Part shown: positions 1 to 64,000 of the stretch, piece after piece
How positions within the stretch are numbered: position 1 is the stretch's first letter
Layout: each line of letters opens with the position of its first letter
Source: Candidatus Latescibacterota bacterium
GTDB lineage: Bacteria; Latescibacterota; UBA2968
Direction of reading: 5' to 3'
Length of the DNA: 64,000 nt
Assembly (NCBI GenBank): GCA_965198115.1
Contig: OZ240241.1
Span: 3,872,001-3,936,000, forward strand
Program-made: the position numbers and the translations under genes
The notes under the pieces: model-generated
What the model saw: only the letters and a program-made list of their open reading frames with translations
Told to the model about the DNA's origin: nothing
Database searches by the model: none

Positions 1-938
1 TCAGCCGGCCCGAGCCCGTGAATGTCCGTAAGGTAGAGCGGGTTCACGAAACTGAGTGCACCCATACAGATCATTCGCGACGCGGCGCAGAAGGACGACT
101 GGGCAAACCTCAAATTCAACATCAGTTCGGGCGCCAGGAACGGATCGGGTCGACGACGCTCCCACAAGCCGAATACCAACAGGAGAGCGACCGACAACCC
201 GAGTAAACGCCAATCGCGCAGCGACTCGACGCCCGTGATCGCACGGCTCGACAGGAAGAAGACAAAACATGCGAGACCTGAAGCCAGAAGGATGACGCCG
301 CCCCAGTCGAAATTCCGAATCGGACTGACGATGCCTCGCGCGGGCGAACTGCTCGGGATTCCGTACCAAACAGCGGCTACGGCGAACAGACTCAGCAGGA
401 ACGGAGGAAAGTACGCGCCCTTCCAGCCCCAGGCTGCCACGAGGAATCCGGCCAGAATGGAGCCGAGAAACCCTGTCGTCGGTCCAACCGTTGCCCACGT
501 GCCGAGCGCACGGCCTCGATCGCGAGACGGAAACAGGGATGAAATCAGCGCCATCCCGAGCGGCATCATACCCGCGACCCCGAGACCCTGGATCATCTGA
601 CCCACGATCAGCCCGGACATCGACTGGGATGAAAGGGTCACTGACAAACCCAGGAAGAAGACCGTAATCCCGAACAACAGAAGCTTTTTCCGATCGATGA
701 CATCGCCCAATCTTCCATAGACCGACATCATCACCATAAAGCACAGCGTGAAAGCAGCAGAGACCCAGGCCGTCACGTCCTCCGGAATCTGGAACGACTC
801 ACGAATGACGGGCAGGGCAACGCGGGACATCGTCGACATCATCGGCATCAACGTCGACGGTAGGATTAAGCTGATGAGAAGTTGTCTTCTCGGTCGATCC
901 CCACCGGACGGCGCTTCTGTCTCTTCGGGTTCTGCCAA
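1..938 (-). CDS. MFS transporter, DHA2/EmrB-like; runs off the window edge
   Basis: Not in the ORF track because there is no stop in the window. Manual translation from TTG at 938 (RBS AGGAGGA upstream) gives MAEPEET...LISLILPSTLMPMMST...YGRLGDVIDRKKLLL (MFS motif A)...RGRALGTWATVGP...FDWGG, with many TM segments. Confidence 0.85.
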   Translation of the reverse strand, partial: MAEPEETEAPSGGDRPRRQLLISLILPSTLMPMMSTMSRVALPVIRESFQIPEDVTAWVSAAFTLCFMVMMSVYGRLGDVIDRKKLLLFGITVFFLGLSVTLSSQSMSGLIVGQMIQGLGVAGMMPLGMALISSLFPSRDRGRALGTWATVGPTTGFLGSILAGFLVAAWGWKGAYFPPFLLSLFAVAAVWYGIPSSSPARGIVSPIRNFDWGGVILLASGLACFVFFLSSRAITGVESLRDWRLLGLSVALLLVFGLWERRRPDPFLAPELMLNLRFAQSSFCAASRMICMGALSFVNPLYLTDIHGLGPA

Positions 939-1102
939 CGATCCTCCTGTTTCAATGCCTTTTGACGGGTGAAACCCCGTTCGTCATATTGTGTCGCGCG
1001 AACTCGGCGGTTGGTCATTGTTCATACCGACTGGGCGTGGGGAGGTCCTGAGCTTCACAAGATTTCACGCCACAGCGGCGCTGGGCCTGCGGTCTTTCCG
1101 TA

Positions 1103-1150
1103 ACCCAAGGCTGGCGCCTGGGCTGAGGTATCCCGACCCTTCAGGGCGGA
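1103..1150. repeat. Intergenic palindromic repeat (CCCAAGG..CCTGGGCT-N-CCCTTCAGGG type)
   Basis: Two short hairpins; similar architecture recurs at 53570-53750. Confidence 0.45.
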
Positions 1151-1218
1151 AGGTACGGGACGTAGGTCCTACTCGGTCCCCTTCCCGAATAGGGGCACGA
1201 TCTTCTTGATCCCCCAAC

Positions 1219-1249
1219 ATCCGTGTGCATCTGTGTCCATCTGTGGTTC
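1219..1249 (+). repeat. 9-10-nt period tandem repeat (ATCYGTGT..) ending in GTGGTT
   Basis: atccgtgtgc atctgtgtcc atctgtggtt; relatives at 15245, 20700, 53476, 56792 and 56970. Confidence 0.6.
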
Positions 1250-1264
1250 CTAAGGTCCTTCTTT

Positions 1265-2242
1265 ATGGATTACATCAACTTCGGAAAAGCAGGCGTAAAA
1301 GTCAGTCGAATCGCGCTCGGCCTCGGGCTGCGCGGTCAACCCGACGAGTCGGAGGCCCAGCGGCTCGTCGAAACAGCGATCGATCGAGGGATCAACTTCA
1401 TCGATTGCGCGAACGTCTACGGGCCGATGGACGACCGGGCTTTCATCGGTCATTCGGAGACGGTCGTCGGGAAGGCGATCAAAGGCAAGCGAGACAACCT
1501 CGTCATCACCAGCAAGGTCCTGAGCACCGTCGGGACGGGACCCAATGACAAGGGGCTGTCTCGCTATCACATTATGCGCGAGATCGAAGGCACGCTCCGG
1601 CAGATGGACACGGACCACATCGACATCTACCTCGTCCACGGCTACGACACGGAAACGCCCCTCGAAGAATCTGTGCGCGCACTCGACGACGTCGTCCGCA
1701 GCGGCAAGGCACGCTACGTTGGCGCCTGTAACCACGCCGCCTGGCAAGTCTGCCGTGTCCTCTGGGTTGCCGACCGGCTCAACGCGAACCCCGTCATCGG
1801 GGTCCAGAACCCGTACAACCTGCTCTACCGCGATCTCGAAGGGGAGATGTTCGACGTCATCAACGACCGGGGGCTCGGCGCGATGGCCTACAGCCCACTC
1901 GCCGTCGGTCTGCTGACCGGTGTCTACCGCAGGGGACGACCCGCACCCGAAGGCACCCTCTGGGCGACCCGGCGAGCCGATGAGTACGACGAGGTGCTGA
2001 ACGGACCTTCGGGAGACGTCATCGAAACGCTCATCGCTGTCGCAGACGACCTCGGAAAGTCACCCGCGCAAGTCGCCCTCGCGTGGCTTCTCTCCCACGA
2101 CGAGATTACGACGGCGATCAGCGGCGCCGACACCATCGATCAACTGGACGATGTCCTGGGCTCGGTCGGCTGGGAACTACCCGAGGAACTGCGGGAGCGG
2201 TTGGACGCCACATCCGACATTCCGGGTTTGGCTATCCACTAG
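1265..2242 (+). CDS. Aldo/keto reductase
   Basis: GINFIDCANVYG, SETVVGKA, TDHIDIYLVH and YSPLAVGLLTG motifs; likely start ATG 1265. Confidence 0.93.
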   Translation: MDYINFGKAGVKVSRIALGLGLRGQPDESEAQRLVETAIDRGINFIDCANVYGPMDDRAFIGHSETVVGKAIKGKRDNLVITSKVLSTVGTGPNDKGLSRYHIMREIEGTLRQMDTDHIDIYLVHGYDTETPLEESVRALDDVVRSGKARYVGACNHAAWQVCRVLWVADRLNANPVIGVQNPYNLLYRDLEGEMFDVINDRGLGAMAYSPLAVGLLTGVYRRGRPAPEGTLWATRRADEYDEVLNGPSGDVIETLIAVADDLGKSPAQVALAWLLSHDEITTAISGADTIDQLDDVLGSVGWELPEELRERLDATSDIPGLAIH

Positions 2243-3871
2243 CCTGAATTATGCATAAAAAAGGTAGTCTCCTTGTACAAGTGTTTGTTTTTCCCTACAT
2301 TAGGGCTGACACATCAAAACAACACTTGGAAGGAACTACCGTGATAGAACCTAGTCAGATCCGGTTACCATTCGCAAGCATTTCGGGCAAGGTAGTTGAG
2401 GCTGATTTTGCCGGTGGCGCCGTCAGGAGTGACGGTGGAGTTCTGTTGCTTCGCGCCCTTGAGTCTCAGATGGGATTGATCGCCAGAATGGTAGATGCTT
2501 TGCGAGATCGTCGTCACCCAAGCTATATCGATCACACGCTTTTGGATCTTGTGAAGCAGCGTGTTTTTCAGATCGCTTGCGGCTATGAAGATGCCGTCGA
2601 TTGTGATGATTTGCGCCACGATCCGGGCGTCAAGGCTGCCTGCGATCGGCTTCCTCTTTCCGGTCCTGATCTCGGGAGCCAATCAACGATGACACGACTT
2701 GAGAATGATGTGCGACGCTCGGATTTGTATCGGCTCGCACGGGCTTTTGTAGACGGGTTCATCGCATCGTATGACCAGGCACCCCCAAGCATCATTCTCG
2801 ATATCGACGACACGGATGACCCAACGCACGGTGCGCAACAATTTTCACTCTTCAACGCGTATTACAATGAACACTGCTATATGCCGCTACATATCTATGA
2901 AGGCCAAAGCGGCAAGCTCATTACGACGATCTTGAGACCCGGGCATCCGACGAACGGTAAACAGGTCGTTTCTATTCTCAAGCGCTTGGTGGAACACCTA
3001 CGCGGATCTTGGCCAAACGTGGAGATCATCGTTCGCGCAGACTCAAAGTTCAGCTCACCAGAGATGCACGATTTCTGCGAAGACAACGGTATCTACTACG
3101 TTCTGGGCCAGGGCGCCAACTCCAAGCTCAAAGCGGCTGGACAAAACCTGATGGACCAAGCGCTACGTCTGAGCGAGCATAAGGAGACGATTCGCTTGTT
3201 CTCATCCTTCTCATATCAGGCTGGCACCTACCGGCAGCCTCGCCGGATCATTCACAAGGCTGAAGTCACAAACGGCGAAGCAAATCCAAGATACCGCGTG
3301 ACCAATTTACAGAGTAATCGAGACGGCTTTATCTATGATCGTATCTACTGCGCAAGGGGACGCACGGAAGGCTTCATCAAGGACCACAAAACATTCCTTC
3401 ACTCCGATCGAACATCGTGCCACAAGTTTGAAGCCAACCAGTTCCGACTCTTTCTACACAGTGCTGCATACGCCTTGCTTCACGCACTCCGATCACAGGG
3501 ACTCAAGGGCACCGCGTGGACCAAACCTCAGGTCAACACGATACAGAACCGTTTCCTCAAAATCGGCGCGAGAGTCATTGAAAGCGCACGAAGAATCCGA
3601 TTCCATTTTCCAACATCGTATCCACTCAAAAACGTCTTGGTGTCAATCATCACCAGGCTCGAAACGAACACGCAGTAACAACGCCGATCTATACCGGGGA
3701 CAGCTATGTACACGTCGCAAAACAACACCTGTTCCGGACGAAAATCGTGACTCTTGCGACTCGTAGAGACCGCTTACGGGACCTTGGACATCCGAAGAAG
3801 CCGAGAACAAATCCTGTGCGTGATCACATCACTCCAAAACAACCTAAACTCAAATTCATGCATGATTCAGG
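2243..3871 (+). mobile_element. IS1380-family insertion sequence
   Basis: IRs CCTGAATTATGCAT / ATGCATGATTCAGG; CTAG duplicated at 2239-2242 and 3872-3875. Confidence 0.93.
2341..3678 (+). CDS. IS1380-family DDE transposase
   Basis: SDGG.LLL, IACGYED..D.D.LRHDP, ILDIDDTDDPTHGAQQ, RADS, YCARG..E and ANQFRL motifs; GTG start after GGAAGGA. Confidence 0.93.
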   Translation: MIEPSQIRLPFASISGKVVEADFAGGAVRSDGGVLLLRALESQMGLIARMVDALRDRRHPSYIDHTLLDLVKQRVFQIACGYEDAVDCDDLRHDPGVKAACDRLPLSGPDLGSQSTMTRLENDVRRSDLYRLARAFVDGFIASYDQAPPSIILDIDDTDDPTHGAQQFSLFNAYYNEHCYMPLHIYEGQSGKLITTILRPGHPTNGKQVVSILKRLVEHLRGSWPNVEIIVRADSKFSSPEMHDFCEDNGIYYVLGQGANSKLKAAGQNLMDQALRLSEHKETIRLFSSFSYQAGTYRQPRRIIHKAEVTNGEANPRYRVTNLQSNRDGFIYDRIYCARGRTEGFIKDHKTFLHSDRTSCHKFEANQFRLFLHSAAYALLHALRSQGLKGTAWTKPQVNTIQNRFLKIGARVIESARRIRFHFPTSYPLKNVLVSIITRLETNTQ

Positions 3872-4018
3872 CTAGTGCGTCCTGCCGGTCTGATTGGGAT
3901 CCACTCCGAGCCCCAAGCTAGGCTGAAGCAAAGCCCTAAGGCAGACCAAGAGCCTGTCCGGAGCGAAGTTGGGAGCGAGCGATAGGCATTCCTTAATTTA
4001 TATAAAACAAAGCGTTGC

Positions 4019-4047
4019 GCTCGTCCCCCGTGCTCCGAACGGGGACT
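4019..4047. repeat. REP-like palindrome of the RAYT-flanking family
   Basis: GCTCGTCCCCCGTGCTCCGAACGGGGAC is nearly identical to 36605-36631. Confidence 0.75.
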
Positions 4048-4332
4048 TCTTGCAAGCAATGCGATTGGCTAAGCTTGGCAAAGACCCAAGTCCCGGGAGC
4101 TGCCCTAGTCGTTAAATTGATGAACGACAAGGGGCGGTCCGACTTGATCTTCACGAGGATCCCACCAAAAGTGGGCCCGAGGCCACTTTTTCAATCCGGA
4201 TGATTCTTCCCTCTTAAGCTGACCTCGTCATTCACGGCTGGACATCCCTCTGGCGGTCGGGCGAAAGAACGTATTCATTATAGATAGCCCAAATCCCTCA
4301 ACCGTGCTGGTGCCCTAAAAGAGGAAATCCCG

Positions 4333-5947
4333 ATGACAAAAAAAGGCTATATCCGGATCTCTCAACGAGATGAAGTGGGTGAAGGTGCCGTGGTTCCTGG
4401 CATGGGGGGCGCGGTTAGAGTGTGCGGAACCTCTTCGGAATCTGCTCAGGGATGTTTAGGTCTCCGACGGTAAGGAAGATCATATCGTTGAATGCGTCGA
4501 GTGTGCGGAATCCGCTGGCTCGGTTCTTGACGATTTGGACGATTCGGTTGAGGCCTTCGGCGATGGCGTTGGTAAGACGCGTGTTCACGAATGCGAGGAC
4601 GCCGAAGAAGTGCTGTCGCAGGGTCCTGACGAACTTTCGCAGTCACGTTCTACGACTTCCCGAAGGAACACTGGAAACACCTGAGAACCACGAACGTCGT
4701 CGAGAGCCCCTTTGCTTCCGTTCGGCTTCGCACAAACGCCGCCAGGCGATTCAAGAAAGTCAGGAACGCCACGACTCTCATCTGGCGTACGCTCAAGGTC
4801 GCAGAGAGCCGATTCAGGAAACTCACCGCGCCACACTTGCTACAACAAGTCTACGATCAGAAACACTCAACCGGACCGCAGGTCGAAGCCGGGAAGATGG
4901 CCGCCTGATTTCTTTTACACACCTATTGACCTGAACTCTTTCACCGTTGAGAAACCCGGATAGAGCCCAAAAAAAGAACGCTATTACTGGGATCTCAACG
5001 GTCATCTCGTCGTGCGCAACGTCCTCACGTCCATCGAGCTTAAAGCGGCCAACGATGCGATCGACTACCTTGCCGATAAGTGCGCAAACGGAACCGACGA
5101 AGAGGCCGACTTTCTCCGTAGGACCGCGCAGCCACGGTGGATGGGCGAGGTCCTGCCCAAGCATTGGACGGCCCGGGAGGAGGACCTCATAAGAGAGCGG
5201 CGTGAATTCCGCGATCGAGATAGCGACAAACGCACTCTCACCCTCACCCGTACACTCAACAACGTCCCTTTCTTCCTGCAGCTCAAAACTCCGCACTGCG
5301 ATCCCTATCGCAGGATGATCGCTCATCCCCAGGTCATCTCACGCCTCCGTGTGATGTGCGGGAAGGGTTTCCGACTCGACCACGGTCCCCAGTTCATCGG
5401 AGGACTCCCCGGAATCGATCACCACCACCTCCACGGCGCCGGCGATCCCCACAGGCCCTACGTGGGCTACAAGCACCAGAGCGGGATGCCATACGTCGGA
5501 GGCGTCCTCGGGACCTACGCCCTCCACGACGCAGGTCCCGAGGACGGAGGTTTCGCTTGTGTCCCCGGAAGCCACAAATCGAAATATCCGATGCCCAACG
5601 GTGTTCGCACCTTCGAGGATGACATGGGCGTGGTGGAAAAACCGAACGTCAAAGCCGGCGACGTCCTCTTCTTCATGGACGGGGCACAAACCCACGGCGC
5701 GCGGGCGTGGCAGGGACAAGGCCAACGTCGAGCCATCCTCCTCAAATTCGCGAGTCGCACGTCGACCCGTCAGGGAGCTTCCACTCATTTCCTCGAGCCC
5801 GATGCCTACTGGGATGAGAACATCGTCGACGGGATGACACCCGAACAGCGTGCCGTGATGTTCGGGCCGGCTTCAGCGCCCCGTACTGATAAGTGCCTTA
5901 TCGATGTCGATACGGCGGGAACCGTCAGCGTGGCTAGTTCGTCCTAG
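4333..5947 (+). pseudogene. PhyH-family Fe(II)/2OG dioxygenase interrupted after codon 4 by an ISL3/IS256 chimera
   Basis: Removing 4345-4967 and one CAAAAAAA copy gives MTKKERYYWDLNGHLVVRNVL..., homologous to 46171 (KERYYWDLTGYLIV). The body is ORF 5012-5947 (GGFACVPGSHKS, FFMDGAQTHG). Confidence 0.88.
4345..4967 (-). mobile_element. Internally deleted ISL3 carrying the 3' end of IS256 (non-autonomous chimera)
   Basis: Both ISL3 termini (GGCTATATCCGG.../...CCGGATAGAGCC) with 8-bp TSD CAAAAAAA. 4345-4642 matches 25164-25460; 4643-4938 matches the IS256 3' end (62836-63131). Confidence 0.9.
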
Positions 5948-7121
5948 GGAGACCTGCGAGTCGCATGATACCACCCTTAGGATTTGCCACGAAATAAGTG
6001 CTGCACTTTTCAAGGTAATGATCTTACGCTCGGAGTGTGGACGTCGAAACTCTCCGAACGAAGTATGAAGCCTTGGCTCCGGTGCTGACGGAACGCACGC
6101 GTCGTCTGTGGGCCGCCACGGAAGCCGAAGCGTTGGGTCACGGTGGGATCGCGATTGTGGCTCTGGCGACAGGAATGTCCAGAGAGCGGATCTTTCGTGG
6201 CATTCAGGAGTTGAGGTCGGACGAACCTTTGGACCCGGCTCGCATCCGGCGTCCAGGCGGCGGTCGTAAGCGGAAGGCCGACACGGACCCGACGCTGTGG
6301 CAGGACCTGAATGATCTGGTCGAGCCAACGACTGCGGGGTCGCCTGACGACAATCCTCTGAGATGGACATCGAAGAGCACTCGCAAACTGGCCGCCGAGT
6401 TGCAAGCGATGGGGCATTCGGTGAGCCCCAGGATCGTTGCCAATCTCCTGCACGAACACGATTACACGCTGCAGGCGAATCGGAAGACAAGGGAGGGATC
6501 TGCACACCCGGATCGGGACGCTCAGTTCGTTTACCTCGATGATCGGATTAGCCAGCAGCAGCAGCAGGGCCTTCCCGTTATCTCGGTGGACACCAAGAAG
6601 AAAGAGTTGATCGGCGACTTCAAGAATCCTGGCCGAGAATGGCGACCCAAGGGAGACCCGGAGCGTGTGAAGGTACACGATTTCATAGTGCCTGCTCAGG
6701 GCAAGGCGATCCCTTATGGAGTGTATGATCTGAGCCGTGATGAAGGCTGGGTAAGTGTCGGTATCGATCACGACACGGCCAGCTTCGCCGTGAATGCGAT
6801 CCGAAGTTGGTGGAAGAACATGGGACGGCCCGCCTACGGCACTTCGACGCATCTGCTAATCACGGCGGACGCAGGCGGCAGCAACGGCGCCAAGACGCGG
6901 CTGTGGAAGTGGGAGCTGCAGCGCTTTGCGAATCGCACTGGCCTGACGATCACCGTATGCCACTACCCTCCTGGCACTAGTAAGTGGAACAAGATCGAAC
7001 ATCGCCTGTTCTCCTTCATCGCTATGAACTGGCAAGGCAAGCCCCTGGTCAGCCTGGCTGCAACCGTGAATCTCATTGCCGGAACGACCACTCAAGCCGG
7101 TCTCCGAGTACGAGATCGACA

Positions 7122-8494
7122 GAGCTATAATCAAAAGGTGTGGAAAAAGAGAAAGGGCGACCCTACCCTTCCCGTGAGATAGTTGATTCACACAAAACCG
7201 GGTGAGAGGCCCGGTTGGGAAGGAGGATCGCCGTGAAGGAACATACGCATAGAGCCCCATTGAAGTCCATGCCGACGTGGGAGACGGTTGACGATTGGAT
7301 CCGTGAAGAGATCCAGGGCCGGTTCCAGTCCATTCTGGAGGAGGAGGCGACCGCGTTCTTGGGCCGGTCGTGGTATGAGCGCCGAGCCGAGGTTGATAGC
7401 TCCAGGGGCTACAGGAACGGCTACGGCAAGCCCCGGCGTCTCTCGACGAGCTGCGGAACGATCAAGGTCCGGCGTCCCCGGGTTCGTGGTCTGGAAGAGC
7501 GGTTTGAAAGCCGCATCCTCCCCCTGTTCGCCCGGAGAACCAGGGCCATTGGAGATCTGCTTCCCGACCTTTATCTCCACGGTCTCTCCCAGGGCGACTT
7601 CGAGTTGTCTTTGCGTGCGCTGCTCGGTGATGGCGCGCCGCTTTCGCCGACCTCGATCGCTCGTCTTCGAGGGAAGTGGGAGGTCGACTTCCAGGACTGG
7701 AAAGAAAGGCGTCTGGATAATCGCGAACTGGTCTACGCCTGGGCTGATGGCATCTACGTCAAAGCCGGGCTCGAGCGCGAGAAGGCGTGTCTGCTGGTCG
7801 TGATCGGCGCGATGAGCGACGGCAGCAAGGAGATCCTGCCGATAGAACCCGGTTATCGAGAGTCTACAGAATCCTGGCTCACGGTGCTACGGGATCTCCG
7901 GGATCGCGGGCTCGAACATCCTGTCCTGATCGCCGCGGACGGGAATATGGGCATCTGGGCGGCCGTTGATCAGGTCTGGCCAGAGAGCCGGCAACAACGG
8001 TGCTGGAACCACAAGATCCTCAACGTGCTCGACAAGGTCGCCAAGCGTGCACAGGCTGAAGCCCGCGCACTGCTCGTCCAGATCCCCTATGCCGGCACGA
8101 AAAAGGAGGCCGAGAAGCTCCGGAAACGCTTTGCCGCACGGTATCGCTCACAGTTCCCTGCCGCCGTGGAGACGCTCGAAAGAGACTGGGATCGGATGGT
8201 CACGTTCTACGACTTCCGAAGGAACACTGGAAACACCTGAGAACCACGAACGTCGTCGAGAGCCCCTTTGCTTCCGTTCGGCTTCGCACAAACGCCGCCA
8301 GGCGATTCAAGAAAGTCAGGAACGCCACGGCTCTCATCTGGCGTACGCTCAAGGTCGCAGAGAGCCGATTCAGGAAACTCACCGCGCCACACTTGCTACA
8401 ACAAGTCTACGATCAGAAACACTCAACCGGACCGAAGGTCGAAGCCGGGAAGATGGCCGCCTGATTTCTTTTACACACCTATTGACCTGAGCTC
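7122..8494 (+). mobile_element. IS256-family IS (type A), inserted in ISAzo13
   Basis: IRs GAGCTATAATCAAAAGGTGTGGAAAAAGA / TCTTTTACACACCTATTGACCTGAGCTC; duplication ATCGACA. Confidence 0.92.
7269..8464 (+). pseudogene. IS256 transposase with a 1-nt frameshift near 8217
   Basis: YRNGY, WADGIY and QRCWNHK motifs; has TTCCGAAGG where the intact copy has TTCCCGAAGG. This may be a read error. Confidence 0.85.
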
Positions 8495-9003
8495 ATCGAC
8501 AAGCGACCCTACCCTAACGGGGTCAAGGTGACCGATGAACAGATGACCCAAATCGATCTCACTCCGCACGATTTCCACGGCGACTGGAACTACACGATCC
8601 GGCCAATGGCTCAACATTGAGATCGACCGTTTATTTATTCCGTCCCGCTAAGTACTCCTGTTCTCAAATACGGTTACGTATTCTAAGCAGACTTTGCCAA
8701 GGGCGTATCGTAGAACCTGAGTTTGTCGATCATCTCCGCGAGATCTGTTCGTGTGAACTTCCATTTGAAGGGTGTGGCGATACGTCCGTAGCGTTCCTGA
8801 AAACCGAGGATTCTTGCCTCAAGCTCTTCGAGCGATGCAAATTCGATAGGTGTCAGAGCCTTGCGTTTGAGGATCGAGAAGTAGATCTCGATCTGATTGA
8901 GCCAGCTTGCGTGGATCGGAAGGTGAACGGGGTGGATGTTTGGCCACTTCCCCTGGATACGGTTGTAAAGCCCGCGGTTGTCTGGACACTCGGGTGAGTG
9001 TAT

Positions 9004-9898
9004 TCAGGCGGCCTTTCGAGTTGCCGTGAGTGCGTTTCTAGCCTGTTCGGGCGTCTTGTAGCCGTGACGTTCGATGATCCACCTGTGGTTGTATCTGTCC
9101 CGAAACTCAAGGAGTGCGAGGCGCAGGTCTTCGATGGTACTGAAGTGTCTAACCCACAGGAGGTTTTCTTTGAGGGTACGGATGAACCGCTCGGCGCATC
9201 CGTTGCCTTCTGGCTCACGCACGAAACTCGGCGATGTTTGGACGCCGAGGAATGCGATCTCGTTCTGGAAGTCGTCAGAGACGTATTGTGACCCGTGATC
9301 GTGTCGGAGCTCCAGTCCTTCGGCGATGTTTTCTTCGAAGCCCCCGAAGTGTTCACGGATGCCCTGTCGGATCGGCTCGAGAGCCTCAAAGCGGTTGGCC
9401 GTCTTGGAGGCGTGAATGCCCACACACTCGCACGTGCAGTGGTCGATCGCGATAAACACGGAGGCTCTGCCCTCGTCGACCGTGGGCGTCACAGTCAGGT
9501 CGGTGCCCCACATCTGATCGGGCTTCTCGGTCGTAATCGTGCCATCGTGGGCTCGTCGTTCGCGACGCCGTCCTGGACGCGCCCGGAGCCCGTTTTCACG
9601 CATCAACCGGCGGACCCGATCCTTTGGACGTCCGCATACCGTGAAAGCGAAGCCTGGCCCAGATCTTGCGGTATCCTTCGCCGTGGAAGGGTGACGCGTC
9701 GATCTCCTGCTGAATGAGGGAGACCAATTCCTCATCGGTACCCGCTCCGACCGGGCCTCGCTTCCGGGGTTGCCGAAGATCGGTTACGGATGAACGACGA
9801 AGCTGGCTGTGCACCGTGGAACGGGGTATCTGCAACACTTTGCACACGCGTTTAATGCTGTAGCGTCTCTCCGTGGAGGGCGAAAGGACCTCACTCAT
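9004..9898 (-). CDS. IS3-like OrfB, rve integrase-core transposase (frameshift near 9625)
   Basis: GYRKIWARL, WGTDLT, LRHDHGSQY and GNGCAERFIRTLKE motifs. Confidence 0.85.
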
Positions 9899-10281
9899 TT
9901 CCGCGACCTCCGATGCGCCAAAGGGCGGCGGGCTTCCAGACGATCGATTCTTTGTTGCAGCAGCTCGTTGTCCATCGTGAGCTCGCCAATCTTCGCCTGG
10001 AGGTCCTTGACCCTCTCGTCACGCTCGTCGCTCGGACGAGAGCGTAGTGCGGCCTGGGCGCCAGAGTGGAACTGATCGCGCCACTCGCTCAATTTAGCTG
10101 CCGTTACTCCCAGATCGCGAGAGACGCTGTCGAGGCTCTCGCCACGCATCACACGTAATACGGCTTCGGCCTTCTTCTTCACGGAGAAACGACCCTGCGA
10201 AGTCGCGCTTGGATCGGCTGGGCCTCCGCTCGCTCTCGCTCGCTCCGCCCCAACCGATCCCCTAGTAGTAGCCTTGTTCAT
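9895..10281 (-). CDS. IS3-like OrfA (HTH plus coiled coil)
   Basis: RFSVKKKAEAVLRVMRGE..VSRDLGV, LQAKIGELTMDNELL; overlaps orfB by 4 nt. Confidence 0.85.
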   Translation of the reverse strand: MNKATTRGSVGAERARASGGPADPSATSQGRFSVKKKAEAVLRVMRGESLDSVSRDLGVTAAKLSEWRDQFHSGAQAALRSRPSDERDERVKDLQAKIGELTMDNELLQQRIDRLEARRPLAHRRSRK

Positions 10282-11749
10282 GGTGGACCCTCCTTTTCGA
10301 CCTACTGTAGGTCAACGGAGTGTCCAAGAAAACCCCGGGGCGCTGGACCCCTGGATACGGTCGATGCATGTTTGCCCTCGGTGCGAGGAGCCATTATCCA
10401 CGATGAGGTAGACTTTCTTTGCCGAGCAATAGGGTTTCCGGCTCATGATCAGGCTCAGGAGCCGGTTGAAGGGCTCGATACCCGAAGAAGACTCACAGAG
10501 ACCGAAGATTCGACCATTGTGCACGTCGAGAGCAGCCAGATAGGCCAGGGCTCCTTTCCGCTCGTATTCGTGTTTCAACGCGTGCCGCTCTGTTCGAGGC
10601 TGGCGGTAGGGTAACGTGCTTGCGAGCTCGTGCTTGAATACTGGTCTTTTCGTCGGCAGAAAGTACATATTCCCTCGGCCCTAAAGGCTTTCCTTGCCAT
10701 TGGCGGTGATACAGATCAAGGACTCTACCTGCTTTGGTTTGGAAGTCCGGGTCCCGTGGGAAAATCCAGGAGCGATGATACCAAGGACGAATCGCGTCCT
10801 CGTTCAACCAGCGCCAGACAGTGGCGCCGCTGATCTTGGCAACGAAGCCCCTTTGCACTGCCTCGGCGGCAATCTCGGAACAGCTGAACCGCGAGAGCGG
10901 TATCCCGCTCTCGCTCGGTAGTTCACACGCCAGCGCCTTGATCTGAACGACCACCTGAGGGGGGAAAACCGGGCGGGCGCCCGGGACGAGATCTATCTTC
11001 GAGTCCCGAAAGACGCTCTTCGAAAAAGCGCTTACGCCATTTGCTTACGATCGGACGCGGAACATCCAACCGTTGGGCGATAATCTTGTTGGATAATCCC
11101 TCGGCGGCGAGAAGCACGATTTTCGATCGGATCACTTGATAATACGATAACGTATATTGTCCAGCCATTCGCTCGAGGTCGACCCGTTCCTTCTCAGACA
11201 GTAGCACCACATAAGGCGAACGTCTTGGCATTGTTCTCCTCCTTTTGAAGGAGAACATAAGCTACAAATAATGTTCAGGACATACGTAATAATGTTTATG
11301 AAACCATGCACTTAGCGCAATCTTCACCGCATCCTTCCCATCCAGATGATATCCACCGGCAAGCGCGTGGAAGCCCTCCGAGACACGCTCGAGCGGCAAC
11401 GTGTGGCTGACCATCTCGCTGAAGGGAAACTCGTTCCGTTCCATGATCGGGATGCCGCGCATGAAGTACTCCGCTTTTCCACCCCAGATTGCTTCGACTC
11501 GGATGTTTTTTCCTCATCAGCTGTTGGTTCGGGTTGAATTCCATAGAGCCGACGTCCACGAAATGGCCCATTTCGACATAGGTGCCGCTCTGTTTGACGT
11601 ATTCGAGCCCCTCGCTGATGGCGGGAAGGAAGCCTGCACACTCGAATACGACGTCCGCGCCCTCACCTCTCGGCGTGCTTTCGCGAACGAGCTGGATACG
11701 GTCCGCCGGGTCCGTCATCTCTGCAATGTCGATGACCAGGTCGGCACCA

Positions 11750-13137
11750 GGTGAGGTCCCTATCCTAGTTGAAACTTAAAGGGCTCCAAACTTACGTTGT
11801 GGGTAGACGTGTGAGAGCGTGTACCCGTAAGAAAGGAGCCCACGATGGAGAAGCTATTTGCAGGGGATGGCGAAGTCAAGGTTGGGTCAGACGTTATGGA
11901 TTTGGAGACGCGTTTATCGGTGATCCGGGCGCTGATTCCGCTGGGTCTGGAGGCCGTTGCCGACGTGCTCCAGCAGGAGGTGGAGCAGCTCGCAGGCGTT
12001 CGGTATGCGCGTAAGGGTTCAGAGCAGTCGCATCGTCGATGGGGAAGCCAGAAAGGGTCCGTGTATCTGATGGACCAGAAGCTGCCGGTGGCCGTTCCCC
12101 GTGTGCGCGACGTCGAGTCCGATACGGAGGTTTCTCTGGCCGCATACCGGGGGATGCAGAGGCCCAGAGCGATGGATGAGAAGCTGCTGCTTCGTGTGCT
12201 CAAGGGAATCTCCTGTCGCAACTACAGAGCCTGTGCAGAGTCGGTACCCGAAGCGTTCGGAATCTCGGCATCCTCCGTCTCGCGACGGTTCATCAAAGCC
12301 ACCGCAAAGAAGCTGAAGCAGTTCCAGGAACGACCGCTCGACGACTACGACTTGGTCGCCCTGTTCATCGACGGAAAGAGCTTTGCCGACGAAGAGATCG
12401 TGATCGCTCCGGGCGTCACGACGGACGGCCAGAAGATCCCCCTGGGCTTCGTCGAATCGGCGACGGAGAACGAACGGATCTGCCGTCAGCTGATCCAGGA
12501 TCTCATCCGGAGAGGCCTGTGCTACAACCAGGGCCTTCTCGTTGTGCTGGACGGCTCAAAGGGACTCCGCAGTGCCGTCACCAAAGCCCTCAAAGGGGAT
12601 GTGTGCGTGCATCGCTGTCAGTGGCACAAGCGCGAGAACGTCGTCAGCTACCTCCCGGAGGCAGAACGTCCAAGAGTTCGACGGAAACTTCAGAAAGCCT
12701 ATGACTGCGACACCTACGAGGAGGCAAAGGCCGCACTCGAATCACTCAAACCCGAACTCAAGCTGATGAATCAGTCTGCCGTGGCAAGCCTCGAGGAAGG
12801 ACTGGAGGAAACCCTGACCCTCCACCGGCTGGGGATGCTCCCGTTCTTGAAGCGAAGCTTCCGAACCACCAATTGCATCGAGGCGCTCAACAGCATGACC
12901 GGCAACCTGATACGGAAGGTCAACCGCTGGAACAACTCTCCTCAGCGACACAGATGGGTCGCGGCCGCACTCCTCGACATCGAACCACGCCTGCGACGCG
13001 TGAGCGGATACAAACACCTCCCGCTGCTCAGGCAAGCACTGAAAAACAACCTGAATCTCGGCGACAATCAAGATGCTCGGCAGAGAGCATGAATACCACG
13101 GAGCCCGATGAGTTTCAACTGACTATGGGACTTGACC
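11750..13137 (+). mobile_element. IS256-family IS (type B)
   Basis: IRs GGTGAGGTCCCTATCCTAGTTGAAACT / AGTTTCAACTGACTATGGGACTTGACC; 8-bp TSD CGGCACCA (11742-49, 13138-45). Confidence 0.93.
11845..13092 (+). CDS. IS256-family (mutator-type) transposase, intact ORF
   Basis: LFIDGK, VLDGSKGL, HRCQWHKRENV and TTNCIEALNS motifs. Confidence 0.93.
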   Translation: MEKLFAGDGEVKVGSDVMDLETRLSVIRALIPLGLEAVADVLQQEVEQLAGVRYARKGSEQSHRRWGSQKGSVYLMDQKLPVAVPRVRDVESDTEVSLAAYRGMQRPRAMDEKLLLRVLKGISCRNYRACAESVPEAFGISASSVSRRFIKATAKKLKQFQERPLDDYDLVALFIDGKSFADEEIVIAPGVTTDGQKIPLGFVESATENERICRQLIQDLIRRGLCYNQGLLVVLDGSKGLRSAVTKALKGDVCVHRCQWHKRENVVSYLPEAERPRVRRKLQKAYDCDTYEEAKAALESLKPELKLMNQSAVASLEEGLEETLTLHRLGMLPFLKRSFRTTNCIEALNSMTGNLIRKVNRWNNSPQRHRWVAAALLDIEPRLRRVSGYKHLPLLRQALKNNLNLGDNQDARQRA

Positions 13138-13780
13138 CGGCACCAATCTTCTTTGCCAGTTCCAGTCGCCCGGGAGGGCCGCCCACCATGATCAGTTGTC
13201 CGGCACCGCTGACCTTCGCGCAAATCAGGGTAACGAGACCGATGGGACCCGAGCCCTGAACAGCAACGGTATCGCCGAACTGAATGCCGGATCGCATAAC
13301 CCCGTGGACACCGATGTTGAACGGCTCGGCGAGGACGGCAACGTCGGCCGGCATGTCGACTTTGAAGATGGCTTCTTCGGCGTGCTGGAGGTTGATGTAG
13401 TCCGAGAATCCACCCCGCAAATGCGGTGAGTCAGCGGGATCCAGGAAGCCGTAGATGCCGACGGGCGTTCGTGGGAAGAAAACGACGCGGTCACCCTCCG
13501 CCAGTGCGTTTCCGAAGAGGTCCTGCTTCACGTTCGCGCCCATCTTGTCGATGATGCCGACGTTCTCGTGACCGAGGAGGATCTCGCCTTCGAGGCGTTG
13601 ATGTTCCCAGTTGTGCAGATCCGTGCCACAGATACCAGCCAGTTCTGTCTTGAGCAGCACGGCATCCGGATCCGGGTCGAGCACGGGGTATTCACGGATG
13701 TCGAATGTCTCGCCGACCATCACGGCGGCCTTGGACGTCATTGCCATGGTTTCGTCCTTACCGAATCAACACCTGCCTGG

Positions 13781-13808
13781 GTAGGGCCACGGCATGCCGT
13801 GGCCCTAC
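13781..13808. repeat. GTAG-type REP palindrome
   Basis: Perfect 28-bp palindrome GTAGGGCCACGGCATGCCGTGGCCCTAC. Confidence 0.8.
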
Positions 13809-13836
13809 GATTACTTGTTACCGGGCGCTTTTACGG

Positions 13837-14652
13837 TCATCGCTTTGCCGGCCACGGCGTGAACAATGCCCGCTGTTCTTCACTGTATCTCTCGAGCGTC
13901 CGGTCGAGCACGTGTTGAGGCTCGTCCATCGTACCGGCGTTTTGCGACATCAGCCAGAAGGGACCGTAGCCGACGTGAATAGTCTTCCTCGTCTGCTCCG
14001 ACTGATTCGTCACGCCGCCGTGACGCAGATTCTCCGTAAACAGAATGACATCACCGGCCTTCGCTTCGAGCGGGACCACACCCGGTTCCGTATCTGGGTC
14101 CCTTTTGTAAGGCGCCTGGAGATGGCTGTTGTGCGTTCCGGGGACAACGCAGAACGCACCTTGTTCCTCTGTCACATCGTGCACGAAGTAGATGAAGCGG
14201 ACCATCCGACAGTCGATGCCGTTGTCGTTGTAGCTGTAGGTGTATTTATCGCCTGTCGGCCGATGCATGCCGGACTGATTGCCCGTGTAGCGGATTCGGA
14301 TTTCGGAATTGTTGATGGTGACGTGTCCCTGAACGATACCTCGGGCATAGCTCATTGTCGGTTCGTGATTCACGAGAAGATCGAACGCTGGATCCGCGTT
14401 CCAGAAGTCCTCGATGATCAGCGTATGGCCCTCACCTCTTTTGCCCTTGACGAGATAGCCCAGCTCTTCGTTGACGTGATACTCGCTGTCCCACGCGCTC
14501 ACCTTGCGAGGCGGCAGATCCACGTGCTCGAGCCCGTGTGCCTCCAACCGGTCGACCGCCTCCGCGAGCGAGCTCACCTCATCCGGGGAGAGAAAGTCCG
14601 GCAGGACCAGATACCCCTGCCGATCGAATTCATAGATTTCGGTCTCTGTCAT
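13837..14652 (-). CDS. PhyH-family Fe(II)/2OG dioxygenase
   Basis: FDRQGYLVLPDFLS, GAFCVVPGTH and GDVILFTENLRHGG motifs; first iron motif reads HRP (no acidic residue). Confidence 0.88.
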   Translation of the reverse strand: MTETEIYEFDRQGYLVLPDFLSPDEVSSLAEAVDRLEAHGLEHVDLPPRKVSAWDSEYHVNEELGYLVKGKRGEGHTLIIEDFWNADPAFDLLVNHEPTMSYARGIVQGHVTINNSEIRIRYTGNQSGMHRPTGDKYTYSYNDNGIDCRMVRFIYFVHDVTEEQGAFCVVPGTHNSHLQAPYKRDPDTEPGVVPLEAKAGDVILFTENLRHGGVTNQSEQTRKTIHVGYGPFWLMSQNAGTMDEPQHVLDRTLERYSEEQRALFTPWPAKR

Positions 14653-14683
14653 AGTTCCAACTTGTCCGGGTAATGTGCCGTTG

Positions 14684-14769
14684 ACCGTTCACCCTGAGTA
14701 TAGGTCTGGCGAAGGCGACGGCCGCTGGGCGGAGAAGTCATTGGCCCCTCGTATCGAAGGGCGAACGGT
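14684..14769 (+). repeat. Variable-core hairpin repeat, copy A
   Basis: ACCGTTCACCCTGAGTA-N51-TATCGAAGGGCGAACGGT. Confidence 0.8.
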
Positions 14770-14773
14770 ACTT

Positions 14774-15190
14774 TCAGGACTTTGTTATCGTAACTATCCC
14801 CGCATCCGCATCCACAACCACACGATCACCAGTGGAAATGTGATCGAAGGGATTCTCTTCCAGATCGCTCATCATGGGAATCTCGTTCACGATACACCCG
14901 AGGGCCGCCAGGCCATCCACTTCGACGTTGACGAATGCCGCCGGTGCCTGACCTTCGAGTTGGGCCAGATTCAGGATCATCGGTGTTCCCGACGACCCCT
15001 TCGTCGATCGAATCACCAGCACGCGATCCTTCAGACTCTCGCCCTCGAGCGGGTGTCCCACCGCGATGATCTTCCCGGTGACGGCATCGACCTCCCCCCA
15101 GAAGGAAAGCGTCGCATCCGCAACCAGCGCTTCACCTTCCGCGCGACCAGCCACAACGCCCTTGCCGCGAATTTCAATCGTCTCACCCAT
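14774..15190 (-). CDS. Aconitase X swivel (small) subunit, DUF126
   Basis: GRAEGEALV, SFWGEVD..TG.I...HPL.GES and KGSS motifs; ATG at 15190. Confidence 0.9.
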   Translation of the reverse strand: MGETIEIRGKGVVAGRAEGEALVADATLSFWGEVDAVTGKIIAVGHPLEGESLKDRVLVIRSTKGSSGTPMILNLAQLEGQAPAAFVNVEVDGLAALGCIVNEIPMMSDLEENPFDHISTGDRVVVDADAGIVTITKS

Positions 15191-15282
15191 GAATCTCTCA
15201 AGGAAGCTTGAAACCTCAGAACACACCGGAAAGGATGGTTTTCCCTCTGTGTATTCTGTGTGATCTGTGGTTCCCGGGCCTT

Positions 15283-16530
15283 TCAGTCGCCCATCCACTT
15301 GCCTGCAATCGCTGCCCGGACGCACGGCTCGGTTTTCGCAACAATCGATTCACACTCGATCATCCCACGCGAGTAATGGGCCTGCTTGAATCCGTGGGTG
15401 ACGATGCGTTTGTAGGGGATCCGCATGTTCGTGGGACACGTGTCGGTGAGGATTCTGCCACCCGCTTCTTCGATGATTCGCGTGTAACCCATGGCGTCCG
15501 CGTTGCCCTTCGTGCCCTTCGCGGTATCGATCCACAGATCTACGCCGTCCGCGATCTTCTTTCCCTTTAGAAGATGTGCGAATTCGGCGATCTCGCGAAT
15601 CGATGCGTGGGGACACCCGAGGATACAGGCATCGATCTCATCACCGGTGGTCTTCCGCAGGGCATCGTACTGAGCTTGTAGTGTTTCTGAGTCGAACGTG
15701 ACGAAGTCTTCCGGCACGTCGTCGTGGAACGCTGTTTCGAGGGTCTGGGCTTCGGGTGTGACGCCGGCGATATGGGCGAGGGTGACGCCACCCGAAGTTG
15801 CGAGCGCCGCACACAGTTGTTTCGCCTCGTCTTGACTCGGCCGGCCGCAGCCGTTGAATACGGGTGCCCCGAGCCCCGCGATCTTTCCGGCGAAATAGCC
15901 CAGCGCCCCCCAGTCGGTCGAATGAGTCAGGTCCGCAGTCACCTCGATTCGAACCGTTCCCTTCCGATTTTTGTCGAGCAAGACACCGAACTCGGGCACA
16001 AGCCCCAGAAGAGAGGCCGCGATGGCGCTCTCTGTCCCGTGTCGTGTCGTGCGTGCGCCTAGAATCGTATTTGCGTAAACCACGGCCGATGATTCGGTCC
16101 ACGCACAGACCTCACCTTTAACGGGTACATTGCCGACCAGATAGGGGGCGCACGTGAATGTGGGGATGAAGCCTGCATCGGCAGCGAGGTCTGCCAGTTC
16201 CTTCTGCATCGCGACCTGCTCCGGATCGTTCTCGGGTACGTCCACATCTTCCATGGTGATAAAAGCAGCGTGAACGGTGCAGTAACAGCCTTCGGCGGTT
16301 CGATGTTCACACGCCTCTTTGAGATCCGCCATGTATGCCTTCATGGTCTCTTTCGAGGCATTCCTGGCCATCAGGTTCGGAACGGGCAGTAGGGCGTGCG
16401 TATTGTCACACTTGATCAGCCGTTCGGCACCCATGACATCGCCCCACTGGACGAGCCATCGCATACATTTCGCCAGATAGTCGCCTCTCGATCCGTCCAG
16501 AATCGCCTGCTGCTCGCTCGTCAATTCCAT
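15283..16530 (-). CDS. Aconitase X catalytic (large) subunit, DUF521
   Basis: TFTCAPY, WTESSAVVYANTILGART, LGCPHAS and TDTC motifs. Confidence 0.92.
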   Translation of the reverse strand: MELTSEQQAILDGSRGDYLAKCMRWLVQWGDVMGAERLIKCDNTHALLPVPNLMARNASKETMKAYMADLKEACEHRTAEGCYCTVHAAFITMEDVDVPENDPEQVAMQKELADLAADAGFIPTFTCAPYLVGNVPVKGEVCAWTESSAVVYANTILGARTTRHGTESAIAASLLGLVPEFGVLLDKNRKGTVRIEVTADLTHSTDWGALGYFAGKIAGLGAPVFNGCGRPSQDEAKQLCAALATSGGVTLAHIAGVTPEAQTLETAFHDDVPEDFVTFDSETLQAQYDALRKTTGDEIDACILGCPHASIREIAEFAHLLKGKKIADGVDLWIDTAKGTKGNADAMGYTRIIEEAGGRILTDTCPTNMRIPYKRIVTHGFKQAHYSRGMIECESIVAKTEPCVRAAIAGKWMGD

Positions 16531-16566
16531 CGTGAATCCTCAATTGCACTGGAGTAATGATCCGCC

Positions 16567-16650
16567 ACCGCTCACCCTGAGTAGAGGATTGGTGACGACT
16601 CGTTCCTGTGGTCGTCAGGTAAGGCGGCGATCCTCATATCGAAAGGGCGA
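16567..16650 (+). repeat. Variable-core hairpin repeat, copy B
   Basis: ACCGCTCACCCTGAGTA-N53-TATCGAAAGGGCGA. Confidence 0.78.
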
Positions 16651-16677
16651 CAGGGGCGGAATGGCAAGAAATCCACC

Positions 16678-16717
16678 AAACAAGAAAAGCCACTGCAGTC
16701 ATAGCTGCAATGGCTTT
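16678..16717 (-). terminator. Probable intrinsic terminator downstream of PhyH 16841-17830
   Basis: Stem AAAGCCAYTGCAG with a 6-nt loop, followed on the minus strand by TTTTCTTGTTT. Confidence 0.5.
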
Positions 16718-16840
16718 GTTCTTGTTCCGCCTATTGGGCTGAGTAGTCGGACGCGAAGCGTAATGACACGCCCGCTCTCCCCGTCGCCCGCTCACATCCC
16801 CCAACTCTCTACACCCCCGCCCTTCTACTTGACGCCACAG

Positions 16841-17830
16841 CTAGGCACAATCGACATCCCCTTCTTTCCACCGCCCGAACAGGACTTCCTTCTGCTCACC
16901 CTGGTTGATCTTCGACATGCGCTCGCGCGTTTTCGACCACAAGTCGGTCCAGACGCCCGCGTCCTTGAGCTCGAGCTCGGGATTCTTCTTGCTACGGACC
17001 ACGAATCCGGGAAAAGCCTCCCGTCCGGTGTGCTGGCCGGTCGGGTTGTAGCGCAGATCGAAGCTCCACCGGATGCGGTCGCTGACGTTCGAGAGCGAAC
17101 CGTGGACCGTGTGTCTGTTGAGCAGGATGACGTCGCCGCGTTTAGCGGGCAAAGGAATCATCCCATCGGCATCGAAGAACTTCTCTGGGATCGGCCTTCC
17201 GCCCTGCCCGCGATAGTTGAGGCAATGAGTTAACAGTCCGGAGCGATGGCTGCCAGGCACGACTTTCAGGGGCCCCTGCTCGAGGTCTGTGTCCTGGAGC
17301 GAAAACCAGACGGTGAGCATCTGCGTTTGGTCCGCTTCCTCGATGACGACGCCGTTGTCCTGATGCCATTGAGTCGCACCCAGGATCGGCTTGCCGAGGT
17401 CGTTCGTCGGCAGGATCGACTCGGGCGGCTTGATCCGGACGTGCTGAACTGGGTTGGAGTAGATCTCGGGTCCCAGGATAGATTCGATCGCGTCGATGAG
17501 TGGCTCGCAGACGAACGCGTCGAGCACGGCCTGGCCTGCCCAGAAGGGGGTGTCGGTCTTGCAGTTCATGAACGGGAGAGAAAAATCGAAGTACTGTTTG
17601 TGCACATCGCCGGTTTCGATCACGAGCTTGATGAAGCGCTCGCCGAATGGCAGCCCTTCGAACCGAGAGGAGATGTCACCCTTCTCGTAGAGCTCGTCGA
17701 TCAGTGTGTCCAGAACGTCTTCGTATTCCTCGATCACCGCATCGAGCACCTCGTGCGGGATGACGTTCGGAACGATGACGTAGCCCTGCTCTTCGAAATG
17801 GTCCAGCTGCTCTTGCGTGAGATGCGCCAT
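16841..17830 (-). CDS. PhyH-family Fe(II)/2OG dioxygenase
   Basis: FEEQGYVIV, WHQD, VVPGSH and HGSLSN.S.RIRWSFDLRY motifs. Confidence 0.92.
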   Translation of the reverse strand: MAHLTQEQLDHFEEQGYVIVPNVIPHEVLDAVIEEYEDVLDTLIDELYEKGDISSRFEGLPFGERFIKLVIETGDVHKQYFDFSLPFMNCKTDTPFWAGQAVLDAFVCEPLIDAIESILGPEIYSNPVQHVRIKPPESILPTNDLGKPILGATQWHQDNGVVIEEADQTQMLTVWFSLQDTDLEQGPLKVVPGSHRSGLLTHCLNYRGQGGRPIPEKFFDADGMIPLPAKRGDVILLNRHTVHGSLSNVSDRIRWSFDLRYNPTGQHTGREAFPGFVVRSKKNPELELKDAGVWTDLWSKTRERMSKINQGEQKEVLFGRWKEGDVDCA

Positions 17831-17955
17831 CTGATGTCTCCTTAAAGCGCGCGGGTAAAACCTTAACGGTTGACAGTCTCAATCTTTTGCCCACGGGCCT
17901 GACTGCCCTATGTAGCTCTAGCGAAGGTGCGTCAATTGCCACACATTGTCAATGG

Positions 17956-19495
17956 TTACTGGGGTTCTCCAAAAGCCCAAAGGTGGTTGGCTGTGCGCAA
18001 ATATAGCGTGTTGTCGACCACAGCGGGGGTGGCGTAGATCCCTTCCCTGAAGTCATTTCGCGAAATCAGCTCGAATTTCTCGCCCTGGGCGAGGACGAAA
18101 ATCGCACCACGTTCCGCGGCGATAATGACCCGATCCCCGACAAGGATCGGTGTGGCGTAGTATTCGCCCCCAAGCCCCAGCCGCTTCTGATAGTGAACCT
18201 CGCCGGTCTGGAGGTCCAGGCAGGAAACAAAACCACCCTTCTTCACAAAGTACACGCGATCGTCGTAAATCATCGGGGATGCAACATAGGGGAGTGCTTT
18301 CTTGTGTTCCCAGAGCACGTGGCTCTTGGTGACGTCTCCGCGTCCTCCCGCCCGGACTGCGAGCATCACGTTACGTCCCGGTCGGGCCTCCGCGGTCATC
18401 GCAGGTCTCAGCTCCCCAACCTCCCACTTACCGTCTCCGTCCGCATCGACAAGGCGAAATGCGTCCTGGATCCGGCCTTCAGGCAGTTCTGACGCACTGA
18501 CTCCGTCGTCGCCATCTTTGTCGAAGTGGGACACGAAGCGCACCGGATCGCTCTGTACGTCCTGCGGAAGCTGTACGTCAACGTCGAAGATGGTGGCGAC
18601 CTTTTCGGGTCCCGGCACGTTATCGGTCGTCCAGCCCCCGAAAACGAGCACATTGCCAGACCCGATGGGAGAGGGACAGACAACGATAGGAAGGTTGTTA
18701 ACGACCCAGTTCTCGCGCCCCGAGTTCGCATCATAACCTCTAAGTGTTCCCGTCCCTCCCACGACCAACTCAGTTCCGCCCTCATGTCGCCACATGTAGG
18801 GAGATGAGAAATTCACTCCGGCATCACGACGAGGCGTCATCCACCGCTCTTCGCCCGCGTCGGCAGCAAAGCAGTAAACCGCGGAGTCGCCCTCGATTGC
18901 ACCATACCAGGAGGTGCCAGACACGTCTCTGACGAGATAGAGGGCATCCCCGTGCAAGACAGGTGATGTCCCTGTTCCGAACTGAGTCTGTGGGATCGGA
19001 AACACGCGGTCCCAGACGACCTCACTCTCGTGGTTGAGGGCGATCAGACCCATAGGCTCCGAAGTAGGCGTAGATGCGTTCCGCGTCTAGACAGATCGTA
19101 GGAGCGGCAGGGGAGCTGTCCCGGTGATAGAATTCCTCCTTCCCGCGCATCTGGAGCTCTTTCAGCCAGACAAGAGAGCCATTCGATCGATCGTAGCTTA
19201 GGACGAGAAGCTTTTCGCCCTCGTATCCCGTCAGGAAAATCTTATCGCCCCACACGACCAGTGACGAGCTGCCCAAGGGCACCTCGTGCTTCCACAGGAC
19301 GTTCACTCCGGGGCCGAATCGATCCGGTACGCGTTGATCAGCGGCAGTAGCCGATCCATCGGGCCCCCTGAACTGCGGCCAGGCGGCGTGCGCCTCAGAG
19401 AACACGACGAACACAAAGATCGCGAAGAAGATCCGCGGCAATCGCCAAGGATGGAAGATCGTCGGAGCGGTTCTGTAGTTTCGGTTATTTGTCAT
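17956..19495 (-). CDS. Secreted PQQ/BamB-like beta-propeller protein with EF-hand-like insert (frameshift near 19050)
   Basis: Signal peptide followed by WPQFRGP; SPVL repeats; DKDGDDGVS and DADGDGKWE motifs; ends ATPAVVDNTLYLRT. The start codon is uncertain. Confidence 0.82.
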
Positions 19496-19576
19496 CTGTT
19501 CTCTGTCCTCTGCCATTTGGACGCCATCGATCGCCCACCGCCCACCGCCGACTGGTTTGCCATCTACCGTCGACGG

Positions 19577-20464
19577 TTCACTTGCTTTTTGTGATGCTCC
19601 CCGACACTCCGGACTCCGGGCCGATGAGTGTCATCGATGCCCTTCCACGCATAGGGGTCTTCTCCGGCGATCATGACGATGTCCCGCACGTCGGCACGTG
19701 CGACCCCACCACCGCCTTCGGGCACACGCCAGGGGAGGAGCGACTCGGCACTCATATAGTGATTGACGAGGACACGTCGATGACCCGATTCAGCCTTGTT
19801 GGGGAAGGATCGATGGAGCAGGTAGCCATTAAAGAAGACAAGAGCACACCCGCTTCGACTTCGACGGGGATCGTCTCGTCATCACGGTAAGGGAATTGGT
19901 AGGATTCCTGGGCCCCGTCGAACCGCGTGTCTTCGTGGTCGTGTTGGGGATACAGAATGCCGGGGGCGTGCGAGCCGGGAATGACCCAGATGCACCCGTT
20001 TTCGGTCGTCGCATCATCGAGGGCGATCCAGCCGCCTGTCAGCGATCGGTCCCGGGTCGGGATGTAGATTTCGTCCTGGTGCCACGCCTGACCCGGCATG
20101 CCGGCTGATTTGATGAAGTACATCGATTGCATGCATTTCACGTTGGGTCCGATGATCTTGGTCAGCACATCGACCATCGTGCGCTGGGCCAGATAGCGGT
20201 GTTGAACTGGGGAGATCTTGTGAACCTGGTGAATGCAGAGGATTCGCTGGAGGATTTCGTCGTCGGTTTCGTCACCCTTGAAGTCCGGGAGGTTCCGGAC
20301 CTCGCCCCACTTGCCGCGACATAGATCGACCGCATCGCGTCTGAGCTCCTCGATCTCCGACGTCGAGAGGGCATTCGGGACGACGAGGAAGCCGTTTCGT
20401 GGTACGATTGAACGTGGTCGTCAGTGATGGTCGGGTAGACCCACTCGGGTGCGTTGACGGTCAA
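19577..20464 (-). pseudogene. PhyH-family dioxygenase with several frameshifts
   Basis: KCMQSMYFIK, GQAWHQDE and NGCIWVIPGSH motifs, plus YMSAESLLPW, spread over four ORF fragments. Confidence 0.82.
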
Positions 20465-20631
20465 GAACTCAGCCCTGATGCGGTGAAGGAATCCAATTCG
20501 GTGCAGGAAAAGGTTACCCCGGGCACCGACTGGTCATTAATATAGGGCCTTGCCGAAAACGAACCAAGATAGGCGAAAACCCTGGATACGAAGTCGCGAA
20601 GACACCAAGCAGAATGAGGTGAACCTCCGTG

Positions 20632-20666
20632 ACACCGTCACACTGAGCGCAGTCGAAGTGTCGGTC
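20632..20666 (+). repeat. Short hairpin repeat ACACCGTCACACTGAGC-GCA-GTCGAAGTGTCGGTC
   Basis: The same flanks recur at 49398-49454 with an insertion in the loop. Confidence 0.75.
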
Positions 20667-20753
20667 CTGGCCGATACCGAACTGTCACGTGTTTCTGGTT
20701 CCCTTGGTGCCCTGGGGTCTCGGTAGTTCAAGATCATCTGAAAGGAGAAGGCG

Positions 20754-21452
20754 TTGCCGGTTCAGCCGGGAGTGAAAGCCCTGACGTTTGACCTGTTCGG
20801 TACCATCCTGGATTTGGGCGGAAGCCTGACGCCTTACATCGGGGCACTTCTGGAATCCAAGGGCTCCGATACGTCGGCCGATGAATTCTGGCAGCAGTGG
20901 CGCTACCGCCAGCGATTGGAGCAGTTTCAGGATACGATCATGGCGCTCGGTCACGGGGGCTATCTCGAAACGGTTCGACGCGCGTTCGTTTACACCCTTG
21001 GGTTGAACAAGGTGGAGGCGTCTGCGGATGAGGTGAAGACGTTCCTCGAGTGCTGGCGCGAGCTGTCACCCTTCCCGGAAGTGAAAGATGCGTTGCCGAA
21101 ACTGCACGCGCAGTATCGTCTCGTCGCGCTCTCCAACGGCGATCCGTGGTTCCTCGAACACCTTGCCGAAAACCGTATTCAATACGACTTCGACGCTGTC
21201 ATCTCGGTCGAGCAGGCAGGCGGCGGCTTCAAGCCGCACCCCGGCGTCTACCGAAAGGCGGCTACGATGATCGATCTCGAAGTCGGCGAGTGTATGATGG
21301 TGTCCGCCAATTCGTTCGACGTCGTCGGGGCACGAGCGTGCGGCATGCGTGGCGCCTGGGTCAACCGCTACGACCTGCCGTATGAAGACACCCCCTATCG
21401 AGCAGACGTGACGGTCGATGACTTCACACAGTTGGCGGAAGCCATTACGTAA
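20754..21452 (+). CDS. L-2-haloacid dehalogenase type II (HAD superfamily)
   Basis: FDLFGTILD, ALSNG, FKPHP and VSANSFDVVGA motifs. Confidence 0.88.
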   Translation: MPVQPGVKALTFDLFGTILDLGGSLTPYIGALLESKGSDTSADEFWQQWRYRQRLEQFQDTIMALGHGGYLETVRRAFVYTLGLNKVEASADEVKTFLECWRELSPFPEVKDALPKLHAQYRLVALSNGDPWFLEHLAENRIQYDFDAVISVEQAGGGFKPHPGVYRKAATMIDLEVGECMMVSANSFDVVGARACGMRGAWVNRYDLPYEDTPYRADVTVDDFTQLAEAIT

Positions 21453-21558
21453 GGGCGCCACTGCGCGTAAGACTGAGCGCGAGAGGTGTTGATGTCGCCC
21501 GCTCGGCAACCGATGAGACCACTGAGAGTTGCCCACATCTCTTCGAGTACAGATCACA

Positions 21559-23008
21559 TTGAGTAGACCCAATATCATTCTGATTTGCTCTGACCAGCAT
21601 AGCTCCCGATACACGGGCTATGCCGGGCATCCCCTTGTCAAGACGCCCAACCTCGATCGTTTGGCGGAACGGGGGATGGTCTTCGCGAACACCTATTGTG
21701 GAAACCCGGTCTGCACGCCCGGACGCGCGTGTATGATGACGGGGATGTATCCGTCTGATGTGGGATCTTATTGCAATTCAACGGTTTACGATGGGAGTGT
21801 TCCTACCTGGGCACAGCGTCTTTCCAAGGGTGGCTACGACTGTTGGGCCACGGGGAAGTTCGACATGAATTCCGATTTCCCGAGTGGATTCAAAGAGGTG
21901 GAGACGAGAAACGGCCATTATGACAATCCTGACATCACGTCCTTATTTCGGAATCCGCTTTGCTATCGGATGGACGAGCGACCGGATGTGGACGGTTGGC
22001 CGAGGGATGAACGACATCACGATGAACAGCTGACGCAGCACACGTTGACTTTCCTCGAGACAGAGGCGTCCGGCTCCGACAAGCCGTGGGTCTGCTGGCT
22101 GGGTATGAGCCAACCCCATCCGAAGTTCGTGGCACTTCGTGAATACTATGAGTTGTATCCGATCGACGAAATCGATCTGCCGGATGTCAGACAAGACGAT
22201 CTCGAGCAGATGCATCTCGTCTATCAGGCGATGAGGCACTTCAAACGAATCGCAACGTCGATTCCGGAGGATCGGATCAGACGGGCCCGGGCCGGTTACT
22301 ACGGGATGATTACCGAGCTGGATGAATATGTCGGCCAGGTCTACGATAAGCTGGAAGCGATCGGGCAACTCGAGAATACGATTTTCATCTATACATCCGA
22401 CCACGGTGAGTCGCTGGGCGAACACGGTCTGTGGCACAAGAGCACGCTCTATGAGAACGCTTCGCACGTGCCCCTGGTGATGGCGGGTCCCGGGATTCCC
22501 GGGGGGCACGTCGTCGATACGCCGGTTGCCCACGTCGATCTCGTAGCGGCGTTGTTCGAGTGGGGGGAACTGGACGTGCCGTCAAGTTACGGGGTCATTC
22601 GCTCGCTCCGTTTCTAACGGGAGATAAGAGTGGTCATCCTAGATGGACCTACACCGAAGCGCACTCCGAAGGGATGATGACCGGCGGTTTCATGATCAGG
22701 AAGGGTGCCTGGAAATACGTTTTCTTCACCTGGCACGATGGATTGTTGTTCAATCTGGATGAGGACCCCGGTGAGTTCGTGAACCGGATCGACGATCCTT
22801 CGTGTGCGGGTATCGTCAAGGAGCTTCGGACGATTCTGGACAGCCAAGTGGACACTGAACAGGTGACGCGGGACGCCTTCAACGCCCAGGCCGGGATGCT
22901 ACGCCAGTGACCGAGGGCAAGACGGAGGAAGAATTCGCCGCCCTTCTCGAAAGCCGGCTGGGCCCGGGTCAATCACGCCTGATGGCCGCCACTTACGCGA
23001 AATCTTGA
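21559..23008 (+). CDS. Choline-sulfatase-like sulfatase (frameshifts near 22585 and 22905)
   Basis: RPNIILICSDQH, CTPGR and SDHGESLGEHG motifs; collinear with the downstream paralogue. Confidence 0.85.
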
Positions 23009-23019
23009 GCCATCTTTTT

Positions 23020-23077
23020 CCGGGGCTTCAGCCCCGGTAATGTCTTTTCCGACCTTGACCACGGCTTCAGCCGTGGG
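23020..23077. repeat. Pair of GCTTCAGC-centred palindromes
   Basis: CCGGGGCTTCAGCCCCGG and CCACGGCTTCAGCCGTGG. Confidence 0.75.
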
Positions 23078-23118
23078 CCCTCATAGAACTGACTGACGCG
23101 GAAACCAAGGAAACTCCA

Positions 23119-24582
23119 ATGTCGTCCGGATCACGCCCGAACATCGTCTACATCTGTTCCGATCAGCATAGCTTCAGATACACGGGCTATGCCGGCCATC
23201 CGTTGGTCAAGACCCCCAACATGGACCGCGTTGCAGCCACGGGGACCGTGTTCGCGAACGCGTATTGCGGCAGCCCCGTGTGCGTGCCCGCGCGCGCGTG
23301 TCTGATGACGGGCATGTATCCTTCCGACGTGGGCTCCTACTGTAACTCCACACCGTGGGATGGCAGCCACCCGACGTGGGGTACGAGGCTGACCGAGCGT
23401 GGCTATCAGTGTCACGCGACGGGGAAATTCGATCTGAACGAGTTCGAGCGCGGTTTCAGCGAGAAGGATGTAAGGAACGGTCATTGTAGAAACCCGGATA
23501 TCACCTCGCTGTTTCGCAACCCGCTCTGCTATCGCCTCGGCGAGCGAGACAATGTGAACGGAAGTCCTCGTGACAAGCGGCACGGAGATTCAGAGCGAAC
23601 ACGGAATTGTCTCGATTTCATGAAGGATGAGCGTCCAGGCATCGATGAGCCGTGGCTCTACTTTCTCGGGCTGAGTCAGCCCCATCCAAAATTTGTTGCT
23701 CTACAGCAGTACTGGGATCTCTACCCGCTCGATCAGATCGACATGCCCGATGTGCGCGAAGACGATCTGGAGAACTTGCATCTGGTCTACCAGGGCATTC
23801 GCAGCGCCAAACGAATCGCAACGCCCATCCCTGAAGACCGTGTGAGGAAGGCACGGGCAGGCTACTACGGGATGATCACGGAGCTGGATGAATACATCGG
23901 TCAGGTCTACGACGCGTTGGACGAAGCCGGTGAGTTGGAAAACACGGTGTTCATTTACACGTCGGACCACGGGGAGTCATTGGGCGAGCACGGGTTATGG
24001 CTCAAGAACAACCTTTACGAGAACGCAGCGCACGTCCCCCTGGTCATGTGTGGCCCCGGTATCCCTGCGGGTAAAGTTGTCGAGACGCCCGTTGCCCACG
24101 TCGATCTCGTTGCGACGTTGCTCGATTGGGCAGGTGCGGACGGAATGTCGGACATGCGAGGCCATTCCCTGCTTCCGCTGATGAACGGGGAGACCGGCGA
24201 CCATCCTGGCTGGGCCTACACGGAGTCTCACTCCGAAGGCAACTGCACAGGGACCTTTTCCGTTCGAAAAGGGGATTGGAAGTACATCCATTTCCATTGG
24301 TACAGCGGGCTGCTGTTCAACTTGAGGGAAGATCCAGGCGAGTTTGTCAATCGTATCGACGATCCCTCGTGTGCAGACGTACTTATCGATCTAAAGGCTA
24401 TTCTGGACAGCCAGGTGGATACGGATCAGGTGACGCGTGACGCGTTCGAAAAACAGGATCGCGTCGTTCGCGGCCTGGCTGAAGGGAAGACGGAAGAGCA
24501 ATTCGCCGCGTTGCTCCAGGGACGTCTGGGCGAAGGTCAAGCAAGAGCGTTGGCATCGAAGTACGTGAGCGTCATCGTCTGA
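23119..24582 (+). CDS. Choline-sulfatase-like sulfatase
   Basis: RPNIVYICSDQH, CVPAR, GKFD and SDHG motifs. Confidence 0.92.
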   Translation: MSSGSRPNIVYICSDQHSFRYTGYAGHPLVKTPNMDRVAATGTVFANAYCGSPVCVPARACLMTGMYPSDVGSYCNSTPWDGSHPTWGTRLTERGYQCHATGKFDLNEFERGFSEKDVRNGHCRNPDITSLFRNPLCYRLGERDNVNGSPRDKRHGDSERTRNCLDFMKDERPGIDEPWLYFLGLSQPHPKFVALQQYWDLYPLDQIDMPDVREDDLENLHLVYQGIRSAKRIATPIPEDRVRKARAGYYGMITELDEYIGQVYDALDEAGELENTVFIYTSDHGESLGEHGLWLKNNLYENAAHVPLVMCGPGIPAGKVVETPVAHVDLVATLLDWAGADGMSDMRGHSLLPLMNGETGDHPGWAYTESHSEGNCTGTFSVRKGDWKYIHFHWYSGLLFNLREDPGEFVNRIDDPSCADVLIDLKAILDSQVDTDQVTRDAFEKQDRVVRGLAEGKTEEQFAALLQGRLGEGQARALASKYVSVIV

Positions 24583-25163
24583 TGTCCGCGTGTTCGAAAG
24601 GGTGCAATCGCTTTAGGGAGTCTACTCATGCGGATACTTGTCCTTGACGATGAAGATCTGTCCAGAACATTGATCCATCGATTGCTTTCGGCCGGTGGCC
24701 ACGACGTGCTGGCAGTGGATAATGGCAGCGATGCAATCGAGTCGCTCGTCGAACCGACCGGCCCCGGCCTTGCAGTTCTGGATTGGCACATGCCATCACC
24801 GGATGGGTTCGAAGTGTTGCAGAGGGTACGTGAGTCCGAACACGGCAAGCAGATTTACATCATTTTTGCGACCGTTCGAGGACATTCCGAGGAAATCGTC
24901 AAGGTACTCGAAGCCGGCGCAGACGACTACGTCACCAAGCCCTATGACACGGAAGAACTTCTGGCTCGCGTAAACGTGGGACAACGGGTTCAGAAACTGC
25001 GAAATCAACTGCTCGCGTCCGAACGGGACCGAGTTGTGCTGGAAACGGCCGGTGCGGCTGCCCACGAGATTTTCCAACCCCTGACGGCTGCGCTGATGAC
25101 GCTTGAAGTGATGATCGAGGAGTTAGGCGACGAGGCGCCTGCTAAGGGTTCGCGAATAAATAA

Positions 25164-26590
25164 GGCTATATCCGGATCTCTCAACGAGATGAAGTGGGTG
25201 AAGGTGCCGTGGTTCCTGGCATGGGGGCGCGGTTAGAGTGTGCGGAACCTCTTCGGAATCTGCTCAGGGATGTTTATGTCTCCGACGGTAAGGAAGATCA
25301 TATCGTTGAATGCGTCGAGTGTGCGGAATCCGCTGGCTCGGTTCTTGACGATTTGGACGATTCGGTTGAGGCCTTCGGCGATGGCGTTGGTAAGACGCGT
25401 GTTCACGAATGCGAGGACGCCGAAGAAGTGCTGTCGCAGGGTCCTGACGAACTTTCGCAGGGGTTCAAGTCGACTTCTGAGTGCGGACGTCGTCCAGCAT
25501 TTCAGGAAGCGTTCGGCAGCCCAGGGCGCTTTGTATTCCCAGAACTGCTCGAACTCGTCCTTGAGTCTCCAGGCTCTATAGATTCGGTAGTTCGCCTTCT
25601 CCAGTGCTTCGAGTGTCCGAGTATCCCCTCTGGAGCGTGTCGCTGAGTGCCGGTAGAGGAGCCATCGGAGGCCCTTCATGGCTTTGCGCTCATCCGGGGC
25701 AGCTTTACGCCACTGGTCCTTACGGACCTCGTCAACGGCGGCATTGAGAGCCTTGACGATGTGAAAGCGATCGAGGACCAGCTTGGCATTCGGACAGTGT
25801 TCCTGGATGGCTCCGATGTAAGCTTCAAGCTTCGCTCATGTCGCAGCAGGCCCACCCGATCTTGGATCTCCGGTAGGGACTGAGAGCCTCTGTGAAGAAC
25901 CGATCGATCGTTTTACGCGCCCTGCCGCGGCCAACCCACACCACGCAGGAGCGGTCCAGATCGTAAACGAGCGTGGCGTACCTGTGACGCTTGGCGTAGG
26001 AGATCTCGTCGATCCCGATGGTTTTGAGCCCTCGGATACGATGACCTTCACGAAGCCGCGTGATGGATCGGTGAAGGAGATCCGACAGCGTCGAGGCAGA
26101 GATGCGCAGTAACTCGGACGCCGCCTTCTGCGTCATGGTCTGGCAGTAGCGCAGCATGGCATACTCGAAGCGATACGTCACCCGAGAGAACCGCTCCGCC
26201 CACGGAATCTCCTCGACCACACGACCGTGGGTAGGACACCGAATCTCCCGAGGATGGTAGAGAAGCCAGACCCTCCACCCGCACACCGGAATGTCACGCC
26301 ACCGACGCGGATGGGGCATTGTGCGGACGATTTTACCTCGACGGCCGCACTCCGGACAACAACAACCATTCTTATGTGGCTTTACGGCGATGACGAAGCA
26401 GCTTCTCCCCTCAAACCACCAGCTGACAACACGGAACCCCTTGAATCTCAGCAGTTTCGATAGTAATCTGCTCCCGGTCATAGGTCGCACCCCCTTCGCT
26501 TTGATTGTCCTACACACACAACCAAGCGTAGGGAACGATCTATGACCTTGTCATTCTATAGTTTCACCGTTGAGAAACCCGGATAGAGCC
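25164..26590 (-). mobile_element. ISL3-family IS
   Basis: IRs GGCTCTATCCGGGTTTCTCAACG / GGCTATATCCGGATCTCTCAACG; 8-bp TSD ATAAATAA (25156-63, 26591-98). Confidence 0.93.
25233..26481 (-). pseudogene. ISL3 transposase frameshifted by a 7-bp tandem duplication
   Basis: Zn finger CPECG..CPTHG; IGIDEISY, CDMS, DRFHIV and TNAIAEGLN motifs; AAGCTTC doubled at 25820-25833. Confidence 0.88.
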
Positions 26591-26604
26591 ATAAATAAAC
26601 GGTC

Positions 26605-27818
26605 GATCTCAATGTTGAGCCATTGGCCGGATCGTGTAGTTCCAGTCGCCGTGGAAATCGTGCGGAGTGAGATCGATTTGGGTCATCTGTTCATCGGTCA
26701 CCTTGACCCCGTTAGGGTAGGGTCGCTTGTCGATCTCGGAGCGTACTCGGAGACCGGCTTGAGTGGTCGTTCCGGCAATGAGATTCACGGTTGCAGCCAG
26801 GCTGACCAGGGGCTTGCCTCGCCCAGTTCATAGCGATGAAGGAGAACAGGCGATGTTCGATCTTGTTCCACTTACTAGTGCCAGGAGGGTAGTGGCATAC
26901 GGTGATCGTCAGGCCAGTGCGATTCGCAAAGCGCTGCAGCTCCCACTTCCACAGCCGCGTCTTGGCGCCGTTGCTGCCGCCTGCGTCCGCCGTGATTAGC
27001 AGATGCGTCGAAGTGCCGTAGGCGGGCCGTCCCATGTTCTTCCACCAACTTCGGATCGCATTCACGGCGAAGCTGGCCGTGTCGTGATCGATACCGACAC
27101 TTACCCAGCCTTCATCACGGCTCAGATCATACACTCCATAAGGGATCGCCTTGCCCTGAGCAGGCACTATGAAATCGTGTACCTTCACACGCTCCGGGTC
27201 TCCCTTGGGTCGCCATTCTCGGCCAGGATTCTTGAAGTCGCCGATCAACTCTTTCTTCTTGGTGTCCACCGAGATAACGGGAAGGCCCTGCTGCTGCTGC
27301 TGGCTAATCCGATCATCGAGGTAAACGAACTGAGCGTCCCGATCCGGGTGTGCAGATCCCTCCCTTGTCTTCCGATTCGCCTGCAGCGTGTAATCGTGTT
27401 CGTGCAGGAGATTGGCAACGATCCTGGGGCTCACCGAATGCCCCATCGCTTGCAACTCGGCGGCCAGTTTGCGAGTGCTCTTCGATGTCCATCTCAGAGG
27501 ATTGTCGTCAGGCGACCCCGCAGTCGTTGGCTCGACCAGATCATTCAGGTCCTGCCACAGCGTCGGGTCCGTGTCGGCCTTCCGCTTACGACCGCCGCCT
27601 GGACGCCGGATGCGAGCCGGGTCCAAAGGTTCGTCCGACCTCAACTCCTGAATGCCACGAAAGATCCGCTCTCTGGACATTCCTGTCGCCAGAGCCACAA
27701 TCGCGATCCCACCGTGACCCAACGCTTCGGCTTCCGTGGCGGCCCACAGACGACGCGTGCGTTCCGTCAGCACCGGAGCCAAGGCTTCATACTTCGTTCG
27801 GAGAGTTTCGACGTCCAC
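26605..27818 (-). CDS. ISAzo13 transposase (1-nt frameshift near 26822)
   Basis: Protein identical to 6037-7030 up to FIAMNW. Confidence 0.85.
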
Positions 27819-28253
27819 ACTCCGAGCGTAAGATCATTACCTTGAAAAGTGCAGCACTTATTTCGTGGCAAACCCTAAGAGGGCCGTACAGGAGGTCCAC
27901 TTGGCGTGCTCGGAGATCGAGCGGATCGTGAAAAACATGAGATCGACAGAGAAATACCATACGCGACAATACATTGGCCAGACGCGGATCATCGATTTCG
28001 GTTCATCTACCGACAAGAAGGATGAGTGATACCCATCATTTGGTACGTCAATCGGCAACGCGTCGGGCTTTCGGGGACGCGCAGGATGACTGCGGGGAGA
28101 GGTCCCGCGTCCCGAGCAGATCACGCATTTGGTGACGTAGAAATCGCATCGACAGGATAGCCGTTCGTCCTCGATCCTTGGAAGTGCCAGCGTCTTTTTC
28201 GCGACTTCCTACGCGTCTTTGCGCCTTCGTATAAGGTGCCTGATGGAGTCAAC

Positions 28254-29722
28254 GTGGCAGACCAACCCAACATTCTGTGGTATTGCTCCGATCAACGCGA
28301 TTCGATACGATCGGGGCGTTGAACAATCCGAACGTGCATACGCCTCGCCTCGACGCATTCATGAAAGAGGCGGTGACGTTCGACTACGCTTACTGTCAGT
28401 CGCCCATCTGCACGCCCAGTCGATCGAGCTTTCTGACCGGGATGTATCCGAGCGCCGTAGGCGTTAACGGGAACGGGAATGATACCTGGCCTGACTATTA
28501 CGCCGAGCGTCTCCTTCCGAACATGCTCACCCGAGCTGGTTATTACTGTGGGCTGGTCGGGAAGCTGCATCTCGCAGGGGCGGCGAACGCCCTCGAGAAC
28601 CGTGTGGACGATGGCTACAGCTACTTCCAATACAGCCACGCGCCCAAAGGGCCCGACGACTTCGGACACGATTACGCCGACTGGCTCAGGCTTCAGGGAG
28701 CGGATCCGGCAGAGCTGCTGTTAGAGCACAACAAGATCGGTTCCTACCGCAAAGGGGCCACGGTGAAGAGCTTCGGCGGTGTTTACGAACCGACCGAGAG
28801 TCAGGACAACGTGCCCCCCCATTTGCATCAGACGCACTGGTGCACCCAGAAGTCGATCGAGTTCATCGACAGGAATCGTCGCGAAAACCAGCCCTGGATG
28901 CTGAGCGTCAATCCGTTCGATCCACATCCCGTGTTCGATCCGCCCTATGAGTATTACAAGCGATACGACGTGGCGGAAATGCCGGGCGCGCACTTTCGGG
29001 ATGGTGACCTCGAACATCAGCAGAGGCTCGTCGACGCGAACGTAGACTTCCAGTCCAAGCCGCAGCATCCCGACAAGTGGGACCACAAGCGCATTCAGGC
29101 CGCCTATTATGCGATGGTCGAGCAGATCGACCACGAGTTTGGACGGTTGTTGGATCACCTCGTAGCGATCGGTGAAAGAGAGAATACGATCGTCGTTTTC
29201 ATGAGCGACCACGGGGAGGCCTTATGTGACCACGGACTACTGCTGAAAGGATGTCGGTTCTTCGAGGGGCTGACACGAGTGCCGCTGATGATCTCCTGGC
29301 CCGAGAAGTATCAGAGGGACGTCATCAGCGACGCGTTGGTAGAACTCACCGATCTCGTCCCGACCTTCCTGGATGCGGTGGAGCTGGAAACACCCTATTG
29401 GGTACAGGGCAAGTCGTTAACCTCCGTTCTCGAAGGGTCGTCGACGGAGCACAGGGATTTTGTGAGAACCGAATTCTTCGGGGCCATCAACTATCCGGAC
29501 CAGACCCACGCAACGATGTATCGCGATCGACGATGGAAGTTTATCGACTACCACGGCAAAGACCTCTTCGAGCTCTACGATCTCGAGAACGACCCGTGGG
29601 AACATAGCGACCTGTCGGAATGCCCGGATCACCAGGGCACGATGTGCGATCTCATGCAGAAGAGCTTTGATGCCACGGTCTACGCGACCCCACCCTTCGC
29701 ACCAAGGGCCATGCCGTTCTAG
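28254..29722 (+). CDS. Sulfatase (frameshift near 28297)
   Basis: GTG 28254 gives MADQPNILWYCSDQ; the other frame continues RFDTIG...CTPSR, GKLH, SDHG. Confidence 0.88.
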
Positions 29723-29758
29723 TCGGCTCCTGCCAACCGTAACAGCTGTTACGAGAAT

Positions 29759-29808
29759 AGCCCGCTTCAGCGGGCTTGGCTACCGTAGTGGGGCTTCAGC
29801 CCCACGCG
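29759..29808. repeat. GCTTCAGC-centred palindrome doublet
   Basis: AGCCCGCTTCAGCGGGCT ... GTGGGGCTTCAGCCCCAC. Confidence 0.78.
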
Positions 29809-29818
29809 AAAGAGATCG

Positions 29819-30394
29819 ATGCCAACATTCACCGAGGTCATGGAACGCGTGGAAACCGAGTGCACCGAGCGTCACGTTCCCATGCTCGGTCGCGACAAAG
29901 CGGTGTTCCTTGCGGATCTCATCGAGAAGGCGAATCCTGTGCTCGTCGTCGAGTGCGGGTCGGCGATTGGATATTCCGGGCTGTGGATCGCGGATCGCTT
30001 GCGCAGCATCGGCCAGGGGTGTCTCTTGACGGTCGAAGTGGACAAAGGTCGAGCTACGGAAGCTCGGGCAAACTATGAGGCTGCTGAGCTGACGGGCTGG
30101 ATCGACAGTCGAGTGGGCGACGCGGAGCAGATGCTGGCCAGGCTCGAGGAGGAGGTCGATTTCCTCTTTCTCGACAACAACTTCGGCAATTACATGCCCT
30201 GCTTCCGTGCGATTGAGAACCGCCTGGTCGATGGGGCGACGATCGTGGCCGACAATGTCGGAATCGGCGAGAGCTCGATGCGCGATTATCTCGACCACGT
30301 TCGCTCGTCGTTCGAAAGCGAAACGCACTGGTTCGATGTCGGTTTGCCCTGGGTCGACCGTGACGCAATGGAAGTTTCCGTCTTCAGGCGGTAG
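29819..30394 (+). CDS. Class I SAM-dependent O-methyltransferase
   Basis: VVECGSAIGYSGLW, VDFLFLD and IVADNV motifs. Confidence 0.9.
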   Translation: MPTFTEVMERVETECTERHVPMLGRDKAVFLADLIEKANPVLVVECGSAIGYSGLWIADRLRSIGQGCLLTVEVDKGRATEARANYEAAELTGWIDSRVGDAEQMLARLEEEVDFLFLDNNFGNYMPCFRAIENRLVDGATIVADNVGIGESSMRDYLDHVRSSFESETHWFDVGLPWVDRDAMEVSVFRR

Positions 30395-30413
30395 CTGGTT
30401 TGATACCTTAACC

Positions 30414-30489
30414 AGTCCGCTTCAGCGGACGGAGTTTATCCTGAGCGCAGTCGAAGGGCTGCAGTAGCGTGAGACTTCAGTCCCACGCG
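30414..30489. repeat. Palindrome doublet with a 24-nt micro-element in the spacer (30434-30457)
   Basis: AGTCCGCTTCAGCGGAC..[GTTTATCCTGAGCGCAGTCGAAGG]..TAGCGTGAGACTTCAGTCCCACGCG. Confidence 0.75.
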
Positions 30490-30503
30490 CAGGGGAGGAA
30501 CCC

Positions 30504-31271
30504 TATGAGACCGGGATTCATGAGTTCCGTTTGTCCAAAACAGACGCTCTCCGAGCTAATCGGGTCCGCGAAAAAATATGGCTACGAGGGTATCGAGTTC
30601 CGCGTGGAGTGGGATCACAAGCACGGGATCGAGCTCTCCTCGTCGGAAGATGACATGGCCTCCGCTCAGGGAATGCTCGAGGACAGCGGCATCCAGGCCA
30701 CGTGCATCGCGACCGGCGTGCAACTCAACTCCACCGATGCGGCCGAGCACGAGAAGGAACGCGAATCGTTGAAACGATACATCGAGCTCGCACAAGGCGT
30801 GGGTGCTAGCCACCTGCGAGTCTTCGGGGATCCGGTTCCGAGGATGAGGCCAATCGGGATAAGGCACTGGGGCTTGCGGCGGAATCGTGTGCGGCGGTCG
30901 ATGATCACGCCGGCCAGCACAACGCGAAAGTGCTGATCGAGACACACACCAACATGCGTGCGGATTGGGCGAAACGGATCGTGGATGATTCCGGCGCGAG
31001 TAATGTGGGCGTTCTGTGGCACATCGGTCATCACATACGTCACGGTCAGTCCGTCGATGAGGCGTACGGCCACCTCAAGGGATATGTCGACCATATGCAC
31101 TTCAGCGCCCGCGAGGGAAGCCAGGTTACGGACGATGACAACAAGCGGACGGTCGATCTCCTTGCACCCGACGACTATTCAGGGTTCTTCTCCGTAGAGG
31201 TGATTGACCCGGACGATTCAGAAGCTGTTCTCGCACAACACATGGAGAAGTTCAAGACCTTCAGTCAGTGA
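30504..31271 (+). CDS. Sugar-phosphate isomerase/epimerase, TIM barrel (frameshift near 30840)
   Basis: YGYEGIEFR, LRVFG, LIETH and FSVEVI motifs. Confidence 0.8.
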
Positions 31272-31276
31272 TATGA

Positions 31277-31392
31277 ACCGCTCACCCTGAGTAGCGATCT
31301 AGTGGTAGCCGATCGTAGCGAAGCCACGGGAGTCAAACGAAGATTCGCATATCGAAGAGCCTGCCCCGAGCGGAGTCGAGAGGGCGAGCGGT
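31277..31392 (+). repeat. Variable-core hairpin repeat, copy C, with a micro-element in its right arm
   Basis: ACCGCTCACCCTGAGTA-N56-TATCGAAG[AGCCTGCCCCGAGCGGAGTCGAGAG]GGCGAGCGGT. Confidence 0.8.
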
Positions 31393-31408
31393 CGGAGTAA
31401 GCGACAAC

Positions 31409-32233
31409 ATGTCAGATTCGATCCCATACAAGTACGCGCTTTGCAGCGAAACCTTCGAAGATCGATCCCTGGCCGAATCGGCGCAGCTTACGGCAAAGAT
31501 CGGATACACTGGTCTCGAGTTGGCACCTTACACATTGTGTGACCTCGTGACGGATCTCGATTCGTCCGACCGGGCACGGATTCGTAAAGATGTAGAGGAC
31601 GCTGGGATAGAAGTGGCCGGACTGCATTGGCTGCTCGCGAACACCCCGTTCAGGCTGAACACGCCGAACGAAGATGAAAGAAGAGCTGCGGGGGACTATT
31701 TGGTCGAGCTGGTCGATTTCTGCGCGGATGTGGGAGGTGACACCATGGTGTTCGGGTCACCCGCCCAACGTGATCCCGCCGATGGCTTTGATCCGGCAGA
31801 AGCGTGGGAGTGGATGATCGAGTGCATGCGAAAGTGCGGAGAACGCGCGCACGACCGGGGTGTGATATTCTGCATCGAACCGCTCGGAACACCCTTTGTC
31901 ACCTGGATCGACGATGCCATGAGACTGGCCGAGGAAGTCGGTCAGCCTGGATTCGCGATGATGGTTGACTGCAAAGCCATGGCGCAGGACGACCGTTGGC
32001 CGGTGAGCGATCAGATTCGTCACGCATACGGATCCTTCCACCACGTCCACGTGAATGACCCGAACAGGCTGGGACCGGGAATGGGAGATCTCGACTTCAG
32101 CCCGATTCTGAAAGCGCTCGCAGAATTGGATTACGCCGGCTGGGTGTCGGTCGAGGCCTTCGACTTCGAGTCCGGCCGCGAAAACGTCGCCCGAACCAGC
32201 CTCGAAAACATGCAACGCATCGTGGAGAGTTGA
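31409..32233 (+). CDS. Sugar-phosphate isomerase/ketose 3-epimerase family
   Basis: GYTGLELAP, FGSPAQR, IEPL, HVHVNDPN..GPG.G and WVSVEAF motifs. Confidence 0.9.
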   Translation: MSDSIPYKYALCSETFEDRSLAESAQLTAKIGYTGLELAPYTLCDLVTDLDSSDRARIRKDVEDAGIEVAGLHWLLANTPFRLNTPNEDERRAAGDYLVELVDFCADVGGDTMVFGSPAQRDPADGFDPAEAWEWMIECMRKCGERAHDRGVIFCIEPLGTPFVTWIDDAMRLAEEVGQPGFAMMVDCKAMAQDDRWPVSDQIRHAYGSFHHVHVNDPNRLGPGMGDLDFSPILKALAELDYAGWVSVEAFDFESGRENVARTSLENMQRIVES

Positions 32234-32245
32234 ACTGTGCGTTCG

Positions 32246-32440
32246 ACCGCTCATCCTGAGTAGCGACCTAAGAAAGGGCGTCTACTATCAGATATCGTGA
32301 AAGCGTTGGACTCGCATATCGAAGGATGAGAGGTCGCAGCAGCGAAAGTGAGGGCCGTTCGTCCTTCGATACGGGGACAGTAGGTTTGCACCTTGGCAGA
32401 ATCCAATGATGGTACGATACCCCTACTCAGGATGAACGGC
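32246..32440. repeat. Variable-core hairpin repeats D (+, 32246-32334) and E (-, 32354-32440)
   Basis: ACCGCTCATCCTGAGTA-N54-TATCGAAGGATGAGAGGT and GCCGTTCGTCCTTCGATA-N52-TACTCAGGATGAACGGC. Confidence 0.8.
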
Positions 32441-32495
32441 AGCGACGGTCGTCATTCGCATTCTCCCACGATCTGAAACCCGATAGGACCATTGC

Positions 32496-33563
32496 GTGCC
32501 CATTAGAGTCGGCATCCTCGGCGCGGTATCCAGCTACTCTCTCCATTACAGCGAAACGATCCGCGACATGGAAGGGGTCGAGCTCGCCGGGCTCGTGCAT
32601 TTCGATCGGGATCCGAAGTACATTCGAGATTCGCTGAGTCTGCACTGGCTGGCGAAATTTCCGAAGACGATCGAGGAGATGGCGGAGAGATTCAGGACGG
32701 AGCTCTACGAGGAAGCGGATGAGCTGTATGAAAAGGGAAAACCGGATGCGGTCTGCTTGTGTATGGAGGACTATCATCGGCCGCACTATGCCGAATGGGG
32801 GATCGAGCGGGGTCTGCACGTCTTTATGCCCAAGCCTTTTGCCCGGTCCATCGACGAGGCTTTGAGTGCGTTCGATACGTCGAATGAAAAGGGACTGATC
32901 ACGGTGGGCAGCTTGCCCACGAGGTTCCGCTCACCTTCGGTGACCGCGAGTGGTGTGATCGACGAGGGGCGCATCGGGCGTCCGATCATGGGTCATTTTT
33001 CTATCACCCATCATCTGACGCTGGGAGGATGGAAGAGTGATTTCGAAATGGCGGCAGGACCCGAGTTGGAGACCGGGTTTTACGTGTTCGATCAGATGCT
33101 GATGCTGATGAAGGACGAACCGCGTGACATCGTCGGTTTCGGCGAGAATCACGACCATCGGGGGATCCCGTGCATTGACAATGGCAAGTGCGTGGTTCGC
33201 TGCAAGAACGGAGCACTCTCGACGATCGATCTGATCATGTCTACACACCACGGGTTTCCGCGTGGACGGGCGAGTCACGTGATTGGAGATGAAGGGGCCC
33301 TCGTCGTGGATCAGGACGACCAGGGGGCTTTCGTAGAAATCCATACGAGCGACGGTGTCGAACGGATTGACTGCGAGAGTTGGGATCCGTTCGAGCGTGA
33401 GCTGGGGACGTGGATCGGTCTGATCCGTGATGGGGGCGATCCATCGGAGTGGCAGGAGGAAGGGTTGCGTACGCTCAACTTGATTCTGGCCTACAAGGAA
33501 GCGCACGAATCGGGGAATCGTCTTGTCCTTGCCGACGACGATGAAGAAGAGGAGGATGAATAG
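32496..33563 (+). CDS. Gfo/Idh/MocA-family oxidoreductase (divergent)
   Basis: IRVGILG, GLHVFMPKPFA (EKP replaced by PKP) and G.IGRP motifs. Confidence 0.82.
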   Translation: MPIRVGILGAVSSYSLHYSETIRDMEGVELAGLVHFDRDPKYIRDSLSLHWLAKFPKTIEEMAERFRTELYEEADELYEKGKPDAVCLCMEDYHRPHYAEWGIERGLHVFMPKPFARSIDEALSAFDTSNEKGLITVGSLPTRFRSPSVTASGVIDEGRIGRPIMGHFSITHHLTLGGWKSDFEMAAGPELETGFYVFDQMLMLMKDEPRDIVGFGENHDHRGIPCIDNGKCVVRCKNGALSTIDLIMSTHHGFPRGRASHVIGDEGALVVDQDDQGAFVEIHTSDGVERIDCESWDPFERELGTWIGLIRDGGDPSEWQEEGLRTLNLILAYKEAHESGNRLVLADDDEEEEDE

Positions 33564-33565
33564 CC

Positions 33566-34366
33566 GTGGATTGGCACGGTCACACGTTCGCCTACAAGCT
33601 TCGGGTCGACGTCGAGCACGTGGAATCGCAGCGCTATATCGGGGACTACCGGTTGACCCGCGTCTCCGTGACGAATCTGCTCGATCTCCTGGCAGAGATC
33701 GATGTTCACGTTTCCTTCTGTGTACTGGGTATTACGGCCGAGCTGTTTCCGAATCTGATCCTGGATATCGTGGATGCCGGTCACGAGGTTTATGGACACG
33801 GGATGTATCACGAGCCGGCGTTCGAGGGACGCCCGTTCCGAGAGCAGCGCCACGAGATGATTCGCATGCGCGACAGCATCGAATCGGCCTGTGGCGTGAA
33901 GGTTCGAGGGATCGGTTGCCCGCATCACGGGTTGGCGGATGAAAATACCCTTCGCGCGGCGGCAGAGGCAGGGATCGAATACGTGGAATCGAAGATCCGA
34001 GGAGAGGGAGCGCCGGTTCCCGTTCCCGTGACCCGGAAGATCGACGGAACGGACGGAACAGTGCTCGTTCCCGGTGGGGGTGGACGAGGCGCCTCGGACT
34101 ATACCGATCGACGCCCGGACTGGGCGTTCAAGCACGAAGAAGCCTTCAGCCCGACGGGGGCGAGGGAAAAGTGGATGGGCGACATCGACTGGGCCAAACA
34201 GAATAACACCATCACCGGCCTGGTTATTCACCCCTGGATGCTGATGATCAACGCCGGCGAGGTCCAGGTCGTGAAAGACCTGCTCCGGCACGCGAAAAAA
34301 GAGGGCTCTTGGTTCGCCACTGTAGACGGCCTCATCGATCTGGCCGACTCGAGCGCGAAGCCCTAG
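33566..34366 (+). CDS. Polysaccharide deacetylase (NodB-type)
   Basis: VDVE, GHEVYGHGMYHE and IHPW motifs. Confidence 0.82.
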   Translation: MDWHGHTFAYKLRVDVEHVESQRYIGDYRLTRVSVTNLLDLLAEIDVHVSFCVLGITAELFPNLILDIVDAGHEVYGHGMYHEPAFEGRPFREQRHEMIRMRDSIESACGVKVRGIGCPHHGLADENTLRAAAEAGIEYVESKIRGEGAPVPVPVTRKIDGTDGTVLVPGGGGRGASDYTDRRPDWAFKHEEAFSPTGAREKWMGDIDWAKQNNTITGLVIHPWMLMINAGEVQVVKDLLRHAKKEGSWFATVDGLIDLADSSAKP

Positions 34367-34512
34367 CCGGCCCGTCATCTCGAACCCGTGTTGCGCCCGT
34401 GGCTCCATTGACCGGGTGAGAGATCTCTACGAACAAGGTCATCGCCCGAGCGATATGGGCGAAGCCGTCTTATCCGCCGACCGCCCACTACCGACAGCCG
34501 ACGAGGTTCCCC

Positions 34513-35002
34513 ATGGACAGACGATGCCTGAAATACTGTCTCACGCCCGCCGAACGAAGGAAGTTCGACAAGAACGGATATCTGATCGTGGAAGACGCGC
34601 TGCCGAAGGCACGCGTCCGTTCCTTGCTCCAGGCGACCGAACGCGTGGATGTCAAGACACGCAAGGCGGAAAAGATCGAACCCCACCAGCGTGTGCATAC
34701 GCGTGATTTCCTGGGAGAAGATCAGGCGTTCATCGACTTGATTGCCTATCCCAGGCTATTGCCCAAGGTGTGGGGGATCCTGGGCTGGAACATCAACATT
34801 TTTACGGTTATGGCTACCGCTGGTTGCAGGCGCGTGGGCCGTGTGACGTGTCGAAGTTTTGGAGGAGACTCGATCCGATCGAGCGCCAGCTCTCCGCAAC
34901 CCGCCATCGGATATTCACGGCTGGACGTCTCCGAAGGATGAAGACGTGCCGCTGAAGGGCTGGATCGAGAAGAATGTGAAGAATGGAATGGTCGGCCCGT
35001 GA
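34513..35002 (+). pseudogene. PhyH-family dioxygenase with the catalytic core deleted
   Basis: N-terminus FDKNGYLIVEDAL...KVWGILGWNI is joined directly to C-terminal FYGYGYRWL...LDPIERQL...PKDEDVPL. Confidence 0.78.
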
Positions 35003-35763
35003 GTGGGAAGCTGACGGGGAAGGTTGCACTCGTGACCGGTGCCGGTCGAGGTCTCGGACGGGCTTATGCGCTGCATCTGGCAAGGCTCGGGGCCGACGTG
35101 GGCGTCAACGACCTCAGTCTGAGGGCCCACGAGGAGTATGATGAGAAGATCGGAGCCGAATCGGTTCCGGCCGAGATCGAAGCGATGGGTGTACGAAGCA
35201 AGGGTTACGAATCGGATGTGACCGATCGCGAACAGGTCGACGGGATGGTCGCCGACATCGCCGAGAGGTTCGGACGGCTGGACATCCTCGTGAACAATGC
35301 GGGCGGCGCGCTCTTCGGTCGGCACGATTTCAAGCCGATGTTCGACCTGAACTTCCACGGCACCGTCCATTGCTGCGAGGCCTCGGCTGAGGTGATGAAG
35401 CGACAGAAGTCGGGTAAGATCGTGAACGTCGCAAGCCAGGCGGGGATGCTCGCGAGTCAGGGTCATTCCTACGCCACGGCCAAGGCAGCTGTGATTCATT
35501 ACACGAGATGTCTCGCACAGGATCTGGGTCCCCACAACATCCACGTGAATTGCATCGCCCCCGGCTTTATCCTCAGTTCACGCGCGATCGCCGGTGGCAG
35601 AGACGAGGGTGAAACGAAAGAACGATTGGTATCGCAGATTGCCCTGGGTCGTCTGGGAATGCCCGAGGACTGTGCTAAAGTGGTCGAGTTTCTTGTGACC
35701 GACCTGTCGGATTACGTCACGGGTCAGACGATCCCCGTGTGCGGCGGCTTTGTGAAGTTTTAA
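34999..35763 (+). CDS. SDR-family oxidoreductase (FabG-like)
   Basis: TGAGRGLG, NNAG, YATAK and VNCIAPG motifs. Confidence 0.93.
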   Translation: MSGKLTGKVALVTGAGRGLGRAYALHLARLGADVGVNDLSLRAHEEYDEKIGAESVPAEIEAMGVRSKGYESDVTDREQVDGMVADIAERFGRLDILVNNAGGALFGRHDFKPMFDLNFHGTVHCCEASAEVMKRQKSGKIVNVASQAGMLASQGHSYATAKAAVIHYTRCLAQDLGPHNIHVNCIAPGFILSSRAIAGGRDEGETKERLVSQIALGRLGMPEDCAKVVEFLVTDLSDYVTGQTIPVCGGFVKF

Positions 35764-35785
35764 GGGCTACGCAAACACTTGGTGG

Positions 35786-35968
35786 CGGGCTTCTGCCCGT
35801 CCTCCACAAACACGACGCGCTTGTCCCCGTGCTCTGCACGGGGACCTGTTCTTCCTCGGGGCGAGGGCGATTCGTCCGGTAGCGAGTGGAGCTATGTTGC
35901 CCCCGTGCAGAGCACGGGGGCGAGCGACTACTCAGCCGAATACAAAAGAGGCCGGGCAGAGCCCGACC
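35786..35968. repeat. Two inverted composite REP units downstream of RAYT
   Basis: GGGCTTCTGCCC + GTCCCCGTGCTCTGCACGGGGAC (35786-35845) and the inverse GCCCCCGTGCAGAGCACGGGGGC + GGGCAGAGCCC (35899-35968). Confidence 0.82.
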
Positions 35969-35977
35969 TCTTTGTTG

Positions 35978-36513
35978 TTATAGCAAAATTGGGGAAACCC
36001 GCGGGAGTTTCTTGTTCCCACGAAGCGCGGATAGACTTGAGTAGGGCCAGTCTGCAGCTTTCCTACAAGTCCCTTTCTGACCGGGTTGTCGTGAACGTAT
36101 TCGATCTTCTGAATCAATACAGCATCAGAATACAACACCTGAGGATGGTAACCGGGCTGCCAGACGCGGTGGCGATGTGATTTCTTCTGTTCTCGGCAAT
36201 TAGCTCTGAATTTCTCCAGGTAAAATTGGGCTTTCCTTGTTTTCAGATCATTGACGATCTGGCGTGCGGTATAGGACAACAGACGTCGCATCGTGTTGGA
36301 GAGAACATCCCCGCTCCCCACGACATGGAAGTGGTCTTCCATGATAACGTATGCGTGCAAGCGAAGATCACCACGATCAGCAAGAAAATTAAGTGAACCG
36401 AGTAACGTTTCTGCACAGGTTCCGAATCGGAAGACTGGTAGCCATTCCACGATGGACGAGGTCATAAGGTGCGGGTACCTGTGACTTTCTATTCGGTATG
36501 GATCGCGTACCAT
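35978..36513 (-). CDS. REP-associated tyrosine transposase (RAYT, HUH Y1); frameshift near 36060
   Basis: HAYVIMEDHFH, WQPGYH and IEYVHDNPVRKGLV motifs; the shifted frame continues ADWPYSS...ILL*; flanked by palindromes on both sides. Confidence 0.88.
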
Positions 36514-36566
36514 ACCGCCGAGTATAGCCACGATCGAAATCGAGAACCAGGAGAGAGGATTTTGCT

Positions 36567-36632
36567 ACGGGCTCCCGCCCGTCCAGATTCACCAATCGCG
36601 CCACGCTCGTCCCCGTGCTCCGCACGGGGACC
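36567..36632. repeat. Composite REP unit upstream of RAYT
   Basis: ACGGGCTCCCGCCCGT + CTCGTCCCCGTGCTCCGCACGGGGAC. Confidence 0.82.
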
Positions 36633-36652
36633 CTGTGCGTCTATCTCAATCT

Positions 36653-37768
36653 TCAATGTCGCACGCTCCCATCCGCCCAGAAACTCCCCGTTACTTCCCG
36701 ATCTTTGAACGGTAGCTCCGTCAACACATCCTCGTTGATTTCCACGCCGATTCCAGGGCGATCCGCGATTTCCCGATAGCCGTTTCGCACCTTGAAAGGC
36801 GTGTCGACGATCGCGCGTTGTGCCTCACTGTGGGCGTTCGTCTCCTTGACGTAGTAGTTTGGGATGGCGGCTGCCAGTTGAGTGAAAACAGCATTGTTCA
36901 CTGGGCTGCCCATGAGGTGAGGGAAGATCTGAACGAACGCCGGCTCTGCGATGGCGGCGATCTTCTTGACCTGTGTGAACCCACCGGCCACGGATACATC
37001 CGGTCGCAGGAAGGCTGCGATTTTCTTGTCGACAAGCTCCTTGAACTGAAAGATGTTGTAGCTTCGTTCGCCGAGCGCCATGGGGATGTCTATATGTTTG
37101 GCGATGTACTCGTGAGCCTCCACGCTCTCAGGTGGGAGAGGATCTTCGAAGTATTTGAGCTTGAAGGGTTTAAGCTCCGCCGCGAGTGTGATGGCTTCGT
37201 CCGGCGTCAGGTTGCGGTGAATCTCGAGTCCGAGGTCGATGCCATCCCCGATGGCCTCACGAACGGTGGCGACCATCTCGACGGCGGTCGAAATGATCTC
37301 GGTGGAATCTCGAGACTCGAAACCTCCAAAGAAGGGCGTCATCCGTAGGGACGTGAACCCCTGGCTCACACGTTCTCTGGCGGAGTCCACTCGTTCTTCA
37401 TAGGTCTCACCGCGAACATTCTCGAACACACGTACGCGATCTCGACATTTCCCGCCCAGCAGCTGGTAGACGGGCAGCCCAACGGACTTGCCCAGGATGT
37501 CCCAGAGCGCGACGTCGATGGCACTGAGTGCGGCGCTGATGACGCCCCCCGTGAAGTGGGCGTGTCGGGTGACGACCTGGTGGTGATGCTCGATCAGACG
37601 AGGATCTTTCCCTACGAAGTAGGACTTGAGATCCTCGATCGTCTGCGCCGTCGGTCGATGGTGCATCCACAGGCCCGCTTCGCCATTACCGACGAGATCG
37701 TTGTCGGTGTAGACGCGAACGAGGCAGTACTGATCGACGAGGAAGGGCTTGATGTCCGTGATCTTCAT
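36653..37768 (-). CDS. Mandelate racemase/galactonate dehydratase-like enolase-superfamily enzyme
   Basis: SAIDVALWDILGK, LLGGKCRDRV, EIH, FEDP and LGER motifs. Confidence 0.92.
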   Translation of the reverse strand: MKITDIKPFLVDQYCLVRVYTDNDLVGNGEAGLWMHHRPTAQTIEDLKSYFVGKDPRLIEHHHQVVTRHAHFTGGVISAALSAIDVALWDILGKSVGLPVYQLLGGKCRDRVRVFENVRGETYEERVDSARERVSQGFTSLRMTPFFGGFESRDSTEIISTAVEMVATVREAIGDGIDLGLEIHRNLTPDEAITLAAELKPFKLKYFEDPLPPESVEAHEYIAKHIDIPMALGERSYNIFQFKELVDKKIAAFLRPDVSVAGGFTQVKKIAAIAEPAFVQIFPHLMGSPVNNAVFTQLAAAIPNYYVKETNAHSEAQRAIVDTPFKVRNGYREIADRPGIGVEINEDVLTELPFKDREVTGSFWADGSVRH

Positions 37769-37808
37769 GGCCGTTTCGATTCAAAAACGATGAGAGGGAA
37801 AGACGAGC

Positions 37809-38645
37809 ATGAGCAGTCTACATAACAGAGTGGCGATTGTCACGGGTGGTGCGCTGGGCATCGGTGGCGCGATGTCGCGAAGACTGGCGGGCGTAGGCGC
37901 CAGGGTCCTGGTCGCAGATTATGTGATGGAGGCGGCGGAGGAGAATGTCGCTCGCATTACGGAGGCCGGAGGTCAGGCGAGAGCGATGCACGTAGACGTG
38001 TCGAAGGCGGATGACGTCGAACGCATGGTCGAAGAGGCAGTTAACGCCTTCGGTGGATTGCATATCCTCGTTAACAACGCGTGGGGGAGCAAGGAGCCGG
38101 ATGGAACGGCGGAGACGGTTACCGATAGCGCGTGGGAATACGGGATGGATACAATGGTCCGTGCTCACTTCAGAGCTGTTCGTCACGCATTGCCCCACAT
38201 GCGTGAAGCGGGTGGAGGCGCTGTCGTCAACATCGCATCGGTCCACGGATTCCTCGTTGCGGAACGACGATTGGTTTACGAGACGGCAAAGGCCGCTGTC
38301 ATCGGGATGACACGGCAGATGGCGTGTGATTTCGGTCCGGACGGCGTGCGCGTCAACGCGATTTGCCCTGGCCACATCGTGACCGAGAAAGGCGAGGCGA
38401 ATTGGGCGAAGAATCCATCGTTGCACAAGCTGTTTGTTGAACAGTATCCCATACGCCGAACGGGCGTTCCCGATGACATCGCGAATGCGATCCGGTTTTT
38501 GGTGTCTGATGAAGCATCGTTCATTACGGGTCACACGCTCGTTGTCGATGGTGGCCTGACGATTCAACTTCAGGAGAACCTGGGTGTTGCGCAGGCCATT
38601 TACCAGCGTGACCATCCCGACACGGACTTCGGGCGCTGGGGATAG
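37809..38645 (+). CDS. SDR-family oxidoreductase
   Basis: TGGALGIG, NNA, YETAK and VNAICPG motifs. Confidence 0.93.
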   Translation: MSSLHNRVAIVTGGALGIGGAMSRRLAGVGARVLVADYVMEAAEENVARITEAGGQARAMHVDVSKADDVERMVEEAVNAFGGLHILVNNAWGSKEPDGTAETVTDSAWEYGMDTMVRAHFRAVRHALPHMREAGGGAVVNIASVHGFLVAERRLVYETAKAAVIGMTRQMACDFGPDGVRVNAICPGHIVTEKGEANWAKNPSLHKLFVEQYPIRRTGVPDDIANAIRFLVSDEASFITGHTLVVDGGLTIQLQENLGVAQAIYQRDHPDTDFGRWG

Positions 38646-38719
38646 TGCGAAGCTGCAGGGAAGAAGTGAGAAGCCAGAAGGAATCCGTTCTCAGTCGGAA
38701 ATGACTCGAAAGGCTACCA

Positions 38720-40095
38720 ATGCAGCCGAATGTTGTCTGGATTTATGGAGAGGATCTCTACCCCGATCTGGCGTGCTACGGGACACCCGTCGTGCAGACG
38801 CCGAACCTCGACCGGTTCGCTTCGGAGGGAACGCTTTTTTCAAATGCGTTCGTGACCTGTCCAGTTTGTTCACCCAGCCGGTCGGCCATCATCACGGGTC
38901 GATACCAGACAAGCTTTGGTGCACACAACCATCGCAGCAAAAGAGACGCGCCTCTGCCTGGTGGCATCGAATTGGCTACGGATCTATTCCGTCAGGCCGG
39001 GTACTTCACGTGTAACAGCAGCGGTCCGCCCGATCATCGACCCGGAAAAACGGACTTCAATTTCCTCCGCGAGGATCCGTTCGACGGTGTGTTGTGGAAC
39101 GAGCGGGAAGAAGGCCAGCCGTTTTACGCGCAGTTCAACATCACGGACACGCACCGTGACTTCACTCGGGATCCCGAGAACCCGATCGATCCATCAGCCG
39201 TCGAGTTGCCACCTTACTATCCGGGTCATCCACTGGTAAGGAGAGACTGGGCGAACTGGCTGGAGAGCATCCAGGTTTTCGATCGCAAGGTGGGCGAAGT
39301 GCTCGGGATGCTCGAGAGGGATGGCCTGGTCGAGAACACGATCGTGTTCATCATCAGCGATCACGGGCGAGCCCACATCCGTGACAAGCAGTTTCTCTAC
39401 GATGGCGGGATTCGCGTGCCCTGCATCGTTCGATGGCCAACCACATTGGTGCTGGCGTGGTGAAGGACGATCTGGTGAGTGGGGTCGATTTCCTGACCAC
39501 GTCGCTTTCCCTGGCCGGATTGGACATTCCCGAGGAACTCGAAGGTCAGGTATTTACAGGCCCCCAGGCGGACCCACGCAATGCGGTCATTGCCGCCCGC
39601 GACCGATGCGATGGGACGGTCGATCGGATTCGATGCGTGAGAACGAAACAGCACAAATACATCAAGAACTATTGCCCTGATCGACCATATATGCAGTTCA
39701 ACGGCTACAAAATGCACCAGTATCCGCTGTGGACCCTTGCCCCCATCCTGAAAGCCCGCGGTGAGTTGACTGACGCGCAAAAGCGATTCCTCGAGCCGTG
39801 CCGTCCGGCCGAAGAGCTCTACGATCTCGAGGCTGATCCCCACGAGATCAACAACCTGGCCAACGTCGATGCGCACGCCACGACACTGACAGCACTCCGA
39901 AATCGTCTGGACGACTGGGAGGTGCTTCACGGCGGTCGTGGTGCAACACCCGAAGATCCACCCGTGCTGGCGGAGGAGGCAAGAAAGATGCAGGACAATT
40001 TCAAACGGAGAATGGGAGCGCGCGGATTGCCGGCCGACATTGCGCCGGAAGACTATCTCGCGTGGTGGGAACGTGAACTCTTAGGGAAGGGGTAA
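38720..40095 (+). CDS. Sulfatase/sulfamidase-like (frameshift near 39437)
   Basis: QPNVVW, CSPSRSA, GKTDFNF, SDHG and EELYDL..DP.E motifs. Confidence 0.86.
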
Positions 40096-40756
40096 ATGGT
40101 GGAGGGGATTCAGGGGCGACCCGTTCGGGTCGGGTTCTACGGGTCGGGCAACATCGCGAAGAACACACACATACCGATCGTGTCTGCGCTGGAAAACGTC
40201 GACATCGTGGGGCTATGCGATGTCGACGCGACTGTCTTGGAAGAAGCCGGGGCAGTGGCTGGAGTCGAGGAGGTCCACCTCTACACCGATGCGATGGAGA
40301 TGCTCGAGCGTGAGGAGCTCGATGTGCTGTTTTCGTGTGTCCCGGCATTCGTCCGAGACGATTCACACGTCGAAGCAGTGGCCGCCTCGAAGGGCATCCA
40401 TTTGTTCAGCGAGAAGCCTCAGGCGGTGGATATCGAAACTGCCAGGCGGATCGACGGCGCGATTCGAGATGCGGGTGTGCTCAGCACCGTCGGGTTCCGC
40501 GAACGCTATCGCCCGTTGTTCTCGGAGGTTCGAGATTTCCTGTCGGATAAGGAAATCACACACGCGCAGGTGACGATGCCCAGGCTACAGCACGGCGAAA
40601 GGCCCTGGTCGGTGGATGAGGAGGTGAGTGGCGGGTTTCTTCTGGAATGGGGATGCCACGCCCTGGACTACACACGATTCATGACGGGCCAGGATGTTTC
40701 ACACGTCCAGGCTTTTATCTCGAAGCCTGAGGGACACGACCAGTCGGTGTCTAACT

Positions 40757-41393
40757 AAACCTTGGTAAGCCCCCGGCTCTGCCGGGGAGACTCCCAGAGT
40801 TTGACAGTTCCAGAAATATGTAAGAGCCTCCCTTGCCGTGGACCGCTCAAAGCACACGGAAGGAAGGCTCTCTAATGAACAACGTAAGGAGTCTACGTCA
40901 CACGGTATGGGAGTGCAAGTATGACGTTGTTTGGGTTCGGAAGTATCGTAGAAAAGTGTTGTATGGTGAAATTCGTCGCTATCTGGGCGAGGTGATTCGG
41001 GATCTGGCCGCACAGAAGGAATGCCGTGTGGAAGAGGGTCACCTGCGATCCGACCATGTGCACATGCTGATTTCGATCCCGCCGAAGCACTCAGTAGCTC
41101 AGACGGTAGGGTTCATCAAAGGAAAGAGTGCGATTCACATTGCTCGGAACTATCTGGGACGCAGGTCGAACTTCACCGGGCAGCATTTCTGGGCAAGAGG
41201 CTACTGGGTCTCCACCGTTGGCAAGGATGAACAGACGGTTCGGGAGTATATCCAGAACCAGGAGCGGGAGGACCGGCGTCTCGACCAGCTCAACATTTTC
41301 AGGTAATCGCCACCTTTAGGTGGCGCTTGGTTTCCAACCGCTTTGAGCGGTTCACAAGTTTTCAAGCCTCCGGCTTTGCCGGAGGTCATGGCT
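40757..41393 (+). mobile_element. IS200/IS605-family element (tnpA only)
   Basis: Subterminal hairpins CCCCGGCTCTGCCGGGG and CCTCCGGCTTTGCCGGAGG; inserted after TAACT; no TSD. Confidence 0.9.
40875..41306 (+). CDS. tnpA: IS200-type Y1 transposase
   Basis: DHVHMLISIPPK, GFIKGKS, FWARGY and EYIQNQE motifs. Confidence 0.94.
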   Translation: MNNVRSLRHTVWECKYDVVWVRKYRRKVLYGEIRRYLGEVIRDLAAQKECRVEEGHLRSDHVHMLISIPPKHSVAQTVGFIKGKSAIHIARNYLGRRSNFTGQHFWARGYWVSTVGKDEQTVREYIQNQEREDRRLDQLNIFR

Positions 41394-41786
41394 CTGTGAA
41401 CTTTCGATTCGAGAACGGCGGAACGATGCACCTCCTGTTCGTGACGCTCCTTGCCGATGACGTTCGCGCGCCCGGCCGGAGGGTAGTCCCTTTGTTCTCC
41501 TTCGCGTTCGTGGGTGGCTGGGTGGATGTCTATCGCGAAGACGGCAAGGTCTGGTCCTGCGAGGTCAACGGGGAGCTCGCTGGAACGGAGACGTTCGATC
41601 CGTGGGCCGAACACGATCGCGTGTTCATTGAGGCCGTTCGATCGGGAGATCCTACGGCAATAAGGAACGACTATCGCGACGGCATGCAGACGATCGGCCC
41701 GGTTCTGGCGGCCATTCAATCAGGGCGTGATTCCGGGCAGACGATCGAGATGCGTGGATTTATGAATTAGCTGGACGCCGGGGATG

Positions 41787-41898
41787 CGTGGGGCTAAAGC
41801 CCCACGCTAGAGCAGCGAAGCCGGCTGAAGCCGGCTAGTGACAATAGCCCGCTTTAGCGGGCTTCGGATTCATAGCGTGGGGACTCATCCCCACGCGC
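41787..41898. repeat. Cluster of four GCTTCAGC/GCTAAAGC-centred palindromes (inverted doublets)
   Basis: GCGTGGGGCTAAAGCCCCACGC, AGCCGGCTGAAGCCGGCT, AGCCCGCTTTAGCGGGCT and GCGTGGGGACTCATCCCCACGC. Confidence 0.82.
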
Positions 41899-42070
41899 GA
41901 TGCGCACGCCCATCGCCAGATCCCCCAGATGCCGGAAACCCTTGTGGTCTCCGGCATTTGATTTTGCCTCCCTCACCCGAGTTCAACCATATTGGTTGCC
42001 CCTTCGCCCGGGTGGTAGACCGTGGCGACCCCAGACCATCGCCCGATGGGCATCATTCGAGGTCAGAGAC

Positions 42071-42397
42071 GTGTTACTACAGATCTATTTCAAGGTCAGC
42101 GAAGAAAACGGGCAGGCGTTCGAGGATATGTTCATGGACGTCTACGTTCCAGCCATGCAGGTGCAAGAGGGCTATCTGGGATCACGGCTTTTAAGACTGT
42201 TTCCCGATGAGATCCATAAGGAGATCAATGCCCGCGAGACAGAGTTCAACTATCAGATGAATCTGGTTTTCGACACGGAGGAAAACCGTCGCAAGTGGGC
42301 GGCAAGCGACGAGCATCAGGTGGCATTCCCGAAGGCAAAGGAACTGGCGGAAGATGTGCAATGGCGTGGCTATGACGTAGCGGGTGAGGATGGTTGA
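42071..42397 (+). CDS. Small ABM/Dabb-like protein
   Basis: GTG 42071; VYVPAMQVQEGYLGSRLL...FDTEENRRKWAASDEHQ resembles the ABM-type fold. Confidence 0.6.
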   Translation: MLLQIYFKVSEENGQAFEDMFMDVYVPAMQVQEGYLGSRLLRLFPDEIHKEINARETEFNYQMNLVFDTEENRRKWAASDEHQVAFPKAKELAEDVQWRGYDVAGEDG

Positions 42398-42398
42398 G

Positions 42399-43148
42399 AT
42401 GGCCCGCGCTTACGCCCTGATCGGCGATCGTTATCACAACTCGCACTACATCCGGACGGCGCTCAAACGAACACTGGTCCAAGGCGTCGGGCTGACGATC
42501 GACTTTACGGACGACTACGAGGCGCTTGGCTCGGAAGCCCTCGATGGGTATGACTTGCTCATCATTTTCCGTGACGGGATGATCTGGCCAACCGGCTATG
42601 GGGAAACCGAGTTCTTCTCTCGAACCGGAGCGCTTCCTCTGACCAGCGATCCTCCGGTGCCCGAGGAAGAGGCATCGTCACGGCCCTGGATGACTGACGA
42701 ACAGGGTGCCGCGATCAAGACGTTCGTCGAGTCCGGTGGGGCGGCGCTGCTCTGTCACAACGTGACGTACATCGCGACGGACAACGCAGACTTCCGATCC
42801 GTCCTGGGCGCCGCGACTGAGGGACATCCGCCGGTCAGACCGTATCGCGTGGAGATTACGAACAAAGATCATCCCATCACGCGAGGTGCGAGCGATTTCG
42901 TGGTGACCGATGAGCAGCATTTCATGACGTATGACGGCGATCCTGACAATGTGCTGATGCGCAGCGTGAACGACGACGGCGAGGCGTTCAAGGACTTAGG
43001 TACGACGTGCGAAGCCGGATGGGCGTTCGACTATGGGAAAGGGCGGGTGTGTTACCTTGCGCCGGGTCACCTGATTCCGGTGCTGTGGAACCCGGAATTC
43101 GTGAAGATTCAGCAGAACGCGGTGCGCTGGCTTCTCCGTGAAATCTAA
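42399..43148 (+). CDS. ThuA-like (class I GATase-fold) protein
   Basis: GDRYH, FVESGG, HPITRG..DF...DEQH and YGKGRVCYLAPGH motifs. Confidence 0.85.
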   Translation: MARAYALIGDRYHNSHYIRTALKRTLVQGVGLTIDFTDDYEALGSEALDGYDLLIIFRDGMIWPTGYGETEFFSRTGALPLTSDPPVPEEEASSRPWMTDEQGAAIKTFVESGGAALLCHNVTYIATDNADFRSVLGAATEGHPPVRPYRVEITNKDHPITRGASDFVVTDEQHFMTYDGDPDNVLMRSVNDDGEAFKDLGTTCEAGWAFDYGKGRVCYLAPGHLIPVLWNPEFVKIQQNAVRWLLREI

Positions 43149-43272
43149 TTGCGTTTAGGCCTAGTCGAAGAAAACATAGCAGGGTCACTTCGAGCGGAGT
43201 CGAGAAGTCCCTCATAGACAGAATTCCAAACGGCTTGATCATTTGTACCACCTAGGTGAGTAGGAGAGTCCT

Positions 43273-44421
43273 TTGAAAATCACTGACATCAAGCCATATC
43301 CCGTGTGGGTGGGCCATCGCAACCAGACGATCGTGAAGATCGAGACGGACGAGGGGATCTACGGACTCGGGGAACCGGGCCTGTCGAGCCGAGAGCTGGC
43401 CGTTGTCGGCGCAATTAAACATTTCCGGGAGTTCCTCGTCGGACGCGATCCGAGGAATCCCGGTGCTTTATGGCAGGAAATGTATCGCAGCCAGTACTTC
43501 GAGGGCGGGCGCGTCCTGACAGCCGCGATTTCGGCGATCGACATCGCGCTTCACGACATCACGGCGAAGTCGCTCGGCGTTCCCGTCTACCAGCTGCTCG
43601 GGGGAAAGCATCGGGACGCCGTTCCGTGTTTCGCCACGTGCGAAATGCCGAGCACCGAGGCGCTGATCGAGAACGTGCGTCTGCTTTTGGACTCGGGCTG
43701 GAACGTGATTCGGTCGAACTGGGCGCACACACACGAAGGGGACATCTTCGAGCCGCGAGAGTCGCTCGCGCTGACGGCCGAGCGGCTTACCGCCCTGCGC
43801 GCGGAAGTGGGATCGGGGCCCGTCCTGGGCATCGATTATCACCACCGCCTATCGGTAGCGGAGGCGGCGTCCTTCTGCCAGCGCATGCCGCCGGGTACGT
43901 TGGATTTCCTCGAAGAGCCGATTCGGGACGAAACACCGGAGGCGTACGAGTCTCTGCGGACGATGACGGACATTCCGTTCGCGATCGGAGAGGAGTTCGC
44001 CAGCAAGTGGCAGTTCGCCCCCTATCTCGAGCGGGGTATCACGAACTTTGCCCGCCTGGACCTCTGCAACGTCGGCGGCTTCACTGAGTCGATGAAGGTC
44101 GCAGCCATGGCGGAGACGCATTACATCGATCTGATGCCTCATAACCCGCTCGGACCGATCTGCACTGCGGCAACGGTCCACCTGGCGGCGGCCGTTCCGA
44201 ACTTCGCCTGGTTGGAGCACCGCGTGTCGCCGACGGAAAAGCGCGACTTGAACTTCGACCTGTATCCTCAGCAGCTTCAGGCGGAGGGAGACCGGATACG
44301 CGTCCCGGATACGCCGGGTCTCGGCGTCGACTTCAACGAGGAGCTGGCCAAAGAGAAGCCGTTCCAATTCTGGGAGGCGCCGCACCTGAGGCGCACGGAC
44401 GGTTCCCGCACGAACTGGTAG
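43273..44421 (+). CDS. Mandelate racemase/galactonate dehydratase-like enzyme
   Basis: SAIDIALHDI, DYHHR, LEEP, IGEE and PHNPLGP motifs. Confidence 0.93.
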   Translation: MKITDIKPYPVWVGHRNQTIVKIETDEGIYGLGEPGLSSRELAVVGAIKHFREFLVGRDPRNPGALWQEMYRSQYFEGGRVLTAAISAIDIALHDITAKSLGVPVYQLLGGKHRDAVPCFATCEMPSTEALIENVRLLLDSGWNVIRSNWAHTHEGDIFEPRESLALTAERLTALRAEVGSGPVLGIDYHHRLSVAEAASFCQRMPPGTLDFLEEPIRDETPEAYESLRTMTDIPFAIGEEFASKWQFAPYLERGITNFARLDLCNVGGFTESMKVAAMAETHYIDLMPHNPLGPICTAATVHLAAAVPNFAWLEHRVSPTEKRDLNFDLYPQQLQAEGDRIRVPDTPGLGVDFNEELAKEKPFQFWEAPHLRRTDGSRTNW

Positions 44422-44428
44422 GGATGAC

Positions 44429-45196
44429 ATGCTGACAGTGGAACAGAAGCAGCACTTCGTGACGGAAGGCTATGTTCAGGTTCCGGGAGCGATTCCCGCG
44501 GAGATGATCGAGACGGCGCGTCGGGCCGTGAACCACTCGATCGGGACCGTGGGGTTAGGCGGAGAGAATCCCGACGGACATCGATCCGCGTTCTTCTGTG
44601 CCGAGCTGCTGGATGCGCCCGTCATCACGGACCTATACAACCGATCGCCGGTGATGCAGATCGCCGAGTCGCTGATGGGGGAGGGCAACGTTCAGCCCGT
44701 CGAGCGTGCGAAGCCGTATCCACGTTTCCCGCTGCCCCTCGGGGAGGAACCGGAGGAGTTTCGCGGACACCTAGATGGCATCGGCAACGGGTCGAACGGA
44801 ACGGCGAAGGGCGATTACAAGCGGGGCTTCACGGCCTTCGCGGTCATCTATCTGGCCGACGTCCCGAAACCGAACAGCGGGAACTTCACGGTTTGCCCGA
44901 GGTCGCACACGTTCTTTGCCGAGTACTTTCGGCGTGAAGGGCACGAGGTATTGAAAAACGGAATGCCGCGCCCCGAGCTGCCAGAATCACCTGTCATGAT
45001 CACGGGTAAGGCGGGGGACCTGGTGATCGCTCATCACCAGGTCGTACACGGGGCGTGTGCAAATGTTTCGGGGGATGTGCGCCTGGCGGTCATTACGCGG
45101 CTTCGCCACATCGACGTGGAGGCGGTTGGCAAGGACGCCTACGTCGACATCTGGCGAGAGTGGCCGGGTGTCCGCGATCTGTTGGAGGCGTCGTAA
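44429..45196 (+). CDS. PhyH-family Fe(II)/2OG dioxygenase
   Basis: FVTEGYV, GHLDG, GNFTVCPRSH and AGDLVIAHHQVVHG motifs. Confidence 0.88.
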   Translation: MLTVEQKQHFVTEGYVQVPGAIPAEMIETARRAVNHSIGTVGLGGENPDGHRSAFFCAELLDAPVITDLYNRSPVMQIAESLMGEGNVQPVERAKPYPRFPLPLGEEPEEFRGHLDGIGNGSNGTAKGDYKRGFTAFAVIYLADVPKPNSGNFTVCPRSHTFFAEYFRREGHEVLKNGMPRPELPESPVMITGKAGDLVIAHHQVVHGACANVSGDVRLAVITRLRHIDVEAVGKDAYVDIWREWPGVRDLLEAS

Positions 45197-45200
45197 AGGG

Positions 45201-46139
45201 ATGGGGCTTCCGACCCGCCGCCTCGGTCGTACGGGGATGACGCCGGCCTGCCTGGGCCTCGGCGGGGCCTGGTGGGGTTCATCGACCGAAGAAGAGACGA
45301 TCGCAGGGATCGACAAGGCCCTCGACCTGGGTATCAACTTCTTTGACACGTACCCAGGGCAGAACGAAGACCGCTGGGGAAAGGCACTGTCGGGTGGACG
45401 ACGGGAGCAGGTCTACCTTCAGGGCAAGGTGAGCAGTCACGTTCGCAACGAGATGACGTCCGACCACACGGCGGGCGCAACGCGGAGGAGCATCGAGAAC
45501 AGCTTACGCTGTTTCGGGACCGACTATCTGGACTCGGTCCTTATCCACGGCTATGACGAGCCCGATATATTTCTCAAGGACGAGACGGACTTCGTCGATC
45601 CGCTCGCACCGGGTTGTGCGCTGGACGAGTTGATCAAGCTGCGCGATGAGGGCAAGATCAGACACATCGGTATCGGGGCGCGTAGCGCCGAGGTGATCAA
45701 GCGCGCAATCGACACCGGTGAGATCGAGCTCGTCCTGACCTATCTGGAGTACAACCTGCTCACACAAGCGGCTGCGAACGACTTCTTCCCACAGTGTCGG
45801 GAAAAGGATGTCGGTGTCATACTCGCCAGTCCGCTGGGGATGGGACTGCTGACGGGCCGACCCGTCGACGAAGGTGACGAGCTTCGTAAGATCCGCGATG
45901 CGGAGGAGCCGAGAGCTGGGACGATGCTGGCGTGGTGCGTAGAGCGCGATCTGGACATTCGCCATCTTGCGATTCGGTACTGTCTGAATGCAGACGTCGA
46001 GAGCATCGTGCTGCCCGGTCAGGCGAGTGCCGAGGAAGTCACTGGGACCTACGAGGCTGCGACCGCAGACATTCCGCGGCCGGTGTGGCAGGAATTCGGG
46101 GAGTTGTTCGACGTAGATATTGCCGGGCTGGGCGAGTAA
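45201..46139 (+). CDS. Aldo/keto reductase
   Basis: ATG 45201 gives MGLPTRRLGRTG; GINFFDTY, DYLDSVLIH and ASPLGMGLL motifs. Confidence 0.9.
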   Translation: MGLPTRRLGRTGMTPACLGLGGAWWGSSTEEETIAGIDKALDLGINFFDTYPGQNEDRWGKALSGGRREQVYLQGKVSSHVRNEMTSDHTAGATRRSIENSLRCFGTDYLDSVLIHGYDEPDIFLKDETDFVDPLAPGCALDELIKLRDEGKIRHIGIGARSAEVIKRAIDTGEIELVLTYLEYNLLTQAAANDFFPQCREKDVGVILASPLGMGLLTGRPVDEGDELRKIRDAEEPRAGTMLAWCVERDLDIRHLAIRYCLNADVESIVLPGQASAEEVTGTYEAATADIPRPVWQEFGELFDVDIAGLGE

Positions 46140-46170
46140 CTGTCGAACTTTTTGACGAAAATCGAAGGAG

Positions 46171-47043
46171 ATGGCTACCGTGGATGCGAAAGAACGCTAC
46201 TATTGGGATCTGACTGGATACCTGATCGTACCCCAGGTCTTGTCCAAGGATGAGGTGTCCGAAATCAACAGGACCCTTGATTACGTGATCACGTCGGGCG
46301 CGGTCAAGGAGGAGGAGAGTGGGGCTAGAGATTCGACCTTCCTGAAGGGTGCGAACAACCGATGGATGCAAGACCTCAACCTGTTCGACTTGCCAGGGTC
46401 CTACTCCAATCCGATCCGACAGCTTCTTGCACATCCGCAGGTGGTCCACAGACTCAAGACGATGTGCGGGTCGGGATTCAGGCTCGATCACGGGCCCCAG
46501 TTCAACAATGCGGTCAAAGGGTCTCAGGGTCTGATCCTGCACGGAGCAGGCGCTCCGCACGGCGAGCACGTTGCCTACCATCACCAGGCGGGGGAGATGT
46601 ACTGCGGCGGCGTGACGGTGACGTGGAATCTGAACGATTGTCCGGCTGGAGGGGGCGGTTTCGCTGCTGCCCCCGGATCGCACAAGTCGGATTTCCCGTT
46701 GCCCAAAGGCGTTCGGAACTGCGATGACGATGGGGGGGCGGTTGTCCAGCCTGAGATACGTGCTGGAGACTGCTTCTTTTTCATGGATGGGGCTCAGACG
46801 CACGGCACGCACCCGTGGCGCAACGATCACGACCGGCGATCGATCCTATTCAAGTACGCTTCGCGTACGTCCATACGAAGTGGTCGAAACTTCATCGATC
46901 CGAAAAACTATTGGGGGGGCACGACCGTTGAAGGAATGACGCCGGCTGAGAAAGCGGTCATGTACGGACCTGCTTCGGGAGTCAACAGGCGACCGATGAC
47001 ACTGGATGTTCGAGAAGACGGCAAAGTGTCAACGGACCTATAG
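46171..47043 (+). CDS. PhyH-family Fe(II)/2OG enzyme with HGA iron motif
   Basis: WDLTGYLIV, FRLDHG, LHGAG, PGSHKS and FFMDGAQTHG motifs. Confidence 0.88.
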   Translation: MATVDAKERYYWDLTGYLIVPQVLSKDEVSEINRTLDYVITSGAVKEEESGARDSTFLKGANNRWMQDLNLFDLPGSYSNPIRQLLAHPQVVHRLKTMCGSGFRLDHGPQFNNAVKGSQGLILHGAGAPHGEHVAYHHQAGEMYCGGVTVTWNLNDCPAGGGGFAAAPGSHKSDFPLPKGVRNCDDDGGAVVQPEIRAGDCFFFMDGAQTHGTHPWRNDHDRRSILFKYASRTSIRSGRNFIDPKNYWGGTTVEGMTPAEKAVMYGPASGVNRRPMTLDVREDGKVSTDL

Positions 47044-47055
47044 ACTGGGAGATGC

Positions 47056-47379
47056 GTGGATTCGAAGGAGCGTTACTTCTGGGACCTGACGGGTTTTCTG
47101 ATCGTGCGAAAATGATGGTGGGGCTGGATCATCGACCTTCCTTAAAGGTGAGCGGAACCGGTGGGCCCACGGTGTCAACTTGCTGGATCTGCCAGGCGAC
47201 CACTCGGTTCCGATTCGCACGCTGCTAATTTCAGGGCCGATCTGAACCTCAATCTGATCGTAGAGGAGGACGGCCGCGTCGTGACCGAAGCAGGCGAGGG
47301 ATCCGTCCCACCGGTGCCGCTCGATCCCCAGGAAGGTCGAACCGTTCGTCGAAGTCCAACCGTTGGAAAGAAATCGTGA
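47056..47379 (+). pseudogene. Tandem paralogue of 46171 with two large internal deletions
   Basis: MDSKERYFWDLTGFLIVR / SSTFLKGERNRW..NLLDLPG..S.PIRTLL / LIVEEDGRV blocks match 46171-47043. Confidence 0.82.
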
Positions 47380-48392
47380 GCACGCGACCCAAGGTTCTGC
47401 TGAATACGTATGGCCGGAAGATCGATCACATCTTTCACCCGGACGATTTCGCGCGACTCGAGGCGATAGCCGATCTCGTTTGGGCAAAGGATGAAGAGGC
47501 GCCTGCCGAGGTCATCGAAGAGGTGCGCGAAGATCTGTTCGCGATGATCACCGGCGGATGGACGTATGGAGACGTCGGGCGCTTCCCAAACCTGAAGGCG
47601 ATTCTGACGTCGAGGGGCCAGTTCCCGACACCGAGCGAGCTGGATTACGCCGCGTGCTTTACCCGCGGCGTTCGCGTATTGTGTTGTGCCTCGGCTTACG
47701 GGCCCGTTGTGGCGGAAATGGCATTGGGACTCGCCTTGTGTGTGGCAAGACGCATCGCCTGGAACGACGCAGACTTCCGCGAAGGAAAGGGCCACTGGAG
47801 TCACCGGGAATCCAAGGGCGAATATTCGATCTTCGGCCTTCAGGCGGGACTGATCGGTTTCGGTTCCCTCGGTCGGGGCCTCAAGCCGCTCCTCGAAGCG
47901 TTCGGCTGTCGGATCCAGGTCTACGATCCGTGGATGACGGACGCGTATCTCGAGTCCCAGGGCGTCACGCCTATCGATATTGACACGCTCCTGTCCACCT
48001 CTCGTCTGATCTTCGTGTTGGCCACACCGAGCTCATCCAACCGTGCGTTCCTGGATCGAGAGAAGCTGGAGAGAATCCTGCCAGGCTCGGCCTTCATTCT
48101 GGTCAGCCGCTCGCACGTCCTCGATTTCGACGCTCTGACGGAGTTCGTCAGCGAGGGACGATTCTCGGCGGGCATCGATGTGTATCCTGAGGAGCCCGTT
48201 CCCAAGGATCACCCGATTCGCCGTGCGCCGAACGTGGTCTTCACGCCGCACCGTGCCGGGGGGAATCCGGAAGTCTACTGGCACCTCGGTCGGATGGTCG
48301 CCAACGATCTCGAGGCCCTGGTTCAGGGTCTGCCGCCGCGCGAACTGCAGCCGGCCGATCCGGCCTACCTCGAGCTGAAGGGCGAGCCCTGA
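47376..48392 (+). CDS. D-isomer-specific 2-hydroxyacid dehydrogenase
   Basis: VAEMALGL, GLIGFGSLG, VSRS, IDVYPEEP and TPHRAG motifs. Confidence 0.92.
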   Translation: MSTRPKVLLNTYGRKIDHIFHPDDFARLEAIADLVWAKDEEAPAEVIEEVREDLFAMITGGWTYGDVGRFPNLKAILTSRGQFPTPSELDYAACFTRGVRVLCCASAYGPVVAEMALGLALCVARRIAWNDADFREGKGHWSHRESKGEYSIFGLQAGLIGFGSLGRGLKPLLEAFGCRIQVYDPWMTDAYLESQGVTPIDIDTLLSTSRLIFVLATPSSSNRAFLDREKLERILPGSAFILVSRSHVLDFDALTEFVSEGRFSAGIDVYPEEPVPKDHPIRRAPNVVFTPHRAGGNPEVYWHLGRMVANDLEALVQGLPPRELQPADPAYLELKGEP

Positions 48393-48394
48393 TC

Positions 48395-49380
48395 ATGTCA
48401 CGCAGGATCCTGCTCAACCCTTATGCAAGAACTATTGAGCTTCTCTTCAGGCCGGAGGACTTCGATCGTCTCCGGTCGGCCGCAGATCTGGTCTGGGCAA
48501 AGAACGAAAAGAGTCGGCGAGAGAGGATCTCTTCGGGATCGTGACGGGGCGTTGGTCCTACGGGGACGTGAACCGCTTTCCGAATCTGAAGGTGATCGCA
48601 GAAACGAGCGGCGGATTCCCCTCGCCGGAGGTACTCGATTACGCCGCCTGTTTCTCGCGGGGAATCCGGGTGTTGAGCTGCGCCCCCGCCTTCGGTCCTA
48701 CAGTGGCCGAGATGGGGCTTGGCCTCGCCCTCGCGGTCTCGAGACAGATCGTATGGTATGATGCGTCCATTAAGCGGGGTGAATGGCACCTTCCGGATAC
48801 GAGGCACGAGCGCTCGATCTACGGACTGCAAGCCGGGTTCATTGGCTTCGGGAGCCTGGCACGTTGCCTGAAGCTGTTGCTCGAACCGTTCGGCTGCCCG
48901 ATCCAGGCCAACGATCCCTGGATGACCGACGCGTATCTCGAGAGCCAGGGTGTGACGCCCGTCGATCTCGAAACACTTCTCTCGACGTCGAAGCTCATCT
49001 TCGTTCTTGCAACTCCTACTGGTTCGAATCGGGAACAGATCGGGCGTGAGCTACTCGAAAAGATCCGATCCGATGCGATCTTCCTTCTGCTCAGCCGGTC
49101 GCACGTCGTCGATTTCGACGCGCTTACGGACCTGCTGCTCGAAGGTCGGTTCCGCGCAGGCATCGACGTCTATCCGAAAGAGCCACTGCCTTTGGATCAT
49201 CCGATCCGAAACGCTCCGAACGTCGTTTTTTCCACCCACCGAGCAGGCGCCATTCAGGAAGCGTTTCACGATATCGGCCGCATCGTCACGAACGATATCG
49301 TGGCCGTGGTGAATGGGTTGCTCCCTCGGGAGATGCAGGTCGCGGATCCGGCGTATATCGATCTGAGAGGTGTGAGGTGA
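48395..49380 (+). CDS. D-2-hydroxyacid dehydrogenase paralogue; short deletion/frameshift near 48515
   Basis: MSRRILLNPY...ADLVWAK in one frame, continuing in ORF 48541-49380 (GFIGFGSLA, STHRAG). Confidence 0.83.
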
Positions 49381-49397
49381 GACACTGCAACACGCAC

Positions 49398-49454
49398 ACA
49401 CCGTCACACTGAGCAGAAGCCTGCCCCGAACGGATGTGAGGGGAAGTGTCGGTC
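49398..49454 (+). repeat. Hairpin repeat with a degenerate micro-element in its loop
   Basis: ACACCGTCACACTGAGC..GCCTGCCCCGAACGGATGTGAGGG..GAAGTGTCGGTC; compare 20632. Confidence 0.7.
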
Positions 49455-49507
49455 ATCGGGTGGTGAGGTCTAACATCGGTCTTCAGCCATCTGCATCGAA
49501 ACAACTC

Positions 49508-50542
49508 CTACTGCCCGTGGGCTAGTATCCGCTCTCTCACACTCTTCACCCATCCTTCCTCTTCGTCAGCATCCAGCTTCCCATCCCCATCCTGATCCCA
49601 CCGCTCCAGTACGCGTTTCCAACCATTGCTCGTGAGGAGGTTTCCTCGAGGCAGGATTCCGCGGTATCTGAGGACGCGCGTGGAGTTCGGTTGACCCTCG
49701 ATGGCCTCCCGCATCTCCCGACGACTCCACTCCGGGATGGGCACACCATCGTGTTCGAGCAACGTCTCGAACCAGAGTTGGGCCATGATTTCGATGCCGA
49801 TCGAGCCGGGATGCCGGCCGTCCAGGTCGAAGGCTTTTGGGAAGTGCACTCGTGTCGGCTCCCACACGTCGGGCCCTTCGTTGACGTTCGATGGATTTCG
49901 ATCCAGATAGGCCTCCAGGGCCAGGCGCTCGTGACCGATCTCCGGCTCCATTGGATGTTTGTAGATATGCATCGCGATGAAAACCTTGTCGGCTCCGTCG
50001 GTTAGGAGGTGATCAGCGTAGGATACGATGACGTCTGCACCGAACTGGATGCGCTCGGCATCGTCTGGACTGCGAATCCCCTCGGTTTGTTCCCCATATA
50101 CCCACTGTAAGGATTGCTGGGCCAAAACGACTGCGGGTCGCTCGCCCTTCGAGGCGAGGGCGGGCTGAATTCGCTCGATCCACGCATTCTTACGCTATCT
50201 GGACTCGATGTCCATCCACTTGGCGATGGGTGTACCGCCGCGGAGAGCCAGTTTGACCTCGAGCGGGTGGTTCTCACCCAAAAAGCGATCGAGTTTGCGT
50301 TTAAACAGATGCGGCCAATGATTGGATGTCGAATACCCGTTGACGACGATCAATCGGGGTTCGCCCGAGAAAATTCTGAGAGGTGTAACGGTCTCTGTAG
50401 CAGAGGTAGAAGCCGTTGCGAGCAGAAGCGGAATCAGTTTCCTCGGTAATGTCAGGAGTCTCCCGAATGAGACACAACAGGGTCTGCACACCGATGCCTT
50501 CTTGCCTTCCGTGCTCTTTGCGGATATCGTGTTTGGGACCAT
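49508..50542 (-). CDS. Hypothetical exported protein with C-terminal EF-hand-like motif (frameshift near 50200)
   Basis: ORFs 50195-50542 and 49508-50125 appear contiguous; DQDGDGKLDADE motif. The start is uncertain. Confidence 0.55.
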
Positions 50543-50613
50543 CGCAGCGCTCCCGAACGGCTTGTTGTGGATTGATCCACGTATAAGTAGATGGTTTTAC
50601 CTGGAGAAGCCTA

Positions 50614-51873
50614 ATGGCACGGGACGGAAAGCAAAACATCATTCTCATCCTGGCGGACGATCTGGGATACGAGTGTCTTGGATGCTATGGTGGGAAGTCG
50701 TATCAGACACCGAACCTCGACGGGATGGCGGAACACGGTGTGCGGTTCAACCACGCCTATTCGCTTCCGCTGTGTACGCCGACGCGGGTCGCTTTGATGA
50801 CAGGGAAGTATAACTTCCGGAATTGGAAGGCGTTCGGTGTGTTCGACCCGGAAGAGAAGACGTTCGGACACTACATGCAGGATGCGGGATACGCGACGTG
50901 CATAACCGGCAAGTGGCAGATGTGGAGCTACAATCCACCGGATTTCGAGCCCGAGTGGCGTGGCAAGGGGATGCTGGCAGAAGATGCGGGATTCGACGAG
51001 TACTTCTTCTGGCATACGGGACATACCGAAGACAAAGGATCACGCTACGCGGATCCTGTGATTCTGAACAATGGTGAATTCATGGAGGATACCGAGGGTC
51101 AGTATGGGCCCGACCTGTTCACGGGCTACCTCCTGGACTTTGCGTCGAGACACAAGGATGAGCCGTTCTTCATTTACTATCCTATGGCTCTCACTCACGG
51201 TCCGTTCACGCCGACACCCGACAGTGCGGGGTGGGCGGGAGACCGTCATAAGAACGATGTCGCCAACTTCGGTGATATGGTGGAGTACACGGATAAACTG
51301 ATCGGTTACATCCTCGAGGGGTTGGAGGAGCTCGGATTGAGCGAAGACACGATCGTCATGTTCATCGGTGATAATGGTTCACCGCGCGAAGTGACCTCGA
51401 TGCTGGGCGAAAGACCTTTCGGCGGCGGAAAAGGTGAGACGACGGACGCGGGTACGCGCGTGCCGTTCGTCAGCACCTGGGGGGATCGAGCTGCGGGAAC
51501 GGTGTGTGACGATCTGATCGATCTGACCGATTTCCTGCCGACGATGATGCAGGCGGCGCGGGTGAGTATGCCCGAAAGCGTAGTATGTGACGGGAGATCG
51601 TTCCTTCCTCAGCTGATCGGTGACGAGGGTGATCCGAGGGACTGGATCTACCAGTGGCACAACCCGCTCCCAGGTCAAGGGAAGACCCGTTACCGACTTC
51701 AGGAGTGGGCACAGGACCAACGGTGGAAGCTGTATGACGATGGTCGGCTCTACGATCTCGTCGCAGACGATCTGGAGGAGAGCCCGATCGAAAGACGGGC
51801 GAGTGAAGAGGCCGATGACGTGCGCGAGAAGCTCGAAATCGTCCTCGACCACTTTAAGCAGCAACAAAGTTAA
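50614..51873 (+). CDS. Arylsulfatase-like sulfatase
   Basis: NIILILADDLGY, CTPTR, GKWQ, GDNG and GTRVPF motifs. Confidence 0.93.
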   Translation: MARDGKQNIILILADDLGYECLGCYGGKSYQTPNLDGMAEHGVRFNHAYSLPLCTPTRVALMTGKYNFRNWKAFGVFDPEEKTFGHYMQDAGYATCITGKWQMWSYNPPDFEPEWRGKGMLAEDAGFDEYFFWHTGHTEDKGSRYADPVILNNGEFMEDTEGQYGPDLFTGYLLDFASRHKDEPFFIYYPMALTHGPFTPTPDSAGWAGDRHKNDVANFGDMVEYTDKLIGYILEGLEELGLSEDTIVMFIGDNGSPREVTSMLGERPFGGGKGETTDAGTRVPFVSTWGDRAAGTVCDDLIDLTDFLPTMMQAARVSMPESVVCDGRSFLPQLIGDEGDPRDWIYQWHNPLPGQGKTRYRLQEWAQDQRWKLYDDGRLYDLVADDLEESPIERRASEEADDVREKLEIVLDHFKQQQS

Positions 51874-51874
51874 T

Positions 51875-52435
51875 GTGGCGCTGTCGTTTTCACCGCTGAC
51901 GCCTGACCGCTGGCCGGATCTCGAGGCGCTGTTCGGGAAGAGCGGGGCGTATGGCGGTTGCTGGTGTATGTGGTGGCGGCTGAAGCGGAAAGAGTTCGAA
52001 TCAAACGGCTCCAGGGGAAACCGCAGCGCCTTCAAGCAGATCGTCGCCCAGGGAGAAGTGGCGGGGATTCTCGGATACGAAGACAGTGATCCGGTCGGTT
52101 GGTGTTCAGTCGCGCCCAGAGAACAGTTCGGTGCTTTGGAGCGGTCACCCGTGCTCAAGCGAATCGATGACGAGCCCGTGTGGTCGCTCGTCTGTCTGTA
52201 CGTGAAGAAGGAGCGGCGTGGCGGCGGTGTCGCGATGGAAATGATCGGTGGGGCGATCGACTATGTCCGCAAGCAGGGTGGGGGGATCGTCGAGGCCTAT
52301 CCGCATCGCGGGACTGGAGAGCTCGAAGCGGTATCCAGTTATATGGGGACCGTGGAGATGTTCACGAGGATGGGATTCGAGCAGGTGGCAGAGCCTTCGA
52401 AGGCGAAGGCCATTGTGAGGATGAACGTTTCATGA
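51875..52435 (+). CDS. GNAT-family acetyltransferase
   Basis: GCWCMWWR, PVGWCSVAP, RGGGVA and VEAYP motifs. Confidence 0.85.
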   Translation: MALSFSPLTPDRWPDLEALFGKSGAYGGCWCMWWRLKRKEFESNGSRGNRSAFKQIVAQGEVAGILGYEDSDPVGWCSVAPREQFGALERSPVLKRIDDEPVWSLVCLYVKKERRGGGVAMEMIGGAIDYVRKQGGGIVEAYPHRGTGELEAVSSYMGTVEMFTRMGFEQVAEPSKAKAIVRMNVS

Positions 52436-53469
52436 TCAACGCAGCCGTTGTCGGGTACGGGTACTCCGGTAGAGCTTACCAATCTTATCTGATTAGACTG
52501 GCGGACGGACTACGACTCCACGCGGTAAGCACGCGAGACGAAGGGCGTCAGGCTGAAGCGCGGGAGAACCATCCGGAAACGAAGATCTACTCCAATTTCG
52601 AAGCGTTGCTCGAGGATGACGACGTGGACCTGGTGGTGCTCGCGACCCCCCACAACGTCCATTGCGAGCAAGCCATTCACGCGATGAACGCGGGAAAGCA
52701 CCTGGTCACCGACAAGATCATGTGCATGAATGCCGCCGAAGCCGAACAGATGATCGCGGCTCGTGACCGCAACAATGTCCTTCTGTCGGTTTTCCACAAT
52801 CGTCGGTGGGATTGGGACTACTTGACGGTTCGGAAGGCAATCGAGGATGGTCTGCTGGGCCAGCCCTACCTGTTCAAGGTTGGGATCATGCGCTACGGCT
52901 GTCCGAGGGGATGGCGCGGCAGCCTCGAGCAGAGCGGCGGGATCCTGTTCGACTGGCCCGCTCACTTCGTCGATCAGGCCCTGATGGTGGTGGACTCGCC
53001 CGTAGAGTCGGTCTACTGCGACGTCATTTACGGAGACCATTGGCCGATCGACATCGGAAACTACGGCTCGATCTTCCTTCGCTTCGCGAACGACGTTCGC
53101 TACCAGATCGAGATCGGTAATCTCTCGGCGATCGGAATACCCCGATGGTTCGTGGCTGGTGATCTCGGGACGCTGTCGAAACCGGGGCTGGATCCGCAGG
53201 AACCCTTCCTGCGGCTTGGCTTGATCGAGGATGCGAAGGAACCGCCCGAGGACCGCGCTCGGGTTGCGAGCCATCGAAACGGCGAACCCGAAGAACTGAT
53301 CCTGGACAGCGTTCGGGGGTCGTGGAAAGATTATTACCAGAACATTTCGGATGTGCTGAACGAAGGGGCCGACCTCCTCGTGACACCGGAGCAGGTGCTG
53401 AAGGCGATGCAGGTCTACGACGCGGCGATGGCCTCTGCCGAGTCGGGGCAAACCGTCTCGCTAGACTGA
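52432..53469 (+). CDS. Gfo/Idh/MocA oxidoreductase (IolW/YdgJ-like)
   Basis: VVGYGYSG, ATPHNVH, FHNRRWD and GGILFDW.AH.VD motifs. Confidence 0.9.
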   Translation: MINAAVVGYGYSGRAYQSYLIRLADGLRLHAVSTRDEGRQAEARENHPETKIYSNFEALLEDDDVDLVVLATPHNVHCEQAIHAMNAGKHLVTDKIMCMNAAEAEQMIAARDRNNVLLSVFHNRRWDWDYLTVRKAIEDGLLGQPYLFKVGIMRYGCPRGWRGSLEQSGGILFDWPAHFVDQALMVVDSPVESVYCDVIYGDHWPIDIGNYGSIFLRFANDVRYQIEIGNLSAIGIPRWFVAGDLGTLSKPGLDPQEPFLRLGLIEDAKEPPEDRARVASHRNGEPEELILDSVRGSWKDYYQNISDVLNEGADLLVTPEQVLKAMQVYDAAMASAESGQTVSLD

Positions 53470-53569
53470 ACGGCGCCACCGAGATCACTGAGGACACTCA
53501 GAGTCGTGAGACTGAAGGGGGCTTTCCGGTCAGAAGACTTGGCGGATCCTTTGCGATGACTATCGCGGA

Positions 53570-53750
53570 CCGTTGGCCCGCGCCGAAACCTGCCCCAATT
53601 TTAGCCCAGCCCGTTGGGCTGGGCTGAGATATTTCGGGCCACCCACCGATCATCCCGGAAGGTCCACTCGCGCCTTTGGCCCTCGACTGGTTGATCGGTT
53701 TCAAGCGCCAACGACGCGACATACTTTAGCCCCGGGCGCGGCCCTGGGTT
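53570..53750. repeat. Cluster of intergenic palindromes
   Basis: AGCCCAGCCCGTTGGGCTGGGCT and AGCCCCGGGCGCGGCCCTGGG; related to 1103-1150. Confidence 0.55.
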
Positions 53751-53799
53751 TCCGGGCAGCTGTTAGGAAATGCGGCCTGTAGGCCGCGATAGCATCACG

Positions 53800-54996
53800 A
53801 TGCCATACACCGATAAAGACAACGGCCTGACTATCGACGCTGACTTCCCCTGTGGAAGCGCTGGCGGGATCCGCAAGATGGGGGGTGATCGGTACGAGAT
53901 TTTACCGAAGCCCGAACCGGTTCCCGATTGGTTCTATGAAGCGCTTCGAGTGAATTTCGGTGGCGCCGGCGTGCCCTGCGAGTACGCCTTCAACGTGCGA
54001 TTACACGCTGAGCGGGCGACACGGGCATCTCTCCGATTCCATTTTTCAGAGACGAACGGAAACCGGTATATGGATCCACCTTACTGGCTTCGAAGGAATG
54101 GCCGTTGGTGGATCATCAACAGTCAGAACGTCAGCTTCGAACCGAGGGAGCATGTCGACATCGATGTAGACCTCTTTGCGAGTGAGACGGTCTACGTCGC
54201 CAACAAACCCTATGTGAGTCCTGAGACTGTCTCTGCGGAGTTGGCTGAGATTGTGCGAGAAGTCGAGGGGTTCGACATCCACTTGGCCGGTGAGACAGCA
54301 GAGGGCCGGCCGATCGAAGTCCTGCACACCCAACCTCGGGATGAATCGATCCTGATTCACGCCACGATGCAGCCCGCCGAGCCGGCCGCGCGCCCTGTCT
54401 TGGCTGTTGCCCATTGGCTGACGGATCGCAGCGACCTGACAGAACGGTTGCGCGATCGTTTCCAGTTCTGCTTCGTGCCAATGCCGAACCCTGATGGGGC
54501 CCATCACGGGCGATCGGTGACAAACAATCGAGGCGAGGTCCCGATGTTCAGCTTCGAGCATTTTCTGAACGGGGAGGGTGCGCCGAAGGAAACGGAAGCC
54601 TTGTGGCGATTCGCGGAGGGCCTTCAGCCGACGGGATTCGTCGAATTCCACACGCACTATCAGGACACGCGCCCCCACAAGCTCAATCCACTCGCGCTCG
54701 AGTGGTTTCCGGAAGAAGTGCACGACCGCGTAAGCTACACTGACGAAAGACTCCTATCCGTCAACGACGCCTGGCGCGTGACGACGATCGAGAAAGACAC
54801 GCCGCTTTGTCGAGCCGGGAAGTTTGCGAACCTGGCCGAACGATTAGGAACGATCACTTACTGTTACCAGATCTACGCGTTGACCGAAGAGGCCACGTGT
54901 GCGCACGCGATCACGGCGACACGGGCGCTGGCTAAAGGCCTCGCTGGACCGGATTGGGTTGTCGTTAAACCACCATCGAAGATCGAGGAAGGATAA
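53800..54996 (+). CDS. M14 zinc-carboxypeptidase-like protein
   Basis: IDADFPCGS N-domain; GETAEGRPI, MQPAE, PMPNPDG and EFHT motifs. Confidence 0.78.
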   Translation: MPYTDKDNGLTIDADFPCGSAGGIRKMGGDRYEILPKPEPVPDWFYEALRVNFGGAGVPCEYAFNVRLHAERATRASLRFHFSETNGNRYMDPPYWLRRNGRWWIINSQNVSFEPREHVDIDVDLFASETVYVANKPYVSPETVSAELAEIVREVEGFDIHLAGETAEGRPIEVLHTQPRDESILIHATMQPAEPAARPVLAVAHWLTDRSDLTERLRDRFQFCFVPMPNPDGAHHGRSVTNNRGEVPMFSFEHFLNGEGAPKETEALWRFAEGLQPTGFVEFHTHYQDTRPHKLNPLALEWFPEEVHDRVSYTDERLLSVNDAWRVTTIEKDTPLCRAGKFANLAERLGTITYCYQIYALTEEATCAHAITATRALAKGLAGPDWVVVKPPSKIEEG

Positions 54997-54998
54997 TC

Positions 54999-56783
54999 GT
55001 GGACCTCCCAGGGATCACCCGGATCGAAGGAACGTGCAGCACTTACGTCGTAGCCCGTGACGGTCGAGGATTGGTCATCGATTGCGGACAGTTCGCGCCG
55101 CAGGAGGTGACTCAGCTTTCGGGGGTCAGCGAAGTCGACCAGCTGTTGCTGACGCACTTCCATCGCGACCAGTGCGGCAGTGCGCCGCGGTGGGCTAGCG
55201 AGAACATTCAAGTCTCTTACCCTTTCCCGGAGAAACGGTTCTACGAAGATGGGGATGTGATTCGTGCAAGCTACGACACTTACGACAACTACAAGTCCTA
55301 CTACCAGACGTCCGGGCCGGTCGATGACATCGATGGCGAAGCGCTCGTGGATTACGACAAAGTGGCGTGGCAAGGTCTGGAGATGCAGGTCATTCCCCTT
55401 CCCGGGCACACCTTCGGGTCCGCGGGGTATCTTTTCGAAACGGATAGGGAACGGCTACTCGCCTGTGGGGACCTGATGGCATCGCCGGGGAAGCTTCACG
55501 AGTACTATTCTTCCCAGTGGGCGTATATGACGTTTCAGGGCCACGTTAATCTGATGGAGAGCCTCGAGACGGTAAGGAACCTTGGAGTCGACTGGATTCT
55601 TCCGGGTCACGGAGAACCGTTCGAGGCTGAGGATACGGCTTTTACCGATCTTCGCGTGCGGTTGGCCGAGCTCTACGAGCTTTTCTACGCAACACCCTAC
55701 GAGGATTTCAAACCGATCTTTCGCCAGCTGTCGGACCACGTGTTCGAGGTCAGCAACTCGGCTGCTTACACCTACATCGTGAAGGACGACGAAGGCCACG
55801 GGCTGTTCATCGATTCCGGTTACGTGGGGAACGCGCCGATTGCGAGTAATCCACATCGCTACATCGATCATCTGACTCACAGGCTGGAGCCAGAGATCGG
55901 CGTGACCGACGTTGAGTGGTTTGTGCCCTCGCACTACCACGACGATCACCTTGCGGGGTTGCCCGCGCTCCAGGCCAGGTATGGCACGAAGGTCGCGACC
56001 GCACCGGAGCTGGCGGACATTATCGAGCATCCGGAGCGATACGATATGCCGTGTCTCGTGCCGTATGGGACGAAAGTCGAGCGGGTTGTGGCACGTGACG
56101 AAGTGTTTGCCTGGCGGGGGGTCGATTTTCGGATCGAACAGTATCCGGGTCAAACGTGGTATCACAACCTGATCACGTTCGATGTGGACGGAAAGCGGTA
56201 CCTGGTGATCGGGGACAACGTCTCGGGGCTGACTTTCCGTGAACAGCGTGATTGGATCCACTCCTTCATCCCAAAGAATCGAACGCCTGTTTCCAGCTAT
56301 CGAGATATGCCGCGGCAGATCCAGGAGCGGAACCCGGACACGATTCTGACAGGACACGGTGGGGGTGTTCCTTACGAGCCTGCGAAAATCGAGAAGTGGC
56401 AGACGTGGATGGATCGGTGGACAGAGTTGTTCACGGACATCATCGATCAGCCGCATCCCAACCTCGGAATGGATCCGCATTGGGTGGAGTTTTATCCATT
56501 CAAGGTACGTGTGAAGCCCGGCGATGAAGCGGGATTCGAGATCCGCGTCAGGAATCACGAGCTGGAGAAACGCACGGGATCCATTACTCTGGTCACGACC
56601 GAAGGCGTGTCGGCGACCCCCGGGCATCTGGACATCGAGGTCGAGGCTGGCGACACGAAGTCATTCGGGATCGTCGCGAAAATGCCGGTGGAAACGCGCT
56701 CGCATAGTTGGACGATTGTCGCAGACGTGACGTGGAACGAGAAACATCTCGGTGGGATCGCTGAGGCGGTCTGTTATTGGTAG
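54999..56783 (+). CDS. Tandem MBL-fold metallo-hydrolase with C-terminal Ig-like domain
   Basis: THFHRDQ/PGHT/LPGHG in domain 1; SHYHDDH/PGQT/TGHG in domain 2. Confidence 0.85.
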   Translation: MDLPGITRIEGTCSTYVVARDGRGLVIDCGQFAPQEVTQLSGVSEVDQLLLTHFHRDQCGSAPRWASENIQVSYPFPEKRFYEDGDVIRASYDTYDNYKSYYQTSGPVDDIDGEALVDYDKVAWQGLEMQVIPLPGHTFGSAGYLFETDRERLLACGDLMASPGKLHEYYSSQWAYMTFQGHVNLMESLETVRNLGVDWILPGHGEPFEAEDTAFTDLRVRLAELYELFYATPYEDFKPIFRQLSDHVFEVSNSAAYTYIVKDDEGHGLFIDSGYVGNAPIASNPHRYIDHLTHRLEPEIGVTDVEWFVPSHYHDDHLAGLPALQARYGTKVATAPELADIIEHPERYDMPCLVPYGTKVERVVARDEVFAWRGVDFRIEQYPGQTWYHNLITFDVDGKRYLVIGDNVSGLTFREQRDWIHSFIPKNRTPVSSYRDMPRQIQERNPDTILTGHGGGVPYEPAKIEKWQTWMDRWTELFTDIIDQPHPNLGMDPHWVEFYPFKVRVKPGDEAGFEIRVRNHELEKRTGSITLVTTEGVSATPGHLDIEVEAGDTKSFGIVAKMPVETRSHSWTIVADVTWNEKHLGGIAEAVCYW

Positions 56784-56969
56784 AAAAACGGACCACAGAT
56801 GAACATCAATGAACACGAATGTTGGAGGAACGCCCGGGGCCCCAGGCCCTAATCGGGAAGCGAATCTCAGGCGGATCGAAACAACCGGCTTCCGAATGTC
56901 GATGGGATTCCTTCGCAGGGGTGTTTAGGATACGGTCACGTGGCTTAATCCCCATGATTCCAGTCTTTT

Positions 56970-56997
56970 CTTGGTGTCTTGGCGTCTTGGTGGTTCA
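56970..56997 (+). repeat. 9-nt period tandem repeat
   Basis: CTTGGTGT CTTGGCGT CTTGGTGGTTC; an inverted relative lies at 56792-56820. Confidence 0.6.
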
Positions 56998-57041
56998 AGC
57001 CTTTCAATTTCCTGATTCCATAATTTCCCAATGGAGCTCCA

Positions 57042-58622
57042 ATGTCTTTCTCCTGGACCTTCCCCTACCCCTCGCAGCGAATGCCCGTCTTCGCCCGCTA
57101 CCTCGTCTGCACTTCACAGCCGTTGGGTGCTCAGGCCGGCTTGCAGATGTTGCAGAAGGGGGGCAACGCCGTCGACGCCGCCCTCGCAACGGCTATCACG
57201 CTAACCGTCGTCGAGCCGACGATGAACGGTATCGGCAGCGACGCTTTCGCCATTCTGTGGGACGGAAAGCAGCTTCACGGATTGAATGCCTCGGGTCGCT
57301 CGCCCAAGGCCTGGTCTCCGGACTACTTCGCAGGACACGACACGATGCCGACCCAAGGGTGGGACGCGGTCACGGTTCCGGGCTGCGTCTCTGCTTGGGT
57401 CGCGCTCTCCGATCGCTTCGGCAAGCTGCCTTTTGAAGACCTGTTCGAGCCCGCCATCCGCCACGCCCGAGATGGATGGATCGTACCCCCCATCGTCGCT
57501 CGATCGTGGAACGCAGCCACAGAAACCCTGGGGGGCTCGGCCGATTTTCGTGCGGCTTTCATGCCAAACGGACGTGGGCCCTACGTCGGGGAAACTTTCC
57601 GGTTCGAGGATCAGGCGCGATCGCTCGAACGAATCGCGGAAACGAAAGGCGAGGCCTACTACCGCGGCGACATCGCGGAGAAAATCGCCGCTCACGCATC
57701 GAATACCGGCGGCGCGATGACACTGGAGGATCTGGGCGCCCACGCTTGCGATTGGGTCGACCCTATCCAGACCGAGTACCGCAGATACGCCCTGCAGGAG
57801 ATCCCGCCCAACGGACAGGGCATCGCTGCCTTGTTGATGCTCGGAATGCTCGAAAACCTCGACATAGGGTCCTACCCCGTCGACTCCGCCGACAGCATCC
57901 ACCTCCAGCTGGAAGCCATGAAGCTCGGCTTCGCCGACGGCCATCGATACGTCTCCGATCCCGAAACCCGGGACATCGAGTACGACCGCTTGCTCGACCC
58001 GGGTTATCTCGCCAAGCGTGCCAAGTTGATCAACCTGGAGAAAGCCGGATCGCCAGCGCACGGCACACCGGGGCCCGGCGAAACAGTCTACCTGACCGCT
58101 GCCGACGAAGACGGAATGATGATCTCCTACATCCAGTCGAACTACATGGGGTTCGGGTCGGGTGTGGTCGTACCCGAGACAGGAATCAGTCTGCAGAATC
58201 GCGGCGCGGGTTTCGTACTCCAGGACGGACACCCCAATCAGGTGGCTGGGGGGAAGCGACCCTACCACACCATCATCCCTGCATTCACGACGAAGGATGG
58301 CGAACCCGTGATGAGCTTTGGTGTGATGGGCGGGCCGATGCAGCCGCAGGGCCACGCCCAGATGATGATCCGGATGTTCGACTACGATCAGAATCCGCAA
58401 GCCGCTTGCGACGCGCCACGGTGGCAGGTTTTCCCCGGGAACGTTGTCGCCGTCGAGGCAGGAATGTCATCCAGTGTCATCGACGATCTGAGGGCGCGCG
58501 GTCACGACGTCGAGATCGTCCACGAGGCCCGATTCGGCGGGGGTCAGCTCATCTACAAACTCGGGGATGGCTATTGCGGCGCGTCAGATTGGCGAAAGGA
58601 TGGCCAGGCGGCGGGGTATTGA
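57042..58622 (+). CDS. ggt: Gamma-glutamyltransferase family (YwrD-like)
   Basis: GGNAVDAA, ETVYL (nucleophile Thr), GFGSG, KRPYHTIIP and GVMGG motifs. Confidence 0.92.
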   Translation: MSFSWTFPYPSQRMPVFARYLVCTSQPLGAQAGLQMLQKGGNAVDAALATAITLTVVEPTMNGIGSDAFAILWDGKQLHGLNASGRSPKAWSPDYFAGHDTMPTQGWDAVTVPGCVSAWVALSDRFGKLPFEDLFEPAIRHARDGWIVPPIVARSWNAATETLGGSADFRAAFMPNGRGPYVGETFRFEDQARSLERIAETKGEAYYRGDIAEKIAAHASNTGGAMTLEDLGAHACDWVDPIQTEYRRYALQEIPPNGQGIAALLMLGMLENLDIGSYPVDSADSIHLQLEAMKLGFADGHRYVSDPETRDIEYDRLLDPGYLAKRAKLINLEKAGSPAHGTPGPGETVYLTAADEDGMMISYIQSNYMGFGSGVVVPETGISLQNRGAGFVLQDGHPNQVAGGKRPYHTIIPAFTTKDGEPVMSFGVMGGPMQPQGHAQMMIRMFDYDQNPQAACDAPRWQVFPGNVVAVEAGMSSSVIDDLRARGHDVEIVHEARFGGGQLIYKLGDGYCGASDWRKDGQAAGY

Positions 58623-58634
58623 CGGATAGAGTGG

Positions 58635-58935
58635 CTACAGTGATCTCGTCAGATATCGATCCCACAGATCCTCCGCGATGTCGAAATAGCTTTCCTGAAC
58701 ACCCAGCTTCTCGAAATACTGGCAGATCCGCTCCACGTCCCTCACCAGAAACTGAAACGCGTTCGGATTCTCTGGCGGACTCACGGCCTGCGGGAAATCG
58801 ATGACACGAAAGTCACCCTCCCAATACAGGATGTTGAAGGGCGATAGATCGCCGTGGATCAGATCGTAGGCCAGGAACGTGGCCACGTTTTCGATGATGC
58901 GATCGAACAGGAGCCGCCCTTCACTCCGTTCTGGA
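58635..58935 (-). pseudogene. C-terminal fragment of a RIO1-family kinase
   Basis: LIHGDLSPFNIL, VIDFPQAV and RDVERICQYF motifs; the N-terminal lobe is missing. Confidence 0.82.
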
Positions 58936-59708
58936 ACCGCTCGAGCCCGGGATCGAATCGATTCAGACCGCCGTCGGTCCCCACCCAGATAAATCCCGCG
59001 TCGTCCTCGATCAGACTCGTCACCGTGTTCTGACTCAGGCTGGCCGGATTGTCCGGCTCGTGGTAGTAACGTTTGAAACGTCCCGTCGTCGGATCCAACC
59101 GATTCAGGCCATCGTGCGTCCCCACCCAGATGTTCCCCCGTCGGTCCTCGAGCAACGCATAGATGCGCCCGTCGCTCAGACCGTCATCTTCCTCAGACGG
59201 CGGATAGCTCTTGAACTCCTCCGTGGACGGGTCGAAGCGGTCCAGGCCTTCCCCGAACGTACCCACCCAGATGATCTGGTCGCGCGAGACGTGAAGCGTG
59301 AACACGGCGTCGCTCGACAGTCCTCCCTCGGCAGTCTCGTCGTGCCGATATCCCCTGAAGCTGTCGGTCCGTCGATCGTAATGGTTCAGACCACCCGAAA
59401 TCGTCCCGATCCAAAGATTTCCCGCCTCGTCCTCCACCATCTCCATCACATTGCTATCACTCAGACTCGCCGGATTGTCCGCCTCAGGTTGATACGTCTT
59501 GAACGTATACCCATCGTACCGAACCAACCCACTCGGCGTACTCAACCACAAAAACCCCAGATGATCCTGGATCATCCATCGGATGGCATTAACCGGCAAA
59601 CCGTCTTCCACCGAAAACTGGCGAAATCGGATGGGCTCTGCGCTGCTTGTGGAAGATCCAAATAGCAGCGTCACACACAGGAGCATAGACCGTATCAGAA
59701 ACGTCATC
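58936..59708 (-). pseudogene. N-terminal fragment of a hybrid two-component sensor (Reg_prop beta-propeller)
   Basis: Signal peptide; FSVEDGL, QDHLGFLW, GLVRYDG and repeated SLS.N..ED..G.IWVGT..GLNRFD; truncated at the RIO fragment. Confidence 0.82.
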
Positions 59709-60002
59709 GTTCGACCTTTGTTCGGTGAATGGCGTCGTCGAATCACAGGAAAAAGATAGGGAAAGGTCCCGTCCCGATACAAGAACCCGCAGCTCGATGC
59801 GAATCCCGTAATCGTCCCAGTCCACAAGGGAATTAGAAGGACCCCTAACACAAAATCCCATCGGTGCAATGAAAAGCGGGCCCGAACGTGTGCTCGAGCC
59901 GTAGAACAACTGCGATACCTATTTCACCTTTCTTTTTTCACTTGTCATAGGTCAATGGTCAATGCACCCGTTATGCGCGCAATGCCAAGTTCGCGGCCGG
60001 GA

Positions 60003-60136
60003 GGTATATCCTGAGCCCCTCGACGGAGCCTGTGCCGAGCGAAGTCGAGGTGCTCGGGATAAACTCCGTCGAAGGGCCGCTCCCACCGGCAACGGGGCGA
60101 GCCATCTGTGAAGCTTGCCCCGAGCGAACGCGAGGA
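60003..60136. repeat. Triple-nested micro-elements (60003-60076) plus a fourth copy (60113-60136)
   Basis: TATCCTGAGC[CCCTCGACGGA{GCCTGTGCCGAGCGAAGTCGAGGT}GCTCGGGATAAAC]TCCGTCGAAGGG. Confidence 0.8.
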
Positions 60137-60308
60137 GTCCACCCTCTACCGCCGACCGCCCACTTCCAAAGAGGCGAAGCCGCCTCTCCGTCCCCCGTCA
60201 ACCACCTGCCCGCCGTAGCGACGCAGTCACGAAGGTGGGTCAGCTGCATCACTCTCCGTATATTGCTCCGTCGTCCGGCCCTTCTACCAAACTCCGGAGA
60301 GCCACAGC

Positions 60309-61622
60309 TTGACTCGACTACCCGCACTATCGCAGAGCCCCCTCCTCCGCTACATCACCTTCCCCATCCTGTACGTCGCGCAGGGCCTCCCCTACGGTCT
60401 CGTCCTCGTCGCGCTGCCGGCCTGGCTGGCCAAACAGGGCCTCGGCACAGCCGAAATCGGCGGATTCACGGCCATCGTTGCGCTTCCCTGGAGCCTAAAG
60501 CTCATCGGCGGACCACTGATGGACCGCTTCTGCTATCTCCCGATGGGTCGGCGTCGGCCTTGGGTCGTGGGTGCCCAGATTGGCCTGTTCATCTCATTCT
60601 GCACCCTGGCCGCCGTGCCCGATCCCGCTTACAACCTCACTCTGCTGGCCGCAATCGGATTCGTCACGAACATGTGCGCCGCCTTCCAGGACGTCGCCGT
60701 CGACGGAATGGCCATCGACGTCGTCCCTGAAGATCAACGCGCGCGCGCGAACGGCTTCATGTTCGGTGGACAGGGATTGGGGATCGCATTCTCAACGGGC
60801 GTCGGGGGCACCGTGATGAGCAGCCACGGATTAGGCGCGGCCATCGCGCTCAACGCCTTGTTTCTCGCAGTCATCGTCCTCTTCCCGATTTGTCTGCGAG
60901 AACGGCCAGGCGAAAAGCTGCTCCCCTGGACCGAAGGCACCGCATCCCCTGAATCCATGGAGATGCAGCTCCACAGCTGGGGAGACATCTTCCGCAGCCT
61001 CTTTCGCGTGGTCGTGTTGCCCGCCAGCCTGATCGGGGGCGCACTCAACTTCCTCTACCGTGGAGGCGAGGGCATCACGTGGACGGTCATCCCGGTCCTG
61101 ACCATCCAGGAGTTGGGCTGGCAGGATGCCGACTATTCTCAGATCCAGGCTTATGCGGGTGTGGCTTCTAGCATCGTCGGCATGGTCGTCGGCGCAACCC
61201 TCGTCCACTGGTTGGGCGGTCTCAGATGCGTTCTGGGGACCGTCATCCTGATGATCGTCGTTCAGGCAGCAGCTGGCATTTTCACCGACCTCTGGTACGA
61301 TCCGACATACGTGACCGCCTATTTCTTCGCACTCAACATCCTCGGGATCGTCTTCGTCGTTTCGATCATCCCCGTCTTCATGACCATCTGCTGGAAGAAG
61401 GTTGCTGCGACACAGTTCTCTTTATACATGGCCCTCGCCAACCTCGGAACCTCAGCCGGCGCAGCCGTCACCGGCCCCATCGACGCGGTTCTCGAGTATA
61501 ACGAGATCTTCCTGGCCACCGCCGCCCTCGGTATCGTCCTGATCGTCCTGACAAAGATGGTCCGAATGGACCGCCACGCTGAGAGGTTGGAAGAGATCGA
61601 CGCTGAAACGGCTGCGGCGTAG
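60309..61622 (+). CDS. AmpG-like MFS transporter
   Basis: LYVAQGLP, LPWSLK...PLMDR, GRRRPW, QDVAVDG and ATQFSLYMAL.NLG motifs. Confidence 0.9.
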   Translation: MTRLPALSQSPLLRYITFPILYVAQGLPYGLVLVALPAWLAKQGLGTAEIGGFTAIVALPWSLKLIGGPLMDRFCYLPMGRRRPWVVGAQIGLFISFCTLAAVPDPAYNLTLLAAIGFVTNMCAAFQDVAVDGMAIDVVPEDQRARANGFMFGGQGLGIAFSTGVGGTVMSSHGLGAAIALNALFLAVIVLFPICLRERPGEKLLPWTEGTASPESMEMQLHSWGDIFRSLFRVVVLPASLIGGALNFLYRGGEGITWTVIPVLTIQELGWQDADYSQIQAYAGVASSIVGMVVGATLVHWLGGLRCVLGTVILMIVVQAAAGIFTDLWYDPTYVTAYFFALNILGIVFVVSIIPVFMTICWKKVAATQFSLYMALANLGTSAGAAVTGPIDAVLEYNEIFLATAALGIVLIVLTKMVRMDRHAERLEEIDAETAAA

Positions 61623-61638
61623 TGGCTGACCGCCATCG

Positions 61639-61719
61639 CCGGGCTCTGCCCGCGTTCAGATACTTCCGTACACACACTCGCCCCCGTCCCTTCGACTCCG
61701 CTCAGGACTGCACGGGGGC
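61639..61719. repeat. Composite RAYT-type REP unit carrying a micro-element
   Basis: CGGGCTCTGCCCG + CTCGCCCCCGT[CCCTTCGACTCCGCTCAGGA]CTGCACGGGGGC. Confidence 0.72.
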
Positions 61720-61757
61720 CGAATGACACGGACGATGAGTACTGTCATCCCGGTACG

Positions 61758-63131
61758 GAGCTATAACCAAAAGGTGTGGAAAAAGAGAAAGGGCGACCCT
61801 ACCCTTCCCGTGAGATAGTTGATTCACACAAAACCGGGTGAGAGGCCCGGTTGGGAAGGAGGATCGCCGTGAAGGAACATACGCATAGAGCCCCATTGAA
61901 GTCCATGCCGACGTGGGAGACGGTTGACGATTGGATCCGTGAAGAGATCCAGGGCCGGTTCCAGTTCATTCTGGAGGAGGAGGCGACCGCGTTCTTGGGC
62001 CGGTCGTGGTATGAGCGCCGAGCCGAGGTCGATAGCTCCACGGGCTACAGGAACGGCTACGGCAAGCCCCGGCGTCTCTCGACGAGCTGCGGAACGATCA
62101 AGGTCCGGCGTCCCCGGGTTCGTGGTCTGGAAGAGCGGTTTGAAAGCCGCATCCTCCCCCTGTTCGCCCGGAGAACCAGGGCCATTGGAGATCTGCTTCC
62201 CGACCTTTATCTCCACGGTCTCTCCCAGGGCGACTTCGAGTTGTCTTTGCGTGCGCTGCTCGGTGATGGCGCGCCGCTTTCGCCGACCTCGATCGCTCGT
62301 CTTCGAGGGAAGTGGGAGGTCGACTTCCAGGACTGGAAAGAAAGGCGTCTGGATAATCGCGAACTGGTCTACGCCTGGGCTGATGGCATCTACGTCAAAG
62401 CCGGGCTCGAGCGCGAGAAGGCGTGTCTGCTGGTCGTGATCGGCGCGATGAGCGACGGCAGCAAGGAGATCCTGGCGATAGAACCCGGTTATCGAGAGTC
62501 TACAGAATCCTGGCTCACGGTGCTACGGGATCTCCGGGATCGCGGGCTCGAACATCCTGTCCTGATCGCCGCGGACGGGAATATGGGCATCTGGGCGGCC
62601 GTTGATCAGGTCTGGCCAGAGAGCCGGCAACAACGGTGCTGGAACCACAAGATCCTCAACGTGCTCGACAAGGTCGCCAAGCGTGCACAGGCTGAAGCCC
62701 GCGCACTGCTCGTCCAGATCCCCTATGCCGGCACGAAAAAGGAGGCCGAGAAGCTCCGGAAACGCTTTGCCGCACGGTATCGCTCACAGTTCCCTGCCGC
62801 CGTGGAGACGCTCGAAAGAGACTGGGATCGGATGGTCACGTTCTACGACTTCCCGAAGGAACACTGGAAACACCTGAGAACCACGAACGTCGTCGAGAGC
62901 CCCTTTGCTTCCGTTCGGCTTCGCACAAACGCCGCCAGGCGATTCAAGAAAGTCAGGAACGCCACGACTCTCATCTGGCGTACGCTCAAGGTCGCAGAGA
63001 GCCGATTCAGGAAACTCACCGCGCCACACTTGCTACAACAAGTCTACGATCAGAAACACTCAACCGGACCGCAGGTCGAAGCCGGGAAGATGGCCGCCTG
63101 ATTTCTTTTACACACCTATTGACCTGAGCTC
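61758..63131 (+). mobile_element. IS256-family IS (type A), intact copy
   Basis: Same IRs as 7122-8494; 9-bp TSD CCCGGTACG (61749-57, 63132-40). Confidence 0.94.
61905..63101 (+). CDS. IS256-family transposase
   Basis: YRNGY, WADGIY, QRCWNHK and RTTNVVESPF motifs; the start could be 61869 or 61905. Confidence 0.93.
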   Translation: MPTWETVDDWIREEIQGRFQFILEEEATAFLGRSWYERRAEVDSSTGYRNGYGKPRRLSTSCGTIKVRRPRVRGLEERFESRILPLFARRTRAIGDLLPDLYLHGLSQGDFELSLRALLGDGAPLSPTSIARLRGKWEVDFQDWKERRLDNRELVYAWADGIYVKAGLEREKACLLVVIGAMSDGSKEILAIEPGYRESTESWLTVLRDLRDRGLEHPVLIAADGNMGIWAAVDQVWPESRQQRCWNHKILNVLDKVAKRAQAEARALLVQIPYAGTKKEAEKLRKRFAARYRSQFPAAVETLERDWDRMVTFYDFPKEHWKHLRTTNVVESPFASVRLRTNAARRFKKVRNATTLIWRTLKVAESRFRKLTAPHLLQQVYDQKHSTGPQVEAGKMAA

Positions 63132-63280
63132 CCCGGTACGCTTCTTAGCCGCCTGTCCTGAGCTTGTCGAAGGGGGATCCATTCTCGCCACAATCGCAGT
63201 TCGCTGGCGGCGCCAGACAAAAATGGACCCCGGCTCAACACACTGCCGGGGTGACATTGATTGTCGCGAGTGTGTAAGCG

Positions 63281-64000
63281 CTAAAACAACGTAAGCGGCT
63301 TGTCATCCCGAAACCCGGGATCGGGTGGCAGATCCTCGCCCTCCGCGGCAGCCACGGCCAGTTCATCACACCGTTCGTTCTCCACGTGGCCCGCGTGTCC
63401 TTTGACCCATCGGAATGTCACGTCGTGCGTATTCAACAGATCTAATAATCGCTCCCACAGATCAGGATTCCTGGCAGGTTCGGTCTCCGTTCGCATCCAA
63501 CGATGCTCCCGCCATTTCCGTGCCCATCCCTTCGTCACCGCGTTGACGACGTAGCGTGAATCCGTCATCAGGGTGGCCTTTTTCTCCATATTCACCAGCG
63601 CCTCGATCCCCGCAATGCACGCCTGGATTTCCATCCGGTTGTTCGTCGTCCGGCTGAAACCGGCCGACAGTTCCCGACGCTGATCGCCGTCCAGAATAAC
63701 ACAGCCATACCCTCCCGGCCCCGGGTTCCCGTTGCACGCTCCATCCGTGTAAATCACAACCTCCCCCACCTCCCCAACGGATGCAACCGGATCCTGCAGC
63801 TCTTCGAGCTCCGCCATCACCGCCGGATGGTGCCCCTCGACCGTCTTCAGCCATTCAATCGCAGAAGCGGCTGATGCAAAACTCTTGTAAACAGCACCCG
63901 GGTGACCCTTCACCTGGTCTTGGGCTTGCCCCTTACCCGCCCAGGCCGAGTAGACCCCCGGTTGCTTCCCCCTCGCAATCACATAGATCTTCTTCGCCAT
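63281..64000 (-). CDS. rnhA: Ribonuclease HI with N-terminal viroplasmin-like hybrid-binding domain
   Basis: YVIARGKQPGVY..W...YKSF N-domain; IYTDGAC.GNPGPGG, TTNNRME, TDSRY and WVKGHAGH.ENERCDELA motifs. Confidence 0.95.
   Translation of the reverse strand: MAKKIYVIARGKQPGVYSAWAGKGQAQDQVKGHPGAVYKSFASAASAIEWLKTVEGHHPAVMAELEELQDPVASVGEVGEVVIYTDGACNGNPGPGGYGCVILDGDQRRELSAGFSRTTNNRMEIQACIAGIEALVNMEKKATLMTDSRYVVNAVTKGWARKWREHRWMRTETEPARNPDLWERLLDLLNTHDVTFRWVKGHAGHVENERCDELAVAAAEGEDLPPDPGFRDDKPLTLF

Follow-up and report, generated by a model that had tools for sequence, protein, structure and literature searches.

The window, a stretch of 64,000 nt on the forward strand of contig OZ240241.1 from a Candidatus Latescibacterota bacterium, contains five intergenic copies of a hairpin whose conserved arms enclose a long loop. 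Copies A (14684..14769), B (16567..16656), C (31277..31392) and D (32246..32334) lie on the plus strand, while copy E (32354..32440) lies on the minus strand and completes, with D as the first half, an inverted heterodimer doublet. Copies A and B bracket an acnX pair (DUF126 and an LhpI-like protein), and C and D bracket a sugar-phosphate isomerase/epimerase gene, the profile matches for both the AcnX-type pair and the isomerase/epimerase being all under the curated cut-offs. These positions had been given by an earlier sequence-only reading and were confirmed, as were its core lengths of 51, 53, 56, 54 and 52 nt for A to E (from GAGTA to TATCGA), which become 55, 57, 60, 58 and 56 nt when both TA are counted. 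The core of B to E has its own inner stem of 4-5 closed base pairs, as that reading held, and copy A, in which the inner stem is partly decayed, pairs at three of four positions. All five copies belong together by their arms, but the right arm reported as shared is exact in only three of them, B carrying one additional A and C being interrupted beside the G.A pair by a short-loop (micro) copy of 25 nt (31358..31382, plus strand). Further short-loop copies occur at 30436..30457 (plus strand, the same hairpin with a 5-nt loop, inside an unrelated REP-like palindrome), 61689..61706 (minus strand, core) and 63157..63173 (plus strand, core of the 4-nt loop type), and a nested pair of related hairpins, one within the loop of the other, is located at 60010..60075 (plus strand).

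In the genome as a whole, the family comprises 75 long copies, obtained from 82 candidates by leaving out seven whose inner stem does not close, as well as about 170 short-loop copies. Chance is ruled out by the counts in the reversed genome, where long copies with one arm mismatch or none number 0 (59 in the genome) and short copies number 2 (173 in the genome). The long copies form 55 intergenic units, 35 of which are single and 20 of which are inverted doublets (17 tail-to-tail and three head-to-head), a doublet habit that resembles that of REPINs. None of the 55 units falls within a gene called by a simple gene caller, many are situated only tens of bases from the 3' end of a gene, and their orientation relative to neighbouring genes is unbiased (11 to 11). 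In 11 arms of long copies (nine right, two left) a short copy has been inserted next to the G.A pair, hairpin copies are nested within one another and within other repeats, and the proposed kinship of the long hairpins with the short micro-element is supported. A profile scan gained one new copy, scored 51 of 76 copies at 50 bits or more, and revealed few decayed copies.

Strong covariation of the stem is observed among the 67 uninterrupted long copies, which upholds the notion of a family that is defined by its structure and keeps its arms conserved. Outside TCAY, the pair is of Watson-Crick type in 51 of the 67 copies, with four pair types and a shuffle mean of 17.8, these shuffle tests being inflated by relatedness among the copies; the CCY/RGG pair is T-A in 56 and C-G in 10; an unpaired G.A/A.G tandem is kept in 66; and the inner stem is paired in 48-51 of 52 copies. 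G-T pairs are frequent, and the length range is narrow (57 ± 3.3 nt). The loop centres carry no folding signal with either RNA or DNA parameters (mean z -0.26 to 0.04). The z-scores of single copies spread from -0.3 to -5.1 under an energy model that scores tandem G.A pairs poorly, and folding energy alone is therefore weak evidence.

The earlier description of the cores as unrelated does not hold throughout the genome: all 75 centres differ without a single near-identical pair, but subfamilies can be distinguished by the core ends, and one of them carries GC-GNA-GC at a constant place in the middle of the loop (16 of 21 copies, 0.7 expected). The arms deviate by 1.4%, and no loop scores above 0.59 against its nearest neighbour. 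In the closest pair in the genome the arms are identical at 45 of 45 positions and the loops at 32 of 47, and the differences between closest pairs are ordinary scattered substitutions. Three doublets share a spacer of 14-15 nt with an identity of 0.70-0.86, their loops being shuffle-like (0.16-0.32), and the composition of the loops is strand-asymmetric (A 691 versus T 547, G 704 versus C 608). The origin of the cores as captured genomic DNA was considered and rejected, as a blastn-short search of the 75 centres against the genome gave one match at E < 0.01, equal to the reversed controls.

The loops are inherited together with the arms rather than captured, since a younger family in the genome of a relative, G026 (31 full-length copies), has homologous, mosaic loops. 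Diversity in this family is 0.20 in the loops versus 0.026 in the arms, and the four-gamete test is failed by 67 of 171 site pairs, less often among neighbouring sites (p = 0.016). When full-length copies only are counted, with chimeric ones left out, rare variants number 5 in 26 arm positions and 21 in 41 loop positions, whereas common variants number 0 in the arms and 16 in the loops (Fisher p = 0.14, not significant); such a pattern, rare in both but common in loops only, is as expected of element-level and not host-level selection. The three copies adjoining the GIY-YIG gene of G026 are identical or two positions apart. In the Latescibacterota genome, the family appears old and its arms appear to be maintained in place, and element-level selection alone does not explain the contrast between intact arms and saturated loops.

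Comparison with a congener, G001, shows how the element behaves at orthologous sites. The acnX pair and the isomerase gene are retained there in unchanged order with shorter gaps, the element being missing at A, B, C and D/E: the orthologous stretches are shorter by 63 nt at copy A, 101 nt at copy B, 75 nt at copy C and 188 nt at D and E, both of which are missing. The element thus comes and goes while the genes stay (four of four sites), and the expectation that the bracketed genes would be gained or lost at synteny breakpoints is contradicted at all of these sites. From a neighbouring genus (G002 and G010), 30 copies were taken, 15 of which had two-sided synteny, and none of the 15 sites holds a long copy in the Latescibacterota genome. 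Between G002 and G010, whose flanking genes are about 72% identical, two orthologous sites are both filled, with the arms kept and the loops unalignable. No target-site duplication or fixed insertion junction is definable against the intergenic DNA of G001, which is too diverged, and the junctions of short copies are ambiguous by 1-3 nt. Among the matches listed for reads over positions 13500-33400 of the window (three DNA data sets from one study), no joint skips a copy, contigs being prone to drop rare variants.

The same arms flank a small GIY-YIG gene located 3.7 Mb from the window (G000:214177-214467), with two hairpin copies upstream and one downstream; two units lie within 1 kb of a small GIY-YIG gene, where 0.03 would be expected. 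The link extends to other genomes: the hairpin motif occurs within 500 nt of 20 of 28 GIY-YIG genes of the same clade and on both sides in 13 of them, a count that excludes L036 (a long fused protein) and L176 and L193 (loci found via the motif itself). The corresponding figures are 2 of 17 for a sister clade and 3 of 60 for distal windows, and a looser motif pattern gives 21 of 28 for the clade of interest and 4 of 17 for its sister. The motif-linked members belong to Latescibacterota, Pseudomonadota, Bacteroidota and Ignavibacteriota. The motif is absent beside 8 of the 28 members; hairpin loci from metagenomes had a GIY-YIG gene in 0 of 80 cases with flanks of up to 1.5 kb and in 2 of 39 with short flanks; and in G010 (91% complete), which has 13 hairpin copies, no close homologue of the gene was found. 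G001 carries a GIY-YIG gene that together with its hairpins spans about 735 nt and has no counterpart at the orthologous site of the genome with the window, where the gap is about 50 nt, and the gap in G001 orthologous to the G000 unit contains a run of N. The G000 gene itself may be inactive, because only ATC, and no ATG, GTG or TTG, is present upstream of the first conserved tyrosines, and the second small GIY-YIG gene of this genome is split by an IS.

An AlphaFold2 model of the protein (pLDDT 88.6) gave 1zg2, a UPF0213 protein, as the best Foldseek match (E 0.007; none at E ≤ 0.001), and its relatives in the PDB are UPF0213 proteins. Its identity to NTS-flanked proteins is 32-41%, and forcing the protein (P0001) into the clade of six NTS-flanked GIY-YIGs is rejected (AU p = 0.0005) in a quick tree of 31 chosen rows, where these six, located beside NTS matches, represent the SsnA clade. 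By its sequence, the protein is placed in a UPF0213-like clade apart from the NTS-flanked ones, and the looser BLAST criterion of PMC11893778 (E < 1e-10) might still include it.

The most similar system is Ssn/NTS (SsnA, cd10448), in which a single-domain GIY-YIG enzyme binds and cuts hairpin ssDNA only (Chenal 2025, PMC11893778), NTS in Neisseria modulates the uptake or recombination of ssDNA, and the authors remark on an IS200/REP-like layout and raise mobility. Features common to both systems include a gene for a single-domain GIY-YIG protein of about 100 aa with an oriented hairpin repeat on both sides, further copies dispersed between genes, a wide phylogenetic spread and a TCAY-type 5' tag. 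Unlike SsnA, the present protein falls outside the NTS-flanked clade, with UPF0213 proteins as PDB relatives. The SRM search sequence, with its pattern read in two ways, matches none of the 75 long copies and nothing near the GIY-YIG gene, and Ssn elements are 20-50 nt in total, whereas the present hairpin contains a tandem G.A pair and its loops measure 4 to about 60 nt.

Resemblances to other repeats are also evident. REPINs, which are linked to RAYT (Bertels and Rainey 2011, PMC3116915), share extragenic inverted doublets, compensatory changes, conserved ends enclosing a spacer that is less conserved but limited in length, and an enzyme gene that occurs once and has the repeat on its flanks, but the partner here is a GIY-YIG nuclease and not an HUH transposase, and the variable part is itself unpaired and lies within each hairpin unit, 35 of the 55 units being single. 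CGTC-tagged REPs (Di Nocera 2013, PMC3733652) share a TCAY-type 5' tag, heterodimer doublets and an intergenic location, and are reported without a dedicated transposase; their stems are 8-9 bp and their loops 4-5 nt, in contrast to the internal G.A tandem and long-loop form of the present family. Among the short copies, some begin with NGTCAT and form 4-5-nt loops, and the short form may overlap a published CGTC family; the long form is a misfit to this type. Neither this hairpin nor UPF0213-linked repeats were found described in a body of literature largely without subscription papers, and the supplements of PMC11893778 may list such loci; in bioRxiv 10.64898/2026.09.22.753630, NTS is used only as a benchmark.

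The explanation considered best, with a probability of about two in three, is that these hairpins are gene-less dispersed repeats, inserted in a lineage-specific manner, whose arms also flank a UPF0213-like GIY-YIG gene, and that they are likely nicked as ssDNA and spread by its product. Their likely selfish nature is suggested by the occurrence of the same arms around this tiny gene here and in other phyla. By analogy with the systems above, from which we infer hairpin cleavage and mobilisation, the nuclease would recognise the folded single strand at the part of the stem that surrounds the tandem G.A pair, and a nick there would prime copying or copy-to-copy recombination; a role as nicking sites had been raised for the hairpins and is plausible. 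The loop would serve as an unread spacer, drifting and recombining while the arms are kept, and spread would often proceed as inverted doublets, in the manner of REPINs mobilised by RAYT.

A possible alternative, compatible with this explanation, is that the sites have been domesticated and that host selection keeps the copies, either as targets of binding or cutting through which ssDNA uptake or recombination would be modulated, like NTS in Neisseria, or as transcript-end hairpins. The two sites shared by G002 and G010, the closest pair with its identical arms, the scarcity of decayed copies in the profile scan and the many units near 3' ends are all consistent with it, but turnover is high (none of 4 window sites in common with the congener, none of 15 with the neighbouring genus), the two sites filled in both G002 and G010 could have received their copies independently, and the restriction of common G026 variants to loops (p = 0.14) follows the pattern of element selection. 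It is unlikely that the loops are actively diversified, with each copying or repair event mutating or shuffling the unpaired loop at a much higher rate than the remaining parts of the hairpin. The 75 distinct centres, the three doublets with similar spacers but shuffle-like loops, the mosaic loops of G026 and the strand asymmetry point in this direction; however, module exchange could yield the shared spacers, the three copies at the G026 gene are nearly or fully identical, the asymmetry lacks the T excess expected of cytosine deamination, and closest pairs differ by scattered substitutions.

Mobilisation of the repeats by a Y1 (RAYT/IS200-type HUH) transposase, with the GIY-YIG gene as a passenger, is improbable: the genome has 75 PF01797 matches and the doublet habit resembles that of REPINs (PMC3116915), but a Y1 gene occurs within 1 kb of only one of the 55 units (0.7 expected, with 56 of the 75 matches taken as loci), the cross-phylum association is with GIY-YIG genes, and CGTC repeats were reported to flank no tyrosine transposase gene (Di Nocera 2013, PMC3733652). 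A family of structured non-coding RNAs, as had also been suggested, in which a conserved stem would close off a variable domain, is highly improbable; covariation, G-T pairs and the narrow length range fit it, whereas the loop centres lack a folding signal, orientation is unbiased, copies are lodged inside one another and inside other repeats, the reverse transcriptase PF00078 was not found in the genome, and Rfam gave no match at gathering score over the window and none on the copies at E ≤ 1 over both regions, where the sole match, a weak one to the serC leader, falls within a gene.

Integron attC sites likewise keep structure over sequence, with bulged bases and a variable centre, and one of the 55 units is situated directly 5' of a truncated gene for a tyrosine recombinase (G000:6410043-6410700). 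The claim that the hairpins are attC-like sites and the bracketed genes cassettes can nevertheless be practically dismissed: the RYYYAAC/GTTRRRY boxes, whose absence the sequence-only reading itself had remarked, are found in 0 of 75 copies, no match to the integron integrase TIGR02249 exceeds the cut-off in the genome (the best being this truncated recombinase), the copies are dispersed in both orientations and often as inverted doublets without a cassette array, and the gene order kept in G001 without the elements largely refutes it.

The family is likely related to the Ssn/NTS system and not to integron recombination sites, and in annotation these repeats should not be labelled attC sites or ncRNAs. 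It provides a second clade of GIY-YIG enzymes that has a hairpin of its own, filled and empty orthologous sites for both the repeat and the gene-bearing unit, and a predicted nick position, and the long-loop form separates a recognised part, two short arms, from a free part, an arbitrary loop of near-constant length. Which enzyme spreads CGTC-like palindromic repeats is an open question (Di Nocera 2013, PMC3733652). A bolder and rather doubtful proposal is that the UPF0213-like GIY-YIG protein might be a transposase-free mobiliser and the missing enzyme of such repeats, which would nick beside the G.A pair, with exchange keeping the arms uniform, the 35-40-nt loop being diversified many times faster than neighbouring DNA and the arms working around almost any sequence. 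If the nuclease is active, it would represent a new enzyme that cuts ssDNA sequence-specifically and recognises it through split arms.

The long-loop hairpin repeats of this Candidatus Latescibacterota genome are a real family, tied to a clade of UPF0213-like GIY-YIG proteins and distinct from attC sites. The five copies in the window, located around the acnX pair (A, B) and an isomerase gene (C, D/E), exhibit the arms, core lengths and inner stems described in the sequence-only reading, with two corrections: the arms are shared by all five, but the right arm of copy B carries an extra A, and that of copy C has a 25-nt short-loop copy inserted in it. Throughout the host genome (G000; 8.43 Mb, 59% G+C), in which the window occupies 3872001-3936000, a relaxed census yielded 82 candidates, from which 75 long copies were retained on the criterion that the inner stem closes; with no more than one arm mismatch, 59 long copies occur, versus 0 in the reversed genome. 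A short form, in which the same arms enclose a loop of 4-6 nt, is present in 173 copies, versus 2 in the control. The long copies constitute 55 units, comprising 35 singles, 17 tail-to-tail doublets and 3 head-to-head doublets, and 0/55 lie within genes called by our own gene caller. Doublets are heterodimers, and the recurrence of their subfamily pairings indicates that a doublet is copied as one unit. Single long copies between co-oriented genes show no orientation preference (11 vs 11), and decayed long copies are scarce. Relative to the replichores assigned from GC skew, the short copies are unevenly oriented (104 vs 69), with 20 vs 15 for long singles. Several other repeat families host short copies, among them two sets of REP-like palindromes, D13 and D16 (window 29788-30493, 35825-36636, 41788-41901); for one such family, two hosts lacking the insert were identified. 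Additionally, the loop of one long copy contains an IS (G000:1337201-1338695) that shares an end with the window repeat family D12 and has an 8-nt duplication on both sides.

In the long form, the left arm follows the consensus ACCG-N-TCAYCCYGAG-T and the right arm RTA-TCGARGG-RYGA-N-CGGT, with a core of 57 ± 3.3 nt, both TA included. The proposal that folded structure is conserved is borne out by covariation at the variable stem positions of 67 copies: 51 have a Watson-Crick pair at N/N', where each of the four pair types is represented, and the CCY/RGG pair is T-A in 56 and C-G in 10, the shuffle p-values for stem covariation being inflated by kinship among copies. The same C-G/T-A covariation is observed in 165/173 short copies. 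The inner stem is paired in 48-51 of 52 in the first class and 20-22 of 22 in the second, where one G-T wobble position is the exception. A G.A/A.G tandem remains unpaired in 66/67 long copies, and 52/67 carry an A.C mismatch. In DNA, both tandem G.A pairs and GNA triloops are stable motifs. Nine right arms and two left arms of long copies carry a short copy inserted next to the G.A pair, positions which suggest that a nick would fall beside this tandem.

The cores had been described as unrelated, which holds for the 75 loop centres: no two are alike, they align with one another much as shuffles do (mean 11.3 vs 10.9), and they show neither a folding signal nor a source elsewhere in G000. One loop class, however, keeps GC-GNA-GC at fixed spacing (16/21 vs 0.7 expected), a motif that also forms the apex of short forms adjoining homologous GIY-YIG genes. 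In G026, a relative with a younger family, 25 of 26 long copies share one length and have alignable loops, and this homology indicates that loops are inherited. Its 31 full-length copies show a diversity of 0.20 for loops against 0.026 for arms, with common variants in the loops only; all four haplotypes occur at 67/171 site pairs, fewer for neighbouring sites (p = 0.016), a pattern suggestive of copy-to-copy exchange. Many of the long cores in other genomes consist of the element nested within itself, and the long loop may plausibly have arisen in this way. Metagenome long copies (L089, L105, L107, L110, L126, L127, L132, L137) have variable loops that keep a central CAGGG; this string, the reverse complement of a left-arm segment, may be what is left of a nested inverted copy.

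Arm deviation in G000 is 1.4%, and the nearest loop neighbour scores at best 0.59, versus 0.47 for the shuffled best; the closest pair has identical arms (45/45) and a loop matching at 32/47. At two sites common to G002 and G010, from a neighbouring genus, arms are kept and loops are unalignable. Since recent duplication with neutral decay would leave near-identical loops, the arms must be preserved in situ, through host selection or conversion, or else the loops diversify faster, the latter staying viable because three doublets combine a common spacer with unrelated loops. At window 37768-37810, a gap of ~40 nt corresponds to an element doublet in G002 and G010 alike; its arms are shared between the two genomes, whereas its loops are unrelated.

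Four PF01541 matches were identified in G000. One small GIY-YIG gene (214177-214467) has three long copies on its flanks, each belonging to the C-G variant. Across the genome, 2 units lie within 1 kb of a small GIY-YIG gene, versus 0.03 expected; near a Y1 transposase gene, 1 was found versus 0.7 expected. Y1-transposase matches number 75 genome-wide, ~25 of them near-identical full-length copies, with one in the window (40902-41261). Among 28 homologues of the GIY-YIG gene from relatives, Pseudomonadota, Bacteroidota and Ignavibacteriota, 20 have the same arms within 500 nt, 13 of them on both sides, with loops of 4-59 nt, compared with 2/17 sister-clade genes (4/17 under a looser pattern) and 3/60 distal windows. 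The congener G001 has a GIY-YIG gene of its own that, together with its hairpins, forms an insertion relative to G000. Several observations count against the partnership: the G000 gene has no common start codon before the first conserved tyrosines, an IS divides a second small GIY-YIG gene (G000:509002-510649; L002, L035, L042) into two pieces, and most long copies are remote from any such gene. Within the flanks examined, 2/119 metagenome loci contain one. The split gene is preceded by a related but different hairpin, with a short copy downstream.

The suggestion that the bracketed genes behave as attC cassettes is rejected. Canonical attC boxes, whose absence the sequence-only reading had noted, occur in 0/75 long copies; no integron integrase exceeds the cut-off in G000; and G001 conserves the gene order across both window regions, where its intervals corresponding to A, B, C and D/E are shorter by 63, 101, 75 and 188 nt and devoid of the element. 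In the reverse comparison, 15/30 copies fetched from G002/G010 have two-sided synteny in G000, 0/15 with a long copy there. The long form was matched in 15/168 genomes of the phylum, in five of these by a single, apparently fortuitous match. At L272 (G000:6405700-6410900), a tyrosine recombinase gene truncated at the 5' end has a long copy at the break and an adjoining IS, with an attC-like box pair at 6407429; this may be an integron-like locus in decay that has no relation to the hairpins. A structured RNA family is disfavoured by an Rfam search without a match on any copy; no reverse transcriptase was found in G000.

The layout of the G000 gene and its hairpins is the same as that of the Ssn nucleases and their NTS repeats (Chenal 2025, PMC11893778), and the hairpin-nuclease system likely works in a similar manner. 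In contrast, the small GIY-YIG protein P0001 matches UPF0213 structures and, in a tree of 31 chosen sequences, groups apart from those GIY-YIGs that adjoin NTS repeats (AU p = 0.0005), and the SRM pattern matches 0/75 long copies. At two Ssn-like sister-clade genes (L030, L032), downstream hairpins combine the same CCTGAG...CGAAGG core with NTS-like ends, which hints at common ancestry of both repeat types. The organisation also resembles that of REPIN/RAYT (PMC3116915). CGTC repeats are reported to lack a dedicated transposase (Di Nocera 2013, PMC3733652). The family is a member of neither Ssn/NTS nor REPIN/RAYT as defined, and literature searches found no published description of this hairpin. 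The kind of system is already known; what is new here is long-loop hairpin repeats linked to the UPF0213-like GIY-YIG clade.

What the first reader, a model, noticed from the sequence alone, without database searches (positions are those of the whole stretch)
30414..63180. The same micro-element parasitises at least five unrelated palindrome families
Seen at five sites. (i) 30434-30457 lies in a GCTTCAGC doublet, and removing 24 nt restores the 10-nt spacer of the empty doublets at 29759 and 41845. (ii) 31359-31382 splits the right arm of variable-core hairpin C. (iii) ~49419-49442 sits in the loop of a hairpin whose empty form is at 20632. (iv) 61688-61707 lies in the RAYT-type REP, with the empty form at 35899. 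(v) 63151-63173 lies in a GTCATCCCGG palindrome. Other copies at 43188, 60113 and possibly 3951 have no host I could identify. I saw none inside a CDS. Inference: a structure-targeted (ssDNA hairpin) mobile micro-element, possibly moved by an HUH enzyme such as the RAYT at 36 kb. A 24-nt length would also allow in-frame 8-aa insertions elsewhere.
Basis: partly seen in the sequence, partly recalled or inferred. Interest (0 to 1): 0.8.

Follow-up and report, generated by a model that had tools for sequence, protein, structure and literature searches.

The report
Self-nesting 24-base hairpin invading other repeats
A 24-base piece of DNA predicted to fold into a tiny hairpin sits in about 190 copies in this genome, inserted into many unrelated repeats, into itself and in frame into some genes, and it likely spreads as a short single-stranded fragment built in during DNA replication, which would make it one of the smallest mobile elements known.

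Summary
The element is real. All five sites exist, and the genome holds 191 tailed copies in 95 flank contexts (none in a Markov control). 111 have an empty counterpart elsewhere, mostly at net +24 nt (controls 1.6% and 3.5%). Filled/empty pairs also separate this genome from a congener, once inside a gene. Hosts are short repeats in general, not palindromes (no clear hairpin enrichment), and two of the five hosts are cousins of the element. The junction is often not clean: three host bases are swapped for GGA. RAYT is unsupported. New points: the hairpin strand lies on the inferred lagging strand (121 of 191), the same hairpin core flanks small GIY-YIG (Ssn-like) nuclease genes in relatives, and an exact 25-mer occurs in at least ten phyla. 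A matching core occurs in Nostoc plasmids, so this is probably kin to the SDR elements of Elhai 2008 (paper not held). Likely mechanism: a nuclease-released mini-hairpin oligonucleotide captured at the fork (inferred). This scan has reported elements of this kind on other genomes. Verdict: new variant of a known kind.

The parts
30434..30457 (+). 24-nt element, site (i); preceded by GGA (30431-30433) where empty hosts have TTC/TTG/TTT
30415..30486 (+). host of site (i): hairpin doublet, element in the spacer directly 3' of the first hairpin
29760..29805 (+). empty doublet of the same family
41847..41894 (+). second empty doublet
31359..31382 (+). element, site (ii), net +25, in the right arm of long-loop hairpin C
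31277..31392 (+). host hairpin C: shares the outer stem with the element; the same family flanks the small GIY-YIG gene at genome 214,165
49419..49442 (+). variant element (different right arm), site (iii), net +22, in the loop of a tail-less copy (49400-49453)
20634..20665 (+). tail-less form of the hairpin (empty counterpart of site iii)
61688..61708 (-). 21-nt tail-less piece replacing 4 nt in the loop of a RAYT-type REP (61680-61719), net +17, site (iv)
35899..35921 (.). empty RAYT-type REP
63151..63173 (+). 23-nt element (2-nt loop form), pure insertion in the right arm of a CGTC-type palindrome, site (v)
60017..60067 (-). middle layer, 27-nt antisense copy replacing the 3-nt loop of the outer layer (arms 60017-60024 and 60052-60067)
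60025..60051 (+). inner layer, GGA plus 24 nt, replacing the 3-nt loop of the middle layer
60113..60136 (+). diverged tailed variant inside a composite REP/heptamer repeat
3952..3975 (+). strongly diverged tailed variant, host not established
43182..43211 (+). tail-less cousin hairpin (53 copies in the genome; same family flanks the broken GIY-YIG gene at genome 510,446); not an insert
35932..36531 (-). RAYT gene (NF047646, 79.2 bits, cut-off 80), frameshifted near its 3' end; cognate to a host REP, not to the element

Best explanation
This is a non-coding mobile unit of about 24 nt (a 6-nt tail plus an 18-nt hairpin predicted to carry a GNA triloop and tandem G-A pairs) that has inserted at some 95 different sites, and it likely spreads as a short single-stranded DNA fragment captured in the lagging strand at the replication fork. 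Shown: copy number, filled and empty alleles, self-nesting, a sharp 3' junction at a G, a ragged 5' junction in which about 3 host bases are often exchanged for GGA at equal length, preference for other short repeats, and a strand bias. Inferred, step by step: (1) the hairpin descends from the recognition repeats of small GIY-YIG nucleases, which it flanks in relatives; (2) such an enzyme would cut the single strand 6-10 nt 5' of the stem, as SsnA does, giving the ragged 5' end with a few bases of the donor's flank; (3) 3' trimming would stop at the nuclease-resistant hairpin, giving the sharp end; (4) the fragment would anneal by its ends to the exposed lagging-strand template with the hairpin looped out, act as a false Okazaki primer and be ligated, so flank bases replace host bases in register and the net gain stays near 24; (5) other repeats are hit because they expose or nick single-stranded DNA and tolerate insertion, and filled hosts are then amplified with their family. 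Odds: mobile element 0.9; single-stranded DNA route at the fork 0.6; a GIY-YIG nuclease as the releasing enzyme 0.4.
For: Copies: 197 above score 19, 0 above 16 in the Markov control; 191 after dropping 6 tail-less ones, in 95 flank clusters. Empty partner at net +23 to +25 for 111 of 197, +24 for 95, against 16 of 1000 random intergenic excisions and 35 of 1000 mismatched flank pairs. An identical 24-mer sits in up to 8 different flank clusters. Covariation in the stem: T-A 123, C-G 53, T-G 2, C-A 0 of 178. Junction: of 30 clusters with a 3-nt empty, 23 have the 3 nt replaced and 7 retained. Cross-genome pairs: a 4-nt loop in a transposase remnant replaced by 28 nt in G001 and empty in G000; one intergenic repeat filled in G001 and empty in G000; an exact 8-residue insertion against the G001 orthologue of an ATPase-like gene and against a kinase paralogue. 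Strand: hairpin strand on the C-rich (lagging) strand in 121 of 191 (p=3e-4), 65 of 95 one per cluster, p=0.008 stratified against empty hosts. The core lies within 700 nt of 10 of 27 small GIY-YIG genes of relatives, in two clades, with up to 9 copies and dense nesting; a same-sized bin has a core 9.8% of the time even in the copy-rich G000. SsnA cuts single-stranded DNA a few bases 5' of its hairpin (PMC11893778). GNA mini-hairpins are far more stable in DNA than RNA and resist nucleases (PMC13037366, passages).
Against: No intermediate was seen, and no empty allele appeared in contigs over two 20-kb stretches. The tailed element lacks the 5' tag and 3' motif that SsnA needs; 0 of 132 tailed and 0 of 79 other cores match the published SRM pattern. 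The genomes of genus g7 that have an Ssn-like gene flanked by the core lack the tailed form (0 of 15), and 17 of 27 small GIY-YIG genes have no core nearby. The 10 positives are kin, about five independent groups. In G000 one small GIY-YIG gene is broken and the other is flanked by a cousin, with the nearest tailed copy 24 kb away. The strand bias is moderate, weakens to 87 of 148 (p=0.04) without two biased host types, is absent in antisense self-nests (17 of 30), and rests on skew, not on a mapped origin. The loop is closed by C-G with a G-T pair below, not the canonical mini-hairpin sequence. The match between SsnA's cut position and the 5' end depends on how tail and tag are aligned and is post hoc.
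Confidence: 0.45

Rival explanations
1. No dedicated enzyme: the polymerase stalls at a repeat, switches to a filled copy by microhomology, copies the 24 nt with a few flank bases and switches back in register.
For: Equal-length flank exchange, tails that co-vary with the host's left flank, partial duplications of arms beside copies, lagging-strand bias, and no consistent enzyme among carriers.
Against: Does not explain why this one hairpin, with a conserved fold and a fixed 3' end, is the donor across unrelated hosts and ten or more phyla, nor its patchy presence (6 of 53 genomes of the order).
Confidence: 0.22
2. An HUH (Y1) enzyme such as RAYT or IS200/IS605 TnpA moves the unit by strand transfer into single-stranded hairpins.
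For: Hairpin structure, no target duplication beyond one G, 75 Y1 matches in the genome, some hosts are RAYT REPs.
Against: No proximity to Y1 loci (2 of 57 against 1.7); no fixed tetranucleotide at the junction; ragged 5' junction with base exchange; no GTAG tag; the window RAYT is frameshifted; no clear hairpin enrichment at targets.
Confidence: 0.12
3. RNA-templated copying (reverse transcription or RNA-mediated gene conversion) primed by the nascent lagging strand; an RNA route was, as I recall, proposed for the SDR elements.
For: One sharp and one ragged end and a lagging-strand bias are also what primed reverse transcription gives (established knowledge of group II introns, recalled).
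Against: The conserved fold is a DNA-type motif; orientation to neighbouring genes (79 sense, 51 antisense) equals that of empty hosts (130 to 89); no Rfam match in the window. Reverse transcriptases of G000 were not searched.
Confidence: 0.1
4. The unit inserts almost anywhere before a G; the bias for repeats is survival (other sites are harmful) plus amplification of filled hosts.
For: Only 16 of 191 copies lie in predicted genes covering 80% of the genome; filled composites occur in up to 16 copies.
Against: Among intergenic sites alone the odds ratio for lying in a repeat is 3.4, or 14 without IS-like repeats; the same host site carries many different element variants (15 in 16 copies); several coding insertions also sit in heptamer or related repeats.
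Confidence: 0.08
5. The filled forms are fixed ancestral variants of each repeat family.
For: Some filled forms do spread as subfamilies.
Against: 95 flank contexts, shared identical 24-mers, three-layer nests, and orthologous filled/empty pairs including one inside a conserved reading frame.
Confidence: 0.03

Closest known systems
Small dispersed repeats (SDR1-8) of Nostoc punctiforme and relatives, Elhai et al. 2008, Genome Res 18:1484 (PMC2527708; not held; contents recalled, except SDR5 = 21 nt inserted precisely in HIP1, from passages of PMC13756078 and PMC4390886)
   Same: Size, compensated hairpin, nesting in itself, residence in heptamer repeats. A 12-nt core occurs 4 times in 2 of 5 Nostocaceae plasmids (0 read backwards), twice with a tail like this one and in tandem-repeat surroundings. 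It may be one of the named SDR families.
   Different: SDRs were, as recalled, described as confined to a cyanobacterial subgroup; this form spans ten or more phyla. The equal-length flank exchange, strand bias and GIY-YIG link are not known to me from that paper, which I could not check.
NTS / Ssn-related motifs and Ssn GIY-YIG ssDNA nucleases, Chenal et al. 2025 (PMC11893778; read parts 1-6 of 11, searched 12 of 14 supplements)
   Same: The tail-less core with a CGTC-type tag flanks small GIY-YIG genes in relatives; the cut lies just 5' of the hairpin.
   Different: The mobile form has a different tail, no tag, an internally mismatched stem, and fails the SRM pattern. The parts read propose mobility only for the gene-bearing unit and describe no nesting.
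GTAG- and CGTC-tagged REPs, REPINs and RAYT (PMC3733652, PMC3116915; passages only)
   Same: Small hairpin repeats, some inserted within other palindromes and in frame in genes.
   Different: There a REP family sits in one kind of host; here one unit enters many unrelated hosts and itself, as a single hairpin, with no RAYT link.
Rickettsia palindromic elements (RPE), as summarised in PMC3733652 passages
   Same: In-frame insertion into working genes.
   Different: Much shorter unit, mostly inside other repeats, self-nesting.

Membership tests
SDR elements (Elhai 2008) | Dispersed repeat of about 21-27 nt (range recalled) | tested here: met
   23-25 nt net, 27 nt with exchanged flank
SDR elements (Elhai 2008) | Conserved fold shown by compensatory change | tested here: met
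   T-A 123, C-G 53, T-G 2, C-A 0 of 178
SDR elements (Elhai 2008) | Nesting in own copies and in heptamer repeats (recalled) | tested here: met
   11 self-nested structures matched one pattern, 2 of them three-layered; heptamer hosts
SDR elements (Elhai 2008) | Presence in Nostocaceae | tested here: met
SDR elements (Elhai 2008) | Identity with a named SDR consensus | not testable with these tools
   paper not held
Ssn-related motifs (SRM/NTS) | Match to the published degenerate SRM pattern | tested here: not met
   0 of 132 tailed, 0 of 79 other cores; the pattern also misses a clear NTS-like repeat in L157, so it is narrow
Ssn-related motifs (SRM/NTS) | Hairpin flanks a small single-domain GIY-YIG gene | tested here: met
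   for the core, 10 of 27 loci; for the tailed form only 1 copy beside a broken gene in G000
Ssn-related motifs (SRM/NTS) | Neighbouring protein belongs to CDD cd10448 | not testable with these tools
   no CDD; PF01541 only; clade labels recalled; NCBIfam uninformative
Ssn-related motifs (SRM/NTS) | Cleavage of the single strand 5' of the hairpin | not testable with these tools
   needs an in vitro assay
REP/REPIN with RAYT | GTAG-type tag and doublet organisation | tested here: not met
   single unit, variable flanks, no tag
REP/REPIN with RAYT | Copies flank a RAYT or Y1 gene | tested here: not met
   2 of 57 loci against 1.7 expected
MITE | Terminal inverted repeats and target duplication | tested here: not met
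   asymmetric unit; at most one G duplicated; host bases often exchanged

The most novel reading that the evidence does not exclude
A transposase-free mode of mobility found across bacteria: a small GIY-YIG nuclease frees a nuclease-proof DNA mini-hairpin oligonucleotide that the host's own fork machinery builds in as a false Okazaki primer. This would be natural oligonucleotide recombineering by a 24-base selfish element, a hyperparasite of the repeats of many unrelated nuclease and transposase systems and a steady source of 8-residue protein insertions.
Probability: 0.25. Interest if true: 0.85.

Novelty: new variant of a known kind. Interest (0 to 1): 0.58.

Why it matters
How elements under 30 bases move has, to my knowledge, stayed open since the SDR paper of 2008. 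This case gives defined ends, a junction rule, a strand bias and a candidate enzyme class, so the question can be tested with synthetic oligonucleotides and a 100-residue nuclease. It also shows a route by which short peptides enter proteins and by which mosaic intergenic repeats are built. If the sequence proves to be a named SDR family, the gain is its range across phyla and the mechanistic clues, not its existence.

Tried and rejected
Palindrome targeting: perfect stems of 5-8 bp within 30 nt of junctions were not enriched (p 0.12-0.71, one copy per cluster); folding z-score below -2 in 16% against 11%. RAYT link: none. Strain polymorphism: 3 runs, 2 samples, 1 study, contigs only; no 24-nt deletion listed over window 29600-49550 or a copy-rich 20 kb (tables were cut and contigs drop rare variants). 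No RNA holder listed. Orthologous spacers around the window sites in G001 and G010 are unalignable, and those printed for G001 lack the host repeats, so they give no clean empty allele. Two of three coding insertions checked against relatives lie in variable loops and give no clean junction. SRM pattern fails. Rfam: 0 matches. The Elhai paper could not be read by DOI, PMC id or PubMed id. Literature: six exact motif strings gave 0 papers; searches gave no paper describing this element; PMC3184786, PMC2884548 and PMC2700814 (passages only) did not describe it, and the supplements of PMC3733652 and PMC2700814, which list repeat consensus sequences, were not opened and may bear on novelty. A first junction script timed out. 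An idea that the incoming GGA pairs non-canonically with a GNA on the template fits 11 of 23 replaced clusters only and rests on recalled structure, so I do not rely on it. The link of each host family to its own enzyme (other than RAYT and GIY-YIG) was not tested; only 2 small genes came up as flanked, neither a nuclease.
Full report
Observation. The five sites are at the stated coordinates. The window lies at 3,872,001-3,936,000 of a complete 8.4-Mb genome. The 16-nt core occurs 159 times, against 0 in an order-5 Markov genome and 0 read backwards. A weight matrix trained on tailed copies found 197 above score 19 and none above 16 in the control; 6 of these are tail-less, leaving 191 in 95 flank clusters. 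Contigs of the same sample span site (ii) without a difference and cover site (i), breaking at it as a repeat would.

Anatomy. The unit is a 6-nt tail and an 18-nt hairpin. The stem covaries (T-A 123, C-G 53, T-G 2, C-A 0 of 178; outer pair C-G 122, A-T 43, G-T 9, other 4). Between stem and loop lie tandem G-A pairs, and the loop is GNA closed by C-G; this fold is inferred from the sequence, since standard folding parameters do not model it. GNA mini-hairpins are much more stable in DNA than in RNA and resist nucleases (PMC13037366, passages). A tail-less form with a CGTC-type tag (42 copies) and two cousin families (53 and 35 copies) share the stem. The hosts of sites (ii) and (iii) belong to these relatives.

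Mobility. For each copy I looked for its two flanks elsewhere in the genome at any spacing from -4 to +11. 120 of 197 had a partner; 111 at net +23 to +25, 95 at +24. Controls gave 16 of 1000 (random intergenic excision) and 35 of 1000 (mismatched flanks). One identical 24-mer sits in 8 flank clusters, and one host site holds 15 different variants in 16 copies. Eleven self-nested structures matched one pattern, two of them three layers deep, one in the window at 59991-60087. Of 24 tailed loci fetched from relatives, 2 aligned across the site to G000 and both were empty there (one locus was not parsed). In the first, the 4-nt loop of a 6-bp stem in a transposase remnant (IS91-like, label recalled) is replaced by 28 nt in G001, in frame. 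In the second, the same intergenic repeat is filled in G001, empty in G000, and filled by other variants in the tandem paralogue. No empty allele was seen in read contigs, so current activity is not shown.

Junction. The 3' side is sharp: G follows in 86 of 101 clusters, A in 14. The 5' side is ragged. Of 30 clusters with a 3-nt empty form, 7 keep the host's 3 nt (pure insertion, one G duplicated) and 23 exchange them, mostly for GGA, keeping net +24. Gains of +17, +21, +22, +23 and +25 also occur. There are no terminal inverted repeats and no fixed tetranucleotide.

Targets. 106 of 181 intergenic copies have an empty partner, while 436 of 1500 random intergenic sites lie in any repeat, 330 of those in IS-like repeats: odds ratio 3.4, or 14 without them (copies are not independent). 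Hosts include hairpin doublets, GTAG-type and RAYT REPs, CGTC-type palindromes, non-palindromic direct repeats (GxxExxY-type, label recalled), heptamer arrays and the element's own family, with insertions in loops, arms and spacers. Hairpin enrichment is marginal or absent. The target is a repeat, not specifically a palindrome, though single cases of loop replacement are clear.

Genes. 16 copies overlap genes called by my own simple model (6957 genes, 80% coverage); several are at termini and one may be chance. A histidine kinase has an exact 8-residue insertion against its paralogue and two others have +7. An ATPase-like gene has an exact 8-residue insertion against its G001 orthologue, in a heptamer repeat; two other genes checked gave no clean junction. 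Among public loci, one shows 8 residues added inside a UvrA-like motif (L113, label recalled).

Range. It hit 13 viral contigs. Within the order the tailed form is patchy: 6 of 53 genomes, 90 copies in G000 and 13 in its congener with that pattern. A 12-nt core occurs 4 times in 2 of 5 Nostocaceae plasmids, twice with a similar tail.

Strand. Taking the G-rich strand as leading (established convention; origin not mapped; the skew has local reversals), the hairpin strand is on the lagging strand in 121 of 191 copies and 65 of 95 clusters; against empty hosts of the same clusters p=0.008. Without two host types that are themselves biased it is 87 of 148 (p=0.04), and antisense self-nests show none. 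Orientation to transcription matches that of empty hosts.

Enzyme. Y1 loci show no association (2 of 57, 1.7 expected). The window's RAYT is bracketed by its own REPs and frameshifted. Both small GIY-YIG genes of G000 are bracketed by cousin hairpins; one is split by an insertion sequence. In relatives the core lies within 700 nt of 10 of 27 small GIY-YIG genes (the best-scoring loci, three long proteins dropped), in two clades, some with dense nests. SsnA cuts 4 nt 5' of its tag, by my reading of the oligo table and the 20-nt product, which falls near the element's 5' end under one alignment. Against: the SRM pattern fails, the tailed form lacks the tag, and the g7 genomes with Ssn-like gene and core lack it.

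Reading. The data establish a mobile micro-element. They favour, without proving, capture of a single-stranded DNA fragment at the fork, released by a small GIY-YIG nuclease. Enzyme-free template switching is the main rival. It works like the SDR elements and may be one of them; that could not be settled because the paper is not held. It is not a member of the SRM, REP/RAYT or MITE families by the features tested. Papers seen: PMC11893778 parts 1-6 of 11 and supplement hits; passages of PMC3733652, PMC3116915, PMC3184786, PMC13756078, PMC4390886, PMC2884548, PMC13037366, PMC2700814; Elhai 2008 not seen. Earlier notes of this scan describe similar elements on other genomes and supplied the SDR lead; they are not counted as support.

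Noticed in passing
window 61757-63131: A Mutator/IS256-family element sits inside the host palindrome of site (v), splitting its left arm, with an apparent 8-bp target duplication (61749-61756 and 63132-63139).
   Followed up: partly
window 35932-36531 (-): RAYT gene with a frameshift shortly after the catalytic-tyrosine region; the usual C-terminal motif continues in another frame.
   Followed up: partly
window 30469-31271: A xylose-isomerase-like TIM-barrel gene is split into two ORFs, while the match to G001 runs through.
   Followed up: no
window 34793-34800: About 360 nt present in G001 are missing here, inside a gene.
   Followed up: no
G000 508,900-510,700 (L147): Small GIY-YIG gene interrupted by an insertion sequence, bracketed by cousin hairpins, one of which carries a tailed copy in its loop.
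   Followed up: partly
G000 histidine-kinase paralogues, e.g. 2,418,313-2,418,780 and 3,528,259-3,528,699: One loop of the ATPase domain has taken many different in-frame repeat-like insertions of 5-35 residues across paralogues.
   Followed up: no
genome-wide: The GxxExxY-type direct repeats (9 of 54) and long-loop hairpin C (9 of 35) are themselves strongly biased to one replication strand.
   Followed up: no
L151, L153, L156: Other 24-nt units with the same hairpin but different 6-nt tails nest densely beside small GIY-YIG genes in relatives, with tandem duplications of the right arm.
   Followed up: partly
genome-wide; one copy at window about 40902-41261: 75 Y1 transposase matches, about 26 near-identical IS200/IS605-type copies.
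   Followed up: no
window 32240-32480: A head-to-head pair of long-loop hairpin C copies, absent from the same spacer in G001.
   Followed up: no

Follow-up and report, generated by a model that had tools for sequence, protein, structure and literature searches.

The hairpin nest at positions 60003..60076 of the window, which is the whole stretch of 64,000 nucleotides analysed here and forms part of one 8.43-Mb contig of the source genome (G000), consists of three 24-nt repeats lying one inside another, all within a fourth, REP-like repeat. That the nest was built by successive insertion is well supported and highly probable. The fuller reading, in which the three successive insertions were made by a single-stranded DNA hairpin mobilised in trans by a small GIY-YIG nuclease together with host repair, has roughly an even chance of being right. 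The 24-nt unit is likely to be among the smallest mobile DNAs. It is of the kind of the REP- and SRM-like hairpin repeats, and it is marked by filled and empty sites, by nesting and by a three-base signature at its junctions.

Layers of the nest

The nest occupies the spacer between a divergent propeller-domain gene (58859-59869, minus strand) and an MFS transporter gene (60309-61622, plus strand). The first-pass annotation had described three 24-nt layers inside one another at this place, and the sequence is exactly as it claimed; three 24-nt units are indeed present, but a fourth, outer layer was missed, which is the REP-like host. The left part of this host, at 59990..60003 on the plus strand, has 24 empty-like junctions elsewhere in the source genome, and the right part, at 60076..60090 on the plus strand, also has empty-like junctions and staged copies there. 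The minus strand of the host begins with what we take to be a GTGG/GTAG-type tag, a label from the REP literature. The outer unit, which has a GTACAT-type head with one change, lies on the plus strand with its head and 5' arm at 60004..60016 and its 3' arm at 60068..60075. The middle unit is on the minus strand, with its 3' arm at 60017..60024 and its GTTTAT head and 5' arm at 60052..60064. The inner unit, at 60028..60051 on the plus strand, is made of a 6-nt GCCTGT head and an 18-nt hairpin with tandem GA, a GNA loop and the stem subtype GCC/GGT.

Two triplets are left when the 24-nt units are removed. The GGA at 60025-60027 (plus strand), which is 5' of the inner unit, occupies the spot of the GNA-loop complement of a free middle-type unit, and GGA is found in 0 of the 39 empty-like junctions of this site. 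The TCC at 60065-60067, which is a GGA on the minus strand 5' of the middle unit, replaces the outer unit's own loop. Both triplets are absent as loops of free units on that strand: free middle-type units have the own-strand loops GAA (12), GGA (4), GCA (3) and GTA (1) and never TCC, and the loops of free outer-type units read GGA (5), GCA (1) and GA (1) on the plus strand. As the leftover triplets differ from the loops of free units, each insertion is accompanied by a changed loop triplet. The earlier description of the middle unit as a minus-strand copy of the element at 30434 is right as to type, but its treatment of the leftover GGA/TCC as the unit's ordinary loop is not.

Partial forms of the nest are found elsewhere in the source genome, where the host is empty in 20 copies, holds one whole outer unit in 3 and holds the outer and middle units in 4. 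The pair of middle and inner units occurs three times in this genome, in different outer hosts, and once in the congeneric genome G001 (L063); the full nest occurs once. The G001 locus (G001:C45 near 201568) is a four-layer nest in which the same inner pair, with a lengthened inner loop, lies within a different outermost host. The order of events would be the host, then the outer unit, then the middle unit on the opposite strand and at last the inner unit.

Confirmation of the locus in raw reads, proposed in the first-pass annotation, was obtained in part. Short-read contigs from two runs (X1 and X2) of one sample, possibly the source sample, match both halves (59300-60038 and 60027-60356) with 0 differences, but the whole nest is bridged by no single contig of these runs. 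Another study supplied a contig on which the inner two layers are present in a different context. To judge from these contigs, the nest is not an assembly artefact. No orthologue of the nest interval was found in 20 relatives, in which the matches were repeat copies or a gene edge, the nest junction had 0 matches in viral contigs, and no RNA data set was listed as containing the sequence.

Other copies of the unit are present in the window. The element at 30434..30457 (plus strand) is an uninterrupted GTTTAT-headed unit of the middle-unit type, which has GGA in front of it and lies inside another REP-like stem, the unfilled form of which has TTC there. At 63151..63173 (plus strand), a 23-nt variant with a two-pyrimidine loop is a clean insert in a GTCAC-headed REP whose triplet is kept. 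A Mutator-family transposase (61851-63101) adjoins this variant, and, elsewhere, contigs give an unfilled allele for a 1382-base segment (L294 13170-14553). A degenerate unit-like copy at 60113-60136, which is 79% identical to the inner unit and has GAA before it, lies 85 bases downstream of the inner unit.

Architecture and distribution of the unit

The unit has a 6-nt head and an 18-nt body, in which three stem bases followed by GA lead into a short inner stem with a GNA loop, after which come GA and three further stem bases; in most units the outer stem is of 3 bp and the loop of 2-3 nt. A scan with a loose unit pattern gave 160 copies in the 8.43-Mb source genome, far above the 3, 1 and 3 matches in three block-shuffled genomes. 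The heads of these 160 units are GCCTGT (64), GCCTGC (37), GTTTAT (23) and others, a distribution that follows a loose pattern which itself selects GCCTG/GTTTA-type heads; sister repeats of the source genome, which have a CGTCA head on the same body, were counted apart. A strict set of 145 units passes a stem and head filter.

Position 9/22 of the outer stem covaries, being T-A in 99, C-G in 54 and otherwise in 7 of the 160 loose units. Standard DNA folding of a lone unit (-2.2 kcal/mol, z -0.17) gives no support for a hairpin, so the argument for the hairpin is made by this covariation and by the non-canonical, sheared GA pairs and GNA loops. An Rfam scan of the window gave no match.

The exact 24-mer is present in 6 of 31 relatives, with 99 copies in the source genome and 15 in the congeneric one. 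In the GTDB collection at least 121 stretches contain it, and the 80 matches listed come from at least 12 phylum-level groups, such as Acidobacteriota, Nitrospirota, Pseudomonadota, Bacteroidota, Chloroflexota, Patescibacteria and Omnitrophota. Within the source genome 40 of the 160 units lie inside crude long ORFs, which come from a mechanical map, cover 81% of the genome and in many cases are probably not genes. The 16-mer counts of this genome are dominated by a repeat of about 249 copies, probably a large insertion-sequence family.

Filled and unfilled sites

When the units were excised in silico, the resulting junction was present elsewhere in the source genome for 96 of 158; random excisions outside ORFs gave such a junction in 8 of 150 cases. 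The hosts are several REP-like stems, short tandem repeats and repeats of the unit's own kind. Filled and unfilled forms differ by the length of one unit, with free spacing, in 55 of the 71 units that have unfilled forms. Orthologous intervals were aligned for 10 of 34 loci searched by BLAST, and one was informative; in the other nine the spacer was unalignable or the whole repeat cluster was absent. The informative site (L025) is the kind of empty-site orthologue that the first-pass annotation had proposed to seek: the host repeat is present in both genomes, filled in the congeneric genome and empty in the source genome, with a net difference of +24 and the triplet GCC versus GGA. Strain-level empty alleles were not seen in the reads.

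The excised junctions, the orthologous empty site and the staged intermediates together support the proposal that a 24-nt unit has inserted repeatedly and in both orientations. The lack of a clear TSD is likewise upheld, the ambiguity at the junction being at most one nucleotide, a G. Insertion into folded DNA and into the unit's own loops was part of the same proposal, and 27 hairpin-loop nests were listed among the 145 units, of which 23 are antisense and 4 sense, but the unit has many other targets besides loops of its own kind. The loop in these 27 nests is in effect swapped for a cassette of triplet plus unit. Copies that belong to one host family do not count as independent events.

Two Acidobacteria genomes have one REP that is mostly unfilled, with at least 11 filled copies among the 150 matches listed, 3 of them at +24 and 8 at +25 with an extra A. 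Filled and unfilled forms are both present for other REPs in genomes of other phyla, and for the Aequorivita host no unfilled copy was found by pattern search. A joint across a second three-layer nest, seen in run X2, may derive from a paralogous free unit and was set aside.

Bases changed at the junction

The insertion is usually not the clean, simple 24-nt event first supposed. Of 55 filled/unfilled pairs, 14 keep the 5' triplet and 41 have a changed one, which is GGA in 29; the net length remains +24. Mismatches to the closest unfilled allele number 4, 4, 35, 29, 38 and 5 of 55 at positions -5, -4, -3, -2, -1 and +1, respectively. The 3' junction is sharp, with G as the next base in 139 of 160 units. 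The triplet change recurs in more than ten unrelated hosts (judged by eye), at the orthologous site and in two genomes of other groups. Outside the source genus a single extra A is the commonest addition, and A is found at -1 in 80 and GA in 48 of 123 units.

The flank depends on the body. GA precedes 88 of 114 units of 24/25 nt, 7 of 24 units of 23 nt, 0 of 18 long-body inserts and 0 of 11 GTAG-body inserts. These longer inserts without the GA flank (0 of 29) have the same GCCTG-type head and partly the same host junctions, so an upstream cut alone cannot explain the triplet. Inversion of the target triplet as a general cause was rejected, and so was copying of the unit's own loop, since the GGA flank is seen with GAA, GCA and GTA loops.

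The hairpin bodies without the GA flank can be followed further. The GTAG-body inserts have 11 copies in the source genome, none with the flank, and an ACCTG head on a GTAG-type hairpin body lies in the window at 60204-60238, inside a short tandem repeat. A third family, found at 18 places of G000:C1 (e.g. 1382830 and 7676194), has a GCCTG-type head on a longer GAGTAG...GTATCGA hairpin and is inserted cleanly, with the host triplet kept. This longer body also flanks GIY-YIG genes at 214165 of the source genome and in the congeneric genome (L281).

Small GIY-YIG genes and their hairpins

The source genome has two stand-alone GIY-YIG genes, for both of which PF01541 was confirmed, and both are bracketed by tandem-GA hairpins. 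The gene at G000:C1:509002-510652 (L022, L188) lies between inverted hairpins with the unit's core, one loop of which holds a unit; it is the best cognate in this genome, but a Mutator-family (IS256-type) element interrupts it, with what seems to be an 8-bp duplication. At G000:C1:214165-214455 (L021), a GIY-YIG frame lies between direct hairpin repeats and, by eye, has no standard start codon just upstream of its first motif. The partner GIY-YIG protein had no match in NCBIfam.

Metagenomic homologues of the second gene have tandem-GA hairpins within 250-300 bases in 63 of 80 cases, against 170 of 1600 shuffles. The commonest hairpin at these 80 genes has the same 24-nt layout as the unit with another head, and a unit-type core is found in 22 of the 80 flanks, whereas shuffles have it in 28 of 1600 cases and random ORF flanks of the source genome in 36 of 500; the whole unit is present in only 4 of the 80. 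Hairpin nests adjoin some of these genes, which form a clade encoding proteins of about 95 amino acids. At five loci (L228, L235, L241, L257 and L263) GIY-YIG genes and unit-like hairpins lie just downstream of what resembles the 3' end of a tRNA or tmRNA. No named mechanism was known to the first-pass annotation, and no paper on the unit was found, but the architecture is shared with these hairpins flanking small GIY-YIG genes.

Co-occurrence among the 31 relatives is loose. One genome has 2 units and no GIY-YIG match (G007), another has 6 units and a weak, distant match (G010), and four (G011, G020, G021 and G028) have such a GIY-YIG gene and lack the exact 24-mer. A search of the phylum with the truncated GIY-YIG at E 1e-15 returned only the query itself, a threshold that was too strict; the truncated query had matches in 7 of 25 unit-bearing genomes, and at five matched loci whose flanks were inspected, three had hairpins, one had none and one was mis-located. 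Head types group by clade in a quick version of the GIY-YIG tree, which is no proof of co-evolution because kin share head labels. GIY-YIG enzymes hydrolyse DNA, and we know of none that joins DNA. A role of these enzymes in the mobility of the unit is put forward as a candidate only, for which the chances seem balanced.

Proposed mechanism

The element would be a gene-less hairpin of single-stranded DNA on which a small GIY-YIG nuclease acts in trans, together with host repair. The closest described enzyme is SsnA, a 94-residue GIY-YIG protein that recognises a CGTC-headed hairpin in single-stranded DNA by binding it and cleaves upstream, 4 nt 5' of the CGTC tag as counted from the oligonucleotide and its 20-nt product, with one homologue cutting one base earlier (PMC11893778). 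By analogy, the nuclease of the unit may bind its hairpin on single-stranded DNA and, if the behaviour of SsnA carries across subfamilies, may cut a few bases 5' of the head. The 6-nt head aligns by length with the SsnA tag, so that the changed zone would fall between cut and head, and the change of bases -3 to -1 is consistent with strand-specific cleavage of single-stranded DNA 5' of the unit. GGA might travel along with the unit, so that a cassette of 27 nt takes the place of three target bases, or might be written in later by cut-and-patch exchange among copies. The targets would be other folded or repeated single-stranded DNA.

A bolder reading is offered tentatively and is rather doubtful: the 24-27-nt hairpin may represent a new minimal class of mobile element, a gene-less satellite of non-Ssn GIY-YIG single-strand nucleases, which spreads across phyla nearly unchanged, parasitises repeats and itself, and swaps three target bases for GGA by cut-and-patch. 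Were it true, transposition would here proceed with no DDE, HUH, serine or tyrosine recombinase, and several hairpin bodies would have in the GCCTG-type head a portable tag for mobility. If the GIY-YIG link holds, mobile DNA would be known down to a size of about 24 bases, and the sequence-specific single-strand nucleases would gain a new family. The unit points to a named candidate clade of enzymes of about 95 residues and supplies a base-precise junction signature, with a sharp 3' end and three changed 5' bases.

Alternative explanations

The unit could instead be moved in trans by a tyrosine transposase (RAYT or IS200 TnpA), which would excise and rejoin a small single-stranded circle, guided by the 6-nt head; what the GIY-YIG genes have in common with it would then be the hairpin as a binding site only. 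HUH enzymes of this kind act on single-stranded DNA next to hairpins, cutting it and joining it again with no TSD, and their ends can vary with the choice of cut site, yet an equal-length swap of three target bases is absent from the models as published in the available text of these sources (PMC3333891, PMC6006769). Y1_Tnp matches number 75 in the source genome, among them a large IS200-like family and one RAYT-like gene, and three different hairpin bodies have the GCCTG-type head in common and are found at the same host junctions, as might be expected of a shared guide. Against this, no unit-type hairpin was seen by eye in the flanks of 18 Y1 places out of the 75 matches, the REPs at the RAYT-like gene are of another kind, and the units have no GTAG tag. 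On balance this explanation is unlikely. About ten IS200 tnpA matches in the source genome are interrupted at one same point.

Another explanation makes the 24-mer not independently mobile today. A few old insertions would have founded composite repeats, which were spread whole by amplification and gene conversion of host REP families, and GGA and the antisense nests would have arisen later, either through conversion or because loop plus unit was inverted locally between the arms of the host. The near-identical recurrence of some composites fits this, such as the host with outer and middle units found 4 times and 12 copies of the 23-nt unit after GCC, and one host site has both kept and changed triplets with different unit subtypes. 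Inversion in place of a sense-inserted GGA plus unit would give antisense nests, and TCC/GGA and TTC/GAA are reverse complements; inversion fails, however, where GGA, GGC or AGA of the filled copy stands against TTC/TTT, CGT/TGT, GCC, ACC or TCT alone in the unfilled host, and GCA/GTA flanks number 0 among 160 units though such loops are common in hosts. The nearly invariant unit, moreover, is found at host-specific points in more than ten unrelated host repeats (by eye) and in at least 12 phylum-level groups. This composite origin is improbable.

Local slippage, fold-back duplication or assembly error, with which the strong self-complementarity of the nest region (-19.3 kcal/mol, z -4.31) and the unbridged nest would agree, is very improbable and already largely refuted, because the layers differ in head and stem, each matching its own genome-wide subtype, and also in view of the matching read contigs of both halves and the recurrence of the inner pair in different outer hosts of both genomes; the first-pass annotation had itself named slippage and fold-back as possible refutations, which were not borne out.

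Comparison with known systems

Several described repeats come close to the unit. Hairpins flanking small GIY-YIG genes are a published theme for the Ssn/SRM system, in which mobility of the repeats was raised as a hypothesis only (Chenal et al. 2025, PMC11893778). Like the NTS/SRM repeats of Ssn, the unit has a 6-nt oriented head and a hairpin and is associated with small single-domain GIY-YIG proteins, and the mapped SsnA cut just 5' of the head corresponds to the zone of changed bases. In contrast, the heads of the unit are GCCTG/GTTTA and not GTC-tagged, its body has tandem GA and a GNA loop, and filled and empty sites, nesting and flank replacement are not reported in the available text on Ssn (PMC11893778). 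The published degenerate SRM pattern matches 0 of the 145 strict units and 0 of the 80 linked GIY-YIG flanks, so the unit does not belong to SRM, although its mode of action is likely similar to that of an Ssn or REP repeat.

The CGTC REPs lack a dedicated transposase or RAYT, and a few REP families lie inside other palindromes (Di Nocera et al. 2013, PMC3733652). These REPs are short and mostly extragenic; the unit resembles them as a short palindrome that may likewise be mostly extragenic and lack a dedicated RAYT, and CGTCA sister repeats are built on its body in the source genome. It differs in having no unpaired CGTC (TGTC, CCTC) 5' tag and no 8-9-bp stem with a 4-5-nt loop (PMC3733652), and in being one nearly invariant 24-mer across many phyla, which inserts in many repeat families and in itself and changes its 5' flank. 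With its filled and empty sites and ordered intermediates, the unit bears on the question of how REP-like repeats can multiply in the absence of a RAYT.

REPINs and BIMEs with RAYT are, like the unit, non-autonomous hairpin DNA thought to move in single-stranded form without a TSD (PMC3116915; Ton-Hoang et al. 2012, PMC3333891). In REPINs it is the doublet that replicates, and singlets are regarded as dead remnants (Bertels and Rainey 2011, PMC3116915), whereas single 24-nt units, not inverted doublets, fill the empty sites described here (55 of 71, and the orthologous site). The units also have no GTAG guide at the hairpin foot, and by eye none was seen beside a RAYT (in the flanks of 18 of 75 Y1 matches of the source genome, the one RAYT-like gene included).

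With MITEs and Rickettsia palindromic elements (PMC3733652) the unit shares the character of a non-coding insert, in its case likely moved in trans, and its 24-nt net length would keep a reading frame. MITEs are given a length of 70-300 bp (PMC3733652), and the unit is, as first noted, far below that size; it has neither terminal inverted repeats nor a TSD, and is made of an asymmetric head plus a hairpin. The literature search, which left out most subscription journals, found no description of the unit, its nesting or its flank change. The unit is none of SRM, CGTC REP, REPIN or MITE.
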